64,000 nt of DNA, from assembly GCF_001194135.2 (NCBI RefSeq), contig NC_068993.1, positions 63,264,935 through 63,328,934 of the forward strand, written 5' to 3'. How positions within the stretch are numbered: position 1 is the stretch's first letter; each line of letters begins with the position of its first letter. The stretch is from Octopus bimaculoides (Eukaryota). The notes beneath the pieces were generated by a model. It did not search any database, was not told the origin of the DNA, and saw nothing but the letters and a program-made list of their open reading frames with translations. Made by a program: the position numbers and the translations under genes. This document shows positions 1 to 64,000 of the stretch, one piece after another.

Positions 1-165
1 CTCACCACCATTCATAATTTGCATGTTCTTCGCGTTCAGAGCCCACGTCTCACCACCATTCATAATTTGCATGTTCTTCGCGTTTAGAGCCCACGTCTCA
101 CCACCATTCATAATTTGCATGTTGTTCGCGTTTAGAGCCCACGCCTCACCACCATTCATAATTTG
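1..165. repeat. 48-bp tandem repeat, ~3.4 copies (may continue left of the window)
   Basis: Unit ctcaccaccattcataatttgcatgttcttcgcgtt(c/t)agagcccacg(t/c) starts at 1, 49, 97 and 145. It explains the 16-aa periodic ORF 23..367. Confidence 0.95.
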
Positions 166-1249
166 TTTACAAAAATATTCATTCAATGGAAAACTTATCA
201 TCTGTAACATAATACAGACAAGGAAACAAACACACACAAACAATGGGCTTCTCTCAGTTTCCATTTACCAAATCTATTCATATGACTTTGGTCAGCCTAG
301 GGTTATAGCAGATAACACTTCCCCAAGCTGTCATGCAATGAGACTGAACCTGAAACCATATGCTTAGCAATTGGATTTCTTAAACACATGGCCATGCCTG
401 TGTGAATATCAGTGTCAGCTCCACACACAGGCAGGGTTGTGTGGTTAAGAGGTTTACTTCCTAACCTCATGGTTTCAGGTTCAATCCCTCTGTATGGCAC
501 TCTTGGCAAATTTCTTCCACAATAGCCCTAGGTTCACCAAAACTGTAAGAGAATTTTGGTAGATATAGGCATAGATGATCTTTTAATCCAAAGTTGGTAC
601 AAATCCAGTAAAGAGTCTACAAATTGTTCCCAAGCCTAATTAATTCCAAAAACAAAATGGAAAACAATAATCCTTTTGAAATCAAAATTAGCCTTTTTCT
701 TTATGTAAATTTTAATTCTAAATTTCAAATTTAAATTTTTAGAGGTTTAATTTAGAGTTATTTGATATTGTGAGACAGAAGGAATTTTACATACAATTAT
801 TTTTCACTCATTTTGATTTATTTATTTATTTCAAAGGGAAACTACTCTGTTTTACTTGAAGGTAGCCATTTGTAAATAATGAATTTCTTTTTATTTTTGT
901 TTGAAATCATCATATTATTAACTTTGAATCATGGTATTTATTACGTTTTAGTGGATAATATATTGCTTTTTAATTTTTGTAATCTTTTAATTAGCTAACT
1001 CTATCATTCTTAGTAGTTAGTAGATTTTTGTTTCATTAACTTTATGTGTAGTTTAGATGGTAATGGCAATTGTCGTTATCAAATCTTTATATATTGTGAA
1101 TTGTTATTTTAATCAATGCTGGAGTTGGATTTATATATATATATATATCTTTCTGGTTTTGAATGATCTGACGTTCCTTCTTTCATAACTCAATTGTTTG
1201 TTCCTTTCTGGGCTATTAGAGGTCTTTATTTGGCGAATCTTGCAAGCAT

Positions 1250-1850
1250 GAAGTGGATTCGATCCACCATAGCCAAATTTAAATTAACAGACCAACAGAA
1301 CTTTTCTCATGGTGGAACAATGGTTTTTTCAGTGGCAGCACTTTTACATATTCCAGATGCCTTTAGCTAAACCGAAATAATGTCTTCCCCACTTGACCCT
1401 TCTAACCCCTTCTACTTCACCAAAAGCTAGAATAGAGATACCACAGCACCACCAACGAAGCCCATTGTTCTCAATGATATGTCTATCCTTCTGGATAGTT
1501 ATAAAAGCAAGAACCCCCAAGCAAAAACCAGAGGTCACTTGGTGATAACTCAGTGAGTTGGCTCATGACAACTCAATCAGTCAGGAAACGGACTGTGAGC
1601 ATCATGACCACAAGCAAGGCAGTTACTAAAGACAAGTCAGAGAAATTAAATTTACTGTCAGTAACTATGAGAGACCTTCCCATGACCCTACAACTTTCAC
1701 TAGCTCTAATTCTGTTCTCTTACAACATCATTCTATCACTATCTGTGGATTACTACTAACATTTTGGGTACGCCAAACTATGCAAGGAAAATCTCTGTAG
1801 AAGACTTCCCAGTTTTAACGCAGAATTTCATATTGGCTCTTTCTTTCCTG
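1250..1850 (-). mobile_element. Highly decayed LINE reverse-transcriptase remnant (CR1/L2-like)
   Basis: Minus-strand fragments GKSSTEIF..GVPK and LIVTDSKFNFSD resemble the GVPQG and LGV.VD.KLNF regions of CR1/L2 RT; many stops. Confidence 0.3.
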
Positions 1851-3329
1851 TCCATGACAAAATTGTAGGCTACAGCATACACGTGATCACAAAAACATAA
1901 ATTTCACAACTTGTGAAATAAACACAGCAATATCACTAAGCACACTGCCTCATGGAGGTCATTGTTAACTCTCACTGCACATACAACCATGTGCTGCCAC
2001 CTGTTGGCATGCTTTTTGTTAACACCTCAAATTTATATACTCAAAAACTTAGTAAAATCATTGTCTTCAACACTTATAGGCTTGTCCTTTCAGGTGCCAG
2101 TGACACACAAAAGGCACCTGTGCCAGTGCTGTGCAAATGTCCTCATGCCAGTAAAAAGCACTCAGCACTCTCTGTTAAGTGGTTGGCATTAGGAAGGGCA
2201 TCCAGCCTTAGAAACTGTGCCACAACAGACAGCTGGAGTCTGGAGAGCTCTCTGATGGCATTTTCTATTTTTTAATATTTCTTTTTTTTCCTCCATGTCA
2301 AACTGTCCAACCCATGCCAGCATGGAAAGCAGACATTAAACAATGATGATGATGATGATGATGGTGTATGTGTATATACATTCATAATATATGTACATAT
2401 GTGTGTGTGTTTGTATGTATGTATGTGTGAGGAAAGCCTCTTCAAAAGGTAGAAAGAGTGAAGAGAACTGTTATTCTCTTCACCGTTGAGGACTGATGAA
2501 ATGTTTAAAAGGAAATAAAACAGATTTTGAATACAAAGGTCAGCAGACAAAAAGGAAATTGAGAGAAAAGTTTAGAGAGAGAAAGAAAGAAAGAAAGAAA
2601 GAATGAGAAATTGAAATTGTTAATTGAATATAGGTCAGTATTTGCTCAATAAAACAAAAGTGACACTTTGGTATAATCTGAATAACAAGTTAAAGGAACT
2701 GATTTTAACTGTGTCTTTTTTTTATTCCTGTAAATGTGTCATTTGGAATTTATGTGAAAAAAATTTTAATTTTCTCAAAAAGAATGTGTGAGCAAATTTC
2801 TTGAAAAACAGTTGTTTGTATATTTGTCAGTCGGAAGAAAAACCAACCACAAGGTTGCTTTTATATCATTACAATGGAAATAGAAAAAGAGTAAATACAC
2901 AGAAGAAATCGAATATTACAAACAAACTATAAAATTCCTACCAAAACATAGAAAGAAGTACATAGGCTACAATCCGCAGTACAACCAACAAGCAAAACCC
3001 TTTATAACAAAAAAAAAACAAAAAAAACTGCTTTTAACTGTTACAGAAACATTTTCCACCTGAGTAAAAATACAACAAACTACAAAATAAAAACATGAAT
3101 TTTCCTTTCTCCCAGCAGATAGACTGCTGTAAAATGCGGATTTCAGTAAACGAAGTGGCACATGTGCCAAACTACTCTGTGAGGTACAGACCACCATGAT
3201 CGGATGGTCTACCTTATGAGCTTTGTTTCTATAATACCATACTTGTTCACTCTTGTCTTTTTTTATCCATCTGACAACAGAACTGAAGCATCCCCAGCTG
3301 AGTTAACTGGGGAGGGGTGAGGCTGAGGA

Positions 3330-3850
3330 AGGAGGATGCAAACAAGAAGGACAGGATTAAGGAATTTCAAGCCAATAATTCTGCTTAACACAAATTCAAA
3401 AAATTTGGCAAAAGTGCTCTCCAAAAGGCTAGCACTTGTCTACAAAAATGAGTCAGAAGAGGAAAAACATCATGCAATCACTACAGTGTACCGGTCTCAG
3501 AAACCATTTCACTTCAAACACAAGGTCCTTCAGGAATACCCTCTCTCCATGCTGCCATATGTTTTGGTTTTGGAGCCATTACTGTGAAGGGTAGAGTCTT
3601 TCAAGGGCTACCCATTCAAAGAGGGTCACAGAAAAACCATATCAACATATGCAGACAGAAGTGGTCAACGCTGTACTGGTGGAATGCCAGGAGTGTACAG
3701 GAACTCACATCAGAGACAAGTCAGTGGACATCAGATGAAACAAGTCACTTAGCATCAGCCCTGGCAGGCAGTGGTGATTTCTATCACTGGACTGAGCACC
3801 TGGTGCTCAAGGTTTGGTTTAGACCAGACCTTCAAGTGGAATAAGGACCG
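3330..3850 (+). mobile_element. Tx1/L1-clade LINE RT remnant
   Basis: ORF 3336..3587 has FKPIILLNTNSKNLAKVLSKRL (cf. RPI.LLN.DYKILAK.LA.RL) and VLQEYPLSMLPYVLVLEPLL (cf. V.QGCPLS..LY.L..EPL). Confidence 0.75.
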
Positions 3851-4967
3851 GGAAAAGGTTACGAGAAGTCTGGCCAGTCACATTCAGAAATAGGCAAAAA
3901 GTCTTCCCTAGTATTGAGAATTTTGTAGTTATAGATATTTTTTTTACTTCTTTTTCTGTTGTTGCAAACCCTATTTTTGTTGTTGTTTTTATTGTCTTTA
4001 ATGTCTTGAGTTCTTGTGGCCAATAAAAGAAGTTTTCATCATCATCACCATTATGGCAGTGAAATAGAAGTATGCAAAACACTGAACAAAATTCCTTTTC
4101 GTATTTAGTTATCTCACTTTTTTTTAACTATCTTTACCATTTAATTCTCTCCCTCTCTCTCTATCTGTATCTTTCTCTCTCTCTCTCCTCTCTTTATCTG
4201 TCTATCAATGTTTCTCTTTGCCTCTCTCTCTCTTTCTGTTTCTATTCTACTCTATCTATTTACCTACCTGTCTCTCTCTCTCTCTCTTTCTCTCTTTCCA
4301 CCTGACCCCCCCNNNNNNNNNNNNNNNNNNNNNNNNNNNNNNNNNNNNNNNNNNNNNNNNNNNNNNNNNNNNNNNNNNNNNNNNNNNNNNNNNNNNNNNN
4401 NNNNNNNNNNNNNNNNNNNNNNNNNNNNNNNNNNNNNNNNNNNNNNNNNNNNNNNNNNNNNNNNNNNNNNNNNNNNNNNNNNNNNNNNNNNNNNNNNNNN
4501 NNNNNNNNNNNNNNNNNNNNNNNNNNNNNNNNNNNNNNNNNNNNNNNNNNNNNNNNNNNNNNNNNNNNNNNNNNNNNNNNNNNNNNNNNNNNNNNNNNNN
4601 NNNNNNNNNNNNNNNNNNNNNNNNNNNNNNNNNNNNNNNNNNNNNNNNNNNNNNNNNNNNNNNNNNNNNNNNNNNNNNNNNNNNNNNNNNNNNNNNNNNN
4701 NNNNNTTGCATGCTGTCCTATCTTCACAGATGAGCATCGAACGGAAGAATCAGGAGAGTAAACATGCATAATTATCAATATTATCATCATAATTAATATC
4801 ATAAATTTATAATAACAATAATAATCCTAGAAGCACAAAGCCTCAAATTTGGGGGAAGGGATTAAGTCAATTACATCGACCCCAGTGCACAACTGGTACT
4901 TAATTTATCAACCCTGAAAGGATGAAAGACAAAGCCGATCCCAGTGGAATAATAATAATAATAAAAA

Positions 4968-5056
4968 AAGCGGCGAGCTGGCAGAAACGTTAGCACACCG
5001 GGTGAAATGCTTAGCGGAATTTCGTCTGCCGCTACATTCTGAGTTCAAATTCCGCT
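4968..5056 (+). mobile_element. tRNA-head SINE fragment (representative of an abundant family)
   Basis: ggcgagctggcagaaacgttagcac...gagttcaaattccgc. Related copies with tttcatcctttcggggtcgataaa...agtaccag lie at ~24730-24930, 26080-26260, 30660-30860, 32160-32335 (-) and 54645-54790. Confidence 0.75.
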
Positions 5057-5084
5057 ACAAACGTGAGGAGAAAATGGACTTATA

Positions 5085-5277
5085 ATGACAATAGAACTGT
5101 AATGAAATTGCTAAAGAAATTGAAATTGGAACTCACATTGTCAACCTGCGGAAAAGTGCAATCCTATATTCTGCAAGAATCTTAAAGAAGATTCTTGAAA
5201 TTTGAGGAGACTTGTCACCAAACATTAAAAAAAAAAAAAAAAAAAATACCTGCTAACTAAATCAGCACACACTAGCA

Positions 5278-5308
<31 letters not shown>

Positions 5309-5560
5309 TGTGTCTACCAGGGGAATTATTATTAATAATAATAACCCCCAGTAGACACAATAGCTTCAATCAACAGCATCACAACATTGGATACTGTGTG
5401 ACATCTTAAATAATAATAAGGATCCAAGGGCACCAAAGACCACCTTGTGATAGACAAGGTTGTAACAAAGAACTGCAAACGATACCAAAAAAACTTGTGC
5501 ATGACTTGGACAGACTTTAAAAAGGCTTACGACATGATGCCACATTCGTGGATTTTGGCA
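5085..5560 (+). mobile_element. Fragments of an RLE-type (R2/R4/NeSL group) non-LTR retrotransposon
   Basis: C-terminal IGTHIVNLRKSAILYSARILKKILEI* at ~5130-5205 and RT motif TKDHLVIDK...WTDFKKAYDMMPHSWI at ~5430-5555. Confidence 0.7.
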
Positions 5561-6750
5561 TCCACAGCTACCAACTTTTCTCTGAAGACAAACCTGGATG
5601 GTCACTTGAATGGGAACTGCCCCAACTCAAGCCCTCAAAGTTCAACACCACACCCATCACAGAAAGAACAATGTAAGAGCATCAAATGAACCAGAGAAGA
5701 GCATACAGAAGTTATATGTGCCTATTACTATGCCTTAGGTAGGCCATCTGAAGAGAAACACTGGCTCTCATGGCTTCTTATCTTCAATAATACAGACACT
5801 GGCTCTCATGGCGTCTTACTTTAACTGATTGGCAGTGTTAGCATGTACATGTTTTGTCTTGGTAGAAAAGATGGGCTACAGCAAATATTTTGCTCAATAC
5901 CACAGATTTGCTTGTCAGTTGCTTGACCTTAACCAGTTGAGCATGTCCCTTGGTGGCTGACGATATGTGCATCTCTGATCATGAGCAGAAGTAGTGGGGG
6001 AACATCGTAGCCATTTGTTGAGAGGAATTCTTCGGGGTTTGAATAATTCAACAGGTGTTTCATTCATCATCCTTAAACAACCCTTATTCAGGGCTACTCG
6101 ACTTGAAGAAAATTCTAACTTGGCTTCACCTCCAACGTCATATACTGCTTATCATGATATGAAATCACCATGTTACACACATGTTTATGATGCCTGTTCC
6201 TAGTGTTCCCTTATCAGACGGGTAGTCATGATGGGTATATTGGGCTTTGTATATTTGTACCCCGGTTTCACTTTGATGGCATGTGCTGCTCTCTCACACA
6301 ATAATAATAATAATAAAAACAATAATGATAATATTTTTTTTTCCACCAGAGGTACAAGACCTGAAATTTTGGGGTAAAGGGGCCAGTCATTTACATTGAC
6401 CTCAGTGCTCAACTGGTATTTATTTCTTTGACTCTGGAAAGACAAAAGGCAAAGCTGACCTCAGTAAAATTTGAACTCAGAACATAGACAGACAAGATGC
6501 TGCTAAGTCTTTCATCCAGTGTGCAAACGAATCTGCTAGCTTTGCCACATTAACAATTTCCAAAATATGCTGAAGGCTGTAGATGTTCTGCAGAGAGGGG
6601 TTTAGTTAATTAAACTGATCTCTTGATTGAGACTTTATTTAATCAACCTTAAAAAGATGAAGAGTAAATTTGATCTTAGCAGAATTTGAACTCACAATCT
6701 AATGAAATACTGCAAGGCCATTTTCCTCATCATTCTACGAATTCTGTCAC

Positions 6751-6788
<38 letters not shown>

Positions 6789-6954
6789 ACATTCTAAATA
6801 GATTTGTTATTTTTTTTTCTTATCAGGGTTAACAACGTAATGATTATTACAAGTTCAAATATAATTAGTCTCAGCAGAGGAGGGACTTGGAATGTTTGAT
6901 TAACAACAGTAAATAAAAATGGATAAATAATTGGAATGGAAGAACAAGGAAATA

Positions 6955-7265
6955 ACAGAACCACCACCACCACCACCACCACCACTACAAACATCACCAT
7001 AGCCATCACTACCACCACCACCATTATCACCACCTCCATCACCCTCACCACTATCACCACCGCCGCCACCACCACAACCATCGCCACAACCACCACCACC
7101 ACCATCACACCACTACCACCATCACACCACTACCACCACCTTCACACTACTACCACCACCTTCACCACTATCACCACCACCACCACAACAACCACCACCA
7201 CCACCATCACACCACTATCACCACCACCACCACTACAACCACCACTACCACCATCACCCCCACCA
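6955..7265. repeat. Imperfect (ACC)n trinucleotide array
   Basis: Degenerate acc/cac/atc triplets producing poly-Thr and poly-Val ORFs. Confidence 0.9.
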
Positions 7266-7350
7266 GTAAAATCAGCCACAATCTGAATAGCTTCAAGAAC
7301 AACTGCAACAAGACCAACAAAAGCAACATCAAAAAATAGAAGAAGCACCA

Positions 7351-7386
<36 letters not shown>

Positions 7387-7924
7387 GGGAGACAAGATTT
7401 GACCGGTTCCTCATGATAAGACTGTGNNNNNNNNNNCCCCCCCCCCGCCCTCTCTTGACCCATGTCATGTTTGCTTTGCCTTTGCAAAAACTACTTAAAG
7501 CTCTTCTCTCTGGACCCCGTGCTCAGACCAACCAAGCTGCTGCGAAAGGTAAGCAAAACTTTTAGTTATTATTGACTTACGGAAAGAGTTGTTGCAGTCA
7601 AAATGAATTCTTGGGGCATCAAATGCCGTCTGTTTGAATGGTTTCACTTGTTCTAAGCTGCACCATCTGTTGCAAAGTCTCGGGTATAAAATATATTAGG
7701 AATTTGTTTTACTCTTTCACTATTTCAACGATTCATCCCTAACATTTACGATTTCTCTACTCATTTTCTTCTTTTTTTTTGTTTTTTGGTTGAATCAGTT
7801 GTCGTCTCTCACAATGTCCTCTAAACACTTGCAGTGTCTTCTTATTTCTTTATTGCCCACAAGGGGCTAATTGCAGTGTCTTCTTACTCATTGCAGTGTC
7901 TTGTAAACATTTTCTTAAAGAAAA

Positions 7925-7961
<37 letters not shown>

Positions 7962-8056
7962 ACGAACCAAACCCCATCTCCATATATGGAATTTTAGGTT
8001 GCTCTTCAGGGCTGCTATTGTTGTTTAGTCCCTGATCCAATTCTGATCATGCAGAC

Positions 8057-8640
8057 CTATGTTTGAATGCATTCCACCCATGACCAGACAGTCTCTTTTT
8101 TTCTGTGCTTTAAATGCTGGGGCTCTAGCTTCGTTCTTCGTGATGTATGTTCTGGAAGGTATCTTCTTCCAGAACAAACCAGTCTCATGCATACAGAATA
8201 CCTGTTCTGGCTTGTATCCCAGCTTGTCCTCGATGATCTACCTGGAGGTCTTGAGGTACTTCTCTGTGGCTTTTCTATCGGCTGATGCCATCTCTCCATG
8301 CAGGGAGACACACTTTATTTTAAACTGTTACTTGAAATGGCCAAACTATCCTTTGCTGGTTTGGAAATCTTCGGGCTCCAGTGCTGTCAATGGTCTTCAG
8401 TGCTTTCTGCTCCATCTCCTCTGTTGAACTGCTGGTATAATTCCTGAACGCCACCTCGTTCTTCTTTATGTAGCACATGGTGCTTTCGTTGACAACATAA
8501 TAGCGACCTACTGCAACATAACTTTTACCAGGACCACGAATTCTGAACCACAAATAAGCAGGGGTACACTGTATGTTAGCTTGGCTTGAAGAATCTGTCT
8601 TGCGATTCTTTACTGCGATATTTTAATAACATGTCTATAG
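8057..8640 (-). mobile_element. Tigger/pogo-type transposase remnant
   Basis: Minus strand gives VGRYYVVNESTMCYIKKNE (psq-like HTH), EDFQTSKG*F (CENP-B-like HTH) and APAFKAQKKRDCLVMGGNA (start of the DDE region); frameshifts and stops. Confidence 0.75.
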
Positions 8641-8869
8641 TATTGAAGCTATTATTTCTCAATGTGAAAAAGTAGTGCATTGACCTGGGGAGGCTCCCTG
8701 ATCTCTGAGCTATGCACCTTTATTGAGTAACACCACTCCTGAGATCGTTTGGAGGAACTCCATTTGTCTGCATGACAAACATATAGCAGAAATAAAACCA
8801 CTGAAAAAATGACATATGCCGTGCTTGAGGAGACCTTATTGAGTCAAGTACATCAACATCAAAATGAAA

Positions 8870-9160
8870 TCAAATCACAATCAAATGGAAATTGTAGTTG
8901 TGGTCCTTGTGCCAGTGGCACCTAAAAAGCATCTTCCGATCATGGTCAATGCCAGCCCCCTCTGGCCCCTGTGCCAGTGGAATGTAAGAAGCACTCACTA
9001 CACTCTCGGAATGGTTGGCATTAGGAAGGGCATCCAGCTGTAGAAACATTGCCAGATCAGACTGGAGTCTGGTGCAGCCTCCTGTCTTTCCAGACCCCAG
9101 TCGAACCATCCAACCCATGCCAGTATGGAAAACGGACATTAAACGATGATGATGATGATG
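8870..9160 (-). mobile_element. SINE with RTE-like tail ending in (CAT)n (representative copy)
   Basis: ggcattaggaagggcatccagctgtagaaac...caacccatgccagtatggaaaacggacattaaacgatgatgat. Other copies at ~2150-2360, 17200-17700, 23030-23140, 34560-34800, 38213-38361, 41140-41480 and 61800-62300. Confidence 0.85.
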
Positions 9161-9889
9161 CAACCAAAACTAATTTCTTACCCATATGGAACCATATCTA
9201 AATACATTTATATCATCTCAAACTGAGTAAAAGAAATCACAATAATAAGAAGAACATTCATCTTGGGTGGATTTGTAGTTTATAGATCAAGAGCTAACTA
9301 GAAGTGGACTATATATCTGTTCACAACAGACATGAGAAATTCCACCAGCAGCAATGCCCGTCACATGGTAACAGAGGTGGACAACACAGAGAATGAGTAA
9401 AAGTCTGTTTTGGATATATCGAATAAAATTCCTAAGGATTTTATATCAAGAATTATATGTAAAGCAGTGTATCACCAGTACTGGATTAACCATTAAGCAA
9501 AATAAGTGTGTGGGGCATAACAGAAACGGTAAAGAGTTTACAGCACAAAAGAAATTACTTTAAACTTGCTAAAATAATATTTGAAGTAGTTTAAATGATC
9601 AGAAATATAATTTTGAAGTGTTCGTGGTGTCAAAGTGAAGATCTGATCAAAGACTTCACAATTAAAAGAAGGCGGAAACTTTTCAAATATAAATAAAGTG
9701 GAAGTGTACAAAAACAAGAGCACTCAGAGAGCGCAAACCTCTGCCAATGCAACACCAATGTTCTCTCAACGATTAGCCAGAGATGATTTTTAAAATGAGA
9801 ATGTCTGAAATAAACTCGACTGCTCTCACAAACGAGAATACTAAAAATGAAATTGACTGCTCTCAAAAATTAAATAAAAAAAAGACAGG

Positions 9890-10066
9890 GAAAATAATCC
9901 AGAACCCTGTTCGCTACTGGATCAGTTCATGCCTGTCATGAGGCCAAACATCTCTGAAAGTTTCATCCAAATCCATCCAGCGGTTCTTGAAATATCTTGT
10001 CTACAGACAAACAAACAAACAAACATGACTGAAAACAACACCTCTGCCTTCGCTAAGGCAGAGGTC
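9890..10066 (+). mobile_element. Non-autonomous Helentron-associated (HINE-like) element end
   Basis: An (AAAC)n tract is followed by a perfect 10-bp hairpin cctctgcctt-cgct-aaggcagagg (10041-10064), the architecture of HINE 3' ends. Confidence 0.5.
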
Positions 10067-11101
10067 ATGAACACTATTTTCCTCTTTTTACTGTTAGTTT
10101 TATTCTGTTCTAAGAATAAAAATATATTTTATGGTTTATTATTGTTTATATTTTGAATTACATAAATATATGGAGGGTAGCAAAATCTTTTAAGTGCTTA
10201 GGGCTTCTACAGGTCTTAATCCAGCCTTTTGTACCATGTAGAATATGTTACTTCAAGTTTTCACTTTTTTCCCCAATTTAATACTGAGTGGAGCAGAGTT
10301 TAGCAGTGGGGAAAGTATGTTGTAATGATATTAATTGGCTCATGTTTACTTGTAATATATTCTGGACATGTTGCATCATGTTTATTGCTCCATGTGTTTA
10401 CGAGTGAAAGGCAATATGACAGCACAGCTATGTTACTACACCCAGCTGTCTTCCAGCCAATTTCTTGTAATAAATAAAGGCAGACAAGGTGAGCTCAATA
10501 AAAGTAAGCTGACCAGGATTTCTCCTGGATTTATTAGGTTATGGCTTACAACCAACGACAGACTTGCAACACTGTTCTGATTTAAAAACAAAAAATTATT
10601 TCAAGGTTACAGCTAACATTAAATTGTTAATTGGCAAAGTCTGAGACCAAAAGAACAATATACATTTTATTGTGAGAACTATAGGTAAATAGTAATATTA
10701 TTTTGTATTCTATTGTCTATATTTGTTGGTGTCTATGTGTGTGTGTGTGTGTTTGCCTGTGTGCGTGTGCATATTTCTATGGTTTCATATATCGACCAAA
10801 CGAACCAATTTCCTCCAGGTTACAAGATTATCATATTTCTTCTATTTCTTCAAATTTCAATGTCTTATAATGTAAATGTTTTATAAAATGAGTTTCGGAG
10901 TTTCTTTTGTGGTTTCAACTTTATTTAACCTGCAAAAGCGCTATCAGAAATATTTCAGAAATTTCTAGTCTCTATGTCTTACAGAAACTGACTAAAAAAT
11001 GTTGTAAACCATTTCAGTTAATATATTGATGCGACGACCGAAAATACAATTAGCATTATATCCCTATTTCCCGGGCTGGGTTTTGAACCCGTACTCTGGT
11101 C

Positions 11102-12109
11102 TGTTGGGGAGAATGGTATTTCCTTTGTCTTGTCGGCAACCACAGCTATTTTTAGCGTAGCTGCCCCTTTCCGGTCAGCGAAAGTTCAAAAACAGCAGGA
11201 TAGGAATGTACCAACCGACCCATCTTGGCAGGGGGTAAAGTAGTACAATGAGCTGTGGTATTTGGGATGAATAGGAGAACGAGAATTGGCAGCAAAAGCA
11301 GTTAGCAGAGAATTTGGGCAGTCGAGCTCTGGGAGCCAGGAGGATCGGTTGTGTCGAGTGGTAGCAGTCGTCCGAAGCAGTTGGGGGACAGCAGTTTGCC
11401 CGTGGAGATGAAGCAGTTGTACAGAGATGAAGAAAGAAGAATTATAAGTCTGACAGAGAAAGTTATGGTCAGCAGAAACGCATAGAGTCCCAGAGAGAGA
11501 GACGGAATTGTAGTGGCAGACTGCCTTGGTCAGTGGAAGTAGCAGACCTGAAGGAAACAAACTTCGTTGTGGTAAATGCTTTTATATTATTTTAGAGAAA
11601 AAGAACTCTGAGTTGTTAACTGTGTTGTTAAATGCTTCTAAAAGAAAGGAAAAGAAAAGAAATACAAAAGAAAGAAGCAGNNNNNNNNNNNNNNNNNNNN
11701 NNNNNNNNNNNNNNNNNNNNNNNNNNNNNNNNNNNNNNNNNNNNNNNNNNNNNNNNNNNNNNNNNTGAAAAGCTTGTAATTGTTTGGAAACTTTGTCAAC
11801 GTTATTGAACTGTTATGCCATGTATTGTAATTGTTATTATGTAATGCTCTATTCTAATGTTTTAAATGTATTCTGTGATGTTATGTATGTAAAAAGAAAA
11901 GGTTACCCAACGCATGGTCTTCGTGTTGTTTCTTCCTCCCCGTCCTATTTGCCTGTGTTGTTCTTCGTTACATGCTCCAGCCGGGGCTTTATTATCGCGG
12001 TCAGGTGACCGACAGACGAATTTGCTAGCTCACTGAGTGTTGAACGTTCGCGCGTGCGCAAGTCCCCTCTTCGGTGTTAAGGAGGTGCTTCGCGTGCGGG
12101 CGTTCGTAA
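11102..12109. mobile_element. Possible solo LTR or LTR fragments interrupted by a gap
   Basis: CpG-richer block starting TGTTGG and ending cgtAACA. No TSD, PBS or internal ORF seen. Confidence 0.25.
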
Positions 12110-12326
12110 CAACCTCTTATAGAAAGATTTTAAAATATTTTAGTCCGTTTATTATCATTTTTAATTAATAGAAGATGCAATAATGGCTGTGTAATTGAGA
12201 GGTTTGGGTTCAGTCCCACTGTATGACACGAAGGACAGGTGTCTTCTGCTACAGCCTGGGATCAAACAAGTGGATTTGGTGTGGATGGAAACTGAAAGAA
12301 GCTTGTCATATCTATTCTTCTATATA

Positions 12327-12362
<36 letters not shown>

Positions 12363-12386
12363 TCAGTCTATCTATCTATCTATCAG

Positions 12387-12417
<31 letters not shown>

Positions 12418-12627
12418 GTCTGTCTGTCTGTCTGTCTATCTGTCTATCAGTCTGTCTGTCTGTCTATTTATCTGTCTGTCATTCTGTCTGTCTGCGTGTC
12501 TACCTTTATGTGTGTGTGTGTGTATGTGATCCCATTTGCACTTCTCCATAAATCACTGAACTCCAAAAAGTGATGCATTTACCTTTTTTACCTGTCAACT
12601 AATAACCAATTACTTTCGCACCTTCTG

Positions 12628-12814
12628 AGAGTAAAGATTATTTGCCAACATAACATGGCAGTCCTGGTTTAGTACGAATGTTGCTGTAATTTAGCCCCAG
12701 GAGACATCGTCTCCAGCTGGCTATATGACACGATCTGGAGACGATGTCTAAGTTACAGCAACATTCGTCCTAAACCAGGATTACCATTTTATGTTGGCAA
12801 ATAATCTTTATTCT
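12628..12814. repeat. Long inverted repeat (89/80-nt arms, 18-nt loop)
   Basis: 12628-12716 is the reverse complement of 12735-12814, apart from a 9-nt bulge and a few mismatches. Confidence 0.95.
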
Positions 12815-13072
12815 AGAGTACTGTTGCTGAATATCTCTTGTTGAAAGAGTTACAAATAGTAATTTTCTATCATCTTTATTTTGAAAAACAAGTAAGGGTT
12901 AATGACAGGAAGGGCGTCCGTCTGTAAAACTTTACCTCAATAATATATTCGTCTAACCCATGCAAACATGGGAAAACAGATGTAAACCAACAAAATTTTA
13001 TGAACACTAGCATTATTGATTGCAGGTTCCCAGAAGTCCAGTTACTTGTTCATTGTATTTGTGACATTGCAG

Positions 13073-13120
13073 AGTGACAAGGGAGTGTCTGTCTAACTGT
13101 GGCAGAATAAACACCACAAG
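13073..13120 (+). other. Candidate non-coding 5' exon of avidin cassette A
   Basis: ttgcag|agtgac...cacaag|gtatgt. The next acceptor (caacag|, 13798) lies 8 nt before the ATG at 13807. Confidence 0.45.
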
Positions 13121-13479
13121 GTATGTTTTATTTATTTATTTAATGTGTGGGCATCTTTGGTGGATGCATGTCTGCACATGTGTATGTGTGTACACACAAC
13201 TACATATATGAGTGTTTGTGTAGTTTTGCAGATGTAAATGTGTTGGCGATGAATTTGTTGTCAAGAAAACTTATAAATGTGATTTGATTTGGTTTGCTGA
13301 AAGCAAATTGAGACAAATAGTAGTTTCATGTGCGAAAATATTGTGATTATTGGGTTGGGGCATAATTATTGGAAAGTAGACGTTAAATGATGATGATGTT
13401 ATTATTCCAAGACTATCATATACCAATTTAATTAGCAGGAATATTATCTTCAGGTTTGATGGCTACAAGTCTCTTCAAA

Positions 13480-13610
13480 ACAGAAGCAGCTTTCTTAGGA
13501 TTCTTGCAGAATATAGAATTGCACTTTTCTGCAGGTCTACAATGCAAGTCTCAATTCCCGTATCCTTCAGTCTCTTAAGTAGCCAAGTGTTGTGCCAAGT
13601 GCACTGATTA
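13480..13610 (-). mobile_element. 3' end fragment of the RLE-type LINE
   Basis: IETCIVDLQKSAILYSARILRKLL matches the fragment at ~5130-5205. Confidence 0.7.
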
Positions 13611-13806
13611 CCAATTATCATCATCATAATCATCATCATCATCAATGTCATCATCATAATCATCATCATCGACCTCATCATCGTCATCATCATCATCATC
13701 ATCATCACTATCATCGTTGTCATCACTACCATCATCACCAGCAGTAGCACTATTCTGCACACCACCAACGTTATCGTTTCTTCTTCTCTCAACAACAGAC
13801 ATCAAA

Positions 13807-13873
13807 ATGAGATTGTCAATTGCGTTCGCTCTCCTTTCCCTGTCTCTGTGCCAAGCAGAAAACAATTCTTCAG
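13807..13873 (+). CDS. Cassette A exon: signal peptide MRLSIAFALLSLSLCQAENNSS
   Basis: ATG in aaaATG context, hydrophobic h-region, CQA cleavage-like motif, strong donor TCAG|gtaag; phase 1 is compatible with exon 14230. Confidence 0.8.
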
Positions 13874-14229
13874 GTAAGAAAACGTATCGCATTTTTTAAT
13901 TGCTTCAAACATATCTCATTATTAATAATATTACAGCTGACATGGAGTGAAGACTCCAGGCATTTTGGCACTGGCGCTTCAAAAGGCTGCTACACTTCCC
14001 ATACATCAACTACAAAAGGAACAGCTTTCTCAGGAATCAAGCCAACCAATACGCTGGCAGACAGGAACCGCTCCTTGTGCAGATAAAAAGATGAATGCTT
14101 GCCTGATACAGTCATGTATCCAACCACAACTTCCTGTCTAAATCTCTGACATCCACAACATGACCATCACCCCTTTATCACCAACACCACCTCATCATCT
14201 ATACTAACAAAGCAATGTTTATATTTCAG

Positions 14230-14355
14230 ATACTGGAAGAATTCTTGATGGAAGCTGGTCAAGTGAAGAAAATCTGGTGCTTACTTTTGACCAAAGAAAT
14301 AACTCTTTGAGTGCTACATTAATTATTTCATGTAGCCGTGGATACAATTTCACAG
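14230..14355 (+). CDS. Cassette A diverged avidin-like domain, exon 1 (TGRILDGSWSSEENLVLTFDQRNNSLSATLIISCSRGYNFT)
   Basis: tttcag|...acag|gtaag, phase 1-1, 126 nt, open. Same length as paralog 28118-28243; LDGSW resembles avidin LTGKW. Confidence 0.85.
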
Positions 14356-15244
14356 GTAAGTTTTAAAATTCTTTAAGCTTGATCACAAGAGAAAGGAACC
14401 AGTCTGCTATTGTTTTACTTCTGTAAAATTAGAAAGGTTTATGGAGATTATTGCTGTCACTCTTAAATGTATCTTTTAATCCTCTTTTATCTTTTACTTG
14501 TTTCAGTCATGTAGATTGTGGCTATGCTGGAGCACCACCTCGAAGAATTTTAGTCAAACACATCAATCCCAGGACTTGTTTTTAAACTTGGTGCTTATTC
14601 TATCAATGCCTTTTGCTGAACTGCTAAGTTACAGAGGTGTAAACAAACCAACACCAGCTGTCAAGTGGTGGTGATGGAGCAAATGCACACACACTCACAC
14701 ACACACACACACACACACACATGATCGGCATTTTTTCATTTTCTGCTTACCAAATCAATTCACAAGGTTTTGGTGAGCCCAAGACTAGCAGTGAGACTGA
14801 ACCTAGAACCATGTGCTTGGGAAGCAACCTACTTACCACACAGTCGTGCCTCTGTCTATGGTTAAGGTCACTGTCAACATTAATGTTTCCTGTAAAAACC
14901 TCATTCATATTCATAGAGTCAACTTTGTCGATGCTTATAGTAAAATCCATGTTAAGTCGAAAAGTAAAATCCAATAAGTGATTTACATCCATCCCCAGTG
15001 CATAACTGGTACTTACATCATCAACCCTGGCAAAACGAAAGGCAAAGTCAACCTCCGCAGAAATGAAGACTTGTTAATGCTCATAGTGAGGTTCTTGTTA
15101 ATGTTTAAAGGCCAAGATCAAAATTTGTATGAAATATGTTTGTTACTCAATAGAAGATGTTTTCATCTAAATTACATTTTATTTTATATCTACGATTTAA
15201 TGAAGCGATTTATCTGGGGCTTTTCCCCCCTTTTTCTTTTGTAG

Positions 15245-15313
15245 GTAACATTACCAACAGCAATACATTTCATCTGTATGGAGCATTCAACACCACGGCC
15301 ATGGCTGTCACAG
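15245..15313 (+). CDS. Cassette A diverged domain, exon 2 (NITNSNTFHLYGAFNTTAMAVT)
   Basis: ttgtag|...acag|gtatt, phase 1-1, 69 nt; paralog 28890-28958 has the same length (13/22 identical aa). Confidence 0.85.
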
Positions 15314-15722
15314 GTATTAACCCTTTTGTGAATATGTTTCTTATGAACTCTTATAATTTTGTTACACAAAATTATGAAGGAAGGAATTGTTTTGTATTTA
15401 TTTTAGAATAAATATTTTATTAGGATTGCATTTGTATAAAAACACCAGAGGTAGTCTCAGAGAGGTTGGCATGAAAAGGATTAAATATTTTGCCATCTAT
15501 GTCGTCAGACAATTGGAGCCTGGTACAGCTCTCCTGCTTGCCAGCTCCTGTCAAACCATCCAACCATGCGGCCATGCTGGAGCATCACCTTTAGACAAGC
15601 AAATCGACCCCAGATCTTATTCTTTGTAAGCTAGTACTTATTCTATCAGTCTCTTTTGCTGAACTGCTAAGTTATGGGGACATAAACACACCAGCATCAG
15701 TTGCCAAATGATGGCAGGGAGA

Positions 15723-15761
<39 letters not shown>

Positions 15762-16934
15762 AACAGCAGACTTAGTTCATAAGATATTTAGTTGTGTCAT
15801 CTTACATGCTTTTCATTAACAATGAAAAAATACCAGTTATATAAGTAAAACCTTATAAGTAGGGTGCATTGTCAAATCTTCAGAGATTGAATAACTCATT
15901 AGTAACCTTTAACATTTATGCTGGACTACTGACAGTGTTACAATATCAACTACCAAAACAACTGTGTTAAATTATGTGAAAGAATTAGCTTATATACTTA
16001 CAGGAAGGATGAAAGTATGTCTTATCATAGAATAGAAAAACAGTATTTACGTAGCCAATGTTTCTATTAAAAGAAGTGATATATAGCTAAAGCTATGAGG
16101 TCTCACAGATCACAGCAAGGTATCCCTATGATCTATCAGTCTTATATGTTGTTTAGCTGTTAAATGTTGTCCATTCATGCTGAATATGTCACAATCTCCA
16201 CCCACTTCCACATCACCAAGCAAAAGATAACAGCTTGACACCATCTTCCATTTTCTCCTAATGAAGAAGAGATGAAATATCGACGTATGGTAAAGTACAA
16301 GTCGTTATGTCTTCATTACTTCTGTTTTCACTCCAATCTTTTAATTTGCACTGGATCGGCTTCTGAACAATTTTAATTTTAATTTTAAGCATCACACAAT
16401 GTTTCTCTCAGACCACAACACTTATGTATGTGTGTGTGTGTGTGTAAACAGGTACACTCATAGTTGTCTTGTCTGACATAAATCAAATCTTTTCTTTGTT
16501 TCTTCATTCCAGTTTATTCTTCAAGATTGGTTTGCAATCTATTTTCTTGTTATGCAATGCTTTATTGATCAAAGGTTAAAACTTAATTCTTCAAGTTATT
16601 GTTTTTCACTCAAAGAAAAACATGACACACAATATGCAGGAATTTTCGATGGTTCTGAGAATTCTTGAAACAAATAAAATACCTGATTATTTTACTTTTT
16701 ATTTTTTTACTAAAAGAAATTTTAATATTAATTTCTTCTCCTCTACCACTTTAGTATAAAACTCAGTTTTCACTAAGTTTCAAGAAAGTAATTAATTTCA
16801 TTTTAAGTCACATGACAGTCTCTTATGACAACTGAAAATTCTGTGAAATAAATAGAATTCTCCAATAACCACGATTGATACAAGATGTTTCCTGCTTTTC
16901 AGATTTCAACAACAAAGTAGTCTCAGCATCTTGG

Positions 16935-16965
<31 letters not shown>

Positions 16966-18234
16966 GTTGTATTGTTCTTTATTTCTACCAGAATACATGA
17001 TATTTACTACAGAACAGTCAACCAGATTTTTTTTTTCTTTACTATAGAAATGGTTGTCATTTAACCTTGAATTTCAACAACAATTTAAAATGTTATCTCC
17101 AAAATTATTTTTATTTCATGTTGTATTGTATTGTTATTTATTCTTAGCAGAATACACAATATTTATCAAGGTGAATTCTGTCCTTGATTCATCATCATCA
17201 TCATCATTATCATCGTCGTCGTCATTTAACGTCCACTTTCCATGCTGGCATGGGTTGGACGATTTGACTGAGGACTGGTGAGCCAGAAGGCGGCACCAGG
17301 CTCAATCTGATCTGGCAAAGTTTCTACAGCTGGGTGCCCTTCCTAATGCCAACCACTCCAAGAGTGTAATGGGTGCTTTTACTTGCCACTGGCATTAGGG
17401 CCAGTCAGGTGGTTCTGGCAATGACCACACTCAAGAGGTTGTTTTACATGTTACCTGCATGGGAGCCAGTCTGGTGGCACTGGCAATGACCACGCTCGAA
17501 TATTGCTTTTCACGTGCCACCAGCACATGTGCCGGTAAGGCGATGCTGGCAACAATCACGTTCAAATGATGCTTTTTATGTGCCACCATGAGCCAGTCCA
17601 TGACCCTGGCAATGATCATGCTTGGATGTGCTTTTAATGTTCCACTGGCACAAGTGCGAATCAGGCGGTGCTGTCATCGGCCACATCAGCGATTTTGATT
17701 TGATTTGATTTCCAATTTAATAAATAACTGCCCCCTATTAGTTACGACGATGAGGGTCCCAGCTGATCTGATCAACGGAACAGCTTGCTCGTGAAATTAA
17801 TGTGCAAGTGGCTGAGCACTCCACAGACACATGTACCCTTAATGTGGTTCTCATGGAAACTTAGTAGGACTTAGGATGTGACAAGCCTTTAAAATACATG
17901 TACTATTTATTTTGGCCAGCTGGGTGGACTGTAACAATGCAAAATAAAGTGTCTTGCTTAAGAACACAATGTACCACTGGGAATTGAACTCACAACCTTA
18001 CAGCCATGAGCAGAATCCCCTAACCACTAAGCCATGAACCTTCACAATTCCTGTCCAATTTAATGCATTAATATTAAATTTCATTTATTTATTTAATTAT
18101 GTATTTCTTTATTCAATCCTTTGATTTTTTAAAAAAATATTTGTAATATTACCATCAGATTAATAATAATTGTCTGAGAATGACATTAGAAAAATAATTG
18201 TATGTTCATTTTTTTTTTCTGTAATTTTCTTCAG

Positions 18235-18410
18235 GACAACTCTATAAGACAAACCAAAATAAGATCTTGAAGATTACATTGATGAAGTACGATTATGCAA
18301 ACTGCACTAATTATACCCCAACAAAAATTTCTTTCCATGAACTGAAACCAAGCCAAAACATTTCTAAAAGCACAGCCACCCAGACATCTTATAACTGGTA
18401 TAATTACCTA
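18235..18410 (+). CDS. Cassette A diverged domain, exon 3 (QLYKTNQNKILKITLMKYDYANCTNYTPTKISFHELKP...YNYL)
   Basis: cttcag|...cta|gtaagt, phase 1-0, 176 nt; paralog 31829-32004 has the same length. G|QL...LKITL parallels avidin G|QC...LKTMW. Confidence 0.85.
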
Positions 18411-18526
18411 GTAAGTAATATAATGATTTTTATTTCTCTAATTATGCTGATGATTTAATAATTTGGTAATAATTCTTATAGCATGTTTTAGCAGCAGACT
18501 CAGTTTCTTCCAAGATGATGATGATG

Positions 18527-18559
<33 letters not shown>

Positions 18560-18563
<4 letters not shown>

Positions 18564-18735
18564 TATTGATAAATTTGAAGACAGAAAGTGAAAAAAGATG
18601 GCTATGGATGACTAAAAGTGATTTAAAACTGGAAACGGAGGCTCTAATCTGTGCTGCCCAAGAGCAAGCACTAAGAACAAATTACATCAAATACAGAATG
18701 GACAACACATTATTAAAAAATGGTGACATACACTG
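18560..18735 (+). mobile_element. RLE-type LINE fragment in an intron of cassette A
   Basis: EKRWLWMTKSDLKLETEALICAAQEQALRTNYIKYRMD, the conserved post-RT segment of this group. Confidence 0.75.
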
Positions 18736-18760
18736 AATTAGTTTCTGTTGTTTTCTTCAG

Positions 18761-18772
18761 AATCCCTAAAAG
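18761..18772 (+). CDS. Candidate 12-nt micro or terminal exon of cassette A (AAT CCC TAA in phase 0)
   Basis: ttttcttcag|aatccctaaaag|gtttga; positional and sequence counterpart of 32792-32801. Confidence 0.35.
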
Positions 18773-19037
18773 GTTTGACTACAGAATTGCAAATATAACA
18801 AATTCCTTATCCTTTATATAGTACCTTGCCCCCATCTGTCACCTGTGGTCATGAACTCCACTTCCAAAAGGTACCAATTTATATCTCAATATAAATATAG
18901 GGATGTGTAGCTGTGATATTGCAGCACGTGAATGGCTGTGCTCAGTGTGTGTGTATACAGAGATTAGAGTTTGTTTTTAAAATATGAGTAAAACTAAGAA
19001 TGTCCGTGTGTCTCAGTGAGTAACTATAACAATTCAG

Positions 19038-19153
19038 GTTTAATAAAAATAATGTGGAGAATTCCAATGTTTGCCAAAGCTAATCTATTTTCTTCTGATT
19101 CTTTTTCATATTTTTGGCCGATATGTGGTCATTTGAGAATTTCAAACAAGAAG
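19038..19153 (+). other. Conserved candidate alternative first exon upstream of avidin domain A (GC donor)
   Basis: Colinear with 33035-33138; ends GAAG|gcaagt versus GAAG|gtaagt in B; phase 1 matches exon 19497. Confidence 0.45.
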
Positions 19154-19291
19154 GCAAGTATGACAATAATTCCTGAGAATAATTATTTTCTCCATTCAAC
19201 CACTCTCTTTTTTTCACCCTTAATTTCTTACACTCTCTATTTATCTTTGTATGTGTCTGTCTCTCTTTATCTGTATGTCCTTTTATAAGTC

Positions 19292-19338
<47 letters not shown>

Positions 19339-19496
19339 CTATTTCAATTCCTTTTGATCACTCTCCCTATTTTTTATTTTTTAAAATACCAGTTATGATG
19401 TTACATTGAAACAGGTTTGTCTGCCATACATGTCCTGCAATCACTAATCAAATTACAACATTAATCTTTGATGAGTATATTTATCTGTCATTACAG

Positions 19497-19583
19497 ATGC
19501 CAACTGCAGCCTGGAAGGTACTTGGTATAACGATCTCGGTTCTACAATGGTCGTAAAACAAAATGAGGATGGTTTACTGGAAG
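19497..19583 (+). CDS. Avidin domain A, exon 1 (ANCSLEGTWYNDLGSTMVVKQNEDGLLE)
   Basis: ttacag|...gaag|gtgag, phase 1-1; near-match to chicken avidin CSLTGKWTNDLGSNMTI. Confidence 0.92.
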
Positions 19584-20220
19584 GTGAGAAGAATATATTT
19601 TCAAAATATCAAAATGTAGATTATTTCAGTAGTCATTCAAATTTGTATCAGACCATTTTTTAAAACTTATGTTATTTTAAAAGGATTTGTTTGTTTTCGC
19701 TCTTGTTTCAATATGTTTTGTGTTGGGCACAAATTTGTAAACTCATCCTCAGTCAAATCTAGCTTTGGTTCTTCCTGTTAAATTCTGGGACAACATTCCC
19801 ATAAGTTGGTATATCAGGCATCACAGAGTGAGGTTCTACATATTTCTTCAGCCTTCTCAATGCAGTCACTAAACCCTCTTCAAATAAACATCCTAATCAA
19901 ATTAAGAAAAAAAGGTAAAAAAAAAAAAAAGGAAAGGGTCACATACTTTGGATTCCAAAAGAATAATGTAATTTGATTGGTTACAGGCCTGACTTGAACA
20001 TTTCACTGACCACAGACAGAGCTAACAATGCAAAATATATGTATTTTATTTCTAAAAGCGTACCCTGAATTGATACTAAGCCTTCAGTTCCCTCTACAAG
20101 GGTTAATGGTGTACAATCTGTGTGCTGAAACAGTCTATGTTATTGAACATAACATCTGCATAAGCGTTAAGGTCTGCAGACCATTAAGGACACTAATTTG
20201 GTTATTTTATTTCATTAAAG

Positions 20221-20361
20221 GTCAATTCCGCACTTCTGTTGAACGTTTCAATGGTTCATCTGGAGGTTTTAAAGCTAATATTTATGGTGCCATCAGCCCT
20301 TATTCTGTCTTCAGTTTTGGTCTTGTTTGGAATGAAGGAACTTCAATCTCCAGCTTTGTTG
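20221..20361 (+). CDS. Avidin domain A, exon 2 (QFRTSVERFNG...FSFGLVWNEGTSISSFV)
   Basis: ttaaag|...gttg|gtgag, phase 1-1; parallels avidin GTYITAV...FGFTVNWKFSESTTVFT. Confidence 0.92.
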
Positions 20362-20577
20362 GTGAGTAGCAATAACACACCACATATTTGATTTATGTAT
20401 GTTCACATGTATGCTTATGTGCGTGTGTGTGTGTGTGTGTGTTCAATTCATCATGTATATTTAATTCCTCACATCTTACAGAAAGCCAAATTGCGTCCAT
20501 CCATTATTTCTCTTGCTGGAACTTCACAGATAGAGACTCTAAGTTTCATGTTTTACTAATCCTCAAGGAACCAAATA

Positions 20578-21340
20578 CAAGGTTGAGTCAAAAAGTAATG
20601 ATCCATTTTGTTTAGGACAGGTATAATTAACAACACAGGAACATGTATCATACATCAAAATGAAGCTGGTCCTCTGTGGATTACATCCCTACTTCTCAAC
20701 ATAGTCACTGTTTCTCTCAATAACAATGTTCCACCTTCGAATGAGAGCATGCATCCCTGCCTCGTAAGATTCTGTTGACTGTTCTTTGAGCCATTTCTTC
20801 TCTACAGTTTTCACTTCCTCGTCACTGGAATATTTTCCTTTCAAACCCTCTTTCATGGGGCCAAAGAGATGATAGTCTGAAGGCGCTAAATCTGGCGAGT
20901 ATGGAGGATGTCATAAAGTTGCCCACCCGAATGAGGTGATTGTCTCCCTTGTCCTGATGCCTGTGTGTGGTTGAGCATTGTCATGCAGAAGGAGGACATT
21001 GTCGATTGGCAAGTTGGGTCTTACTCATCGAATTCTTGCTCTGAGCCTCGTCAGGGTCTCACTGTAAGTCCCAGAGTTTACTGTTTTTCCTTTTGGCAAG
21101 AAATCGACCAGAATGACACCTTGAGCATCCTAAAAGACAGTCGCCATGATTTCTCCAGCTGACTTTGCATCTTGAATTTTTACAGTGACGGTGACATAGA
21201 GTGGCGCCATTCCAATGACTGCCTCTTTGATTCCAGTTCATAATGATGAACCCATATTTTATCACCTGTTACGAGCCTTCGAAAAAAGGTGTTGTCTCTA
21301 TGACTTTGTTCGAAACTTGACAAATAGTGACAGTAATTTT
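20578..21340 (-). mobile_element. Mariner (DD34D) transposase remnant, 3' half, intronic
   Basis: Minus strand has RRLVTGDKIWVHHYE, LLLHDNAQPH and HPPYSPDLAPSDYHLF. TA followed by a TIR-like caaggttgagtcaaaaagt at 20576-20596. Stops and frameshifts. Confidence 0.9.
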
Positions 21341-21838
21341 TGTGAGTGTGTGTATTTAAATACAAGTAAATTTTCTTGTTGAAGGCATGAAGCTTAGTGG
21401 TCAGCTCACTATTGTAAGGTCAAGAGTTTGGTTACCAGCAGCATGTTGTCTCCTTGAGCAAGACACTTTATTTCCTGTTGCTCCAGTCCACTCAATTAGC
21501 AATAAGGAGTAGTACCTGTATTTCAAAGCATCAGTCTCATCACATTCTGGTACATGCTGAATCTCCCTGAGAACTATGTTAAGAGTATGTGTGTCTGTGG
21601 AGTACTCAGCCACTTGCACATTAATTTCATGAGCAGGCTGTCCTATTGATAAGATCAACTGGAAGACTCAATATTGTAACTGATGGAGTTCCCATAGCGT
21701 AGTCTTTAAACATGTTTGTTGCCGAAATGTTTTTGAAATTTCTCAGAGTGGAAAGGCTTTTTGTTAGCAACTTTCAAGCTCATGTCTGAATATACAGATG
21801 CACCCATTCATGCATGTTTTTTTTTGTCTCTTCTCCAG

Positions 21839-21964
21839 GTCAGTGTATCCCTTCATCGAACAATGCCACCTTCTTGAAAACTCAGTGGACAATGCTTGTG
21901 GGACAGGAGACCTTTGATACCAGCTGGAAAGCCTTTTACAATGGAATGAACAATTTCTACAAAG
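21839..21964 (+). CDS. Avidin domain A, exon 3 (QCIPSSNNATFLKTQWTMLVGQETFDTSWKAFYNGMNNFYK)
   Basis: ctccag|...aaag|gtgag, phase 1-1; parallels avidin GQC...LKTMW...WKATRVGINIF. Confidence 0.92.
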
Positions 21965-22639
21965 GTGAGATGCATATGATGTTACCTGCAAGGATGGGTG
22001 GAGAGATGGATAAGTACGTGAATAGGGGGGTGGATTTATGGGTAGGTGAAGGGATTAATGTATGGATCATTAGGTGAATGGATTATTAGCAGGTGGGATG
22101 AGAGGAAGAATGGATGCATGAGTAGTGAACAGATTGACGGTTGGGAGTTGTGTGGGTGGGTAGGAGAAATGTGGTTAAAAGGGTAGATGATTGGATGATT
22201 GATTGGTGGGAGTGATGAGTGGAGGGATGAATGCATTGAATGATGGTTGAATGAATGGACAAGTGGTATGGTGCCTGGTTAGATTGACATTTTGACAGAT
22301 GGTTTATTGAGTGGATGGTTAGATAAATATCACATGGATGGATTGGTGGTTATACACCTGGTTGGTAAGGAGATGATCAAATAGACAAATCTAGTCATCC
22401 ATACAGGTATTCATGCATGGCCTACTCCCCATTACCCCTGCTGGATGTGCAAAGCCATGCAGATCCCGCCTCAAGAACCTGCTCTGCCCTCTCATCTCCT
22501 CTCATAAAGATGACTCCCACCATCACCCCCTGAGATTGTTGTCCTGAGAACTACATGGCGACTGCAATAGCGCAGATGCCATGCAAAAAGCAACTAGTAT
22601 GCATTGTAAAGTGTGTGTTTGTGTATATATATATATATA

Positions 22640-22960
22640 TGCTGAGAGACCCCCTTCGGTCATGACTGACCATGGGATTGCACCTAGAAAGTTACCTTCC
22701 CAGGCACAAGTCCAGGCAAGGTCGTTTATGGAAGACCAGCAGTCGCCAATGCATACTGGTCTCCCATCTCCATGCCACCAGTGTTATCCAAGGGAAAGGC
22801 AAAGGGGCCGATGCAGCTTGACACCTGTGACGTTGCAATTCATTTCTACAGCTGAGTGAACTGGAGCAACGTGAAATAAAGTGTCTTGCTCATGAACACA
22901 ACATGCAGCCCAGCCCAGGATTTGAACTCACAACCTCACGATCGTAAGCTCGATGCTCTA
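22640..22960 (-). mobile_element. tRNA-derived SINE, second family (plus-strand copy at ~50240-50600)
   Basis: Reverse complement of tagagc...gagttcaaatcc...cttgagcaagacactttatttcacgttgctccagttcactcagctgtagaaatg... Confidence 0.7.
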
Positions 22961-23003
22961 ANNNNNNNNNNNNNNNNNNNNNNNNNNNNNNNNNNNNNNN
23001 NNN

Positions 23004-23035
<32 letters not shown>

Positions 23036-23205
23036 TTAGGAAGGGCATCCAGCCATAGAAACCATGCCAGACCAGACTGCAGTCTGGTGCAGTTCCCCAG
23101 CTTGCCAGTTCAAGGTCAAACTGTCCAACCCATGCCAGCGGGGACAATATATATATGTAAAACTTCTGGAAAGTGTTACAGATTTTTACAGTTCCTAGTG
23201 ATGGA

Positions 23206-23925
23206 TTAGATCTGCAGTTTTCGAATTAGCCTTCTCCTTTCTGGTTTTGAGAAGCCTAATTTCTCAAGATTGGTATTTAGGCAGTGTGTTACATATCCCT
23301 GGGCCCCGATAGTTACAGGTATAAACCTGAACTTGTGTTCTGAATAGAGTAACTGCAGATTTCTCAATAGTTCAGCACAGGTGTTCTCTTTTTCACTGAT
23401 CTTTAGCTTTAAGTTAACATCCGCTGGGCAGCTGATTTGCTCAACTGTGCACAGTTTCTCTTCTCTATCCCAAATCATTATATCAGGTCTGTTGTGCTTA
23501 CATTTTATTGAGGTCTTCACTGGGACATTCCACCAGCACCCCATTTTATTATGAGTGGCTATTGCTTCTACCATATTGTGGGTTCTTATTTCTTTGTCCT
23601 TGGGATTATCCTTCCAACAGATTTCATTATTGAGTGTCCTAGCTACAACGTCAATGTCTCATTGGTAGATAATACCGTGATGACATTTTCAGACAACTTC
23701 TTATGATGCGGCTGATTATCATCCGTGTGAACTCCACAAAGTCTGCATTGGTTGTCACATTTTGGTGCTTTTCCTGTATCTCTGTCCCTTTTGTGCATCA
23801 GGTGCTTGGTTGATATTTCCTGTTCCTGAATTGCAAACACATACCCTTCAAAGTGGGAGATAGTAATCCGGTTATTGGTCCATGGTAGACCACTTTGTAT
23901 GTATGTATGTATGTGTGCATTCTGT
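23206..23925 (-). mobile_element. RLE-type non-LTR retrotransposon 3' region (Zn knuckle + restriction-like endonuclease)
   Basis: FEGYVFAIQEQEISTK, CRLCG...H and NRPDIMIWDREEKLCTVEQISCP...FIPVTIGAQG (PD-(D/E)xK type); disrupted. Confidence 0.85.
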
Positions 23926-24021
23926 ATGTGCATGTATCCATTTTTGTATGTATGCATTCCGTGTGTATAAAAATATATATCACATGATTTAATCATAACT
24001 GATGACATTATTTTATTCCAG

Positions 24022-24038
24022 AGTTAATAGAGGAATAA
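24022..24038 (+). CDS. Avidin A terminal exon (E-LIEE*)
   Basis: ttccag|ag tta ata gag gaa TAA; paralog 38545-38561 shares gaggaataaaacagaagaa; AATAAA at 24206-24211. Confidence 0.75.
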
Positions 24039-27000
24039 AACAGAAGAATTATAAAATATCTCAGAGAAATTATGTTACCAGAACCTTCCATATTTGAACT
24101 TAATTTTGAATTTAGATTTTAATTAATCTATCTGTCCAACAATTTTATCTGTTGAAAAAAACAAATTTATCTTTTGCAATTAATCATTATTTAGTCTTTC
24201 TCAAAAATAAACTTGTTATACAATCATAAATCCAGTGTTTATCTCTTCTAGTGTTCCTGTTACAGAATACATGATGCCATTTGCAAAGTCATTGGTTGTC
24301 ATAGAGGTATCCTGTGAGGCTACGTCAATAGTAACATTGCAAATAAACAAAGACACTTTCTCAGTCCTCGTCCACTTTACACAGTGGAATGTCCAAAGTG
24401 TGACAGCCAGAGGGTGAGTGGACTGTACCAGTACTCAGCTGGTACTCATTTCAGCTGAAAAGATTGGAACAACAAAACATGTAGAACCTTGCTCAAGGAG
24501 ACTTTGGTTCAGGTACTTCACAGAGAGAGAGGGTTGCTACCAAACCTGGTTTCAATTACATTCTGATCAATTTGGATCAATTGAATGCTTTTGGTAGCAT
24601 TGCTACTTGACAGTTATTCTCAGTGGAGTCAGTTTGCTCCCATTTTCAGAGACAGGTTCTATATTCCTCAAGATTTGTCAAAGAAGATTTTTGAGTGAAA
24701 AAGAAATTTCAATATTACATGCAATTAAAGCAGCACGCTGGCAGAACCGTTAGCACACTGGGCAAAATGCTTAGTGGCATATAATCCGTCTTTACATTCT
24801 GAGTTCAAATTCTGCCGAGGTCGACTTTGTCTTTCATCCTTTTGAAGTTGATAAAATAAGTACCAGTTAAACACCGGGGTCGGTATAATTGTCTTCCCCA
24901 CTCCCGAAATTTGCTGACCTTGGGCTAAAATATGTAACCAATATTACATGCAATTCTATGTTATAGAATCAGTTAAGTACCAAACCAAATGTCTTGTGGC
25001 ATTTTGCTTTATCTTGTAGTGGGGAAAGTTTAGCAAAAGATGTAGAGGTAGCAGACGAAATAGGCGTGTGAATGACATCAAAGTAAAACAATGGGAAAGC
25101 ATCAGATTGTGGCTTAAATAATTTATTTAATTGATGCTTGCTTTTACTTGTTGTATACCCCAGAAAATTCACTACGTGACGTTACCAGCTTGCTTTGAGT
25201 TGGTGAGGAAGACAATAAACAGGGGAAATACTGTGTCGATGTGATGTGGTAGAACCGGGCATGTTTTGTGTCTGTGTGTGCGTTGGTCATTTGGTCGTGT
25301 CAGTTTATGTTCTGCGACTACTACTGTGTTGGGTCGTTCATGCTGAATATGTGGCTCTGTATTGCCTGCTTGACTGGCACAAGTTAACTGCTGGCTGTCT
25401 GCTTGGTGATGGCTCTCTGCAGTCCCTTGATGGATTGCTGTATTTATAATGGTCATGACAGCTAGAAGGACAGACATACCACAAGAGTAATTACTACTTA
25501 TGTAGGTCGCCTCCTGTCCACTTGAACCTTAAATGACACAGCTCAGGTCGTAGGTCAAAAGGAAATCTATCCACCACTTTTTGACAGATCAAAGAAATTT
25601 CTTTCCCGCCTGTATGGTCAGTGGTGGATCAGATGAGTGACAATCCTTAGATTCAGTTTCAAATCTCAGCTTGGAAAAAGGAAGTGTTAGTTTTTACAAT
25701 CTCCTTTACATTCTAAGTTCAAATTCTAATGAGTCAAATTTGCTCCTTCCAGTCTTGGGTGGCGGGGCCAATAAAATAAATATAAGTCAAATACTGAGAC
25801 AGTATAATCAAATATACTTCATGAACCCCAAATTCTCAAATTTCTGGTCTTTATCCTTGTGAAGAACCAATATTAATAGCTAAGAAAGTGTTAAGACATC
25901 TTTGATGATAACATATGTTTTAGAATTAAAAACCATTTTAATATAACTGGAGAATAAACAAGTGAATGAAAAAATGAATAAGAAAGAAAACAATACCTAC
26001 CCTAGAAAATGAAGCAGGGTGGTAGAAAATGTGAGAAATGTTTATATGTTGGTCAATTGATAATACAACAAACTGGCAGAATTGTTAGCAGACCATGGAA
26101 AATGCTTAGCAGCATTTTGTCTGTCTTTAAGTTCTGAGTTCAAATTTGCCTTTAAACTTTTTGGGGTTGATAAATCAAGTACCAGTTGTGTACTGGGGTT
26201 GATGTAATCGACTTATCCTCTCCCACTGAAATTGCTTGCCTTGTGTCAGGATTTGAAATCAATATATTGGTCAATTGGCATATAGAGAAATCGAGATGTA
26301 AGGTAATGTGCCAACAGGAATGGAACATACTTGTAAGTTCTTCTATAGAATTTACTAGGAAGCAAGGAATATAGCAAAGATGAAGAATAAACATCAAGAT
26401 TCAAGTGGTTCGAGAATAAAAGATTTTTGGTTAGAGGAATGTGTGTAAGATGTTTGCTTCATAAACATGTAATTCTGAGTTTGACTTCACTTTGGGACAC
26501 ACAGAGAAAATGTCTCCAGCCATAGCACCAGGCTGACCAAAGCCTTATGAATGAAATTATGTGGAAGCCTGTCCAATGTATATGTGGGTGGGGTTACTGG
26601 TGAGCATGAATAGTTCTGATGGAGCAGAAGAATCGGTAAGGCAGAAGCCATTTTACAGTGCATGTGAGAAATCTAGATGACACAAGCATCTGCATTGCGG
26701 CAAAGGTCTGATACCATCGTGCAATAGTCCTGCTAATGTTTTTGTGATGCAATGAAACATGACAGTAAAGAAGGCTAAAATGCTGGACACATTCCACCAA
26801 TGTTGCCAACTGAAAATCCTCATTGTTACCTGTGAAACAAATACCTGTTGCTGCAAAATATCATTGTGCTGCAGAGGTTCTACATCTGTTTTCCATGCTT
26901 AGTATATTTATGTGTGTGTGTGTTTATCTGCATTATTCTTAGAAGACCTACAAAATATCTTCACAGAGATCCTTTCATCTTCAGCTAAGATACAAACAGA

Positions 27001-27898
27001 AAAAATAGCAGAGTCATTCTTAAGTAATGAAAGTAAAATTGTATGGAGGTTGGTAAGTATGGAGTAGGTAAGTAGAAAAGCATGATGAGATGTATGAGAA
27101 TAGTCACAGAGTTGAATGAATGATGCTTGTGTGAAAGTAAGTTTTTATATTTATGAGTAAGATGACCAAAACACTGATTATATAAAAAAGCTTTGATGAG
27201 ATTTTTGAAAGATAACATGTGATGGATGCTAACATTATAGGGCCAAAGTGTAGATCACAAACGGTAGATAAATTAAGCAGTGAATTAATAAAATAGTTAG
27301 TGCCAGATAGATACCTTGTGGTATTTGTTATGGTCCTATGTTTTCTGAGTCGAAATCCTACTGAGAAAACATGTGGCCTTTGATAAAGAAAGTACCTCAG
27401 CAAGTACAGAAGTGTCTTCTCTCCCTCTCTCTTTCTCTATTTGTCCCTCTATCTCACTTTCTGGAAGACACCAGCCAGGGTCAGAACTAGATAGGGATGG
27501 GTTTCACATGCTATGAGCCAAAACAATGCTTTTATAATCCCAAGGTAAGACAAATGAGAAAATACAACAGTGAAGTGGGTAAAAAAACAGAAGATCCAAG
27601 AGTTATGTTTAGAGATCAGACAATAAGTGAAATATTGCATCTGTTTGTGATTATCGGAATGAACTGCAGCAGATTGTTGAAGTTAGTATACGGATAAATT
27701 TAATTCTTCTATCAAATTACAAAATGGTACAGACATACTAATCAGAACTAATTGGTAATAATACAGTTCTATATTTAAGAGATGAGGAATTATGTGCATT
27801 ATTTACATTTAATATATACACACACATATACATACATGTATATTATTATGTGCATTATTTACATTTAACGGATATTTGTTTTCCTCTTGTTTGCTGTT

Positions 27899-27944
27899 AA
27901 CACAACGTTTCCGCTGATATACCCTCCAGCCTTCATCAGGTGTC
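27899..27944 (-). ncRNA. Minimal type I hammerhead-ribozyme-like motif (Penelope-type), probably decayed
   Basis: Minus strand GACAC-CTGATGA-A-GGCTG(loop)CAGCG-GAAAC-GTT-GTGTT: stem I GACAC/GTGTT, palindromic AACGTT stem III, one mismatch at the base of stem II. Confidence 0.6.
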
Positions 27945-28117
27945 TTGGGGAAATTTCGAATCTGGGTTCTCATTCCTAAGGTATTTTTCAATGTTGTTAT
28001 TTATTATTATTATTACTAAATGTAAATAATATAAATAATGTAAATAATACTGTAAATAATGTAAATAATGTGATTGGTAATAAGTTGACTAAACAAAACG
28101 ACTGTTACATTTTACAG

Positions 28118-28243
28118 ATCCTGAAGGAAGTTTCGCAAGGATCTGGTCAAGTGAGGAAGGTATAGGAATCGAATTCAAAGGACCCAATCATGCACTGATG
28201 GCTGAAGTTGTTTTTCCGTGTGGACGACAATACAACGTTAAGG
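28118..28243 (+). CDS. Cassette B diverged avidin-like domain, exon 1 (PEGSFARIWSSEEGIGIEFKGPNHALMAEVVFPCGRQYNVK)
   Basis: ttacag|...aagg|gtaag, phase 1-1, 126 nt; WSSEE, C and YN are shared with 14230-14355. Confidence 0.85.
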
Positions 28244-28889
28244 GTAAGAATATATGTTTGCTTCTTAGCTTAAGTTACAAAGGAAATAACAAGATTTGGG
28301 AGTCATTCTTTCTTGGCTTATGAATTCATCTGAGATGTGGTTATTTGCTGAAAAATAAAGAATATCTTTGGTAGCATGATGGTATTGTCTTACTCTGCAA
28401 TACAATTGAATTGTCTCAGTGACCAGGTTATAGATGTACAACACGGCACCTTAACACTTTATACTATTCAAATAATAGCAAGAAATAAATTAAATGCAAA
28501 TATGATGGCACCTATCTATTAAATGGTCGTCATGGTTCTTTCACATTAAAGAGAATTGAAAACATCTTGTTTGTGCGAGTGCAGTCAGTCAAAATCTCTA
28601 TAAGGGAGATGCAAGTAGACTTCAGGGGTCAGCAGGAGAGAATGGACACCATTTTGGGGCCGTCCTCTTAATGGCTTTACAGCATACTTGACCCACCCCA
28701 CTCCCTGAAATGAGGCCCCTGACTGGATCAAATGACTAGTGTTTGAATATGGTAAAGCTTTGAATCAGAAACAATTCTTTGATAGAAAGATATCTAAGAA
28801 ATGTCTGTTTTTACCATTCTGTTATATTATTTGAATAAAGGATATGGATTTGAGAAAGTGATTTATTCTTCATTAATTCCTTTTTGTAG

Positions 28890-28958
28890 GTGCCATGACC
28901 AACAACCATACATTCTACCTGTATGGAGCAAACCAGACCACTGCCATTGGAGTAACAG
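28890..28958 (+). CDS. Cassette B diverged domain, exon 2 (AMTNNHTFYLYGANQTTAIGVT)
   Basis: ttgtag|...acag|gtatc, phase 1-1, 69 nt. Confidence 0.85.
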
Positions 28959-30215
28959 GTATCAGGCATTTTGTTTTTCGCTTTTTTCCGTAATTCCAAG
29001 AGAAGAATATAGCTGCTCTTTTAAAGACTAGCCTTCACACAAATGCCAAAAAAAGGAATGGCATTAAAAAAAAAGAAGGAAAAACTGAAATGTGTGTGTG
29101 TGTGTTTTACTCTTTTACTTGTTTCAGTCTTTTGACTGTGGCCATGCTGGAGCACCGCCTTTATGTGTGTGTGTAACAAATGCAAATGTAAAACATAAGA
29201 AATGATTAAGTTTTAATATACAATACGAGCAAATGCTGGAATGCAATGTGTGTGTGTGTATATATATATATGCGTGTATGTATATATATATATGCGTGTA
29301 TGTATATATATATATGCGTGTATGTATATATATATATGGTTTAGTATTACACTTATCCTGTTTATTTCACCAGTTTACAGATGGTGGAGTAGCATTTAGG
29401 TAAGACTTGACAACAACCACTTGTAGGTCAAGCAAACATTAGGGACATAATCATTGGATTCTTCAAAACTAGCCATCTATGATGTTACGGTCATTTCTAC
29501 AGAGATTACTGCCAGCACTGATTTTTTTGCTGCAATATTTCATATCCAGACATCAGATGTAAACAAACAATGAGACCGAAGACAAAGGTCTCTATAATTT
29601 CTGTAGAAATAACCTTAACAAAATAATGTAAAGAGCACTGCTAACACAGTAGAACACGGTGTTAACTTACAAAACCATTTAATATACTTTATGGTTGCAT
29701 AACGAAATACCAAGTGCTTGGAGGTCATTAAAGTCATCTGTGAGTTCTAAATACTCACAGGCTCTACATGAAAAATAAGAATTCACTTTTTCTCTGAGTA
29801 TAAACTATAGCACAGATTCAGAAAATATTCTGTATTCTGGCCAGAAAAAAAAAGAAGCTATTTAAGGAATGACAAATAATCAAATATCTTGTGGGATGAC
29901 AGCATAATTTCATTGTCGAAATTATGCTGCAGACAAGTAATTTATATTGATCATACTTATTGGAAAAATTCAATTTATATCAGCTGCTTATAACTGGTGG
30001 TTTTTTTTTTCATTAAACACAAAATTAATTAATTGCCATTTTTCTGGGAATTCATTATATTCAAACTTGATTTGATAAATTATAGTAAAATATACCCAAA
30101 TTGTCTAATAATGTCAAATATTCTCAGATAGTTCAACAAGAAATTATACATAAAAATAATTAGTTTAATGTGTGTGTGTGTGTATGAATATGAGTGTGTG
30201 TATACACACACACAT

Positions 30216-30248
<33 letters not shown>

Positions 30249-31828
30249 CACATACATATATATCCATGTGTGTATGTGTATGTATGTATGTATGTATGTA
30301 TGTATGTATATATATATATATATATATGTATGTATAGGTTACCTGTGATTTTGTATGTGATATTCTAGGGTAAATATAACTGAATCACTTTATAAAAATC
30401 AGATAAATTTGTATGCCCCAAAGAAATAAGTTCTGCTACTTTAGTCTGGGAGCCTTGTATGTTTAGGAGAGGCATGGGCAAACTTTTTCCAGAAGCAGAC
30501 CACATGATACATGGGTTCATCATGTGGCAGGCCACACTGCTAGAAAAACTGGAGGCAATTTCTTTCAGAAAGTGTGATGGGCCATAGGTCTCTGACAAAT
30601 GTTTTAGGAAATATATTCATTCAACCCTCACTGTGATTAATATGAAGGATACATTTAAGGCAGCAAGCGGGCAGAAACATAAGCACAATGGGTAAAATGC
30701 TTGGTGGCATTTTGTCCTTCTTTGCACTCTCTAGTCAACTTGGTCAACTTTGACTCTCATCATTTTGGGGTCAATAGAATAAGTACCAGTTGAGTACTGG
30801 GGTCAATGTAATCAGCTTACCCCCTCTCCCAAAATTACTGGCGTTGTGCCAAAATTTGAAATCAATATGCTTTGTGCATCTACTTATAAAACAAATGCTC
30901 CAACAGTTACACTCAGGAGTATAGAATTTTTTAAAATGATATTTGTTTATAAAGTGTATTGTTTATGTGTTTCAATTAATTTTGATAACATCAATAAATT
31001 TAGAGGGATTTAATTAAGTAATTTTCTCATTATTTCTCTGATGTCTGCAAATGTAATTTAGCAAAAGTACCTAAAATGAAATTATTACAGAAAGCTTAAA
31101 TTCAGAGACAAACACTTTAAAATGGTTAGTTTTGTTTACCGGAACCAGAGATGGTCTCAGAAAAGTTAATATCAAATTGTAATGAGTAAAGGCAATAATT
31201 ATCAGGTATGGGGTGTAATTAAATATGAATCTAATTTGGGGGTGGGGTGGGGTTTACCTGGCAAAGATCTGGGTGGACAGCATAACGAATGCGATCAATA
31301 GTTATAATAGATTAATGAGAATTTTACCTCCTGTTTACAAATGTCATTGTGTACTAGTAAAATGAATAGTCACCAATATTTATAGAATATTATAGCTTAC
31401 AGCTACAAACCTACTCTGAAAGCTTCAAAAAATAAGTTCCATTATGAAGTCAAAGAGAATCAGAAGCCTTTTGGAGGACAACATTTAAAAGTTTTGTGGA
31501 AATGTAAAAATCAAAAAACAAACATCTGACAACAGATATTTCTATTTGAAAAAAATAAAAAGTTAAAAAAAAAAACTACTGGACCGTATTGTGATAAATA
31601 TTGTGTATTCTGCTAAAAATAAGGAAGAATAAAAGACTCTAGATCAAGATATGGAATCAAATGATTTCTGGGATGACATTTCAACAAAGTTGCTGAAATC
31701 TAAAAATCAGAAGACATCTTTTATGAGACTGTCACATTAAGTTGACAACATGCTATCAATAAATATTGTCTTAAAATAAAAAAAATACTGACAATTTTAA
31801 TTTTATTTTATTTTGCAATTTTCTTTAG

Positions 31829-32004
31829 GACTTTTCTTCATAACAAAGAACGGTCAACTCTTGAAGATCACACTGGTCAAGTATGATTATGCAAACTGCA
31901 GTGAATATACTCCAGCAAAAATATCTTCACATGAATTGAAACCAACTCAGACACTTTCTTACAACTCTAACCTCTGGATGTATCATAATTATGACGATTA
32001 TATA
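31829..32004 (+). CDS. Cassette B diverged domain, exon 3 (LFFITKNGQLLKITLVKYDYANCSEYTPAKISSHELKP...DDYI)
   Basis: ctttag|...ata|gtaagt, phase 1-0, 176 nt. Confidence 0.85.
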
Positions 32005-32123
32005 GTAAGTTATCTAATAATTAGCATTTGATTTCAATCATTATGTTAACGAGTTAATAATTTGCTGATAATATTTCTGTATCTCTTTTACGTGAGTTTA
32101 GCTGCACACTTGATTTTCTTCAA

Positions 32124-32154
<31 letters not shown>

Positions 32155-32791
32155 GTTCCAAATTTTGTCACGAGGGGGATGAGTTGATTACATCAACCCC
32201 CAGTATGCAACTGGTACTAATTTTATCAACCCCAAAAGGATGAAAGGCAAAGTCAACCTTGGCGGAATTTGAACTCAGAACGTAATGATGGGCTAAATAC
32301 TGCTAAGCATACTAACAATTCTGCGAGCTCACTGCCTTTATAATAGTAGTAGTAGTAGTAATAATAATAATAATAATAATAATAATATGCCTGGTTTTGA
32401 CTGGAAGATTCGCCTACTACCTTTTATGGCATTTATCCCAGTTTGACCAAAAAACATTTCACGTGCCTGAAGCCAGCAGCTTACAGATTGTATTTTAATG
32501 GTTGTCATGAAGTTGACCAAATATGCACTTATACCAGTTTTGAAAGCAAACTCCTCATATATAACAGAAGACACTTGCCCAAGGTACCACATAGTGGGAC
32601 TGAACCCGGAACCATGTGGTTGGGAAGCAAGCTTCTTACCACACAGCCACCACACCTGTGCCTATAGTTGTGTAGCCATGTGTTAATGTCCGTGTAATAT
32701 AGAATACTATTGTAGTGTCACCATATGTAAATGTTTATATAACATAGAATTATAGTTTTGGTTGTGAGGAAAGGACATCTGTGTTTTATAG

Positions 32792-32801
32792 GGCTCTAAA
32801 G
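32792..32801 (+). CDS. Candidate 10-nt linker micro-exon (GSK + G), phase 0 to 1
   Basis: gtgttttatag|GGC TCT AAA G|gtgtgt. It has the length class needed to join 32004 to 35452; read-through without the donor gives GSKGV*. Confidence 0.4.
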
Positions 32802-33034
32802 GTGTGTAACCCTTTATATAAAATATCAATGTAACATAAAACTATATTGATGTTTAACCAAGATGAAATGTCTGTGTAACCATTTATGTATGTCTATGGA
32901 ATAATGAACTCTATGGCTGTGGAGCCAAATATCAATGTCCATAATATAGAATTCTATAGCTATGTAGTAAAGTAACTTCTGAGAGTTCCAAACCCCAAAA
33001 ATGGAACCATGGTATTCATAAAAATTCCAGTCAG

Positions 33035-33138
33035 ATAAAGTTGTTAGAATTTTACTCTTTACCAACGTTAATCTACTCTCTTCTGATTCCTTTTCATAAT
33101 GTTGGCTGGATTCTGGGACTTCCGAGCTTATAATGAAG
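33035..33138 (+). other. Conserved candidate alternative first exon upstream of avidin domain B
   Basis: Colinear with 19038-19153; ATG at 33099 gives MLAGFWDFRAYNE, then GAAG|gtaagt (phase 1). Confidence 0.45.
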
Positions 33139-33286
33139 GTAAGTTGGGCAATAAATTAAAGAATGGAGGTGGTGGAGAGGATGTTGAAATAATTATCTTC
33201 ACATTCTCACCCCTCCTCTATCATTTGCTTCTCTTTCTCTCTTTCCTTTTATATACTCATATATATGTATGTATATTCATATATAG

Positions 33287-33319
33287 CCGACGAAGGGAAA
33301 TAACCCTGAAATCCGGATC
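33287..33319 (+). ncRNA. Hammerhead-like core at the head of a ~210-nt repeat (second copy 33662-33694)
   Basis: CCGACGA-AGGG(aaataa)CCCT-GAA-ATCCGGAT-C: variant core (U4C), 4-bp stem II, 8-nt palindromic stem III, AUC triplet; stem I is weak. Confidence 0.45.
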
Positions 33320-35451
33320 CGTTCGTGCTGCAGATGTTGGTGAGAGGGATAACTACCCTTGGCAAACAGGACACAGTCGTGTGTCGATAAGCCAGCTGGA
33401 GGAGATGTCCTCCTGGGGCTAAAAGCAACAGTAACATCCACCCCTAGGGGTCAGCCACACTTAAGTGGCAATATACTACACTTTATATATTANNNNNNNN
33501 NNNNNNNNNNNNNNNNNNNNNNNNNNNNNNNNNNNNNNNNNNNNNNNNNNNNNNNNNNNNNNNNNNNNNNNNNNNNNNNNNNNNNNNNNNNNNNNNNNNN
33601 NNNNNNNNNNNNNNNNNNNNNNNNNNNNNNNNNNNNNNNNNNNNNNNNNNNNNNNNNATAGCCGACGAAGGGAAATAACCCTGAAATCCGGATCCGTTCG
33701 TGCTGCAGATGTTGGTGAGAGGGATAACTACCCTTGGCAAACAGGACACAGTCGTGTGTCGATAAGCCAGCTGGAGGAGATGTCCTCCTGGGGCTAAAAG
33801 CAACAGTAACATCCACCCCTAGGGGTCAGCCACACTTAAGTGGCAATATACTACACTTTATATATTATATATATATGTATATATAGCGAGAGAGAGAGGT
33901 GGGGAGGGCAGGGACAGATATTTATTTATATATATATATACTCTTACTCTTTTACACATTTCAGTCATTTGACTGCCACCATGCTGGAGCACTGCCTTTA
34001 GTCGAAGAAATCGATCCCAGGACTTATTCTTTCTAAGCCTAGCACTTACTCTATCGGTTTCTTAGGTCGAACCACTAAGTTATGGGGATGTAAACACACC
34101 AACATCAGTTGGCAAGCGATAGTGGAGGGACAAACACAGACACACAAACATATACATATATATACGACTGGTTTCTTTCAGTTTCCATCTACCAAATCCT
34201 CTCACAAGGCTTTGGTCAACCCAAGGTGCCATGCAGTGGGGCTGAACCCAGAATCATGTGGTGGGTAAGCAAGCTTCTTACCAACCACACAGCCACTGCT
34301 GCACACACACACACACAGTCTAATTCAGAATTGCACCCAAAACTCAAAATTTGAAAAGCAATAGTGGAACCAGTTTTTATGTTGGAAGAAAAAAAATCTT
34401 ATTTTGTACTATATAGTATAATACTTCTGCTCTTATGATTCTAATATATTCTTCAGTCTTATAAAACAAATCTTCTGTGTTTTTCCATCTTATTTCTTGC
34501 CGTATATATTCAACCACTTTTAATCACCCACTATACTTTCTACCTATATATATATATATCATCATCGTTTAACGTCCGCTTTCCATGCTAGCATGGGTTG
34601 GACGATTTGACTGAGGACTGGTGAAACCGGATGGCAACACCAGGCTCCAATCTGATTTGGCAGAGTTTCTACAGCTGGATGCCCTTCCTAACGCCAACAA
34701 CTCAGAGAGTGTAGTGGGTGCTTTTACGTGTCACCCGCACAAAGGCCAGTCAGGCGGTACTGGCAACGGCCATGCCCAAAATGGTGTATTTTATGTGCCA
34801 CCCGCACAAATCCTAAGGAGTGAAACTATGGTTTATATGTTGCATCTGTTTCTCACCTGTCTATCACACACATGCTTGGTTCACAGTTTGTTTTCAACCT
34901 CAGTCTTTGATTAAGGTAAGAAACAGTTTGCAAGCCATAACACCACAACACATAGAAGACCACTTATAACTGGTAGTTCATATATTACAGGTGTCATTGA
35001 CAGAAATTGTGTGATTTATAAACACACTAATCTGGGACGATACATCATAACCTGGTGTAATCTATAAAGATAGTACGTCTATGGTTGGTACCACATCATA
35101 GCTTGGTGTGGTCTATGAATATACCAAATAATAATGCTACATCATGGTCAGATTTGGTCTACAAACATACCATTCTATGATGCTGAGTTACTTGTCTGGT
35201 GTATTATCTCCCATACAGAGAGAAGCAATTAAAAAGTAGCATTCCAATAGTTGAAATGTGTTTCTATGCCACAACACACAATGAATCTACTCATAGCCAG
35301 TGGCTTATTTTTCTCACTTAGCTAGACCAGGGATTACATCTGAAACCCCATTAATCTTACTACATCTTAGCCTAATGGCTTATCTGTTGAACTTGCCCTT
35401 TAATCCTGATCAACATTAATCTTTGATGGATACTTTCATCTGTCATTACAG

Positions 35452-35538
35452 CGTCTAGTTGTAATCTGAACGGAACTTGGTACAATGAGCTGGGCTCTTC
35501 AATGACTATAACACAAAAGGATGATGGTTCACTGGAAG
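35452..35538 (+). CDS. Avidin domain B, exon 1 (SSCNLNGTWYNELGSSMTITQKDDGSLE)
   Basis: ttacag|...gaag|gtaag, phase 1-1, 87 nt, same length as in A. Confidence 0.92.
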
Positions 35539-35749
35539 GTAAGAAAAATCCATTTTTCAATATAATATAACATAGAATATTATTGTATTATTGTTTACAT
35601 TATCTAAATTCAGTACCAGACCATTTAACTCATGAATTTATTGTATTATTTGAAATGTTTTTGTCACAATGTTTTTGAAAAACAGTAAAAGCAGTGTCAT
35701 CAAAGTATTCATAATTTCATTAATTTTGGTTAATTTTATTTCATTGAAG

Positions 35750-35887
35750 GTCAATATAACACTGCTGTTGAACGTAGCAATGGTACGTCTGGAGGCGGTA
35801 AAGCAGATCTTCATGGCACCATCAGTTATTCAGTCTTTAGTTTTGGTGTTGTTTGGAATGAAGGATCTTCCATTACTGTCTTCAGTG
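35750..35887 (+). CDS. Avidin domain B, exon 2 (QYNTAVERSNG...FSFGVVWNEGSSITVFS)
   Basis: ttgaag|...agtg|gtgag, phase 1-1, 138 nt (one codon shorter than A). Confidence 0.92.
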
Positions 35888-36233
35888 GTGAGTAGTAGTA
35901 ACAAAAGTATACACGTATATGTATGTATGTTATACACACATACATATATACATAAATAAATAAACAAATAAATAACAACAGATGGATAATGTGTCAATAC
36001 CCTACAACTGTTTCCAATGAATTTTTAATTGATTAACAGAGATATTACATCATTAGAAAAAACAGTTACATCAAGTGAATACATGAAACACAACATTCAA
36101 AAGTATTCAGAGCCAACGGGATGTGGATATGCATATANNNNNNNNNNNNNNNNNNNNNNNNNNNNNNNNNNNNNNNNNNNNNNNNNNNNNNNNNNNNNNN
36201 NNNNNNNNNNNNNNNNNNNNNNNNNNNNNNNNN

Positions 36234-36273
<40 letters not shown>

Positions 36274-37820
36274 ACAAGGGAACAATGGAGTTGTTTTATC
36301 ACATTTTTTTTCAGTATCATATGGGTGACAAATCATATATGTTGGTAAACATAGAAAAGAGCAATAATAATGAATATATTTGTATACAGTGCTCAGGTGC
36401 ACTACAACTCATCAGAAAAAGTAGGCAAGAGTGTATGAACAGTACATAGAATAATGCACCAGAAGTGAACAGTGAATGAGTTGTTTAAAAAGAAAGTGGT
36501 GGGAGCATTGTATCATATTTGATTATATAATCAAAGAAGCAGAGTCATCTATTCATGACCTTGCTGAACAAATAAATATATTTGTTTACCAGAGTTATGA
36601 GTTGGGGACTAAGGCTTTCACTTGTTTCCAAATAAGTAATATTTCCCCCATGGCTGAACATGTTTCTTGTAGATGATTGGAAATGTCAAACCTTGCTTGT
36701 TTGACGGTAATACTAATTTGTGACCATCATGTGATGTCTAGACAAGGGTACACACAAACACACACAAATGTACACATGTATATATTAGCTGATATAAATA
36801 GAAGCAAACAATGTAATTTTTGCATGGCAGAGAGAGCAAGAATCCTACAAAACTCACTTGACTGGCAACCTTTTAAACTCCAGGAAAGAAGTGTTTAGTC
36901 AATGCCCACATCTAAAACGTTTCTTACTATAAGCTTGGAATTCCCTGTTTGTTGAATACGTTCACAGCAGCTTTTTGGAATATCACCATGGCCAGAACCA
37001 ATGTAAGTGTGGTAGCCCCCTCCTGCACAAACAAATATATTTTTTTGCTTACAAAACTAACTGATCATAACATTTCTTCCCCAAGCTGTAGAGAGGTTAT
37101 GCATCTTCGGCCATTTGAGTCTGGTAAGTCACCTATTTGGCTAAGCACTTTATAGGTGCGAAACCAATGGACACTCTATGACAACTTCCTACCAAAATAT
37201 ATTATTGTTCTAATGTTTTAGGGTATGCTTTTCTTTTTTCGGATATATGAACTACTGACGATAAATATATATATATACACACAACAGCCTTCTTTCAGTT
37301 TCTGTCTTACTAAATACGATCAAAAAATCTTCCTTAGTGGAAGGAAGACATATGCCCAAGGTGCTGTGCAGTGGACTGAACCTAAGACCACATAGTTGGA
37401 GAACAAGCTTCTTAACCACACAACCATACCTGCACCTATGTATATAGGCTGATATTAAACCATGTACTTTGGGTGTAGCTTTGATTTCATGTCAGTGTAT
37501 TAAATAATAATTATGAATTTGTCGATATTATATGTGTGTATGCATGTATATGAATGTGTATGTGTGAACAAGTTGAGTTGGTTTACTATAAATTTGAGTA
37601 AACAGAGACAAAATACCAAATATGCATAAGTAGTGTGTTTGTGTGTGTATGCACATGTTTGTAAGTAAATATTTGTTGTTAAGATGTCTTTATTAATTGT
37701 CACATAATGTGTTTTGTTGACATTTTACTTTATTAAATGCCTAATGCCGACCCTTAGAATTAACTTATGGTATGTCTACACACATATATATATATATGTG
37801 TGTGTGTTTGTGTTCTGCAG

Positions 37821-37946
37821 GTCAATGTATCCCTTCATCAAGCAATGGCATTGAGTTGAAAGCCCACTGGTCATTGGTTGCAGCCCAAAGATCTGTTGAG
37901 ATCAGCTGGAAAGCATTTTACACAGGAATGGACAATTTCTACAAAG
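37821..37946 (+). CDS. Avidin domain B, exon 3 (QCIPSSSNGIELKAHWSLVAAQRSVEISWKAFYTGMDNFYK)
   Basis: ctgcag|...aaag|gtgag, phase 1-1, 126 nt. Confidence 0.92.
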
Positions 37947-38544
37947 GTGAGAGATCTTAGATGTTACCTGTAAATGATGGGTGGATGAATGGATGGATAA
38001 CCGGATGTTGACAGAAATGATAAGTGAAAAGCTTTGAGGATTAATGTATAGCTGGGTGAATGAGGGAATAACAGAATGAATGGGTAGGTAGAAGGGTGGA
38101 TGGATTAGTAGTACTTGGGTGCTTTTTATGAGGCACCAGCACCAAATGCTCTTTATGTAGCATTGGCACAGGTGCTTCTTATGTGGCACTGGCATGGATG
38201 CTCTGTATATATACTCTGAGTGATTGGCGTTAGGAAGGGCATCCAGCTGTAGAAACTCTGCCAAATCAGATTGGAGCCTGGTGTTGCCATCCGGTTTCAC
38301 CAGTCCTCAGTCAAATCGTCCAACCCATGCCAGCATGGAAAGCGGACGTTAAACGATGATGATGATGATGATGATATATATATCATCATTATCATCATAA
38401 TCGTCATCATTGTTTAAAATCTATTTTCCATGCTGGTGTGTGTGTGTATGTGTGTATATGCATACTTATATACAAGTGTGTATGTATCTATAAAATTCTG
38501 ATTGCCATCGTCTGACCTTAATTTGTGATATTCCTTTATTTCAG

Positions 38545-38561
38545 ATTCTAAAGAGGAATAA
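38545..38561 (+). CDS. Avidin B terminal exon (D-SKEE*)
   Basis: tttcag|at tct aaa gag gaa TAA; paralog of 24022-24038. Confidence 0.75.
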
Positions 38562-39058
38562 AACAGAAGAACTACAAGCCTCTCAAAGAAATTTCCTTAT
38601 TATTCCTTCAGCATTTCTGTTTAATTTGAAATTTAAATGTTAATCAGTTAAACCTTCTGTTAATTAAAGTTGGAATTAACAAAAACCTCCATGTGTTTCA
38701 GTTTTTCTTTATTTCTTTCAACACAGAAAATGTATTGTAGTTTACCGTTTCAATCCTGACAATATCTCATCAGCTTATATAGGCTCAGCTGTATCAATGC
38801 ACAGAGACAGTGCTCCAGTGTGGCCATGGTCATGTCGGGTAAAATTAAGTAAAGAACTGAAGCATTCACTTCAATATCACCGTTTTTGTGCAGATCATAG
38901 GTTCATTCTGCACAAGCCAATGGAAACGTGCTAGAAATAGCAGCCGAATCTCCCTCAAGTCATGTCCAGTTACTTTAAATTAGAAAAGGGCCCAATAAAT
39001 AATGTAATCATGCAAACCCTTAAAAGTACAGGATGATCAAGCTAAGGGGTTTGACCGG

Positions 39059-39092
<34 letters not shown>

Positions 39093-39139
39093 ATGTAATA
39101 GGTGTAAAACAACTTGCTGTAAACGAATATGAATAAAAA

Positions 39140-39511
39140 TGCGCCCTCCCGAAGGGGGGGGGGGGGTCGCGGAGAGGACTCGGAAAATTCACATCGTCAG
39201 ACCATGACCTTTAAACTCTAGTGTTTGACTGGAACAAAAATTTTTTTTAAATAGTTTAATAGCAGTACAACGACATGCAGTGAACAAATATAAAAAAAAA
39301 TGCTCCCTCGTAAGGGAGAGGACTTGGAAAATTAACATCGTGAGACCATGACCTTTAAACTCCTGTGTTTGTCCGGATCAAAAAGTTTTTTTTTAATAGT
39401 TTATTAACAGTACAACATGCAGTAAACAAATATGAAAAAATGCGTCCTCGCGAGGGTGGGGGGAGTAGAGGACTCGGAAAATTCACATCGTCAGACCATG
39501 ACCTTTAAACT
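39140..39511. repeat. ~140-160-bp tandem repeat, ~2.5 copies
   Basis: gaggact(c/t)ggaaaatt(c/a)acatcgt(c/g)agaccatgacctttaaactc recurs at ~39175, 39319 and 39468. Confidence 0.9.
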
Positions 39512-40220
39512 CTTGAATAGCCATGTTGAGTCGTTCCATCTGTTGAACATAGAGTTCCGCATTGACCGTTTGGTTCCGTTCAAGCAATTCGTAATGGATA
39601 ATCTTTTCCCAGTCCCACCATATGCACAACATCGTTTTACAGGGATGAAGATCTTGTTTCATGCACGGTGTCGCTTGTTTACCGGGGCTAAGCCATTCCT
39701 TACGCTGCTTCCTATTGATGTACAGGCACCATTTTTCGTTGCCAGTAATAATTCAGTAAAGAAATCGTTGCTTGTGTCCATGAGTTGAGCGGTGACGAGC
39801 AAGTAAACCAGCAGAGATTGTGGTTCGTTGACTTTTGTTGTTGTCACTTAAAGCATGCGGAACCCATGCTCCATACTTCTGAACCTTTCCCATCGAGTGA
39901 AGATGCTTCTCTATAGCAGTGTGGGGGAATTCCATTTTCTCTGCCGGTTCTCTTGTCGTCTGACGAGAATTTTTGTGCAAAAGTTGGTTTTATTGCTCTT
40001 CATCGAACTCAACTGAACGGCCAGAATGAAGTGCATCTTTGAGGTCAAAATTTCCATTTTTGAACTTGGCATACAAATCACAGGCGATTCTTTCAGCCAT
40101 GGCACCCTCTCCATACACAGCACAAATGTCACGAGCAGCTTTTGCAGCCTTAAAACCTTGATGTAAAGCAAAAAGAAGGAGGTATCGAAAATGCTCGTTT
40201 TTCTTAACTTGACATTCCAT
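39511..40220 (-). mobile_element. Mariner transposase pseudogene, N-terminal ~two thirds
   Basis: MECQVKKNEHFRYLLLFALHQG...KFKNGNFDLKD, GAWVPHALSD and RFLY*IITGNEKW...LCIWWDWEKIIHYELL; frameshifts and a stop; truncated at ~39511. Confidence 0.92.
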
Positions 40221-40377
40221 TTTAATGATCTGAAATTAAACAAAAATTAACTAAAATTAGCTAGAAAAAAAAAAAAATAGATTCAAAAATGATTCAAAAA
40301 TAGAATTCGATCTGTAGAAAAGGCATAGGTAGAAACTCCATGAGATGTACTCAGTGTAAGCTCTGGACACATAAGAG

Positions 40378-41020
40378 GTGCAGCAATATCAAAGGGAGAT
40401 AGTTTTTGTGCGTGACAGATGCACAGGGGCAATAAACACTGAAAATGTGCAGAAAACAGCTTCTGTCACATTCCAGGGAGAAAAACTAAAAGTAGTTGAT
40501 AGCTTCTGTTACCTAGGTGACCAAGTCTGTAGTAGGGGTGGGTGCACTGAAAGTGTAGCTGCTAGAATAAGAATAGCCTGGGCAAAGTTTAGAGAGCTCT
40601 TACCTCTGCTGGTGACAAAGGGCCTCTCGCTCAGAGTAAAAGGCAGACTGTATGACGCATGTGTACGAACAGCCATGCTACATGGCAGTGAAACATGGGC
40701 CGTGACTGCTGAGGACATGCATAAGCTTGCAAGAAACGTAAGTGCCTTGAGAGAAAATTTAGACATAAGAAGCGTCAGTTGTGGTGTGCAAGAGAGATGA
40801 TTGCGCTGGTATGGACATGTGGCAAGAATGGATGAGGATAGCTGTGTGAAAAAGTGCCACACCCTAGCAGTTGAGGGAACCTGTGGAAGAGGTAGACCAA
40901 GAAAACCTGGGATGAGGTGGTGAAGCACGACCTTCAAATATTGGGCCATCCCGAGGTAATGACTAGTGACCGGGACCTTTGGAGATATGTTGTGCTTGAG
41001 AAAACCCAACAAACCAAGTG
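40378..41020 (+). mobile_element. RTE-clade LINE 3' fragment
   Basis: LKVVDSFCYLGDQV...RIRIAWAKFRELLPLL...KGRLYDACVRTAMLHGSETWA, then LRWYGHVARM. Smaller related pieces at ~42400-42460 (-) and ~57890-57945 (+). Confidence 0.9.
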
Positions 41021-44000
41021 AGACCATAGCCTATGGCCTATGCCAGTGGGTGTAACCAGCCCACTTATGAGTTCCCCTCATTCATTGGACAATAAACCTT
41101 GCTTGTGAAGACATTGAGGCAAGTGAAATCAAAATTGCTGATGTGGCCAATGACAGTACCGGCTATTTGGCACTTGTGCCAGTGGAATGTTAAAAGTACA
41201 TCCAAGCGTGATCGTTGCCAGGGCCACAGATTGGCTCCTGTGCCGGTAACACATGAAAAGCACCATTCAAGCATGATTGTGGCCAGCATCACTTTACCAG
41301 CACATGAAAAACAACATTCAAGCGTGGTTGTTGCCAGTACTGTGTGACTGGCCCTCGTGCTGGTGGCACGTAAAAGCACTAACTACACTCTCGGAGTGAT
41401 TGGCGTTAGGAAGGGCATCCAGCTGTAGAAACTTTGCCAGATCAGATTGAGCCTGGTGCAGCCTTTGGCTCACCAGCTGAAGCCATTGGTCATTCTCTGT
41501 GTATAGTTCATGGTTTAAGTTCCTGACGTTGCTTTAGTTTTGAGTGCAAGAAATGAGACTCCACACATTAGTTTTTAGCTTAAGAGTTCTGTGAAGGGAC
41601 ATTCTTAGAGTGACTAAAAAGGAAAAATGCGACATTACAAACCTGTTAAGACACAACCATATCATCCACAGCCTTGATGTTCAAGATGCAAAAATGGTAA
41701 ATTCTGTAAGTGAAAGTTAAGGCTTTTTTATAAGCAATTTAGATTCTTTGATACCTGTTTATTAAAGTTTCTACTGAGTTATCCATCAATTCCTCAGGCT
41801 GAAAAAATAAGAAAGCCTTCCAGCGCCGATGGGACATTAAATCTTTTAATAACAAAGTACCAAAGACTTTTCCGAGTTCTACAAGTTTCCTGTTTTAAAA
41901 TGGCTTAACTTAAATCCTTCCATCAAAATTTCATGTTAAATTGTTCTAAATGCCAGCTTAATATTACAAAGTCATTTAAATTCTTTATAATTTTCAAAAT
42001 TAATGGAAACAAAGACAGTCATCATCATTTAATGTCCACTTTCCATGCTGGCATGGGTTGGACAGTTTGACAGGATCCAGCAAGCAACGAAACACTAATT
42101 ATCTCACTCCTCTCCTCCATAAAGCGTCTTGAGATCAACCTTCCACACTTCATCCTATGTCTTCCTGGACGTCTCTCTCACACAGGTCCCATGCACTTCA
42201 AGTGACTGGGCCTTCTTTACACAGCCGTCTTTCTCCATACGCATCACGTCTCAACCACCACAGCCTTCTCTCTTACACATTTCATCTGATGCCTTACCTT
42301 TCTTTCAATACATTACCACTCTGTTGTACATGCACCATGACAATGCAAATCCGAGCATGCTAGCTTCATTCCTCCCTGGTCTTTCAGAACATCTTCTTCC
42401 ACTGTTAATTCGGTCCCCTAGATAGCAGAAACTATCCACTTCCTCTAGGGAGCCTCCAGGGCATTTAAGAAAATCGATTTCTTGGGATATCTTGTCTACT
42501 GTTACAGAACTAACGAGCCCCAATTAGCTGTAGTTTGATTTGAAATTGATTTACATGTTAGATAATCTAGTCCTATACGCACTATTATTTACTTTTGCAT
42601 GTTTCAGCTAAAGGGATCTGACCATGCTGGAGCACTGCAAGCAAACTATGCCAAGAAAAAAAAAAAGGTGTAATTATTGCTAAAACGTTTCTTTGATTAG
42701 AAATTTTGCTGGATTAGAATTGATTTGGGACTAAATAACAGCAACAGTATTGTCTCATTCAAGGCCTTAATTATTGGAATGCAAATAAATAAATCTGAGG
42801 GTTTAATTACTCAAAGTACGAAAGACATTAGCTAAGACAAAGTATTGAACGTGAAAACAAATTGGAAAAGTATATCTGAAAGAAATTTTTTAAAGATTCT
42901 TTTATGGAATGGTGGATCTCGAAGTAAATAAGGCTATAAAACAGCGTGTAAATATTGGGTTTAAAAAAAAACTTTGGACAGAAAAAGGAGAGGGCTCTTC
43001 ATGGAATTCGAACTCGTATCTCTTGTAAACATTAAATATTAATAATCAAGCCATGATCATTTCGTCTGACATTATCTGGAATATACTCAAAAGTAATCTG
43101 TCCATAATATGAATCGTTTTATTACGGTGTTGATATAAGGAAGACTTAGCTGCTATTTCATGCAATCAGGTCAACTGGCGGCGAAGAAAGAAGCTTGAAG
43201 ACGGTGACAACTTGGAACATGTCACCATTAATTCCATTGACATCAACAGTAAAAAAAAAAAATGCCAGGCTGGAATGAAAATTTAATTGTTGTTTAATGT
43301 TTTGGGGCTTTGAATAATACCAAAGATCAATATCTTTGGCTTCGATTAGGTAACAATCAAGAAATATCGAAGGAAATTGTGTATTTTTCACAAATCAAAT
43401 TTACACCTTCAAAATACACGTAGACACACACACACACAAACAAGTACACATACACACACAAATCTATTTGAAAAATATAAAATTAGAACAATGGACTGAT
43501 TTATTTTTAAATAACGATGTTTAATATAAAACAATGTAAAAAAAAGCTTGGCATGATAACATTCCGATTTAGAGAATAAAATAAAATATGTTACGGAATC
43601 ATATGGAAATAACCAAAACTTTAAAGAATGTTCTAGTAGTTTCGCCAAACTTGCTGCTGTGCATCCCATCATGAGACATTCCTCTCGCTTCTCTTCTGAG
43701 ACATTTGCCCCCGTCTCTGTGTGTCAATATTATTAATTATACCATGATAATATTGTGTGTATATATATGTGTATACATATATATATATATGCACACAATA
43801 TTATTTCTTTGTATTGGGTGGATACATGTTTTTCATGTGATGCAGCACAGACAAAATATTTGCGCTTAAAGTTAAGGAAATATGAGAGACAGAATGGTAA
43901 AAATTAGGTACAAGGCGGCCCCTCCAGGAAGAAATGTGGTCGATGTTCTTTTTTGGTGTATATTCATTAAAGGAAATGGTTTTCAACATTGCAGACCCAG

Positions 44001-44634
44001 AAATATCATAAGGTGGATCAAAACCTGTTTATTGAGGTATCATCGATCTTCGATCTTTAGATGTAGAGAAAAGATGAAAGAACTTTATTTCTTTTTAATG
44101 TTTCATCGATGTGTTTAGAGTCGCGTGGTCAATAATAATAATAATAATAGGAAAACGGTAATGGGAAGTTGTAACGTTTATGCCTTTTCCTGAGATGTTA
44201 AACCGTTGGTTGTGAGAGTATTACTGATGTGTTGTAGTATAATAATAATAATAATAATATGTAGCAGGAGGAAGGGGGTAAAACAAGATCGAGTCAAACA
44301 TTTCTTGTTATAATTGTTGTGTGACCGAAGACTGAATTTTTGGATCGTCTTCTTTTAAATTGTACCCAGGCCTTTGTAAGGTTAGAAAAATAGAGACACA
44401 GTTTTATTTCTGTTGCGAATCTTCGAAGAAGAAGAAGACATTGCGAAGGAACGAAGTTGTCAAAGAAAGAAATTAACACATGATCCTGTTGATGGTGTTT
44501 TGTTGTGTAGGAGGTTTCTTTTATGAATTATTAATTATATTAAGTCTGTGAAGACACGAGGAAGTAAAGTATGATTGTGAAAGAGAGAGAGAGAGAGAGA
44601 AAGAGGTTGGTGGAAGTAGAGAATTAAGGAAACA

Positions 44635-45096
44635 TTACGTATTGAACTTGGGTCCACCACCTTGATAGTTGCCGGTCATTGCTGCTCCACTAAAGTCGAA
44701 GCCAGGATTTTCATACTGGAATCGTTGCAAAGTTAGTTTTTTCTCCATCTGATCGAAAGTATAAGGGTCAGCTTGGTATTGTCCTTCTAGTAACGACTTC
44801 CAGCACTTCTCAGCTCCACAAAACGACTTCAATAAACACAAATCCACTTTGCATTTGTCTTCCAAAGTCCACAAACAGTCGTCGGCGCGGACCACATCCG
44901 CCAGCTGACCGTCTATTACCGTCTCTCCTTTGACAACCAGTTTCAAGTGTCGTGGTTGAATAGTACACTTGATATCCCGACCTGAAGTACCTGGTTGCAC
45001 GTTGACCAGTACGAATACTTCGTCTACAGTCTGCCACCAAGCACCCCACGGGGTCTTCACGGGAACGATGCCACTTTTCTCCTCGAAGTGCGCCAT
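44635..45096 (-). CDS. NUDCD2: NudC domain-containing protein 2 (CS/p23-like co-chaperone), single-exon CDS, 153 aa
   Basis: MAHFEEKSGIVPVKTPWGAWWQTVDEVFV...LTLQRFQYENPGFDFSGAAMTGNYQGGGPKF matches NUDCD2 family termini (FEERSG...TPWG.W.QT; LTLERFQ.ENPGFDFSGA...GNY..GGP). ATG at 45096, intact to TAA. Confidence 0.95.
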   Translation of the reverse strand: MAHFEEKSGIVPVKTPWGAWWQTVDEVFVLVNVQPGTSGRDIKCTIQPRHLKLVVKGETVIDGQLADVVRADDCLWTLEDKCKVDLCLLKSFCGAEKCWKSLLEGQYQADPYTFDQMEKKLTLQRFQYENPGFDFSGAAMTGNYQGGGPKFNT

Positions 45097-45596
45097 TATA
45101 CCGCTTAGCAAATGATAGAGTTGTCTTCTCTTAGATTAAACAAGTTATCTCCCCTTTACTTATACCCATCGTTTCCGTGGAGGGGAAACCTCGACACGGA
45201 CCTCCTAGAAATAGCAGCCAAACGTCCGAAAATCTCACCCTTAACCCGTTCAAGATGGAACTATACTTTGGACAATATAGTGCGCTTTTTGAATATAGTA
45301 GTCAACTTACATTATGTCAAACTGAAGCTTGTACTTTTTCAATTGGTCCCTAGAAATCCGGTTATATACACACACACACACACAAATTTACCAAAGAAAA
45401 GTGAGAAAAGCGGCTTCTATTATTTGGTTAATCAATATATACTCTCCATTGTTGTAATTCCTAGGTTGTCAGAACAACGAGATTAAACGCTAGTCTCAAC
45501 CACTGTTTCTCTTGATAGCCACGCAGCAGAGGGCTGACAGTGTGCTCGGGTCCTTTCAATCCCTATTCTTATTGTGTGTGTGTGTATATATATATA

Positions 45597-45635
<39 letters not shown>

Positions 45636-46491
45636 GTATGTATGTATGTATGTATGCATGCATGAATGTATGTATGTATGTATGTATGTATGTATGTATG
45701 TATGTATAGGAAACCAAATTTGCATGAATTAAGCTCTCAGAAGCAAGAACTAAGCACCGAAGTAACCATAATTTCAGGAGATGGCACTCAACCAAAAGTG
45801 CATGCCATCTCAATCACCCCCTCCCCCCCCCTTACTAACACCAACGACCCTCTGGGTAGGCACCAAAATCACAACTTACCATTTCTCTGTTTTCCTAAAA
45901 TATAATTTCTTTGTTCCTTATAAATCGATATTTCTTATCCACTTTCACACATTTTTTGTTCATTTTTAATTGTAAAAGTAACTGAAATACACAGAATTTA
46001 TACGAATATACATATCAAGGAATCATTACCATCACTGTACACTATAATTTTGGTAATATAGTGTCCTTGACGATCCAAAACAGTCTTTCTAATAGTACAC
46101 AACAATTTCAATCGTTCCCATTTTGAGAGCTTAATAAATCGGATATCGATATTATCGATTTCTTTAAAAAAGCGCATTTCAAATTGATAATAGAAAGGAA
46201 GGGAATATGTGACTATAATTCGTTTTCCTCTGGGAAAATAATCAATGCAGGTAAAAATTTAACGGTAACATTCGGAGAAATGAAACACGGTAAAGTTCCG
46301 AAACTAAGCCCGTCTCATGCTTACATTTATTATTCGATCGTGCGAATTCTTTCTTAAGAATATGAAACAATAAAAGTGCACAGTATTCTTATATTTTCTC
46401 ATATAGTTTTAAAAGTAGAATTAACGAGAAAAAAAAAAATGAAACGCCGTGAATCGAAACCGAATCGCCGTCTTGACACTGGGAGCTTTAC

Positions 46492-46599
46492 CTGTTTCTG
46501 TGTCTGTAAAAATCGTTATTATTAGAAGGGGACTAGAAGCAGCATTCACCGTGTGTAAGCAAGTGCTTGTATCAGAAAAATGTAAGGATTAGCTTCCGG
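46492..46599 (-). promoter_or_regulatory. Candidate NUDCD2 promoter and non-coding first exon
   Basis: CpG-richer region with an ETS-type CCGGAAG (46593-46599, minus) and a minus-strand donor CAG|gtaaag at 46492/46491. An alternative donor gtaagt lies at 45310. Confidence 0.35.
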
Positions 46600-48685
46600 T
46601 CTCATTAAAACTGACAGATGACAATTTGAATTACAACGGAGGAAGACTTGCTTTAACTTCCATCAACCTTTGTATACGTTTGGCGTATATATATACATAC
46701 ACACACACATATATATATATACACATATATACATATATATATATAATTGTTTCATCATGATTATACCTCCCGACTTAATGTGGCTGGTGAGTAGCATTTA
46801 TAGCGATTTCTGCATCTATCTAGCTATGTATTTGTTTGTCTGTCTGTCTGTTTATCCATCTATGTGTCTTGAAGATAATCACGAAGAGATCCATACAGCT
46901 TAATGATCTGTTTAAGAAAACAAAAACTTTCCAGGTTGTTTAACATCAATCACACCCTTTATCCTTTGGATCCGGCATGATCGATATAATTAGATCAATA
47001 GTTGTAACAATAACTTTTCTTATTGGGGGGTTAGGACAAGTGATCGTTATTGGAACCATTACAATACTTCGGATTTGCAAAGAAGGGCAAAGATCAGACT
47101 GTGTGATGTTCATGCCTTTCTTCTTGGCTGGTTTTAGCGGAATAAAAGAAAGGAATCGATATCAGCTGAGAAACGAATCTACCATTTGTAGAATTGTTTC
47201 TAATTTTGGGACAAGGCCAGCAATTTGATGACGGATGGGGCTTGGTCGATTGAACCGATCCTAGTATTCGATTGGTATCTTATTTTATTGATCCCGAAAG
47301 GGCGAAAGGTAAAGTTCATCTCAACTCAGAATGCAAAGAGCCAGAAGAAATAGCGCTATACATTTTGTTCGACGCGCTAACGATTCTGCCGGAAAATATG
47401 TAATTATAGTTTTTGTTTTGATTCTTTAAATACATGGAACCTATATTGAGGAAGAAGGGGGAGGAGGGGAAAATAGTGATGTTGTGGCATTCATTCTGTG
47501 TTAGGGAAGAGAAGTAAAAGGTTCGAAGTGGACCGGGTCCAAGTCTTTAATAATTGTGGTTAACAATATATTGGTGATGCCTAAAAATTATTGAAATAGG
47601 ATATTGGATCTTTTTGATATTCATGCCTTTCCCAATGGTTTTACCAACACAACTGAAGAAGTAGTTGTGTTTGGAGAAATCAAAGGGTTTTGAATAATGT
47701 AATCCTTCTGTACTGCCGTTGGACCTGATGGATTTCTAATCAAATCTCCCTCTCGTCACACACAAATCCATTGTAATGTAAAACGAAAGGAACACATTAC
47801 AGAATGTAGTCCTAGATAACCCACAAGGCTGTATGTATAGTCATGGGTGGAATGCTTTGGGATTAGGGTTTTCTCTCTCAGAGATGCCTGAGATTAAACA
47901 ACATTTCTTTTGTGGTACTTCATAAAAAAAGCAGGGTATGTTACAGACTTGAGGTAGCAGACGATTTGGTTTCGATTCTCAGAGCATTTCTCCTCTCTTA
48001 TTGTTACATGTGTCCTTGGAGAAGGCATAAACATCATAACAGCCTTAAATCCCATCCGTTAATTCCAATACCAATAATATTCCCGAAATAAATTCGAGTT
48101 CTTGTAATTCTTTATTATTATTTTTAAATGCTTCTGCGATACAAATCACCAGAGTTGTTTTATTATGGATAGAAAATGTATATTTGGAACGTTCGTGCCT
48201 TTTCCCACCACATATTAACAACATAACAAATGCTAATTGAATGCCAACATATGTATCTATCCGATATTTCGGTGGATCGAGTCTGAGGTTCAATTCTAAT
48301 TCCCAGTATCAAAAAACATGAATTCTCCATTAGATTTTAATAATTATCGAAATATTTGTTTACATTTTAATCGTCAACTCTTAATGCTTTCTTTTCTTTC
48401 TTCTGTCTTCTTTTTTTTTTTTATATTCTTCGTTCTTTCATTCATTCATTCATCTTTCGTTTTCTTCCGTCATCTCTTCGTCAATTATGTTCTTTAGCAT
48501 TCTTCATTATTTCTTACAGCAGCAGTTTTCGTTGTTAAAACGAATTCCTGTATTTTTTTTCTCTTTCTTTGTGAATTTATAATTTCTGTTGATTTCCATT
48601 ATATCACCTACAAATTAATGACAACACATAGATCAAACATCTGGCTCACGGGCCAAACAAAATATATTTTGACGAACTCACGATC

Positions 48686-48719
<34 letters not shown>

Positions 48720-49348
48720 ACACACACACACATTTATATACACACGCACATATATGCATACATGCATACACACACGCTCACACATCCCTGTAATATAAAT
48801 TCTTTAGATGTATGCTTTCCACAAATATATGCCCTTCACATACATGTATACGTGTACACGCTAGATTTGTACACAAACACACAATCTCATTTTTATTAAT
48901 TTGTCCTCTTTATAAACATATACATGCCAAAGTAGATTTTACATTTAAGGTCACATATCCACACACACACACGCGTGAATAAATCACAGTATGTCATAAT
49001 ATGTAGTTTCACAGTTTCTACAAACCAAAGCAATTCCATTATTCTCTCAGTGTGGAATATGTTCTAATTCTTCGTATCACTTAATGGGATTAATAGCAGA
49101 CATTCAGCCTCCTCAGTTTCCGTCAGTGATTTTTTCCATCTCGTAAGAGTATTTGGTTCGTTCTCATATCGTCGAATATTGTTGTTTAATGGTATAAAGG
49201 AGAAAGGGTCGGACTCACGAACATTTTCTGGGCCTCAAATACTGATGTGAGATAGGGATTGAACAGGCTTGTAATCTCGGACATTCCAACTGTGACCATA
49301 ACATCTCAGACAAGTGTATCCAGTTCAACATTGTCCCAAGGTTCCTTT

Positions 49349-49400
<52 letters not shown>

Positions 49401-52400
49401 GTTTGGGTGTGATGTTAGAGATGTGGCTATTATTTCTAGCCAGTCGAGCAACTTCATTAGCTCATCGTGTCTGTGAAATGATTCAGTTAAGGTTTTATTT
49501 AAAATTTAGTGTATCGTACATAAATATGGAACTGCCCCTTTCTTCTGCAAACTATACTCTTGGGAGGAGTTGGATTCATGACCACAAGCACCCAAAAATG
49601 CTTGTCAAAGGAGTCTCAGTGTGGTCACTCGACTTGCTAGAAATAGCTGTCAAATCTTCTCAGACTACATCCTGCTGCCTTAATTAAGGAGAATCATGTA
49701 GGATGATATAGTCTTAGATAAACTGAAGCTGAAGGAAAAAAACCAAAAAAGGGATTATTGCAGATGGAACATTTCTGATTATGGGGTTTGCTGAATCGGA
49801 GCTGAGATTGGGCTTAATGTGCTATTGTTGCCTCTCTAATATACCTAATACTTGGGTGGGTACCCTCATTGAGTGCTCTTTTACACAGGGTTACTGCTAC
49901 CATACCCAACAGATGGAAAAATGTGAGCCCAAGGTGAGTCTCAACATGGTCATCCAACATTCTAGAAATAGTAGTCAAATCTCTCGCAAACCACACATTT
50001 TGCACTTGAGTTGTCTGTAGTACAACCAATTCTGCTAGTAATATTTTGCTTGGATATAGGGGAGCTGTTTGCTGACAGGCCTACCTGGGATCATTGAATT
50101 CCAGAAAGGTAACTTCCTGGAATCTAAAAGATTGCAGACTTACAACCTGTGAGCCATGATTTCTTCCTTCCTTGTCTTCTGCCAATCTCTGATAGCAACG
50201 ACTGCTATCTTTAGCAGTTACTGTTACAATGTGAAGACACATGACTCAGTGGTTAGAGTGTCAGGCTCACAATCATGAGGTAGTGAGTTCAGTTCCTGGA
50301 CCAGGCTGCATGTTGTATTCTTAAGCAAGTCACTTTATTTTATGTTGCTCTAGTTTACTCAGCTGTAGAAATGAGTTGTGGCGTTACTGGTGCCAAGCTG
50401 TATCGGCCCCTTTGCCTCCTTTCCCTTGGATGACATTGGTGGCATGGAGAGAGAAGGCTGGTATGCATGGGCGACTGTTGGTCTTCCATAAAAACAACCC
50501 TAGGTTATGCGTTTGCCGGTGAGGCAACTTTCCGACCAGACTTGTGCCCCAGAGGGGAACCTCTTAGGTGCGCCCATGGTCATTCATGACCAATGGAGTT
50601 GAGTACTGTTACCATGTATAATATATCTATCGTTGTAAACATTTAGATTTCAAGTTGCTGCTGCAATTGAATAACAAAAAGCTAGTTTCATGACGGAGGG
50701 GGATGGAGGTTTGTCTTTTATCCCTGCATATGATATTGAACATATTTGGTAACTTATTCAAATACCTTCTGTCACTATTGACATTCACTTGGCTGAGTGA
50801 GAGAACCTACACACTGTTGCTCAATCTGCTAAAAATAGCAACTAAATCTTCTTCCAATCACACACCATCACTTTGTAAATGGACATGTTAAATAATGTTG
50901 TCCTCGGCTCTCTGCACAAGGAATTCAGCTGGATTGTCATTGATGGAATGTCTTTGATCATTGGTCTGTTTTGTCAGGGCTTGTTTAAACATGAGATAAA
51001 TAATTCTTTCTTTGGACCCTGAACTTTTGATGGAATCATAGAGATCCCATCCAGGTAAATGGGGTACCTAGTGTATTGTACACCTGTGTAGATTCCATCC
51101 CTTCTTCAGGTCTCAACATAACCCTTTTCTTTGTTTAGAAAGAGAAAGGAAGAGTCAACTGCCAGAAATGTTTATTTTAGGGATCCTGAAAGGCCCAGTC
51201 GACTTCAGTGGAATTCTAACAGATGGCTAGAATAATGAATGCTCGAAAGCATTCTATCCAATGCTTCAGCAACTCTGCCAGTATTCCAAAATAGCAACAG
51301 ATTTTGACTTCTTGCATTATCAAATATTTCTTTTGCGTTCTGAGTTGAAATCCTACCTGGATCAACTTCACTTCTCATTCCTCCTGGGTCAACAAAATAA
51401 CTTCTGGACAAATATAAAATGGCTTCTTCACTTTCTCCAAAATTTGTTGCCTTTGTAACCCCTTGATGCTCTTTCCTGTTGTGAATCGTGAGATAAAGTA
51501 GTGACCCCTGGTTGAAGCAGACTCCCTTTAGACAAACTATTTATTTAAACCCTTTCACCAACATCAACATGAATATCATCGTCATCGTTGTTTAACATCT
51601 GCCTTCCATGCTGGCAAACCTTATTACCTTCTTCTATGAAAGTGTAGTTTTGTGACTAATTAATAATTAATAATTAAGTCATTAATATTCTGTGTGTTTG
51701 TAAGTGTTGTTGTTTATGTGAGTCTCATTGAACCAAACCTTTGATCATGGGGTACCACCTCTGATCATCCTGTCTTTTTGAAGACTGTATGTAGTGGTGT
51801 GATTTGAGGGAAGTTTGGCTACTATTTCTAGCAGTTGAGCAACTCTATGGAGTTTCCCCCTTTGCCTTGTGTTANNNNNNNNNNNNNNNNNNNNNNNNNN
51901 NNNNNNNNNNNNNNNNNNNNNNNNNNNNNNNNNNNNNNNNNNNNNNNNNNNNNNNNNNNNNNNNNNNNNNNNNNNNNNNNNNNNNNNNNNNNNNNNNNNN
52001 NNNNNNNNNNNNNNNNNNNNNNNNNNNNNNNNNNNNNNNNNNNNNNNNNNNNNNNNNNNNNNNNNNNNNNNNNNNNNNNNNNNNNNNNNNNNNNNNNNNN
52101 NNNNNNNNNNNNNNNNNNNNNNNNNNNNNNNNNNNNNNNNNNNNNNNNNNNNNNNNNNNNNNNNNNNNNNNNNNNNNNNNNNNNNNNNNATTTGGTAGAC
52201 AGACAAAAAGATGTTTTCAGTTTAGTAAAAATATCTGAAGCAAAAAAAAAAGGTTACCTAACTGTTTGGTAGAAAAGAGAACTGCTTCCATCCTCCTCCT
52301 CCTCCTCCTGCTGCCAATTCCTTAACAGTTTTTCAAACTTGAGGTGTGTGACCTAAAAAAGGCCCATTTCCTTACTAATATCTTCCTCCTCCCTTCTTTA

Positions 52401-53047
52401 TTGCTGCTGTTGAGATGAAAGTACTTAGGGGGGTAACTTGTGTGTATGTGTGTGTTTAGTGTTTTTTCTTCTTTTTTTTATATTTGTTGTACTTTCTGTT
52501 GACTCATCTTCTAAAAATGTGTTAAGGGGTTTAGTTAGTCCCCTGCTGAAATTTATTTATCTCTCCCCCCCACACACACATCACCCACCATTCCTTGGTG
52601 TTAAGAAGATACCATTAAAGTAATCCTATACTGTTAAAGAAAAACTAGAAATAAGAAATTGAGCTGTTTTAGAGTTTTCACTTTTTGTTTGTTTTTGTTT
52701 TGCTCTGGCATGGCTGTGTGGTGAAGAAGTTTGACTTGCAATCACATCGTCACAAGTTCAGTCCCACCTTGAGCTGCACCTTGAGCACATGACTAGCCCA
52801 GGGTCAACCGATGTTCATCTTATGTGTGTGTGTGTCTATCCTCTTTACTTCTTGCCTACAAGTGTTGGTTTGTTTACTCTCAGTTTTAACTCAGCAGCTT
52901 GATAGAATAAGACCCAGCATCATTTGAGGATTAAGTATCTTTGCTTAAAGAAGCAGCACAAGGATGGTGACAGGGTTGACAGTTTAGTAATTGCTGACCT
53001 TTTGGCCACTTATTCACTAAACCCTCTTGATTTGGTTATTTGTACAA

Positions 53048-53085
<38 letters not shown>

Positions 53086-53986
53086 AAACAGAACATGAAG
53101 GTTAACTCTGGGAATTTCCAAGAAATGTTCTCATTTCTACTTAAGTAGAAATGAGATTGAGTAAATCTGTGATCAAGCCATAACTATTTGTCATTTCTGT
53201 TTTGTTGTAAATGTATCTTGCTACCATTAGGGTGTAATTAAGGAATGATTTAACTACTACTTCTAGCAAATTCAGCCATGTAGAACTTGTTTGGTCATCA
53301 TTCTAGCTGTGGTCATCTTTATTAGTGCATCTGGAGGCATGGCATATTACTTTAAGATCTGGGTTCCAGGAACATATGGTCTGTATTTCAAAGATGTTAG
53401 AGAATTTGTTATAGAGAGTGGGTTGTTAAGAAAACCACAGGAAAACATGGTAGAATCCTCGTATATTGCTATTAAAAAATTTTTTTTTACACATTTCTTA
53501 GTGAAATATAGTCTCACTAATGATATTGCTCTCCCCTCAAGCTAAAGACCTTTATTCATTTATTTATTTATTCATTCGCCCCCCCCCCNNNNNNNNNNNN
53601 NNNNNNNNNNNNNNNNNNNNNNNNNNNNNNNNNNNNNNNNNNNNNNNNNNNNNNNNNNNNNNNNNNNNNNNNNNNNNNNNNNNNNNNNNNNNNNNNNNNN
53701 NNNNNNNNNNNNNNNNNNNNNNNNNNNNNNNNNNNNNNNNNNNNNNNNNNNNNNNNNNNNNNNNNNNNNNNNNNNNNNNNNNNNNNNNNNNNNNNNNNNN
53801 NNNNNNNNNNNNNNNNNNNNNNNNNNNNNNNNNNNNNNNNNNNNNNNNNCATAGAGCAGAGTGGACACTTAAGTCCTCGTTGGGGACAAGACAACTTCTC
53901 TAGTATTGAGTTCAGTGAAAGCATGTGATAAGAATAAGACTAGTGAATAATAATAATAATGATAATAATAAAAGCAAATGATAATG

Positions 53987-54019
<33 letters not shown>

Positions 54020-54032
54020 GCAAATAATAATG

Positions 54033-54065
<33 letters not shown>

Positions 54066-56707
54066 GCAAATAATAATGATAATAATAATAATAATAATGA
54101 TGGTTTTAAATTTTGGCACAGGACCAGCAGTTTTTGAGGGAAGGGGTAAGTCGATGACATTGATCCCCAGTATTTGACCGGTACATATGTCGACCCCAAA
54201 CTGATGAAAGGCAAAGTTGACCCCAGTGGCATTGATGTTTCACAGAAGAGAAAAACAGAAAGAATAGTCCCAACAGATTTTTTCAACTTCTGATTATTAT
54301 TTCACAGCCAGCTCTCTCTCTATTTTGAAACCCGACACTGCATCGAAACAGAATTGAGGAATTTCTAGTTGCTACAACATCTGTGACTGGAACATTTTAC
54401 CATTCTTATGTTATCTCATGGCAGCAGTTGTTTAACCTTTTCAAGTCAATATCTACCAATCACTATGACGACTATCATTGTCTTCAAGTTGCTCAAATTA
54501 CTTAGCATCCTCGTCTAATTCTGTCTCGAATGAGATAAGGTGAAGTAGGACTTCTTCAGGGTTTTGTTCTGGGTCCCCTGTCAACCCTTTCAAGTCTACT
54601 GACTGTCAGTTACACTTGTTATTTACTGAAATTGTTTTGGCAGAAATGTCAGCACGCTGGGCGAAATGCTTAGCGGTATTTCGTCGGTCGACTTTGCTTT
54701 TCATCCTTTCGGGGTCGATAAATTAAGTACCAGTTGCGTACTGGGGTCGATCTAATCGACTGGCCTTGCTCCTCAAAAATTTCAGGTTCAGATGATAAAA
54801 AGATATCCAAAAAGGCAGTCCACAATCTTTCAACACTTTTTTTGTAATTCATAATTCTATATTTCTGTGATGAAGAATTTACATTAGTTGGAATGGTATC
54901 CCCATCTTGACTGCTGCTTTTTTCTATGTTTCGGCTGCTGTAAGGCTCCTGTGTTGGAATTGGTGGTTGTATCAGAATTTCAAACCTAACCCTTTATTTG
55001 ATCCACAGGGTACGCTTTTCTCATTCCATTCTCTGCACTTCATGACATTTTTGAATTATGTGAATTTCTTCAGTGCCTTGCCTGGGATTGAACTCAGAAA
55101 CTCTACGTGACTGTACTGTTTTAACCAATGTCTTTATCTGCTACATTGTGCCCGTGGAAGTTGATTATATATATGGAGAGAGAGAGAGAGAAAGAATATC
55201 TGACTGATCTCCTTTTAAGGCATGTATAAATTTGGCTGACCATGAAATCAAGAGGTTTGATTTTGAACATAAAATCTTCACCCTGTAAATTCTTCTTGTT
55301 TGTTATGTTTTACTATAAAACTTTGCTTCCCTCATGGAATTGTCATATGTCACCAAAATATATGGTGCTGTATCACCTGGGAAATATTTGGCAGAGTATT
55401 GCTTGAAGAAATGACAGTTTGTGAAATTAAGAACTTACATAATGCTATTTGTTAATTTACACAATTGTATTTCGAAGGAACATGCTGTGGAAACAAGTGT
55501 AGTGACACTCTGAAGTATCCATTCCTTTTGTTCTTGTTTGTTATGTAAATAGGCAGACAGACAGACAGACACATATGGAAGTATTTCAGAGAGAGAAAGA
55601 CAATGAAACAGTGTTTGGGGTATGACATGTAAGATAAAAATGTGTGTAGTTTGGGAGGGAGGGGGTGAGTGAAAGAGAAAGTGAATTGGGGGTGGGGGCA
55701 AGGAGAAGGGAGCAAGTAAATGAGACAAATGAGGTGGGAAAGAGAAAGTGAGTGGAAGAGAGAGTGAATGAATGAAAGAGTGAAAGGTAGGTGAAGGAGG
55801 ATAATGAGAATAAAAGAAGAGTAAATGATGGAGAGGTGAAAATAGAAAGAAAAAAGTTATTAAGAATTATTACAAATGAAAAGGAAATATTTTAAGACAG
55901 GAAACCTTGTTTTTTTTTTATTTTCCTGCATCTTTAAGATTCCATTCCATAAAAAATAAAGAATTTTCGTTTGGATATTGTAAATATTTTCTTTTGTATA
56001 AAAGATGTTGAGAAAATCTTTTCAACTCTAATTGTGAGAATAGAATTTAACTCTTTCTTGGCAGCTGTTTCGAACATTAAATTACTGGTGTGTTAACAGT
56101 GTTTTTCTTTCATTGCTATAACATATTATAGACCAAACTCATAGATTTAACAACCGACATTGTATGTTATGATGAATCTACCATTTTCCAATACAAGTTA
56201 AGAAGTTCCTGACCTGCAATACACCCTCCTTAACTATCCTCAAACTGCTAATGTTAATGGGTTTAAGTGAACTTGGTAGACCAGTTTGCATATTCAACAC
56301 TTTCTTGACAGCTGTTTCAAACATAAAATTACTGGTGTATTATATATGTTTGTATGTATGTGTGTTTGCATTTTTGTACATACCTTTGTCTTGGCATCGT
56401 TGTCATACAATTGATTCTGTTTCTCTTTTAGTCTTTTTACAAGAACAAGTGTAGTCAAGGGGTGGGGTGGATATTAACTTGTTTGGAAGCAGGTATGAGT
56501 TGGTGACAGGAAGGGCATCTGGTTGTTAAAGAAAAAAAAACGCTGTATTAATAGGTTCCATCTGACCCATGCAAGCATGGAAAAATGGATGTTAAACAAT
56601 GGTGATGATGATGATGATATCACATTAACCTTTTATTTTGTTATAATCACAGTTTTCAATACCACAACATTTTCACTTACATATACACATTAATAAANNN
56701 NNNNNNN

Positions 56708-56750
<43 letters not shown>

Positions 56751-57141
56751 ACTCTATATCTCTCAGCCTCTCTCCTAAGATATTATTTATTTATTACTTT
56801 TTTCTCTCTAAAACTTGGTTGCAATTTGCTTTAGAATTATCTCTATACTTTGATCATTTATCTCCTTCTTTCCATATCATGCTCTCTCCCTTTGACACAC
56901 ACTCTCTCTCACTCACACACACACACACCTTCACTCTCTGTCTCTCTCTCTCTCACATACACAATCTCTCTCTCTCTCACATACACAATCTCTCTCTCTC
57001 TCACATACACAATCTCTCTCTCTCTCACATACACAATCTCTCTCTCTCTCACATACACNNNNNNNNNNNNNNNNNNNNNNNNNNNNNNNNNNNNNNNNNN
57101 NNNNNNNNNNNNNNNNNNNNNNNNNNNNNNNNNNNNNNNNN

Positions 57142-57182
<41 letters not shown>

Positions 57183-59837
57183 GCTTCCCACTTACTTTCT
57201 ACATCAATCACTGTATTACGCCTGAGTGCTGTTAATATCTCTTGGAATATTTCCAGAACAATTCCTTGTTGCTGTCCACTCTCACTCTCCCCATCACAAT
57301 TCTTGCAGCCTTCACCCAACTCAGTCTTTCAAGAGAGGAGGAATGGGAGGGTGGAAGGAGAAGTGGAGGCTAAGAGCTGGAAATCTCCACAGAATTGGTA
57401 AAAAGTTCTATTGTCACCTTTGGTGGTTTTTTATTTATTTATTCTTGACACTCCCCCACTTAGGGCCACTGCAAGGTTGCTCAGCCTGCTAGAAATAGCT
57501 GTCAGATCACTTTTAATCATACTCTTCTGTCTTAAATGGAAGGAGACTGATTAAAGCGGCCCAAAATGGAGGTCGGGGTACTCTAAGCCTGGAAAAAGGC
57601 AGGACGGTCATGGTTGGCACCACTAGGTTTAAATGAGCTGGACAACTCTGAGAAGCTCAATGCTTTCTCAGCAGTTGAGGTCTCCAGGAAGGTAGGACAA
57701 CGTTGGTTTCATGTTCAAGAGATTGGTTTGGCCATCAATTAAATGGTTCTGTTTCTAGTTTGTCACTGACTGGCTTCTGTTTTTCTTGTCCAACTCCATG
57801 TCAGTGTGATTGGGGAAGAATTTCGGTCAAAGACATATCTTCACATGAGGAATGCAGACAGCAGGCTGCTGCAGATGCTCAAGGGATCATTAGAAGCAGT
57901 TGATTGCTTCTGTTACCTGGAAGACCAAGTGAGCAGTGCTGGAGGTTAAACGATGATGACGATGATGATGATAACGATGATGTATGTATGCAAAGGTACA
58001 AGGCATAGTAGTTAGGTCTGCTGTATGCATGGTCATGTGATCCTGGTTTCGATTCCCAGACCAGGATGTGTGTTGTCTTCTTGAGCAAGACACTTCATTT
58101 CACATTGCCCCAGTCTAGTCAGCTGTAACCGTAGTCCTAATTTATGTTCCTAACACTAGCTGAATGATAACTAAATTCTTTGTTATATCTAAAATAATTG
58201 AGAGAAACACAGAGATTCTCAAAATAAATACAGTAACGAAAGGGTTAAACATGAGTATGGTAACCATGATTTATTCTTTAGTTTCGTATCTTTGCCCAAA
58301 GGCCACTCTGGACATTAAACCAAGTAGACATTTTGCTAATGTCCTCTTCTGTGGTTTTTGTTTTCATGACAATTAATTAAGAGCGTTTAGCCTTCCCAAC
58401 AGTATAGTTGAATTTTAAATTAAATCTAATGAAATAGATTTCTTTTTTTCATTTAATTGTAATTAATAAACAAATCTGGTTTCATGAATTGTTTCAATAA
58501 TTGCTTCTCTTAAAGAATAATGGTGGAAGAATTTACTAAAACTCAAATCAAAAGAAGCTGGGGTGGGGAGGAGAAAGAGTAGGGTTGGCTGGGGGACTGG
58601 CATCAGATGGGGAAGAATGTGACCTGGAACTCTGAGGCTCCGGTGATGGCTTGACCAGTGTGCTGGAATAGGCACTGGCTGTGCCACCCCTCCCACCCAC
58701 ATGGTAAAAGTGTGCAACTGTAGCGGAATGGTTGTCATGTTATTAAAGTCCCATCTCAAACCAAAATAAACAAATCAATCATCAAAGAGAGACTCTTGTG
58801 ATTGTCTTTTCTTTTACAGATTTAAGGCTGAGTCTCTAGAAAGAACTACATTATCAAAATGTATCCTTCCTTTTTCTTTACAACATAGTTGGTGGATAAT
58901 GGGGAGATTTGACTATTATTTCTAGCATGCTATACGACCATGTAGGTCTCTCTGCTTCTTCTCCTTTGGTTCATAGTTGTTACAGTGATGGCATAGTGGT
59001 TATGGTGATGGTGGTGTTTAGTCTACAAACAATAGTTCTATACCATGGCACACAGCGCCGCAGGCGGATCTCAAGCATCCTTCCAGAGTGGCTCTCGACA
59101 AAGTGATGGTGGTGGCCTTAGAGGTGTGGCAGTATTAGTGGAAACTGTAGGGAATTATGAGTGTCTTTGGACCATTTTAGCTCAGTCTCTCACGAAAGCA
59201 GAGAAATAGTTTAGTCAGTTATCGGTAATTGGGTTACTTTTAATTGTTATCAGTAATCAATCTGAGAAGACACTCGACTCTACTGTCTTAAAACCAAGCA
59301 CATAAAATAAAAAACGAAAGAAGGATTCATTACATTGTACAGTCTTAGATACACTATGCCTGTAAAAGAAAAGCCGTAATTGTGAAGCCTTTTTCGATAT
59401 TTTGACTGCAGCAAGGCTTACCACACGTTGAACATTGCAGAGTTTGTGGCGAGTAAAGCTATTTTTTCGTAAGCGTGCATCATGTCTTTTTACAAACACA
59501 CACACACACACACACACACGCACTCTTACAAAACCAGGTCTTCTAAAGTGCCAAGTGGAGGGGAGATAACTCTTTTCTATGCAGTTTCATCTTATCCGTT
59601 CTCTCCCCCCACCCTCTCTCTCTCTCAACCAATTTTTCTCGCTCATTAAAAGCTTTATAGGAATATACTGTTTGTTTACTGATATTTTTGTCTCCCATAA
59701 ACATTTTATGTTTCCCTTCTCACTCTATCTTTTAATCTAAAAGTCCTTTGTTGTTCGTCGTCTTTTCTAAAATGCTATTTTTTTAATCTTCCATTCCCAT
59801 CGTCATTTAACCAAACCCGCGCATCATACACTCTGCT

Positions 59838-59874
<37 letters not shown>

Positions 59875-60244
59875 CTGTGTGGTAAGAAGTTTGCTTCCCA
59901 ACCATGTTGTCCCAGGTTCACTCCCACTGCATGGCACTTTGGGCAAGTGTTTTCTACTATAACCCCAGGCTGATCAAAGCCTTGTGAATGAATCTGGAAG
60001 ACGGAAACTGAAAGAAGCTTGTTATGTATATATTTATTTATATGTGTGTGTATCTTTCTGTTTGTCCCCATCACTTCTTGACACCAGTGTTGGTTTGTTT
60101 ATATCCTATAACTTAGCAGGTTATCACAAGAGATCAAAGATCAAGGACTAAGCTTACTGGTACTTATTCTCTCTTTGTTCACTAAACCCTTCATGGTCTT
60201 GCCTCAACATGGCTGCAGTCCAATGACTCCTTCCCTTGCACCTC

Positions 60245-60560
60245 CAATAATCTGATTTATTGCATCTTCTGCTTGCTTTTCCACTCCCCATACATTGGAC
60301 AAACTGGTTGATATTTGGTTGATCATTTTGCTGAACATCATTGGGACATCAGACTTGGTAATGACACCCCAGTCTTGTATCACACTCCACTGGTTATTCC
60401 CAACAACATCTATCTGTGTTCAGACTGGCCTTGCACAGAGCTACTCGGACTCCTGCCTCCATCTGGAGCAGGAATTAATTTTTTTTCTCTATGCTTGAGT
60501 CCCTCATGGCCTAAATTCTCTATTGCTTTTCATTTAAACTCTTCTTTCACACACACCATC
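60245..60560 (+). mobile_element. Penelope-like element GIY-YIG endonuclease remnant
   Basis: LIYCIFC....PYIGQTG*YLVDHFAEHHWDIRLGNDTPV and LHLEQELIFFL, across frameshifts. Confidence 0.75.
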
Positions 60561-62440
60561 CACCTTTTACATTCCCACTGTTCCCTCAGCTTCTACCCTA
60601 CACATACCCATACTACACTCAACACATGGCTATGATGCTCCCCACCACCATTATTATTATCATCATCATCATCATTATTATTAAGCAGAGACAGAATGTC
60701 TTGTGGAAGCAGTGGGCTGTAGAATCTGTAGAGCATTGTCTTCTAGTGTTGGAAGTTATAATTGGTAAAGTGAAAGACAAAATCTTTTATGGTATTGTGG
60801 GAATAGTATAATTGGTAGAGTGTCTGACAAGACACCATGTAGCATTTTGCTACATTCCTTCATGTAGTGAATTTGAATCTTACCAAGATTGACTTTAATT
60901 CTCATTCTTTCAGGATCATTAGAATAAATATCCATCTCAAATATTAATCACTTGTAGCCATCTTGCCAAAATATATGGCTTTCTGCATATATTAGGAATT
61001 ATATGAGTCTCGGTGGAATCTTTATGGAGTCTCTGTGACTCCATCAAGTCTGGCTCTGTTGTGCTCTGCTTTATGCACTTTTATAGTTTTGGAATGTAGG
61101 TCTGTGTTTCCTGAAAGGTTTGTTTTGTTAGGGTACTTAGCTTGTTCCTGATGGTGTTTTAGTGTTTCTTTGGTTAGCGCAGAATATATACAACACAAAC
61201 ATAGAGTATGAACAATGTGAGTCGCGTCATTTCGTTGGGTGGCTGGTATGTTACGTGTGTGCTGTGTGACTGGTCTCATGGCTTTTCGTGTCAGACACTA
61301 ACTGTGTACAGTGAATGGTTTGTGTTGTATTAATGGATTGCAGTTGCAGATTAAACATGAATTATTTGGGTTATTGGTGTTGTAGAGGACTGTGTATTGT
61401 GTTATTTTATTGGGTGTTGGTCATGTAAAGTTTGTGTTGTTTGTGTTGTGTGCGTTGTTAAGTTGTTACTTGATTGGCCGGTTATTGTGTAGGGTTTGTA
61501 CTGAGTGCAGAAACTGCACCGTTTGAATCGTGTCGTTGCACTGAATCTAAGCAAGTTTCTATTTTTTTTGTTTGTTTTTTGCCATATTTGATTGCATACA
61601 ATACTGTGATCCCTGGTATGGTGTGTTTGTTGTTGTTCAGGTTTTCCTTTCCCATCATACTTTATGCTCAAATTATTAGAACTTTTTATAATTTTCATAT
61701 TTATATTTTTAATGTTTCTCCACTTCTTTTTGGTCAATGTTTTGGCCAGAAGCAATCATTATGTCCATCTCCTGAATACAACTATCTTCATTCCAGTCCT
61801 TCATCATCATCATCATCATTGCTGTTTAACGTCTGCTTTCCATGCTGGCATGGGTTGGACGGTTTGACTGAGGACTGGTGAGCCAGAAGGCTGCACCAGG
61901 CTCAATCTGGTCTGGCAAAGTTTCTACAGCTGGATGCCCTTCCTAACGCCAACCACTCCAAAAGTGTAGTGGGTGCTTTTACGTGCCACCGGCATGAGGA
62001 CCAGTCAGGTGGTAGTGGCAATGACCACGCTCAAATGATGTTTTTTACATGCTACCTGCACAGAAGCCAGTTCAACAGCACTGGCAACGACCATGCTTGA
62101 ATGTTGTCTTTGATTATTATATCGAAAATTTGGTGCTGGTGCCACATAAAAAGCACCCAGTACATTTCTGTAAAGTGGTTGGTATTAGAAAGGCCATATA
62201 ACTAGAAATCATGCCAAAACTGACAATGGAGCCTGTTGTGGCTGTTGGCCTTGCCAGCTCTTGTCAAACCGTCCAACCCATGCCAGCATGAAAAACAGAC
62301 GTCAAATGATGATATGCTAATGATAAAACAGTTTACTTTGATCTCTTCATGGCTGATTTGTCATGTCCTTTGTTTAATCTGTTTCTCGTCCATTTTCACA
62401 TTGCAATATTAATATATTGACCCACTGGACATGGCTGCCA

Positions 62441-62535
62441 ACACTTTATTGTACTTTTGTACAATATTTATTGTACTTTATTGTACTTTTATTGTACTTT
62501 TATTGTACTTTTATTGTACTTTTATTGTACTTTTG
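62441..62535. repeat. ~11-bp minisatellite (ttttattgtac)n
   Basis: About 7 near-identical units. Confidence 0.9.
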
Positions 62536-63043
62536 TATCTACTCAGACTTGGCAACAGCCAAGCAGCCAGAAATGATTTCGTCAACTCTCTCTCTCTNNN
62601 NNNNNNNNNNNNNNNNNNNNNNNNNNNNNNNNNNNNNNNNNNNNNNNNNNNNNNNNNNNNNNNNNNNNNNNNNNNNNNNNNNNNNNNNNNNNNNNNNNNN
62701 NNNNNNNNNNNNNNNNNNNNNNNNNNNNNNNNNNNNNNNNNNNNNNNNNNNNNNNNNNNNNNNNNNNNNNNNNNNNNNNNNNNNNNNNNNNNNNNNNNNN
62801 NNNNNNNNNNNNNNNNNNNNNNNNNNNNNNNNNNNNNNNNNNNNNNNNNNNNNNNNNNNNNNNNNNNNNNNNNNNNNNNNNNNNNNNNNNNNNNNNNNNN
62901 NNNNNNNNNNNNNNNNNNNNNNNNNNNNNNNNNNNNNNNNNNNNNNNNNNNNNNNNNNNNNNNNNNNNNNNNNNNNNNNNNNNNNNNNNNNNNNNNNNNN
63001 NNNNNNNNNNNNNNNNNNNNNNNNNNNNNNNNNNNNNNNNNNN

Positions 63044-63094
<51 letters not shown>

Positions 63095-64000
63095 ACTCAT
63101 TGCATCTTCTTTCACTATTACATTTTTTTAGCTCTGTTTCTCGATAGACATTGTCCTCTGCAACTAGAATCGGACCTGTTTCTGTTCCAGAGCTTCTCAG
63201 CCATTGTTGACTTTCACACTGGTTTACTTGCTCTCCATCAAAGCTTTGCAAAAATATTGGTTATGGTCTGCTACAGGATTGTTATAATAATAATCATCAT
63301 CATCATCATTATCAACATTCTTCTTCTTCTTCTTCTTCTTCTTCTTCTTCTTCTTCTTCTTCTTCTTCTTCTTCTTCTTCTTCTCTTTCACTCTGAGAGG
63401 TACCTAATTGTTTTCTTTCTTATATAAAAAGTAATTTTATACATCTTGGAAATTATTCAAAGTGAACAACTTGCTGTGTCAGAAATTCCCCAACAATATC
63501 CAACAGCTCTGCTATATTTCAGGATTACGCCTATGTCTACATTAAGGTGTAATCTGTCAATGTGTTTAGAGAATTAATTATGCATTACTTCAGTTACACA
63601 TTCCAAGTTTGACCGTCAAATTGGAAACTTAATTAGAATGTTTGCGACCGAGTGTACGCCACTTAAATCACCCAATGTCCACCTTCTGAGAGGCATCCTT
63701 ATAGTTTCTGTCAACCAAATTCCATCTACGTGGCTTGTGTTTATCGTAAGCCTACAACAGAAGACACTTGTCTGTAGAGTTCCATGCAAAAGACCAACCA
63801 CCAAAACCCTACAACTGCAAAGTGATAAGCCATGACAAATGGATGCATTTCTTAAGTGCCATGAAGAATTTAAATCCAATAGCAAATTCCAGAACAGCAT
63901 CTCATTTTATTGGCAGAATCATCATCATCTTCATCATCATTTGGTGTCTATTTTCCTTGCTGGCATGGGTTGGATGGTTTGGCAAGTGCTGGCAAGCTGG

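What the first reader, a model, noticed from the sequence alone, without database searches (positions are those of the whole stretch)
13807..38561. Tandemly duplicated two-module avidin locus (diverged barrel + canonical avidin, twice) hidden in small exons
Seen: two colinear cassettes with matching exon sizes and phases (126/69/176 nt, then 87/141 or 138/126/17 nt). All exons are open with canonical splice sites, although the introns carry different TEs. Manual identity A vs B is ~60% (69/115) for the avidin domains and ~45% (54/121) for the diverged domains. Established: avidin-family proteins (chicken avidin/AVRs, streptavidin, tamavidin, xenavidin, zebavidin) are secreted biotin-sequestering beta-barrels, often antimicrobial or egg-protective. 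Inference: an old duplication kept under selection, possibly a cephalopod biotin-withholding (nutritional immunity) or egg/secretion system with a dedicated non-binding partner module. I cannot tell from here whether it has been described.
Basis: partly seen in the sequence, partly recalled or inferred. Interest (0 to 1): 0.85.

Follow-up and report, generated by a model that had tools for sequence, protein, structure and literature searches.

The report
Octopus double-barrel avidin gene, internally duplicated
This stretch of Octopus bimaculoides DNA holds an uncharacterised gene for a secreted, probably biotin-binding protein in which a degenerate avidin-shaped barrel and a true avidin barrel sit on one chain, and this pair occurs twice, much like the single-chain avidins that protein engineers have built.

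Summary
On the + strand between 13807 (ATG) and 38561 (TAA) lie two colinear exon cassettes, 126/69/176 nt then 87/141 (or 138)/126/17 nt. Both avidin modules match Pfam Avidin over its full length (76.5 and 89.9 bits) and keep nearly all biotin-contact residues. The "diverged" modules have no detectable sequence homology to avidin, but AlphaFold models fold them as eight-stranded barrels. The best structural matches are avidins, and for a whole cassette they are engineered single-chain dimeric streptavidins.

New points:
- The window is Octopus bimaculoides.
- There is only one signal-peptide exon. Cassette B has none, so this is one transcription unit with an internal tandem duplication, not two independent genes.
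- Argonauta hians encodes all four barrels in one 536-aa ORF, and the same join is in frame here (533 aa).
- The link exons lack a canonical AG acceptor at the homologous position. This is unresolved.
- All three assembly gaps are intronic.

dN/dS is 0.34-0.48. No literature describes a cephalopod avidin. I rate this a new variant of a known family, of moderate to high interest.

The parts
13807..13873 (+). Exon 1: start codon and signal peptide (MRLSIAFALLSLSLCQA|ENNSS). It ends in phase 1 and is the only signal exon in the locus.
   Evidence: It is 100% identical to the N-terminus of UniRef A0A0L8HYN0. Its donor is G|GTAAGA.
14230..14355 (+). Diverged barrel A, exon 1 (126 nt, phase 1-1).
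   Evidence: AG/GT splice sites. Paralogous to 28118-28243.
15245..15313 (+). Diverged barrel A, exon 2 (69 nt, phase 1-1).
18235..18410 (+). Diverged barrel A, exon 3 plus the start of the linker (176 nt, phase 1-0, GTAAGT donor).
   Evidence: The 2015 gene model reads through this donor to a stop (P0003).
19117..19153 (+). Link exon A (ADMWSFENFKQE). Its boundaries are set by homology. It has a TG in place of an AG acceptor and a GC donor. A canonical alternative is 19138-19153 (16 nt).
   Evidence: Homologous to Argonauta 'IHMYETNEPPQE'.
19497..19583 (+). Avidin A, exon 1 (87 nt, phase 1-1).
20221..20361 (+). Avidin A, exon 2 (141 nt).
21839..21964 (+). Avidin A, exon 3 (126 nt, ends in phase 1).
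24022..24038 (+). Terminal exon A (17 nt, gives ...NNFYKELIEE*). It is followed by a 3' UTR paralogous to that of cassette B. It is skipped in the four-barrel isoform.
28118..28243 (+). Diverged barrel B, exon 1 (126 nt, phase 1-1). It has no start codon or signal exon of its own.
   Evidence: The join 21964->28118 gives 'NFYK-D-PEGSF', matching Argonauta 'TFYR-E-SERGF'.
28890..28958 (+). Diverged barrel B, exon 2 (69 nt).
31829..32004 (+). Diverged barrel B, exon 3 (176 nt, phase 1-0).
   Evidence: The O. vulgaris orthologous exon has the same length, with dN/dS 0.34.
33105..33138 (+). Link exon B (AGFWDFRAYNE, 34 nt). It has a TG in place of an AG acceptor. Annotations start a separate gene at the ATG at 33099. 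A canonical alternative is 33127-33138 used with a donor at 32008.
35452..35538 (+). Avidin B, exon 1 (87 nt).
35750..35887 (+). Avidin B, exon 2 (138 nt).
37821..37946 (+). Avidin B, exon 3 (126 nt).
38545..38561 (+). Terminal exon B (17 nt, gives ...DNFYKDSKEE*).
   Evidence: 100% identical to UniRef A0A0L8HYT7.

Best explanation
The region is one Octopus bimaculoides transcription unit encoding secreted avidin-family glycoprotein(s).

Gene structure:
- The ancestral gene was: signal exon, a three-exon degenerate barrel, a link exon, a three-exon avidin barrel, and a 17-nt terminal exon.
- Everything from just upstream of the first barrel exon through the 3' UTR was then duplicated in tandem inside the gene.
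- All the relevant junctions are phase 1, so three products are in frame: signal+A (281 aa), signal+B (279 aa) and signal+A+B (533 aa, four barrels). Argonauta is annotated with the four-barrel form.

Proposed mechanism (inferred):
- Each avidin barrel binds one biotin with a canonical pocket.
- The degenerate barrel has lost the pocket. It packs against the avidin barrel of its cassette in the way a second subunit packs in an avidin or streptavidin dimer.
- One chain would therefore give a ready-made pseudo-dimer, or with both cassettes a pseudo-tetramer with two live sites, with no need for homo-oligomerisation.
- The likely use is extracellular biotin sequestration.
For: Shown by tool results:
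- Species and existing fragment annotations.
- Pfam Avidin over the full profile, 76.5 and 89.9 bits against a cutoff of 24.
- PDB sequence hits to avidin, AVR4, zebavidin and xenavidin.
- The biotin contacts N12, L14, S16, Y33, T35, V37, W70, S75, F79, W97, W110 and N/D118, plus Cys4 and Cys83, are kept in the four octopod avidin modules. Exceptions are Y33F in A, T35S in Argonauta module 2 and T77S/A in two modules.
- The cassette-A AlphaFold model has pLDDT 72.7 and pTM 0.75, with two eight-stranded barrels and a disordered linker of about 27 residues.
- Its best PDB matches are single-chain dimeric streptavidins 6s50 and 6s4q, covering both barrels (E 8.6e-11 to 6.9e-10, TM 0.65-0.71, 276-278 columns). 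Single avidins follow (TMt 0.78-0.87).
- The diverged barrel modelled alone gives a top 50 made up entirely of avidins.
- There is one signal exon only, and no homology upstream of cassette B.
- The Argonauta 536-aa protein is colinear with the window's ORF, 47% identical, with the same 16 exons.
- All three isoform ORFs are open.
- dN/dS is 0.34-0.48, and exon lengths are identical in O. vulgaris.
- There are 17 N-glycosylation sequons and one Cys pair per barrel, including in the avidin barrels, as expected for a secretory-pathway protein.
Against: - No transcript evidence was available.
- The link exons have no AG at the position homologous to Argonauta's canonical acceptor.
- The O. vulgaris and 2015 O. 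bimaculoides annotations break the locus at these points.
- Terminal exon A is intact, so the four-barrel form may be minor or absent in Octopus.
- The diverged barrel's relation to avidin rests on AlphaFold models built from 2-6 sequences. hhalign gives 0.1% probability.
- A full-length (pseudo-tetramer) model could not be run.
- Biotin binding is predicted, not measured.
Confidence: 0.72

Rival explanations
1. The locus is split into several independent genes, as current Octopus annotations have it. These would be a secreted diverged-barrel protein (signal+divA, ending by read-through after 18410), an avidinA+divB protein starting at the ATG in link exon A, and an avidin B protein starting at the ATG at 33099. 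The avidin-containing products would have no signal peptide.
For: - No AG acceptor is available for the link exons in frame, and an in-frame TGA lies just upstream.
- Gene models P0001, P0002 and P0003, and the 230-aa plus 105-aa O. vulgaris models.
- The 150 nt upstream of link B are 92% conserved between the Octopus species, against roughly 69-91% (three of four near 69-77%) in other intron stretches. That region could be a promoter.
Against: - The ATG positions differ between link A and link B, and there is none in Argonauta link 2, which has a canonical acceptor and is internal.
- A cytosolic high-affinity avidin would lack its disulfide and glycans and would sequester the cell's own biotin.
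- The sequons and Cys pairs in the avidin barrels fit secretion.
- Argonauta is annotated with one ORF.
- In-frame canonical micro-exon alternatives exist.
- A branch-point-like motif and a pyrimidine tract precede the TG, as at a real 3' splice site.
Confidence: 0.2
2. The diverged module is not an avidin relative. It is an unrelated beta-sandwich, for example the Reeler domain suggested by the UniProt name, fused upstream of the avidin domain.
For: - UniRef calls A0A0L8HYN0 a 'Reelin domain-containing protein'.
- There is no sequence-level similarity to avidin.
- The intron positions of the diverged module (126/69/176) differ from those of the avidin module (87/141/126).
Against: - Pfam Reeler does not match any of the four modules, even at E <= 10.
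- Both AlphaFold models give an eight-stranded meander whose best PDB matches are all avidins. The two-barrel model matches single-chain streptavidin dimers better than any single domain.
Confidence: 0.15
3. The avidin-like barrels do not sequester biotin. They would serve as oligomerisation or structural modules, as in sea-urchin fibropellins.
For: - Fibropellin is a precedent for a non-binding avidin-like domain in a marine invertebrate extracellular protein (cited in PMC10336842).
- Copy A carries Y33F.
Against: Nearly the whole biotin-contact set, including all four Trp, is conserved in four modules from two genera under purifying selection.
Confidence: 0.1

Closest known systems
Vertebrate avidins (chicken avidin, AVR4, zebavidin, xenavidin; Pfam PF01382)
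   Same: - Full-length Pfam match.
- About 30-33% identity and TM 0.80-0.87 to the solved structures.
- Conserved biotin contacts and the Cys4-Cys83 pair.
- A secretion signal.
   Different: - The vertebrate proteins are single-barrel subunits that form homotetramers.
- Here each avidin barrel is preceded on the same chain by a degenerate barrel, and the pair occurs twice.
- This is a mollusc (cephalopod) gene, and the search found no described counterpart.
Engineered single-chain dimeric streptavidin (PDB 6s50, 6s4q) and dual-chain or single-chain avidins (PDB 2c4i; PMC3105096)
   Same: - Two avidin-type barrels on one chain, joined by a flexible linker of about 26-30 residues.
- These are the best structural matches to the cassette model, covering both barrels.
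- 2c4i is the top PDB sequence hit.
- The engineered proteins form pseudo-tetramers.
   Different: - They are man-made, both barrels bind ligand, and some are circularly permuted.
- In the octopus protein the first barrel of each pair is degenerate and has a different exon structure.
- Pseudo-tetramer formation by the octopus protein is inferred, not shown.
[quoted passage not shown]
   Same: [quoted passage not shown]
   Different: - In fibropellin the non-binding domain is recognisable as avidin by sequence (a statement from outside knowledge, not tested here) and serves oligomerisation.
- Here the non-binding barrel is unrecognisable by sequence and is paired with a barrel that keeps the biotin pocket.
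- There are no EGF repeats.
Argonauta hians GAB1601784.1 ('uncharacterized protein LOC115218491')
   Same: - An ortholog with signal-div-link-avidin-div-link-avidin in one 536-aa ORF.
- The same 16 coding exons.
- 47% identity.
   Different: - No relic of terminal exon A lies between its cassettes.
- Its link exon 2 has a canonical AG acceptor.
- It is itself uncharacterised.

Membership tests
Avidin family (PF01382): modules avidin A and avidin B | Match to the family HMM above the curated cutoff, over the whole domain | tested here: met
   76.5 and 89.9 bits against a cutoff of 24. Profile positions 1-115 of 116 are matched.
Avidin family (PF01382): modules avidin A and avidin B | Eight-stranded antiparallel beta-barrel superposable on solved avidins | tested here: met
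   The AlphaFold cassette model has eight strands in residues 144-253. Foldseek gives TMt 0.78-0.87 and rmsd mostly 1.9-2.7 A (one NMR entry 4.4 A) to avidin, zebavidin, xenavidin and AVR4. This is a predicted structure, not an experimental one.
Avidin family (PF01382): modules avidin A and avidin B | Biotin-contact residues (chicken numbering N12, L14, S16, Y33, T35, V37, W70, S75, T77, F79, W97, W110, N118) and the Cys4-Cys83 pair | tested here: met
   All are conserved in O. bimaculoides A and B and in Argonauta 1 and 2, except Y33F in A, T35S in Argonauta 2, T77S/A in two modules and N118D in B (D as in streptavidin). The residue list comes from established avidin structures.
Avidin family (PF01382): modules avidin A and avidin B | High-affinity biotin binding | not testable with these tools
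   Needs recombinant protein and HABA, ITC or a fluorescence assay.
Avidin family (PF01382): modules avidin A and avidin B | Homo-oligomeric quaternary structure (tetramer or dimer) | not testable with these tools
   The prediction is that an intrachain partner barrel takes this role.
Avidin family: diverged modules div A and div B | Detectable sequence homology (family HMM or profile-profile comparison) | tested here: not met
   No Pfam hit at E <= 10 for any of the four modules. hhalign against an avidin alignment gives 0.1% probability. A PDB profile search finds only chance hits.
Avidin family: diverged modules div A and div B | Avidin-type eight-stranded barrel fold | tested here: inconclusive
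   - Module alone: pLDDT 55, Foldseek top 50 all avidins, TM 0.48-0.61 (mostly 0.54-0.61), E 6e-3 to 0.1.
- Within the cassette model: pLDDT about 63-86, eight strands, and both barrels align to single-chain streptavidin dimers at E about 1e-10.
- The result is consistent, but the alignments behind the models are shallow (2-6 sequences).
Avidin family: diverged modules div A and div B | Biotin-contact residues | tested here: not met
   Only one Trp (the W10 equivalent) is invariant in the four modules. The W-x-N-x-L-G-S motif reads W-S-S-E-E-N/G-L/I.
Reeler domain (PF02014), suggested by the UniProt name of A0A0L8HYN0 | Match to the Reeler HMM | tested here: not met
   No hit at E <= 10 for any of the four diverged modules. 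The PROSITE profile behind the UniProt name could not be run.
Natural counterpart of single-chain or dual-chain avidins | Two avidin-fold barrels on one chain, packed like subunits of an avidin or streptavidin dimer | tested here: inconclusive
   The cassette model has pTM 0.75 and TM 0.65-0.71 over 276-278 columns to 6s50 and 6s4q. This is a prediction only, and which dimer interface is mimicked was not determined.

The most novel reading that the evidence does not exclude
Octopods carry a natural single-chain pseudo-oligomeric avidin. Dead barrels would serve as built-in partner subunits for live biotin-binding barrels. A shared signal exon and uniform phase-1 junctions would let the gene produce A-only, B-only and four-barrel A+B isoforms. 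The link exons would be spliced through conserved non-AG (TG) 3' splice sites.
Probability: 0.3. Interest if true: 0.72.

Novelty: new variant of a known kind. Interest (0 to 1): 0.58.

Why it matters
- All characterised biotin-binding avidins, to my knowledge, are single-barrel subunits that must oligomerise. Single-chain versions with chosen numbers of live sites were made by protein engineers with considerable effort. A natural chain that pairs a degenerate barrel with a live one, twice, would show how evolution reached the same design. It would also offer a new scaffold with defined valency.
- As far as the searched literature shows, it would be the first avidin described from a cephalopod, or from any mollusc. 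It opens the question of biotin withholding in octopus eggs, mucus or secretions.
- The current annotations of two Octopus genomes fragment this gene. The cause, link exons without AG acceptors, is itself a small unsolved splicing problem conserved across genera.

Tried and rejected
- **Direct splicing of the 176-nt exon to avidin exon 1.** It is out of frame (phase 0 against phase 1) and hits a stop. This led to the link exons.
- **A signal or start exon for cassette B.** I searched by hydrophobic-ORF scan, tblastn and blastn and found none.
- **A first scan for a terminal exon after avidin A.** It failed because the search range was too short. The exon was later found at 24022-24038 by similarity to B's 3' end.
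- **Sequence homology of the diverged module to avidin or anything else.** Pfam, hhalign, a PDB profile search, and an HMMER search of 1.84 billion representatives all gave nothing. The last found only this protein and the Argonauta ortholog.
- **The three word-indexed protein searches.** They returned only three octopod fragment models, so distribution beyond octopods is untested.
- **Full-length four-barrel AlphaFold runs.** Cassette A was modelled instead.
- **Literature searches.** Searches for cephalopod or mollusc avidins and for LOC115218491 found nothing relevant.
- **Pseudogene.** Rejected because the frames are open, exon lengths are identical in three genomes, and dN/dS is below 0.5.


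Full report
**1. What is in the sequence**

The window is Octopus bimaculoides. Spliced translations are 100% identical to UniRef A0A0L8HYT7 and A0A0L8HYN0.

tblastn with chicken avidin and streptavidin finds two sets of three + strand exons. A self-comparison by tblastx finds a second set of three paralogous exons upstream of each. Their splice sites are canonical, and all junctions are phase 1 except the 3' end of the 176-nt exon, which is phase 0. The finding's start, 13807, is the ATG of a typical signal-peptide exon (MRLSIAFALLSLSLCQA|EN...). Its end, 38561, is the last base of a TAA.

**2. Assembly gaps (tested first, as asked)**

All three gaps lie in introns:
- 22962-23003 lies between avidin A exon 3 and terminal exon A;
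- 33493-33657 lies between link exon B and avidin B exon 1;
- 36138-36233 lies between avidin B exons 2 and 3.

The gap-free orthologous loci of Argonauta hians (L001) and Octopus vulgaris (L002) have no extra exon at these places. Their exon lengths are 176/34/87/138/126/17 for cassette B. The reconstructed ORFs stay in frame across the gaps. The middle gap is flanked by 210 bp repeated at 100% identity on both sides, which is a scaffolding artefact.

**3. The avidin modules**

Both match Pfam Avidin end to end, at 76.5 and 89.9 bits against a cutoff of 24. They hit avidin, AVR4, zebavidin and xenavidin among solved structures.

In an alignment with chicken avidin and core streptavidin, the residues known to contact biotin are conserved in both octopus modules and both Argonauta modules. 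These are N12, L14, S16, Y33, T35, V37, W70, S75, T77, F79, W97, W110 and N118, together with the Cys4-Cys83 pair. The only notable change in the window is Y33F in copy A. Biotin binding is therefore strongly predicted, though not shown.

**4. The diverged modules**

No sequence method links them to anything:
- Pfam finds nothing at E <= 10, including the Reeler family that the UniProt name suggests.
- hhalign against an avidin alignment gives 0.1% probability.
- A profile search of PDB sequences gives only chance hits.
- An HMMER search of 1.84 billion representative proteins finds only this protein and one Argonauta protein.

Structure prediction does link them to avidin:
- A model of the module alone is low-confidence (pLDDT 55). 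Even so, its 50 best Foldseek matches in the PDB are all avidin-family proteins (TM mostly 0.54-0.61).
- A model of the whole cassette A, built from a six-row alignment, has pLDDT 72.7 and pTM 0.75. It shows two eight-stranded barrels joined by a disordered linker of about 27 residues.
- The best matches of that model are the engineered single-chain dimeric streptavidins 6s50 and 6s4q, with both barrels aligned (E about 1e-10, TM 0.65-0.71, 276-278 columns). They rank ahead of every single-domain avidin.

The module keeps only one of avidin's four tryptophans and none of the N-x-L-G-S motif, so it has no avidin-type biotin pocket.

Its exon structure (126/69/176) differs from that of the avidin module (87/141/126). 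Common ancestry is therefore plausible but unproven. "Avidin-shaped barrel" is the claim I can support.

**5. Gene structure**

The 176-nt exon ends in phase 0 and avidin exon 1 starts in phase 1, so they cannot be joined directly.

The Argonauta protein GAB1601784.1 resolves this (536 aa). It reads signal, div1, link, avidin1, div2, link, avidin2 in one ORF of 16 coding exons. Homologous link exons exist here at 19117-19153 and 33105-33138. The O. vulgaris model P0002 starts in the latter.

Joining avidin A exon 3 to diverged B exon 1 is in frame and matches the Argonauta junction. The resulting 1602-nt ORF (533 aa) is colinear with the Argonauta protein and 47% identical to it.

Cassette B has no signal or start exon. 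Paralogy with cassette A stops about 25 nt upstream of its first exon.

Cassette A does keep an intact 17-nt terminal exon (24022-24038, giving ...ELIEE*), with a 3' UTR paralogous to B's. Argonauta has lost it.

The history I infer is an internal tandem duplication of the segment from the first barrel exon through the 3' UTR, downstream of a single signal exon. Because the junctions are all phase 1, three products are in frame: signal+A (281 aa), signal+B (279 aa) and signal+A+B (533 aa). Which of them are made is unknown.

**6. Selection and age**

- dN/dS between A and B is 0.36 for the avidin modules and 0.48 for the diverged modules, with dS 0.66-0.85.
- Between O. bimaculoides and O. vulgaris, dN/dS is 0.34 for diverged B exon 3 and 0.37 for avidin B, with dS 0.21 and no indels.
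- Diverged barrel B has no start codon of its own yet is under constraint. It must therefore be translated from an upstream exon. This supports a shared transcription unit.
- Applying the four-point condition to the identities pairs A with Argonauta cassette 1 and B with cassette 2, for both module types. The duplication therefore predates the Octopus-Argonauta split.

**7. The unresolved point**

At the position where Argonauta link exon 2 has a canonical TAG| acceptor, the other copies read as follows:

| Link exon | Sequence at the acceptor position |
|---|---|
| O. bimaculoides link A | TTG\| |
| O. bimaculoides link B | TTG\| |
| O. vulgaris link B | TTG\| |
| Argonauta link 1 | TTG\|, used as the acceptor by the deposited model |

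- An in-frame TGA just upstream excludes any upstream AG.
- A branch-point-like CTAAT or TTAAT and a long pyrimidine tract precede the site.
- The 150 nt upstream of link B are 92% conserved between the Octopus species, against roughly 69-91% in other intron stretches (three of four near 69-77%).
- Link A also has a GC donor.
- In-frame canonical alternatives exist: a 16-nt micro-exon for A, and a 12-nt micro-exon with a weak GTTATC donor for B. Together they give a 520-aa product.
- The third option is that translation starts at ATGs inside the link exons, as current annotations assume. This would give avidins with no signal peptide. It fits poorly with the non-conserved ATG positions, the absence of an ATG in Argonauta link 2, and the disulfide pair and glycosylation sequons in the avidin barrels.

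Only transcript data can settle this.

**8. Mechanism proposed**

Shown by the analyses:
- a secretion signal;
- two barrels per cassette (predicted);
- a conserved biotin pocket in the second barrel only;
- purifying selection.

Inferred:
- The degenerate barrel packs on the avidin barrel as a neighbouring subunit does in avidin or streptavidin. One chain would then form a pseudo-dimer, and the A+B isoform a pseudo-tetramer with two live sites.
- The most conserved stretch of the degenerate barrel is strand 7, the following loop and strand 8 (K..L..Y.Y.NC...P.K.S.HEL). From outside knowledge, these are the elements that build subunit interfaces in avidins. This fits a partner role.
- Function would be extracellular biotin sequestration. 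The tissue and biological purpose are unknown.

**9. Comparison with what is known, and novelty**

The avidin barrels are members of the avidin family. The architecture has no described natural counterpart that I could find. The closest matches are man-made single-chain or dual-chain (strept)avidins and, more loosely, fibropellins. No paper in the searchable library mentions a cephalopod or mollusc avidin. Databases hold only fragment models and an "uncharacterized protein".

I rate it a new variant of a known kind. It is real, under selection and worth an experiment, but it is not a new category.

Noticed in passing
window 44635-45111 (-): An intronless 158-aa ORF with a CS domain (Pfam PF04969, E 9.8e-14). 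It looks like a NudC-domain protein. It could be a retrogene or a single-exon gene downstream of the avidin gene.
   Followed up: partly
window 33283-33492 and 33658-33867: The 210 bp on each side of the assembly gap 33493-33657 are 100% identical. This is probably an unmerged overlap from scaffolding, so the intron is likely about 375 bp shorter than written.
   Followed up: yes
window 19117, 33105; L001 about 14331 and 24001; L002 10007: Link exons with TG where a canonical AG acceptor is expected. The TG is conserved in two Octopus species and in one of the two Argonauta copies. Link A also has a GC donor (19154).
   Followed up: partly
window 32955-33104 against L002 9857-10006: The 150 nt upstream of link exon B are 92% identical between O. 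bimaculoides and O. vulgaris. Three of the four other intron stretches compared are 69-77% identical, and one (before avidin B exon 3) is 91%. The region could hold splicing signals or a promoter.
   Followed up: partly
window 13617-13737; 39171-39440: An (ATC)n microsatellite of about 40 copies lies 70 nt upstream of the start codon. A 144-bp unit repeated 1.9 times lies downstream of the gene.
   Followed up: no
window 12205-12350, 14731-14844, 17437-17555, 32593-32647, 34122-34250, 34717-34779: Short interspersed repeats are shared between the introns and flanks of the two cassettes, in both orientations.
   Followed up: no
UniRef A0A0L8HYN0 (window 13807-18458): The database name 'Reelin domain-containing protein' is not reproduced by Pfam Reeler. 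That gene model ends by reading through the GTAAGT donor at 18410 into the intron (...VSNIMIFISLIMLMI*).
   Followed up: yes
L002 1-9711 and 10001-18525; L001 30347-35142: The O. vulgaris annotation splits the orthologous locus into a 230-aa and a 105-aa model at link exon B. The 105-aa model also drops most of avidin exon 2. In Argonauta a 324-aa gene without any Pfam domain follows the avidin gene.
   Followed up: partly
window 40509-41027 (-): A 172-aa ORF without any Pfam match, just downstream of the gene. It may belong to a transposable element.
   Followed up: no

Follow-up and report, generated by a model that had tools for sequence, protein, structure and literature searches.

The window, a 64,000-nucleotide stretch of the Octopus bimaculoides genome, carries on its + strand 16 exons spanning 13807-38561 that join into an uninterrupted ORF of 533 amino acids, in which a signal peptide is followed by module A, avidin A, module B, and avidin B (Table 1). 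The encoded protein appears to be secreted, with a mature form of ~511 residues in which the pair of a degenerate avidin-fold module and a canonical avidin domain occurs twice, and it is probably N-glycosylated.

Gene model and probable one-chain architecture

The initial annotation spoke of “upstream modules,” but the modules and the canonical avidin domains are most likely more than neighbors and constitute a single four-domain polypeptide. A protein of Argonauta hians (GAB1601784.1, 536 amino acids), whose locus also has 16 exons, is collinear exon for exon with the O. bimaculoides ORF at 48% identity, and all four domains are joined in its model. In the 16-exon model, every domain unit is in phase 1 at both ends, and extra signal-peptide exons, which were looked for upstream of avidin A, module B, and avidin B, were not found. 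Counting against the one-chain reading are the acceptors of both O. bimaculoides mini-exons, which are ttg| without AG, the GC donor of mini-exon A, and the fragmentation of the locus in existing annotations into P0001, P0003, to which avidin domain B belongs, and P0004. The A. hians counterpart of mini-exon A, IHMYETNEPPQE, has a ttg| acceptor as well, and the O. vulgaris model P0004 begins with MLAAFWDFRAYSQ, which is spliced to avidin exon 1.

Table 1 Exons, motifs, and assembly gap of the O. bimaculoides locus
Feature	Position	Strand	Remarks
Exon 1	13807..13873	+	Start codon and signal peptide MRLSIAFALLSLSLCQAENNSS; phase-1 donor CAG|gtaaga
Module A exon 1	14230..14355	+	126 nt; predicted strands 1-4, invariant W10; LDGSW 14244-14258; IISC 14322-14333, Cys35 codon 14331-14333
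Module A exon 2	15245..15313	+	69 nt; NITNSNTFHLYGAFNTTAMAVT; strand 5 and half of strand 6; FHLYG; phase-1 G| intron at end
Module A exon 3	18235..18410	+	176 nt; second half of strand 6, strand 7, loop 7-8, strand 8, linker; LKITL 18267-18281; KYDYANC 18285-18305, Cys89 codon 18303-18305; HELKP 18336-18350; phase-0 donor CTA|gtaagt
Mini-exon A	19117..19153	+	37 nt; ADMWSFENFKQE; phase 0 to phase 1; non-canonical ttg| acceptor, GC donor
Canonical avidin domain A	19497..21964	+	Exons 19497-19583, 20221-20361, 21839-21964; Pfam PF01382 E 2.8e-21
Assembly gap	22962..23003	.	42 N, then (TA)n run; intronic, between avidin A and module B
Module B exon 1	28118..28243	+	126 nt; DPEGSFARIW...; ARIW 28135-28146; VFPC 28210-28221, Cys codon 28219-28221
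Module B exon 2	28890..28958	+	69 nt; AMTNNHTFYLYGANQTTAIGVT; FYLYG
Module B exon 3	31829..32004	+	176 nt; LKITLVKYDYANCSEYTPAKISSHELKP and linker; LKITL 31861-31875; KYDYANC 31879-31899, Cys codon 31897-31899; HELKP 31930-31944; phase-0 donor ATA|gtaagt
Mini-exon B	33105..33138	+	34 nt; AGFWDFRAYNE; ttg| acceptor, canonical donor
Canonical avidin domain B	35452..37946	+	Exons 35452-35538, 35750-35887, 37821-37946; PF01382 E 1.7e-25
Terminal exon	38545..38561	+	(D)SKEE and stop codon

The non-canonical mini-exon acceptors also favor another gene model, in which module A is a stand-alone product of 161 amino acids, P0001, with a hydrophobic C-terminal membrane or GPI anchor, and the avidin domains are separate genes. 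UniRef A0A0L8HYN0, the N terminus of which is identical to exon 1, is exactly that model, and its read-through tail, LVSNIMIFISLIMLMI, is hydrophobic. This tail is, however, merely a read-through beyond a consensus gtaagt donor, and it is not conserved: the corresponding read-through of module B, like that of O. vulgaris, is VSYLIISI (8 residues) and then a stop, while A. hians unit 2 stops two codons past the donor. Considering also that the downstream domains have no signal-peptide exons of their own, that the A. hians model unites the four domains, and that the mini-exon of its unit 2, TSFWDTPLNNK, has canonical splice sites including a tag| acceptor, we regard the stand-alone product as quite improbable.

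The assembly gap lies in a 6.15-kb intron that runs from the end of avidin A exon 3 at 21964 (phase-1 donor AAAG|gtgaga) to the start of module B exon 1 at 28118 (phase-1 acceptor), and no coding sequence of the 16-exon model overlaps it. Zero residues are missing from the spliced junction, FYK-D-PEGSFARIW, when compared with FYR-E-SERGFSSSW of A. hians. Since the gap is intronic and the junction is complete, no frame is broken and no exon is hidden by it.

Sequence features of the canonical domains and the modules

Canonical domains A and B clearly belong to the avidin/streptavidin family (PF01382). Alignment with chicken avidin and streptavidin revealed that they retain N12, L14, S16, Y33 (F in domain A), T35, V37, W70, S75, F79, W97, W110, and N118, and the C4-C83 pair is present in both. 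They resemble the tetrameric biotin binders chicken avidin, AVR4/5, and zebavidin (PF01382 E 1e-21 to 1e-25; AVR4/5 E 3e-15), and the closest solved relatives of domain B are AVR4/5, zebavidin, and avidin, with E values of about 1e-15 to 1e-13.

All of the module motifs named in the initial annotation were found on the + strand, and the F.LYG strand proposed there corresponds to FHLYG and FYLYG in the middle exons (Table 1). Modules A and B are true paralogs, given that their last exons match in tblastn with an E value of 5e-16, that their identity is 49-55% depending on the alignment used, and that their exon lengths are the same (126/69/176 nt). The proposed conserved cysteine pair holds in 4/4 known modules, two from the window and two from A. 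hians, where the invariant cysteines are located in loops 3-4 and 7-8; W10 is invariant in all four as well, and Y54, Y84, Y86, H100, and E101 are among the other invariant residues of the four-module alignment. In module A, Cys89 in loop 7-8 is within an N-C-T sequon, and the linker encoded by exon 3 is aromatic and rich in sequons. Purifying selection on the modules is similar to that on the canonical domains: dN/dS is 0.39 between modules A and B and 0.36 between avidins A and B, and between O. bimaculoides and O. vulgaris it is 0.34 for the last exon of module B and 0.40 for avidin B, with dS of 0.21 for both. The O. vulgaris ortholog of module B exon 3 is 81% identical (tblastn).

The losses that had been claimed for the biotin site were borne out. 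Each module has one tryptophan versus four in each canonical domain, and W70, W97, and W110 therefore cannot be present; L81 of the modules sits where avidin has W97, and the places of N12, L14, and S16 are occupied by S12, E14, and L/I16. The C4-C83 pair is also absent, and the modules have a different cysteine pair, with one member in loop 3-4 and the other in loop 7-8. Because biotin-contact residues including all three binding-site tryptophans are lost, the modules should not bind biotin, and we infer that they are “biotin-dead.”

The proposed avidin-like spacing, when taken as sequence similarity, did not survive, being no better than chance (Smith-Waterman z -0.8 to 1.6 against shuffles). 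None of the four modules matched any Pfam family, PF01382 included, at E<=10, and hhalign of the modules with an avidin alignment gave a probability of 0.15%. When 1.84 billion proteins were searched exhaustively by profile, the modules turned up in O. bimaculoides and A. hians only, and a PDB profile search with the modules returned only weak RCC1-repeat noise. Matches to RCC1/Kelch β-propeller repeats were marginal (RPGR whole-sequence E 0.012 and per-stretch E 4.7; Kelch protein E 0.49), and a propeller is impossible for the module because the unit is 104 residues. Homology between the modules and avidin cannot be demonstrated by any sequence comparison. The UniRef name of A0A0L8HYN0, “Reelin domain-containing protein,” would make the module a Reeler (reelin N-terminal type) domain. 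This reading, for which the database name is the only argument, is hardly credible, as PF02014 had no match at E<=10 in 4/4 modules and no reelin-type structure appeared among the 50 Foldseek matches listed.

The exon structure provides another line of comparison. The shared G| intron that the initial annotation pointed out is present: the phase-1 intron of the modules (VTG|Q and VTG|L) agrees with that of the canonical domains (FVG|QC and FSG|QC) in both phase and position in strand β6. The first intron of the modules is off the canonical position, in β4 rather than β3, which counts against descent from avidin.

Predicted fold of the modules

Module A was modeled by AlphaFold2 from a four-sequence alignment, and the five models obtained had pLDDT values of 57 to 75. 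The best one (pLDDT 75.2, pTM 0.68) consists of 8 up-and-down strands forming a barrel, and all 50 Foldseek matches listed against the PDB were avidin, streptavidin, shwanavidin, hoefavidin, rhizavidin, AVR, or zebavidin, with TM scores of 0.57-0.67 by query length and 0.53-0.72 by target length; the best match listed had an E value of 2.4e-4, TM scores of 0.66/0.72, and an rmsd of 3.0. No lipocalin, FABP, or other calycin barrel was among them. An avidin-like fold had been proposed on the understanding that a structure other than an 8-stranded barrel would speak against it, and the prediction yielded an avidin-like barrel. The 8-stranded model and the Foldseek matches therefore support the reading of the module as an eight-stranded antiparallel up-and-down β-barrel of avidin topology, at the moderate confidence of a shallow-alignment model. 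In the model, where strands 7 and 8 span residues 75-85 and 95-104, LKITL..KYDYANC..HELKP falls on strand 7, loop 7-8, and strand 8 as proposed, and this region is, as had been claimed, the best conserved in the four-module alignment.

It is conceivable, although rather improbable, that the modules are an unrelated, octopod-specific small β domain and that the avidin-like model arose by chance or through AlphaFold2 being biased when alignments are shallow. The absence of significant similarity in the Pfam, hhalign, PDB profile, and Smith-Waterman comparisons, the four sequences behind the models and the spread of their pLDDT values, and the unshared first intron are in line with that idea. On the other hand, the Foldseek matches listed were exclusively of the avidin family, and avidin is not a default output of AlphaFold2: in a single-sequence model of a di-domain (pLDDT 33.7), even the true avidin domain was unfolded. 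The strand-6 phase-1 G|Q intron common to modules and avidin, and the finding that, in both species, the modules occur only fused to genuine avidin domains and in alternation with them, also argue against it.

The avidin 3-4 loop is ~12 residues long. In the model of module A, loops 3-4 and 5-6 are shrunk to 2-3 residues, with 3 residues in loop 3-4, a shortening in keeping with loss of the biotin site. These dimensions bear on whether the modules might be avidin-fold (calycin-like) barrels re-tooled for another small ligand, which would give the protein two kinds of sites. The predicted barrel and a purifying selection comparable to that on the live domains are compatible with such a function, and the invariant Y54, Y84, Y86, H100, and E101 could line a pocket. 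In avidin, however, loops 3-4 and 5-6 form the lid of the pocket and its wall, and their reduction would leave little cavity; moreover, the invariant cysteine pair is at the open end, plausibly closing the barrel, and the sequence suggests no candidate ligand. Re-tooling thus seems unlikely.

Modules as possible built-in subunits

The explanation to which we give slightly better than even chances is that the locus is one gene, composed of a degenerate module plus a canonical avidin domain repeated twice, in which the modules are old, diverged, non-binding avidin barrels acting as built-in pseudo-subunits. The two modules would be copies of the avidin barrel, very old and much diverged, that serve as non-binding partners to the two live domains, filling the positions of other subunits in an avidin oligomer to make a one-chain pseudo-oligomer with two biotin sites only. 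A putative intradomain disulfide, Cys35-Cys89, might span what is left of the barrel's mouth and thereby hold loop 7-8 and the 3-4 turn together. The idea of pseudo-subunits is supported by where the modules are best conserved, namely in strand 7, loop 7-8, and strand 8; in avidin, it is there that the 1-2 and 1-3 contacts between subunits are made.

More tentatively, and more probably wrong than right, the octopod protein might be a natural single-chain pseudo-tetrameric avidin, with two live barrels and two dead, disulfide-plugged ones, that is monomeric and has exactly two adjacent biotin sites. The four barrels of one chain would be packed like the avidin tetramer, the live pair would exchange W110 across a 1-2-type interface, and the dead pair would supply 1-4-type structural interfaces only. 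The dead subunits might have drifted past sequence recognition so that they now appear as an orphan domain.

Comparison with known systems clarifies what is and is not shared. Like avidin, the modules have a predicted 8-stranded barrel, W10, and the strand-6 intron; unlike avidin, they have no sequence match, one tryptophan rather than four, and very short loops 3-4 and 5-6, and the octopus protein is predicted to be a four-domain single chain in contrast with the avidin homotetramer of single-domain chains. The short-loop dimeric bacterial proteins shwanavidin, rhizavidin, and hoefavidin are compact barrels and, for the module model, among the closest structures listed (TM 0.57-0.67), but these proteins are high-affinity biotin binders with a PF01382 match, whereas the modules, judging from their sequence, have neither property. 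The avidin-like domain of sea urchin fibropellin is recognizable as avidin by sequence and lies C-terminal to EGF repeats, and we know of no live avidin partner in its chain; the octopod modules differ in being past sequence recognition and in alternating with live avidin domains. As recounted in PMC10336842 from Yanai et al. (2005, Protein Sci 14:417), this C-terminal domain of an extracellular mosaic protein oligomerizes and does not bind biotin. It is the precedent for a “dead” avidin scaffold. By sequence, the octopod modules lack the binding residues, and what supports their homology to avidin is the predicted fold and one shared intron. Engineered dual-chain and single-chain avidins (PDB 2c4i; PMC3105096, PMC3029397) and single-chain dimeric streptavidin (PDB 6s4q, 6s50) have several barrels fused in one polypeptide, which allows for unlike subunits and a lowered valency, the same design principle as that proposed for the octopus protein. 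They are, however, laboratory constructs, which in the case of avidin consist of circularly permuted, (near-)identical subunits, whereas the octopus fusion is natural and unpermuted, and half of its subunits are degenerate.

If the favored explanation is true, the protein would be a natural avidin with subunit asymmetry and reduced valency hard-wired into one chain, an arrangement that engineers created on purpose in dual-chain and single-chain avidin and for which no natural precedent was found in the literature searched. The modules would, moreover, neatly exemplify how a domain that looks like a lineage-restricted “orphan” can be a known fold whose sequence has diverged too far to be recognized, with the evidence of descent preserved by gene structure, that is, by the shared intron and the alternation with the parent domain. 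The gene model corrects three fragmentary or misnamed annotations, the “Reelin domain-containing protein” A0A0L8HYN0 and two 105-amino-acid avidin fragments, and provides a defined protein for studying how biotin is sequestered in the eggs or the immune defense of cephalopods.

Organization of the locus and its relatives

The window is eukaryotic DNA with a GC content of about 36%, many microsatellites and 11 runs of N. A tblastn search with chicken avidin and the module exons as queries laid out module A, avidin A, module B and avidin B on the plus strand, and the motifs by which the initial annotation had described the modules were all found on that strand and at the positions it gave. The locus thus consists of a [module + avidin] unit duplicated in tandem. 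Reading of the splice sites yielded 16 exons (13807-38561) that carry an open reading frame of 533 codons without interruption, and every domain unit both starts and ends in phase 1, which is the expectation for an in-frame tandem duplication. Further signal-peptide exons were sought 5′ of avidin A, module B and avidin B, and none with a plausible or usable donor was found. The frame contains 17 N-X-[ST] sequons, and the encoded protein is secreted and probably N-glycosylated. A short frame at 26373-26390, ending in SKDEE and a stop codon, is similar to the terminal exon and could be a relic terminal exon of the first unit or a chance occurrence; the AG upstream of it is in the wrong frame.

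Features of the locus and of the module model (slashes in sequences mark splice or cleavage points; residues in module numbering)
Feature	Position	Strand	Exons or content	Basis
Signal peptide	first in ORF order	+	MRLSIAFALLSLSLCQA/E...	splice-site reading
Module A	14232-18395	+	3 exons, 126, 69 and 176 nt	tblastn (position); splice-site reading (exons)
Mini-exon A	after module A	+	37 nt	splice-site reading
Avidin A (canonical)	19505-21963	+	3 exons, 87, 141 and 126 nt	tblastn (position); splice-site reading (exons)
Module B	28117-31977	+	3 exons, 126, 69 and 176 nt	tblastn (position); splice-site reading (exons)
Mini-exon B	after module B	+	34 nt	splice-site reading
Avidin B (canonical)	35451-37945	+	3 exons, 87, 138 and 126 nt	tblastn (position); splice-site reading (exons)
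Terminal exon	38545-38561	+	17 nt, (D)SKEE and stop codon	splice-site reading
ttg/ acceptor sites, window	19105-19117; 33093-33105
ttg/ acceptor site, A. hians locus	14322-14334
ttg/ acceptor site, O. vulgaris locus	about 9995-10007
Module strands 1-8	8-11, 17-23, 26-33, 37-45, 50-57, 60-70, 75-85, 95-104			AlphaFold2 model

The N run at 22962-23003 falls in a 6.15-kb intron that runs from the donor of avidin A exon 3 (21964) to the acceptor of module B exon 1 (28118), and the junction after splicing, FYK-D-PEGSFARIW, is collinear with FYR-E-SERGFSSSW of Argonauta, with no residues missing; therefore, the gap affects neither the frame nor the exon content. The gaps at 33493-33657 and 36138-36233 are intronic as well. 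The former, in the intron before avidin B, is flanked by the same sequence on both sides (33353-33492 and 33728-33867; identical translation, LPLANRTQSCVDKPAGGDVLLGLKATVTSTPRGQPHLSGNILHFIY), a repeat that looks like an assembly duplication. Elsewhere, an intronless 158-aa ORF on the minus strand (44635-45111) has a CS domain (PF04969, E 9.8e-14) and resembles a gene, or a retrocopy, for a co-chaperone of the NudC-domain or p23 type. ORFs of 120-140 aa (23206-23574 and 23643-24008 on the minus strand, 40378-40800 on the plus strand; for example, ...RLYDACVRTAMLHGSETWAV...) have no Pfam match at E ≤ 0.01 and look like retroelement fragments, the first two being located directly after the 22962-23003 gap, inside the long intron. 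Coding-like low-complexity runs just upstream of the start codon (13583-13744) and just downstream of the last exon of module A (18454-18588) are poly-His/Asn/Ile from trinucleotide microsatellites, and the (ATT/AAT)n run downstream of module A recurs after module B (32050-32240).

The mini-exons are unusual in that ttg/ stands in place of an AG acceptor in mini-exons A and B of O. bimaculoides, in mini-exon B of O. vulgaris and in the unit 1 mini-exon of Argonauta hians. The O. bimaculoides mini-exon A, in addition, has a GC donor (AAG/gcaagt). The unit 2 mini-exon of A. hians is fully canonical, and its phase-0 donor CTT/gtgagt, acceptor tag/ and donor G/gtaagt confirm the design in which the mini-exon leads from phase 0 to phase 1. 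Canonical AG acceptors were rejected for the mini-exons, as the upstream AG sites that were read run into stop codons or, for copy A, use a frame that is closed in copy B. TG can serve as a 3′ splice site, although rarely, and the ttg/ acceptor may be a conserved site of this kind or may mark a weak, regulated exon.

When 1.84 billion representative proteins were searched exhaustively with a profile of both modules, two alone were retrieved, A0A0L8HYN0 of O. bimaculoides (161 aa), to which a spliced query from the window is 100% identical, placing the window in this species, and GAB1601784.1 of A. hians (536 aa). Neither that search nor word-indexed searches returned module sequences from squid, cuttlefish or other molluscs. 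In the A. hians protein, a signal peptide is followed by two successive module-avidin pairs; it can be aligned over its full length with the 16-exon model at 48% identity, and maps on its own locus to the same 16 exons, both mini-exons included. A0A0L8HYT7 of O. bimaculoides and an O. vulgaris model are 105-aa avidin B fragments; the latter begins with MLAAFWDFRAYSQ, corresponding to the mini-exon joined by splicing to the first avidin exon, and skips most of avidin exon 2 (GGG/QCIPSS). The orthologous O. vulgaris locus (OX597826.1; genes at 1-9711 and 10001-18525) is annotated with a 230-aa avidin-containing model and this 105-aa model, both of which are fragmentary. Thus, the present annotations of O. 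bimaculoides and O. vulgaris appear to split one gene. The single-module A0A0L8HYN0, with its hydrophobic C terminus, might instead represent a separate, membrane-tethered module gene, but that C terminus is read-through beyond a consensus gtaagt donor: the corresponding frame gives eight residues (VSYLIISI) and a stop in module B and O. vulgaris, and A. hians unit 2 stops after two codons. As none of these conserves the tail, the idea that the main product is a single module held by a GPI or TM anchor was rejected, and separate tethered genes are very improbable.

Despite the 16-exon, four-domain layout common to both species, the paralogs within O. bimaculoides (modules 55% and avidin domains 61% identical) are closer to each other than to the A. 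hians sequences presumed to be their orthologs (43-48% and 56-58%), a pattern that points to gene conversion between units or to rapid evolution in Argonauta. Comparison of the A. hians flanks with the window gave dispersed-repeat matches only, and the papers searched contained no mention of the gene or of any cephalopod avidin.

Fold of the modules

The avidin-like spacing ascribed to the modules by the initial annotation is without statistical support, as four sequence tests were negative. The four modules had no Pfam match at E ≤ 10, whereas the canonical domains matched PF01382 with E 2.8e-21 and 1.7e-25; hhalign of the four-module alignment against an avidin alignment gave a probability of 0.15%; Smith-Waterman comparison with five avidin domains stayed within shuffle noise (z -0.8 to 1.6); and a profile search of PDB sequences with the module returned RCC1-repeat matches only, which were marginal. 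RCC1 and Kelch repeats were rejected as noise.

The predicted structure, set beforehand as the test that could refute the barrel claim, is an eight-stranded avidin-like barrel. AlphaFold2, run on the four-sequence module alignment, placed eight consecutive strands (pLDDT 75.2, pTM 0.68), and a Foldseek search of the PDB with this model gave 13 matches at E ≤ 1e-3. All 50 listed matches belong to the avidin family at 8-16% identity, including avidin 5hlm_B (E 2.4e-4, TM 0.66/0.72, rmsd 3.0 Å), shwanavidin, streptavidin, hoefavidin, agroavidin, rhizavidin, AVR2/4 and zebavidin, and no lipocalin, FABP or reelin-type fold is among them. The Reeler domain that the UniRef name of A0A0L8HYN0 implies thus lacks both a Pfam match at E ≤ 10 and a fold match among those listed, and the chance that the label is right is negligible. 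Without an alignment, AlphaFold2 left even the genuine avidin domain of a di-domain unfolded (pLDDT 33.7), a run that is uninformative on domain packing and means that the program gives no avidin answer by default. With the negative sequence tests on one side and the Foldseek matches on the other, it seems rather improbable that the fold is unrelated or that the model is an artefact; prediction supports the fold interpretation.

Three independent features hint at common descent: a phase-1 intron that splits G/Q midway along strand 6, structurally equivalent in position to the canonical G/QC intron and in keeping with the shared position proposed earlier; the invariance of W10 in the modules; and the fact that modules are known solely where they alternate with real avidin domains. 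In contrast, the first intron differs in place, falling in strand 4 of the module and in strand 3 of the canonical domain. We consider it likely that a single four-domain protein contains the modules as degenerate barrels of the avidin fold.

Biotin site, cysteine pair and selection

The reported absence of N12, L14, S16, W70, W97 and W110 equivalents (chicken avidin numbering) holds for the modules, which have S12, E14 and L/I16 for the first three, L81 (module numbering) for W97, and a single Trp, W10, compared with four in each canonical domain at the W10, W70, W97 and W110 positions. In the AlphaFold2 model, the lid loop 3-4, which carries Cys35 at the tip, is shortened to three residues and loop 5-6 to two. 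Neither Cys35 nor Cys89 varies among the four modules, and Cys89, located in loop 7-8, is in every case part of an N-C-[ST] sequon, so the cysteine pair noted at the outset is conserved; Cys89 is also kept in O. vulgaris, as seen in the last exon of module B. Loops 3-4 and 7-8 are at the same, normally open, end of the up-and-down barrel, and a Cys35-Cys89 disulfide would draw loop 7-8 across the barrel mouth.

The canonical domains retain the C4-C83 pair and most biotin contacts and are probably real biotin binders. The Tyr33 position is Phe in avidin A (19497-21964) and Tyr in avidin B. Affinity may not be the same in the two live domains, which may also lack the classical 1-3 contact. At the avidin A equivalents of the 1-3 interface residues M96, V115 and I117 there are Q, N and M.

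The dN/dS values of the module paralogs (0.39, dS 0.86) and avidin paralogs (0.36, dS 0.66) are comparable, as are those between O. bimaculoides and O. vulgaris for the module B last exon (0.34) and avidin B (0.40), with dS 0.21 each and small counts; thus, constraint on the modules is similar to that on the live domains. Between the paralogs, the linker that follows strand 8 evolves in a nearly neutral way (0.92).

Possible role of the modules

The best conserved module surface comprises strand 7, loop 7-8 and strand 8, in agreement with the earlier choice of LKITL..KYDYANC..HELKP as the most conserved stretch. In avidin, this region makes inter-subunit contacts. A re-tooled ligand pocket, for which the strict conservation might speak, is unlikely. 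The conserved strand 7-8 surface, the avidin-to-module connection of only about 10 residues and the aromatic-rich module-to-avidin linker of about 35 residues favor a role as pseudo-subunits: each of the two live avidin domains would be preceded by a dead avidin-fold barrel, and these built-in barrels would fix the quaternary structure and limit valency to two. This scaffold mechanism is a tentative proposal that we hold with less than even confidence. Fibropellin, whose avidin-like domain is reported to be non-binding, is a natural precedent for a dead module, and dual-chain and single-chain avidin are engineered analogues of the proposed four-domain chain. The fold itself is known; the architecture and the extent of dead-subunit divergence in these octopod proteins appear to be new.
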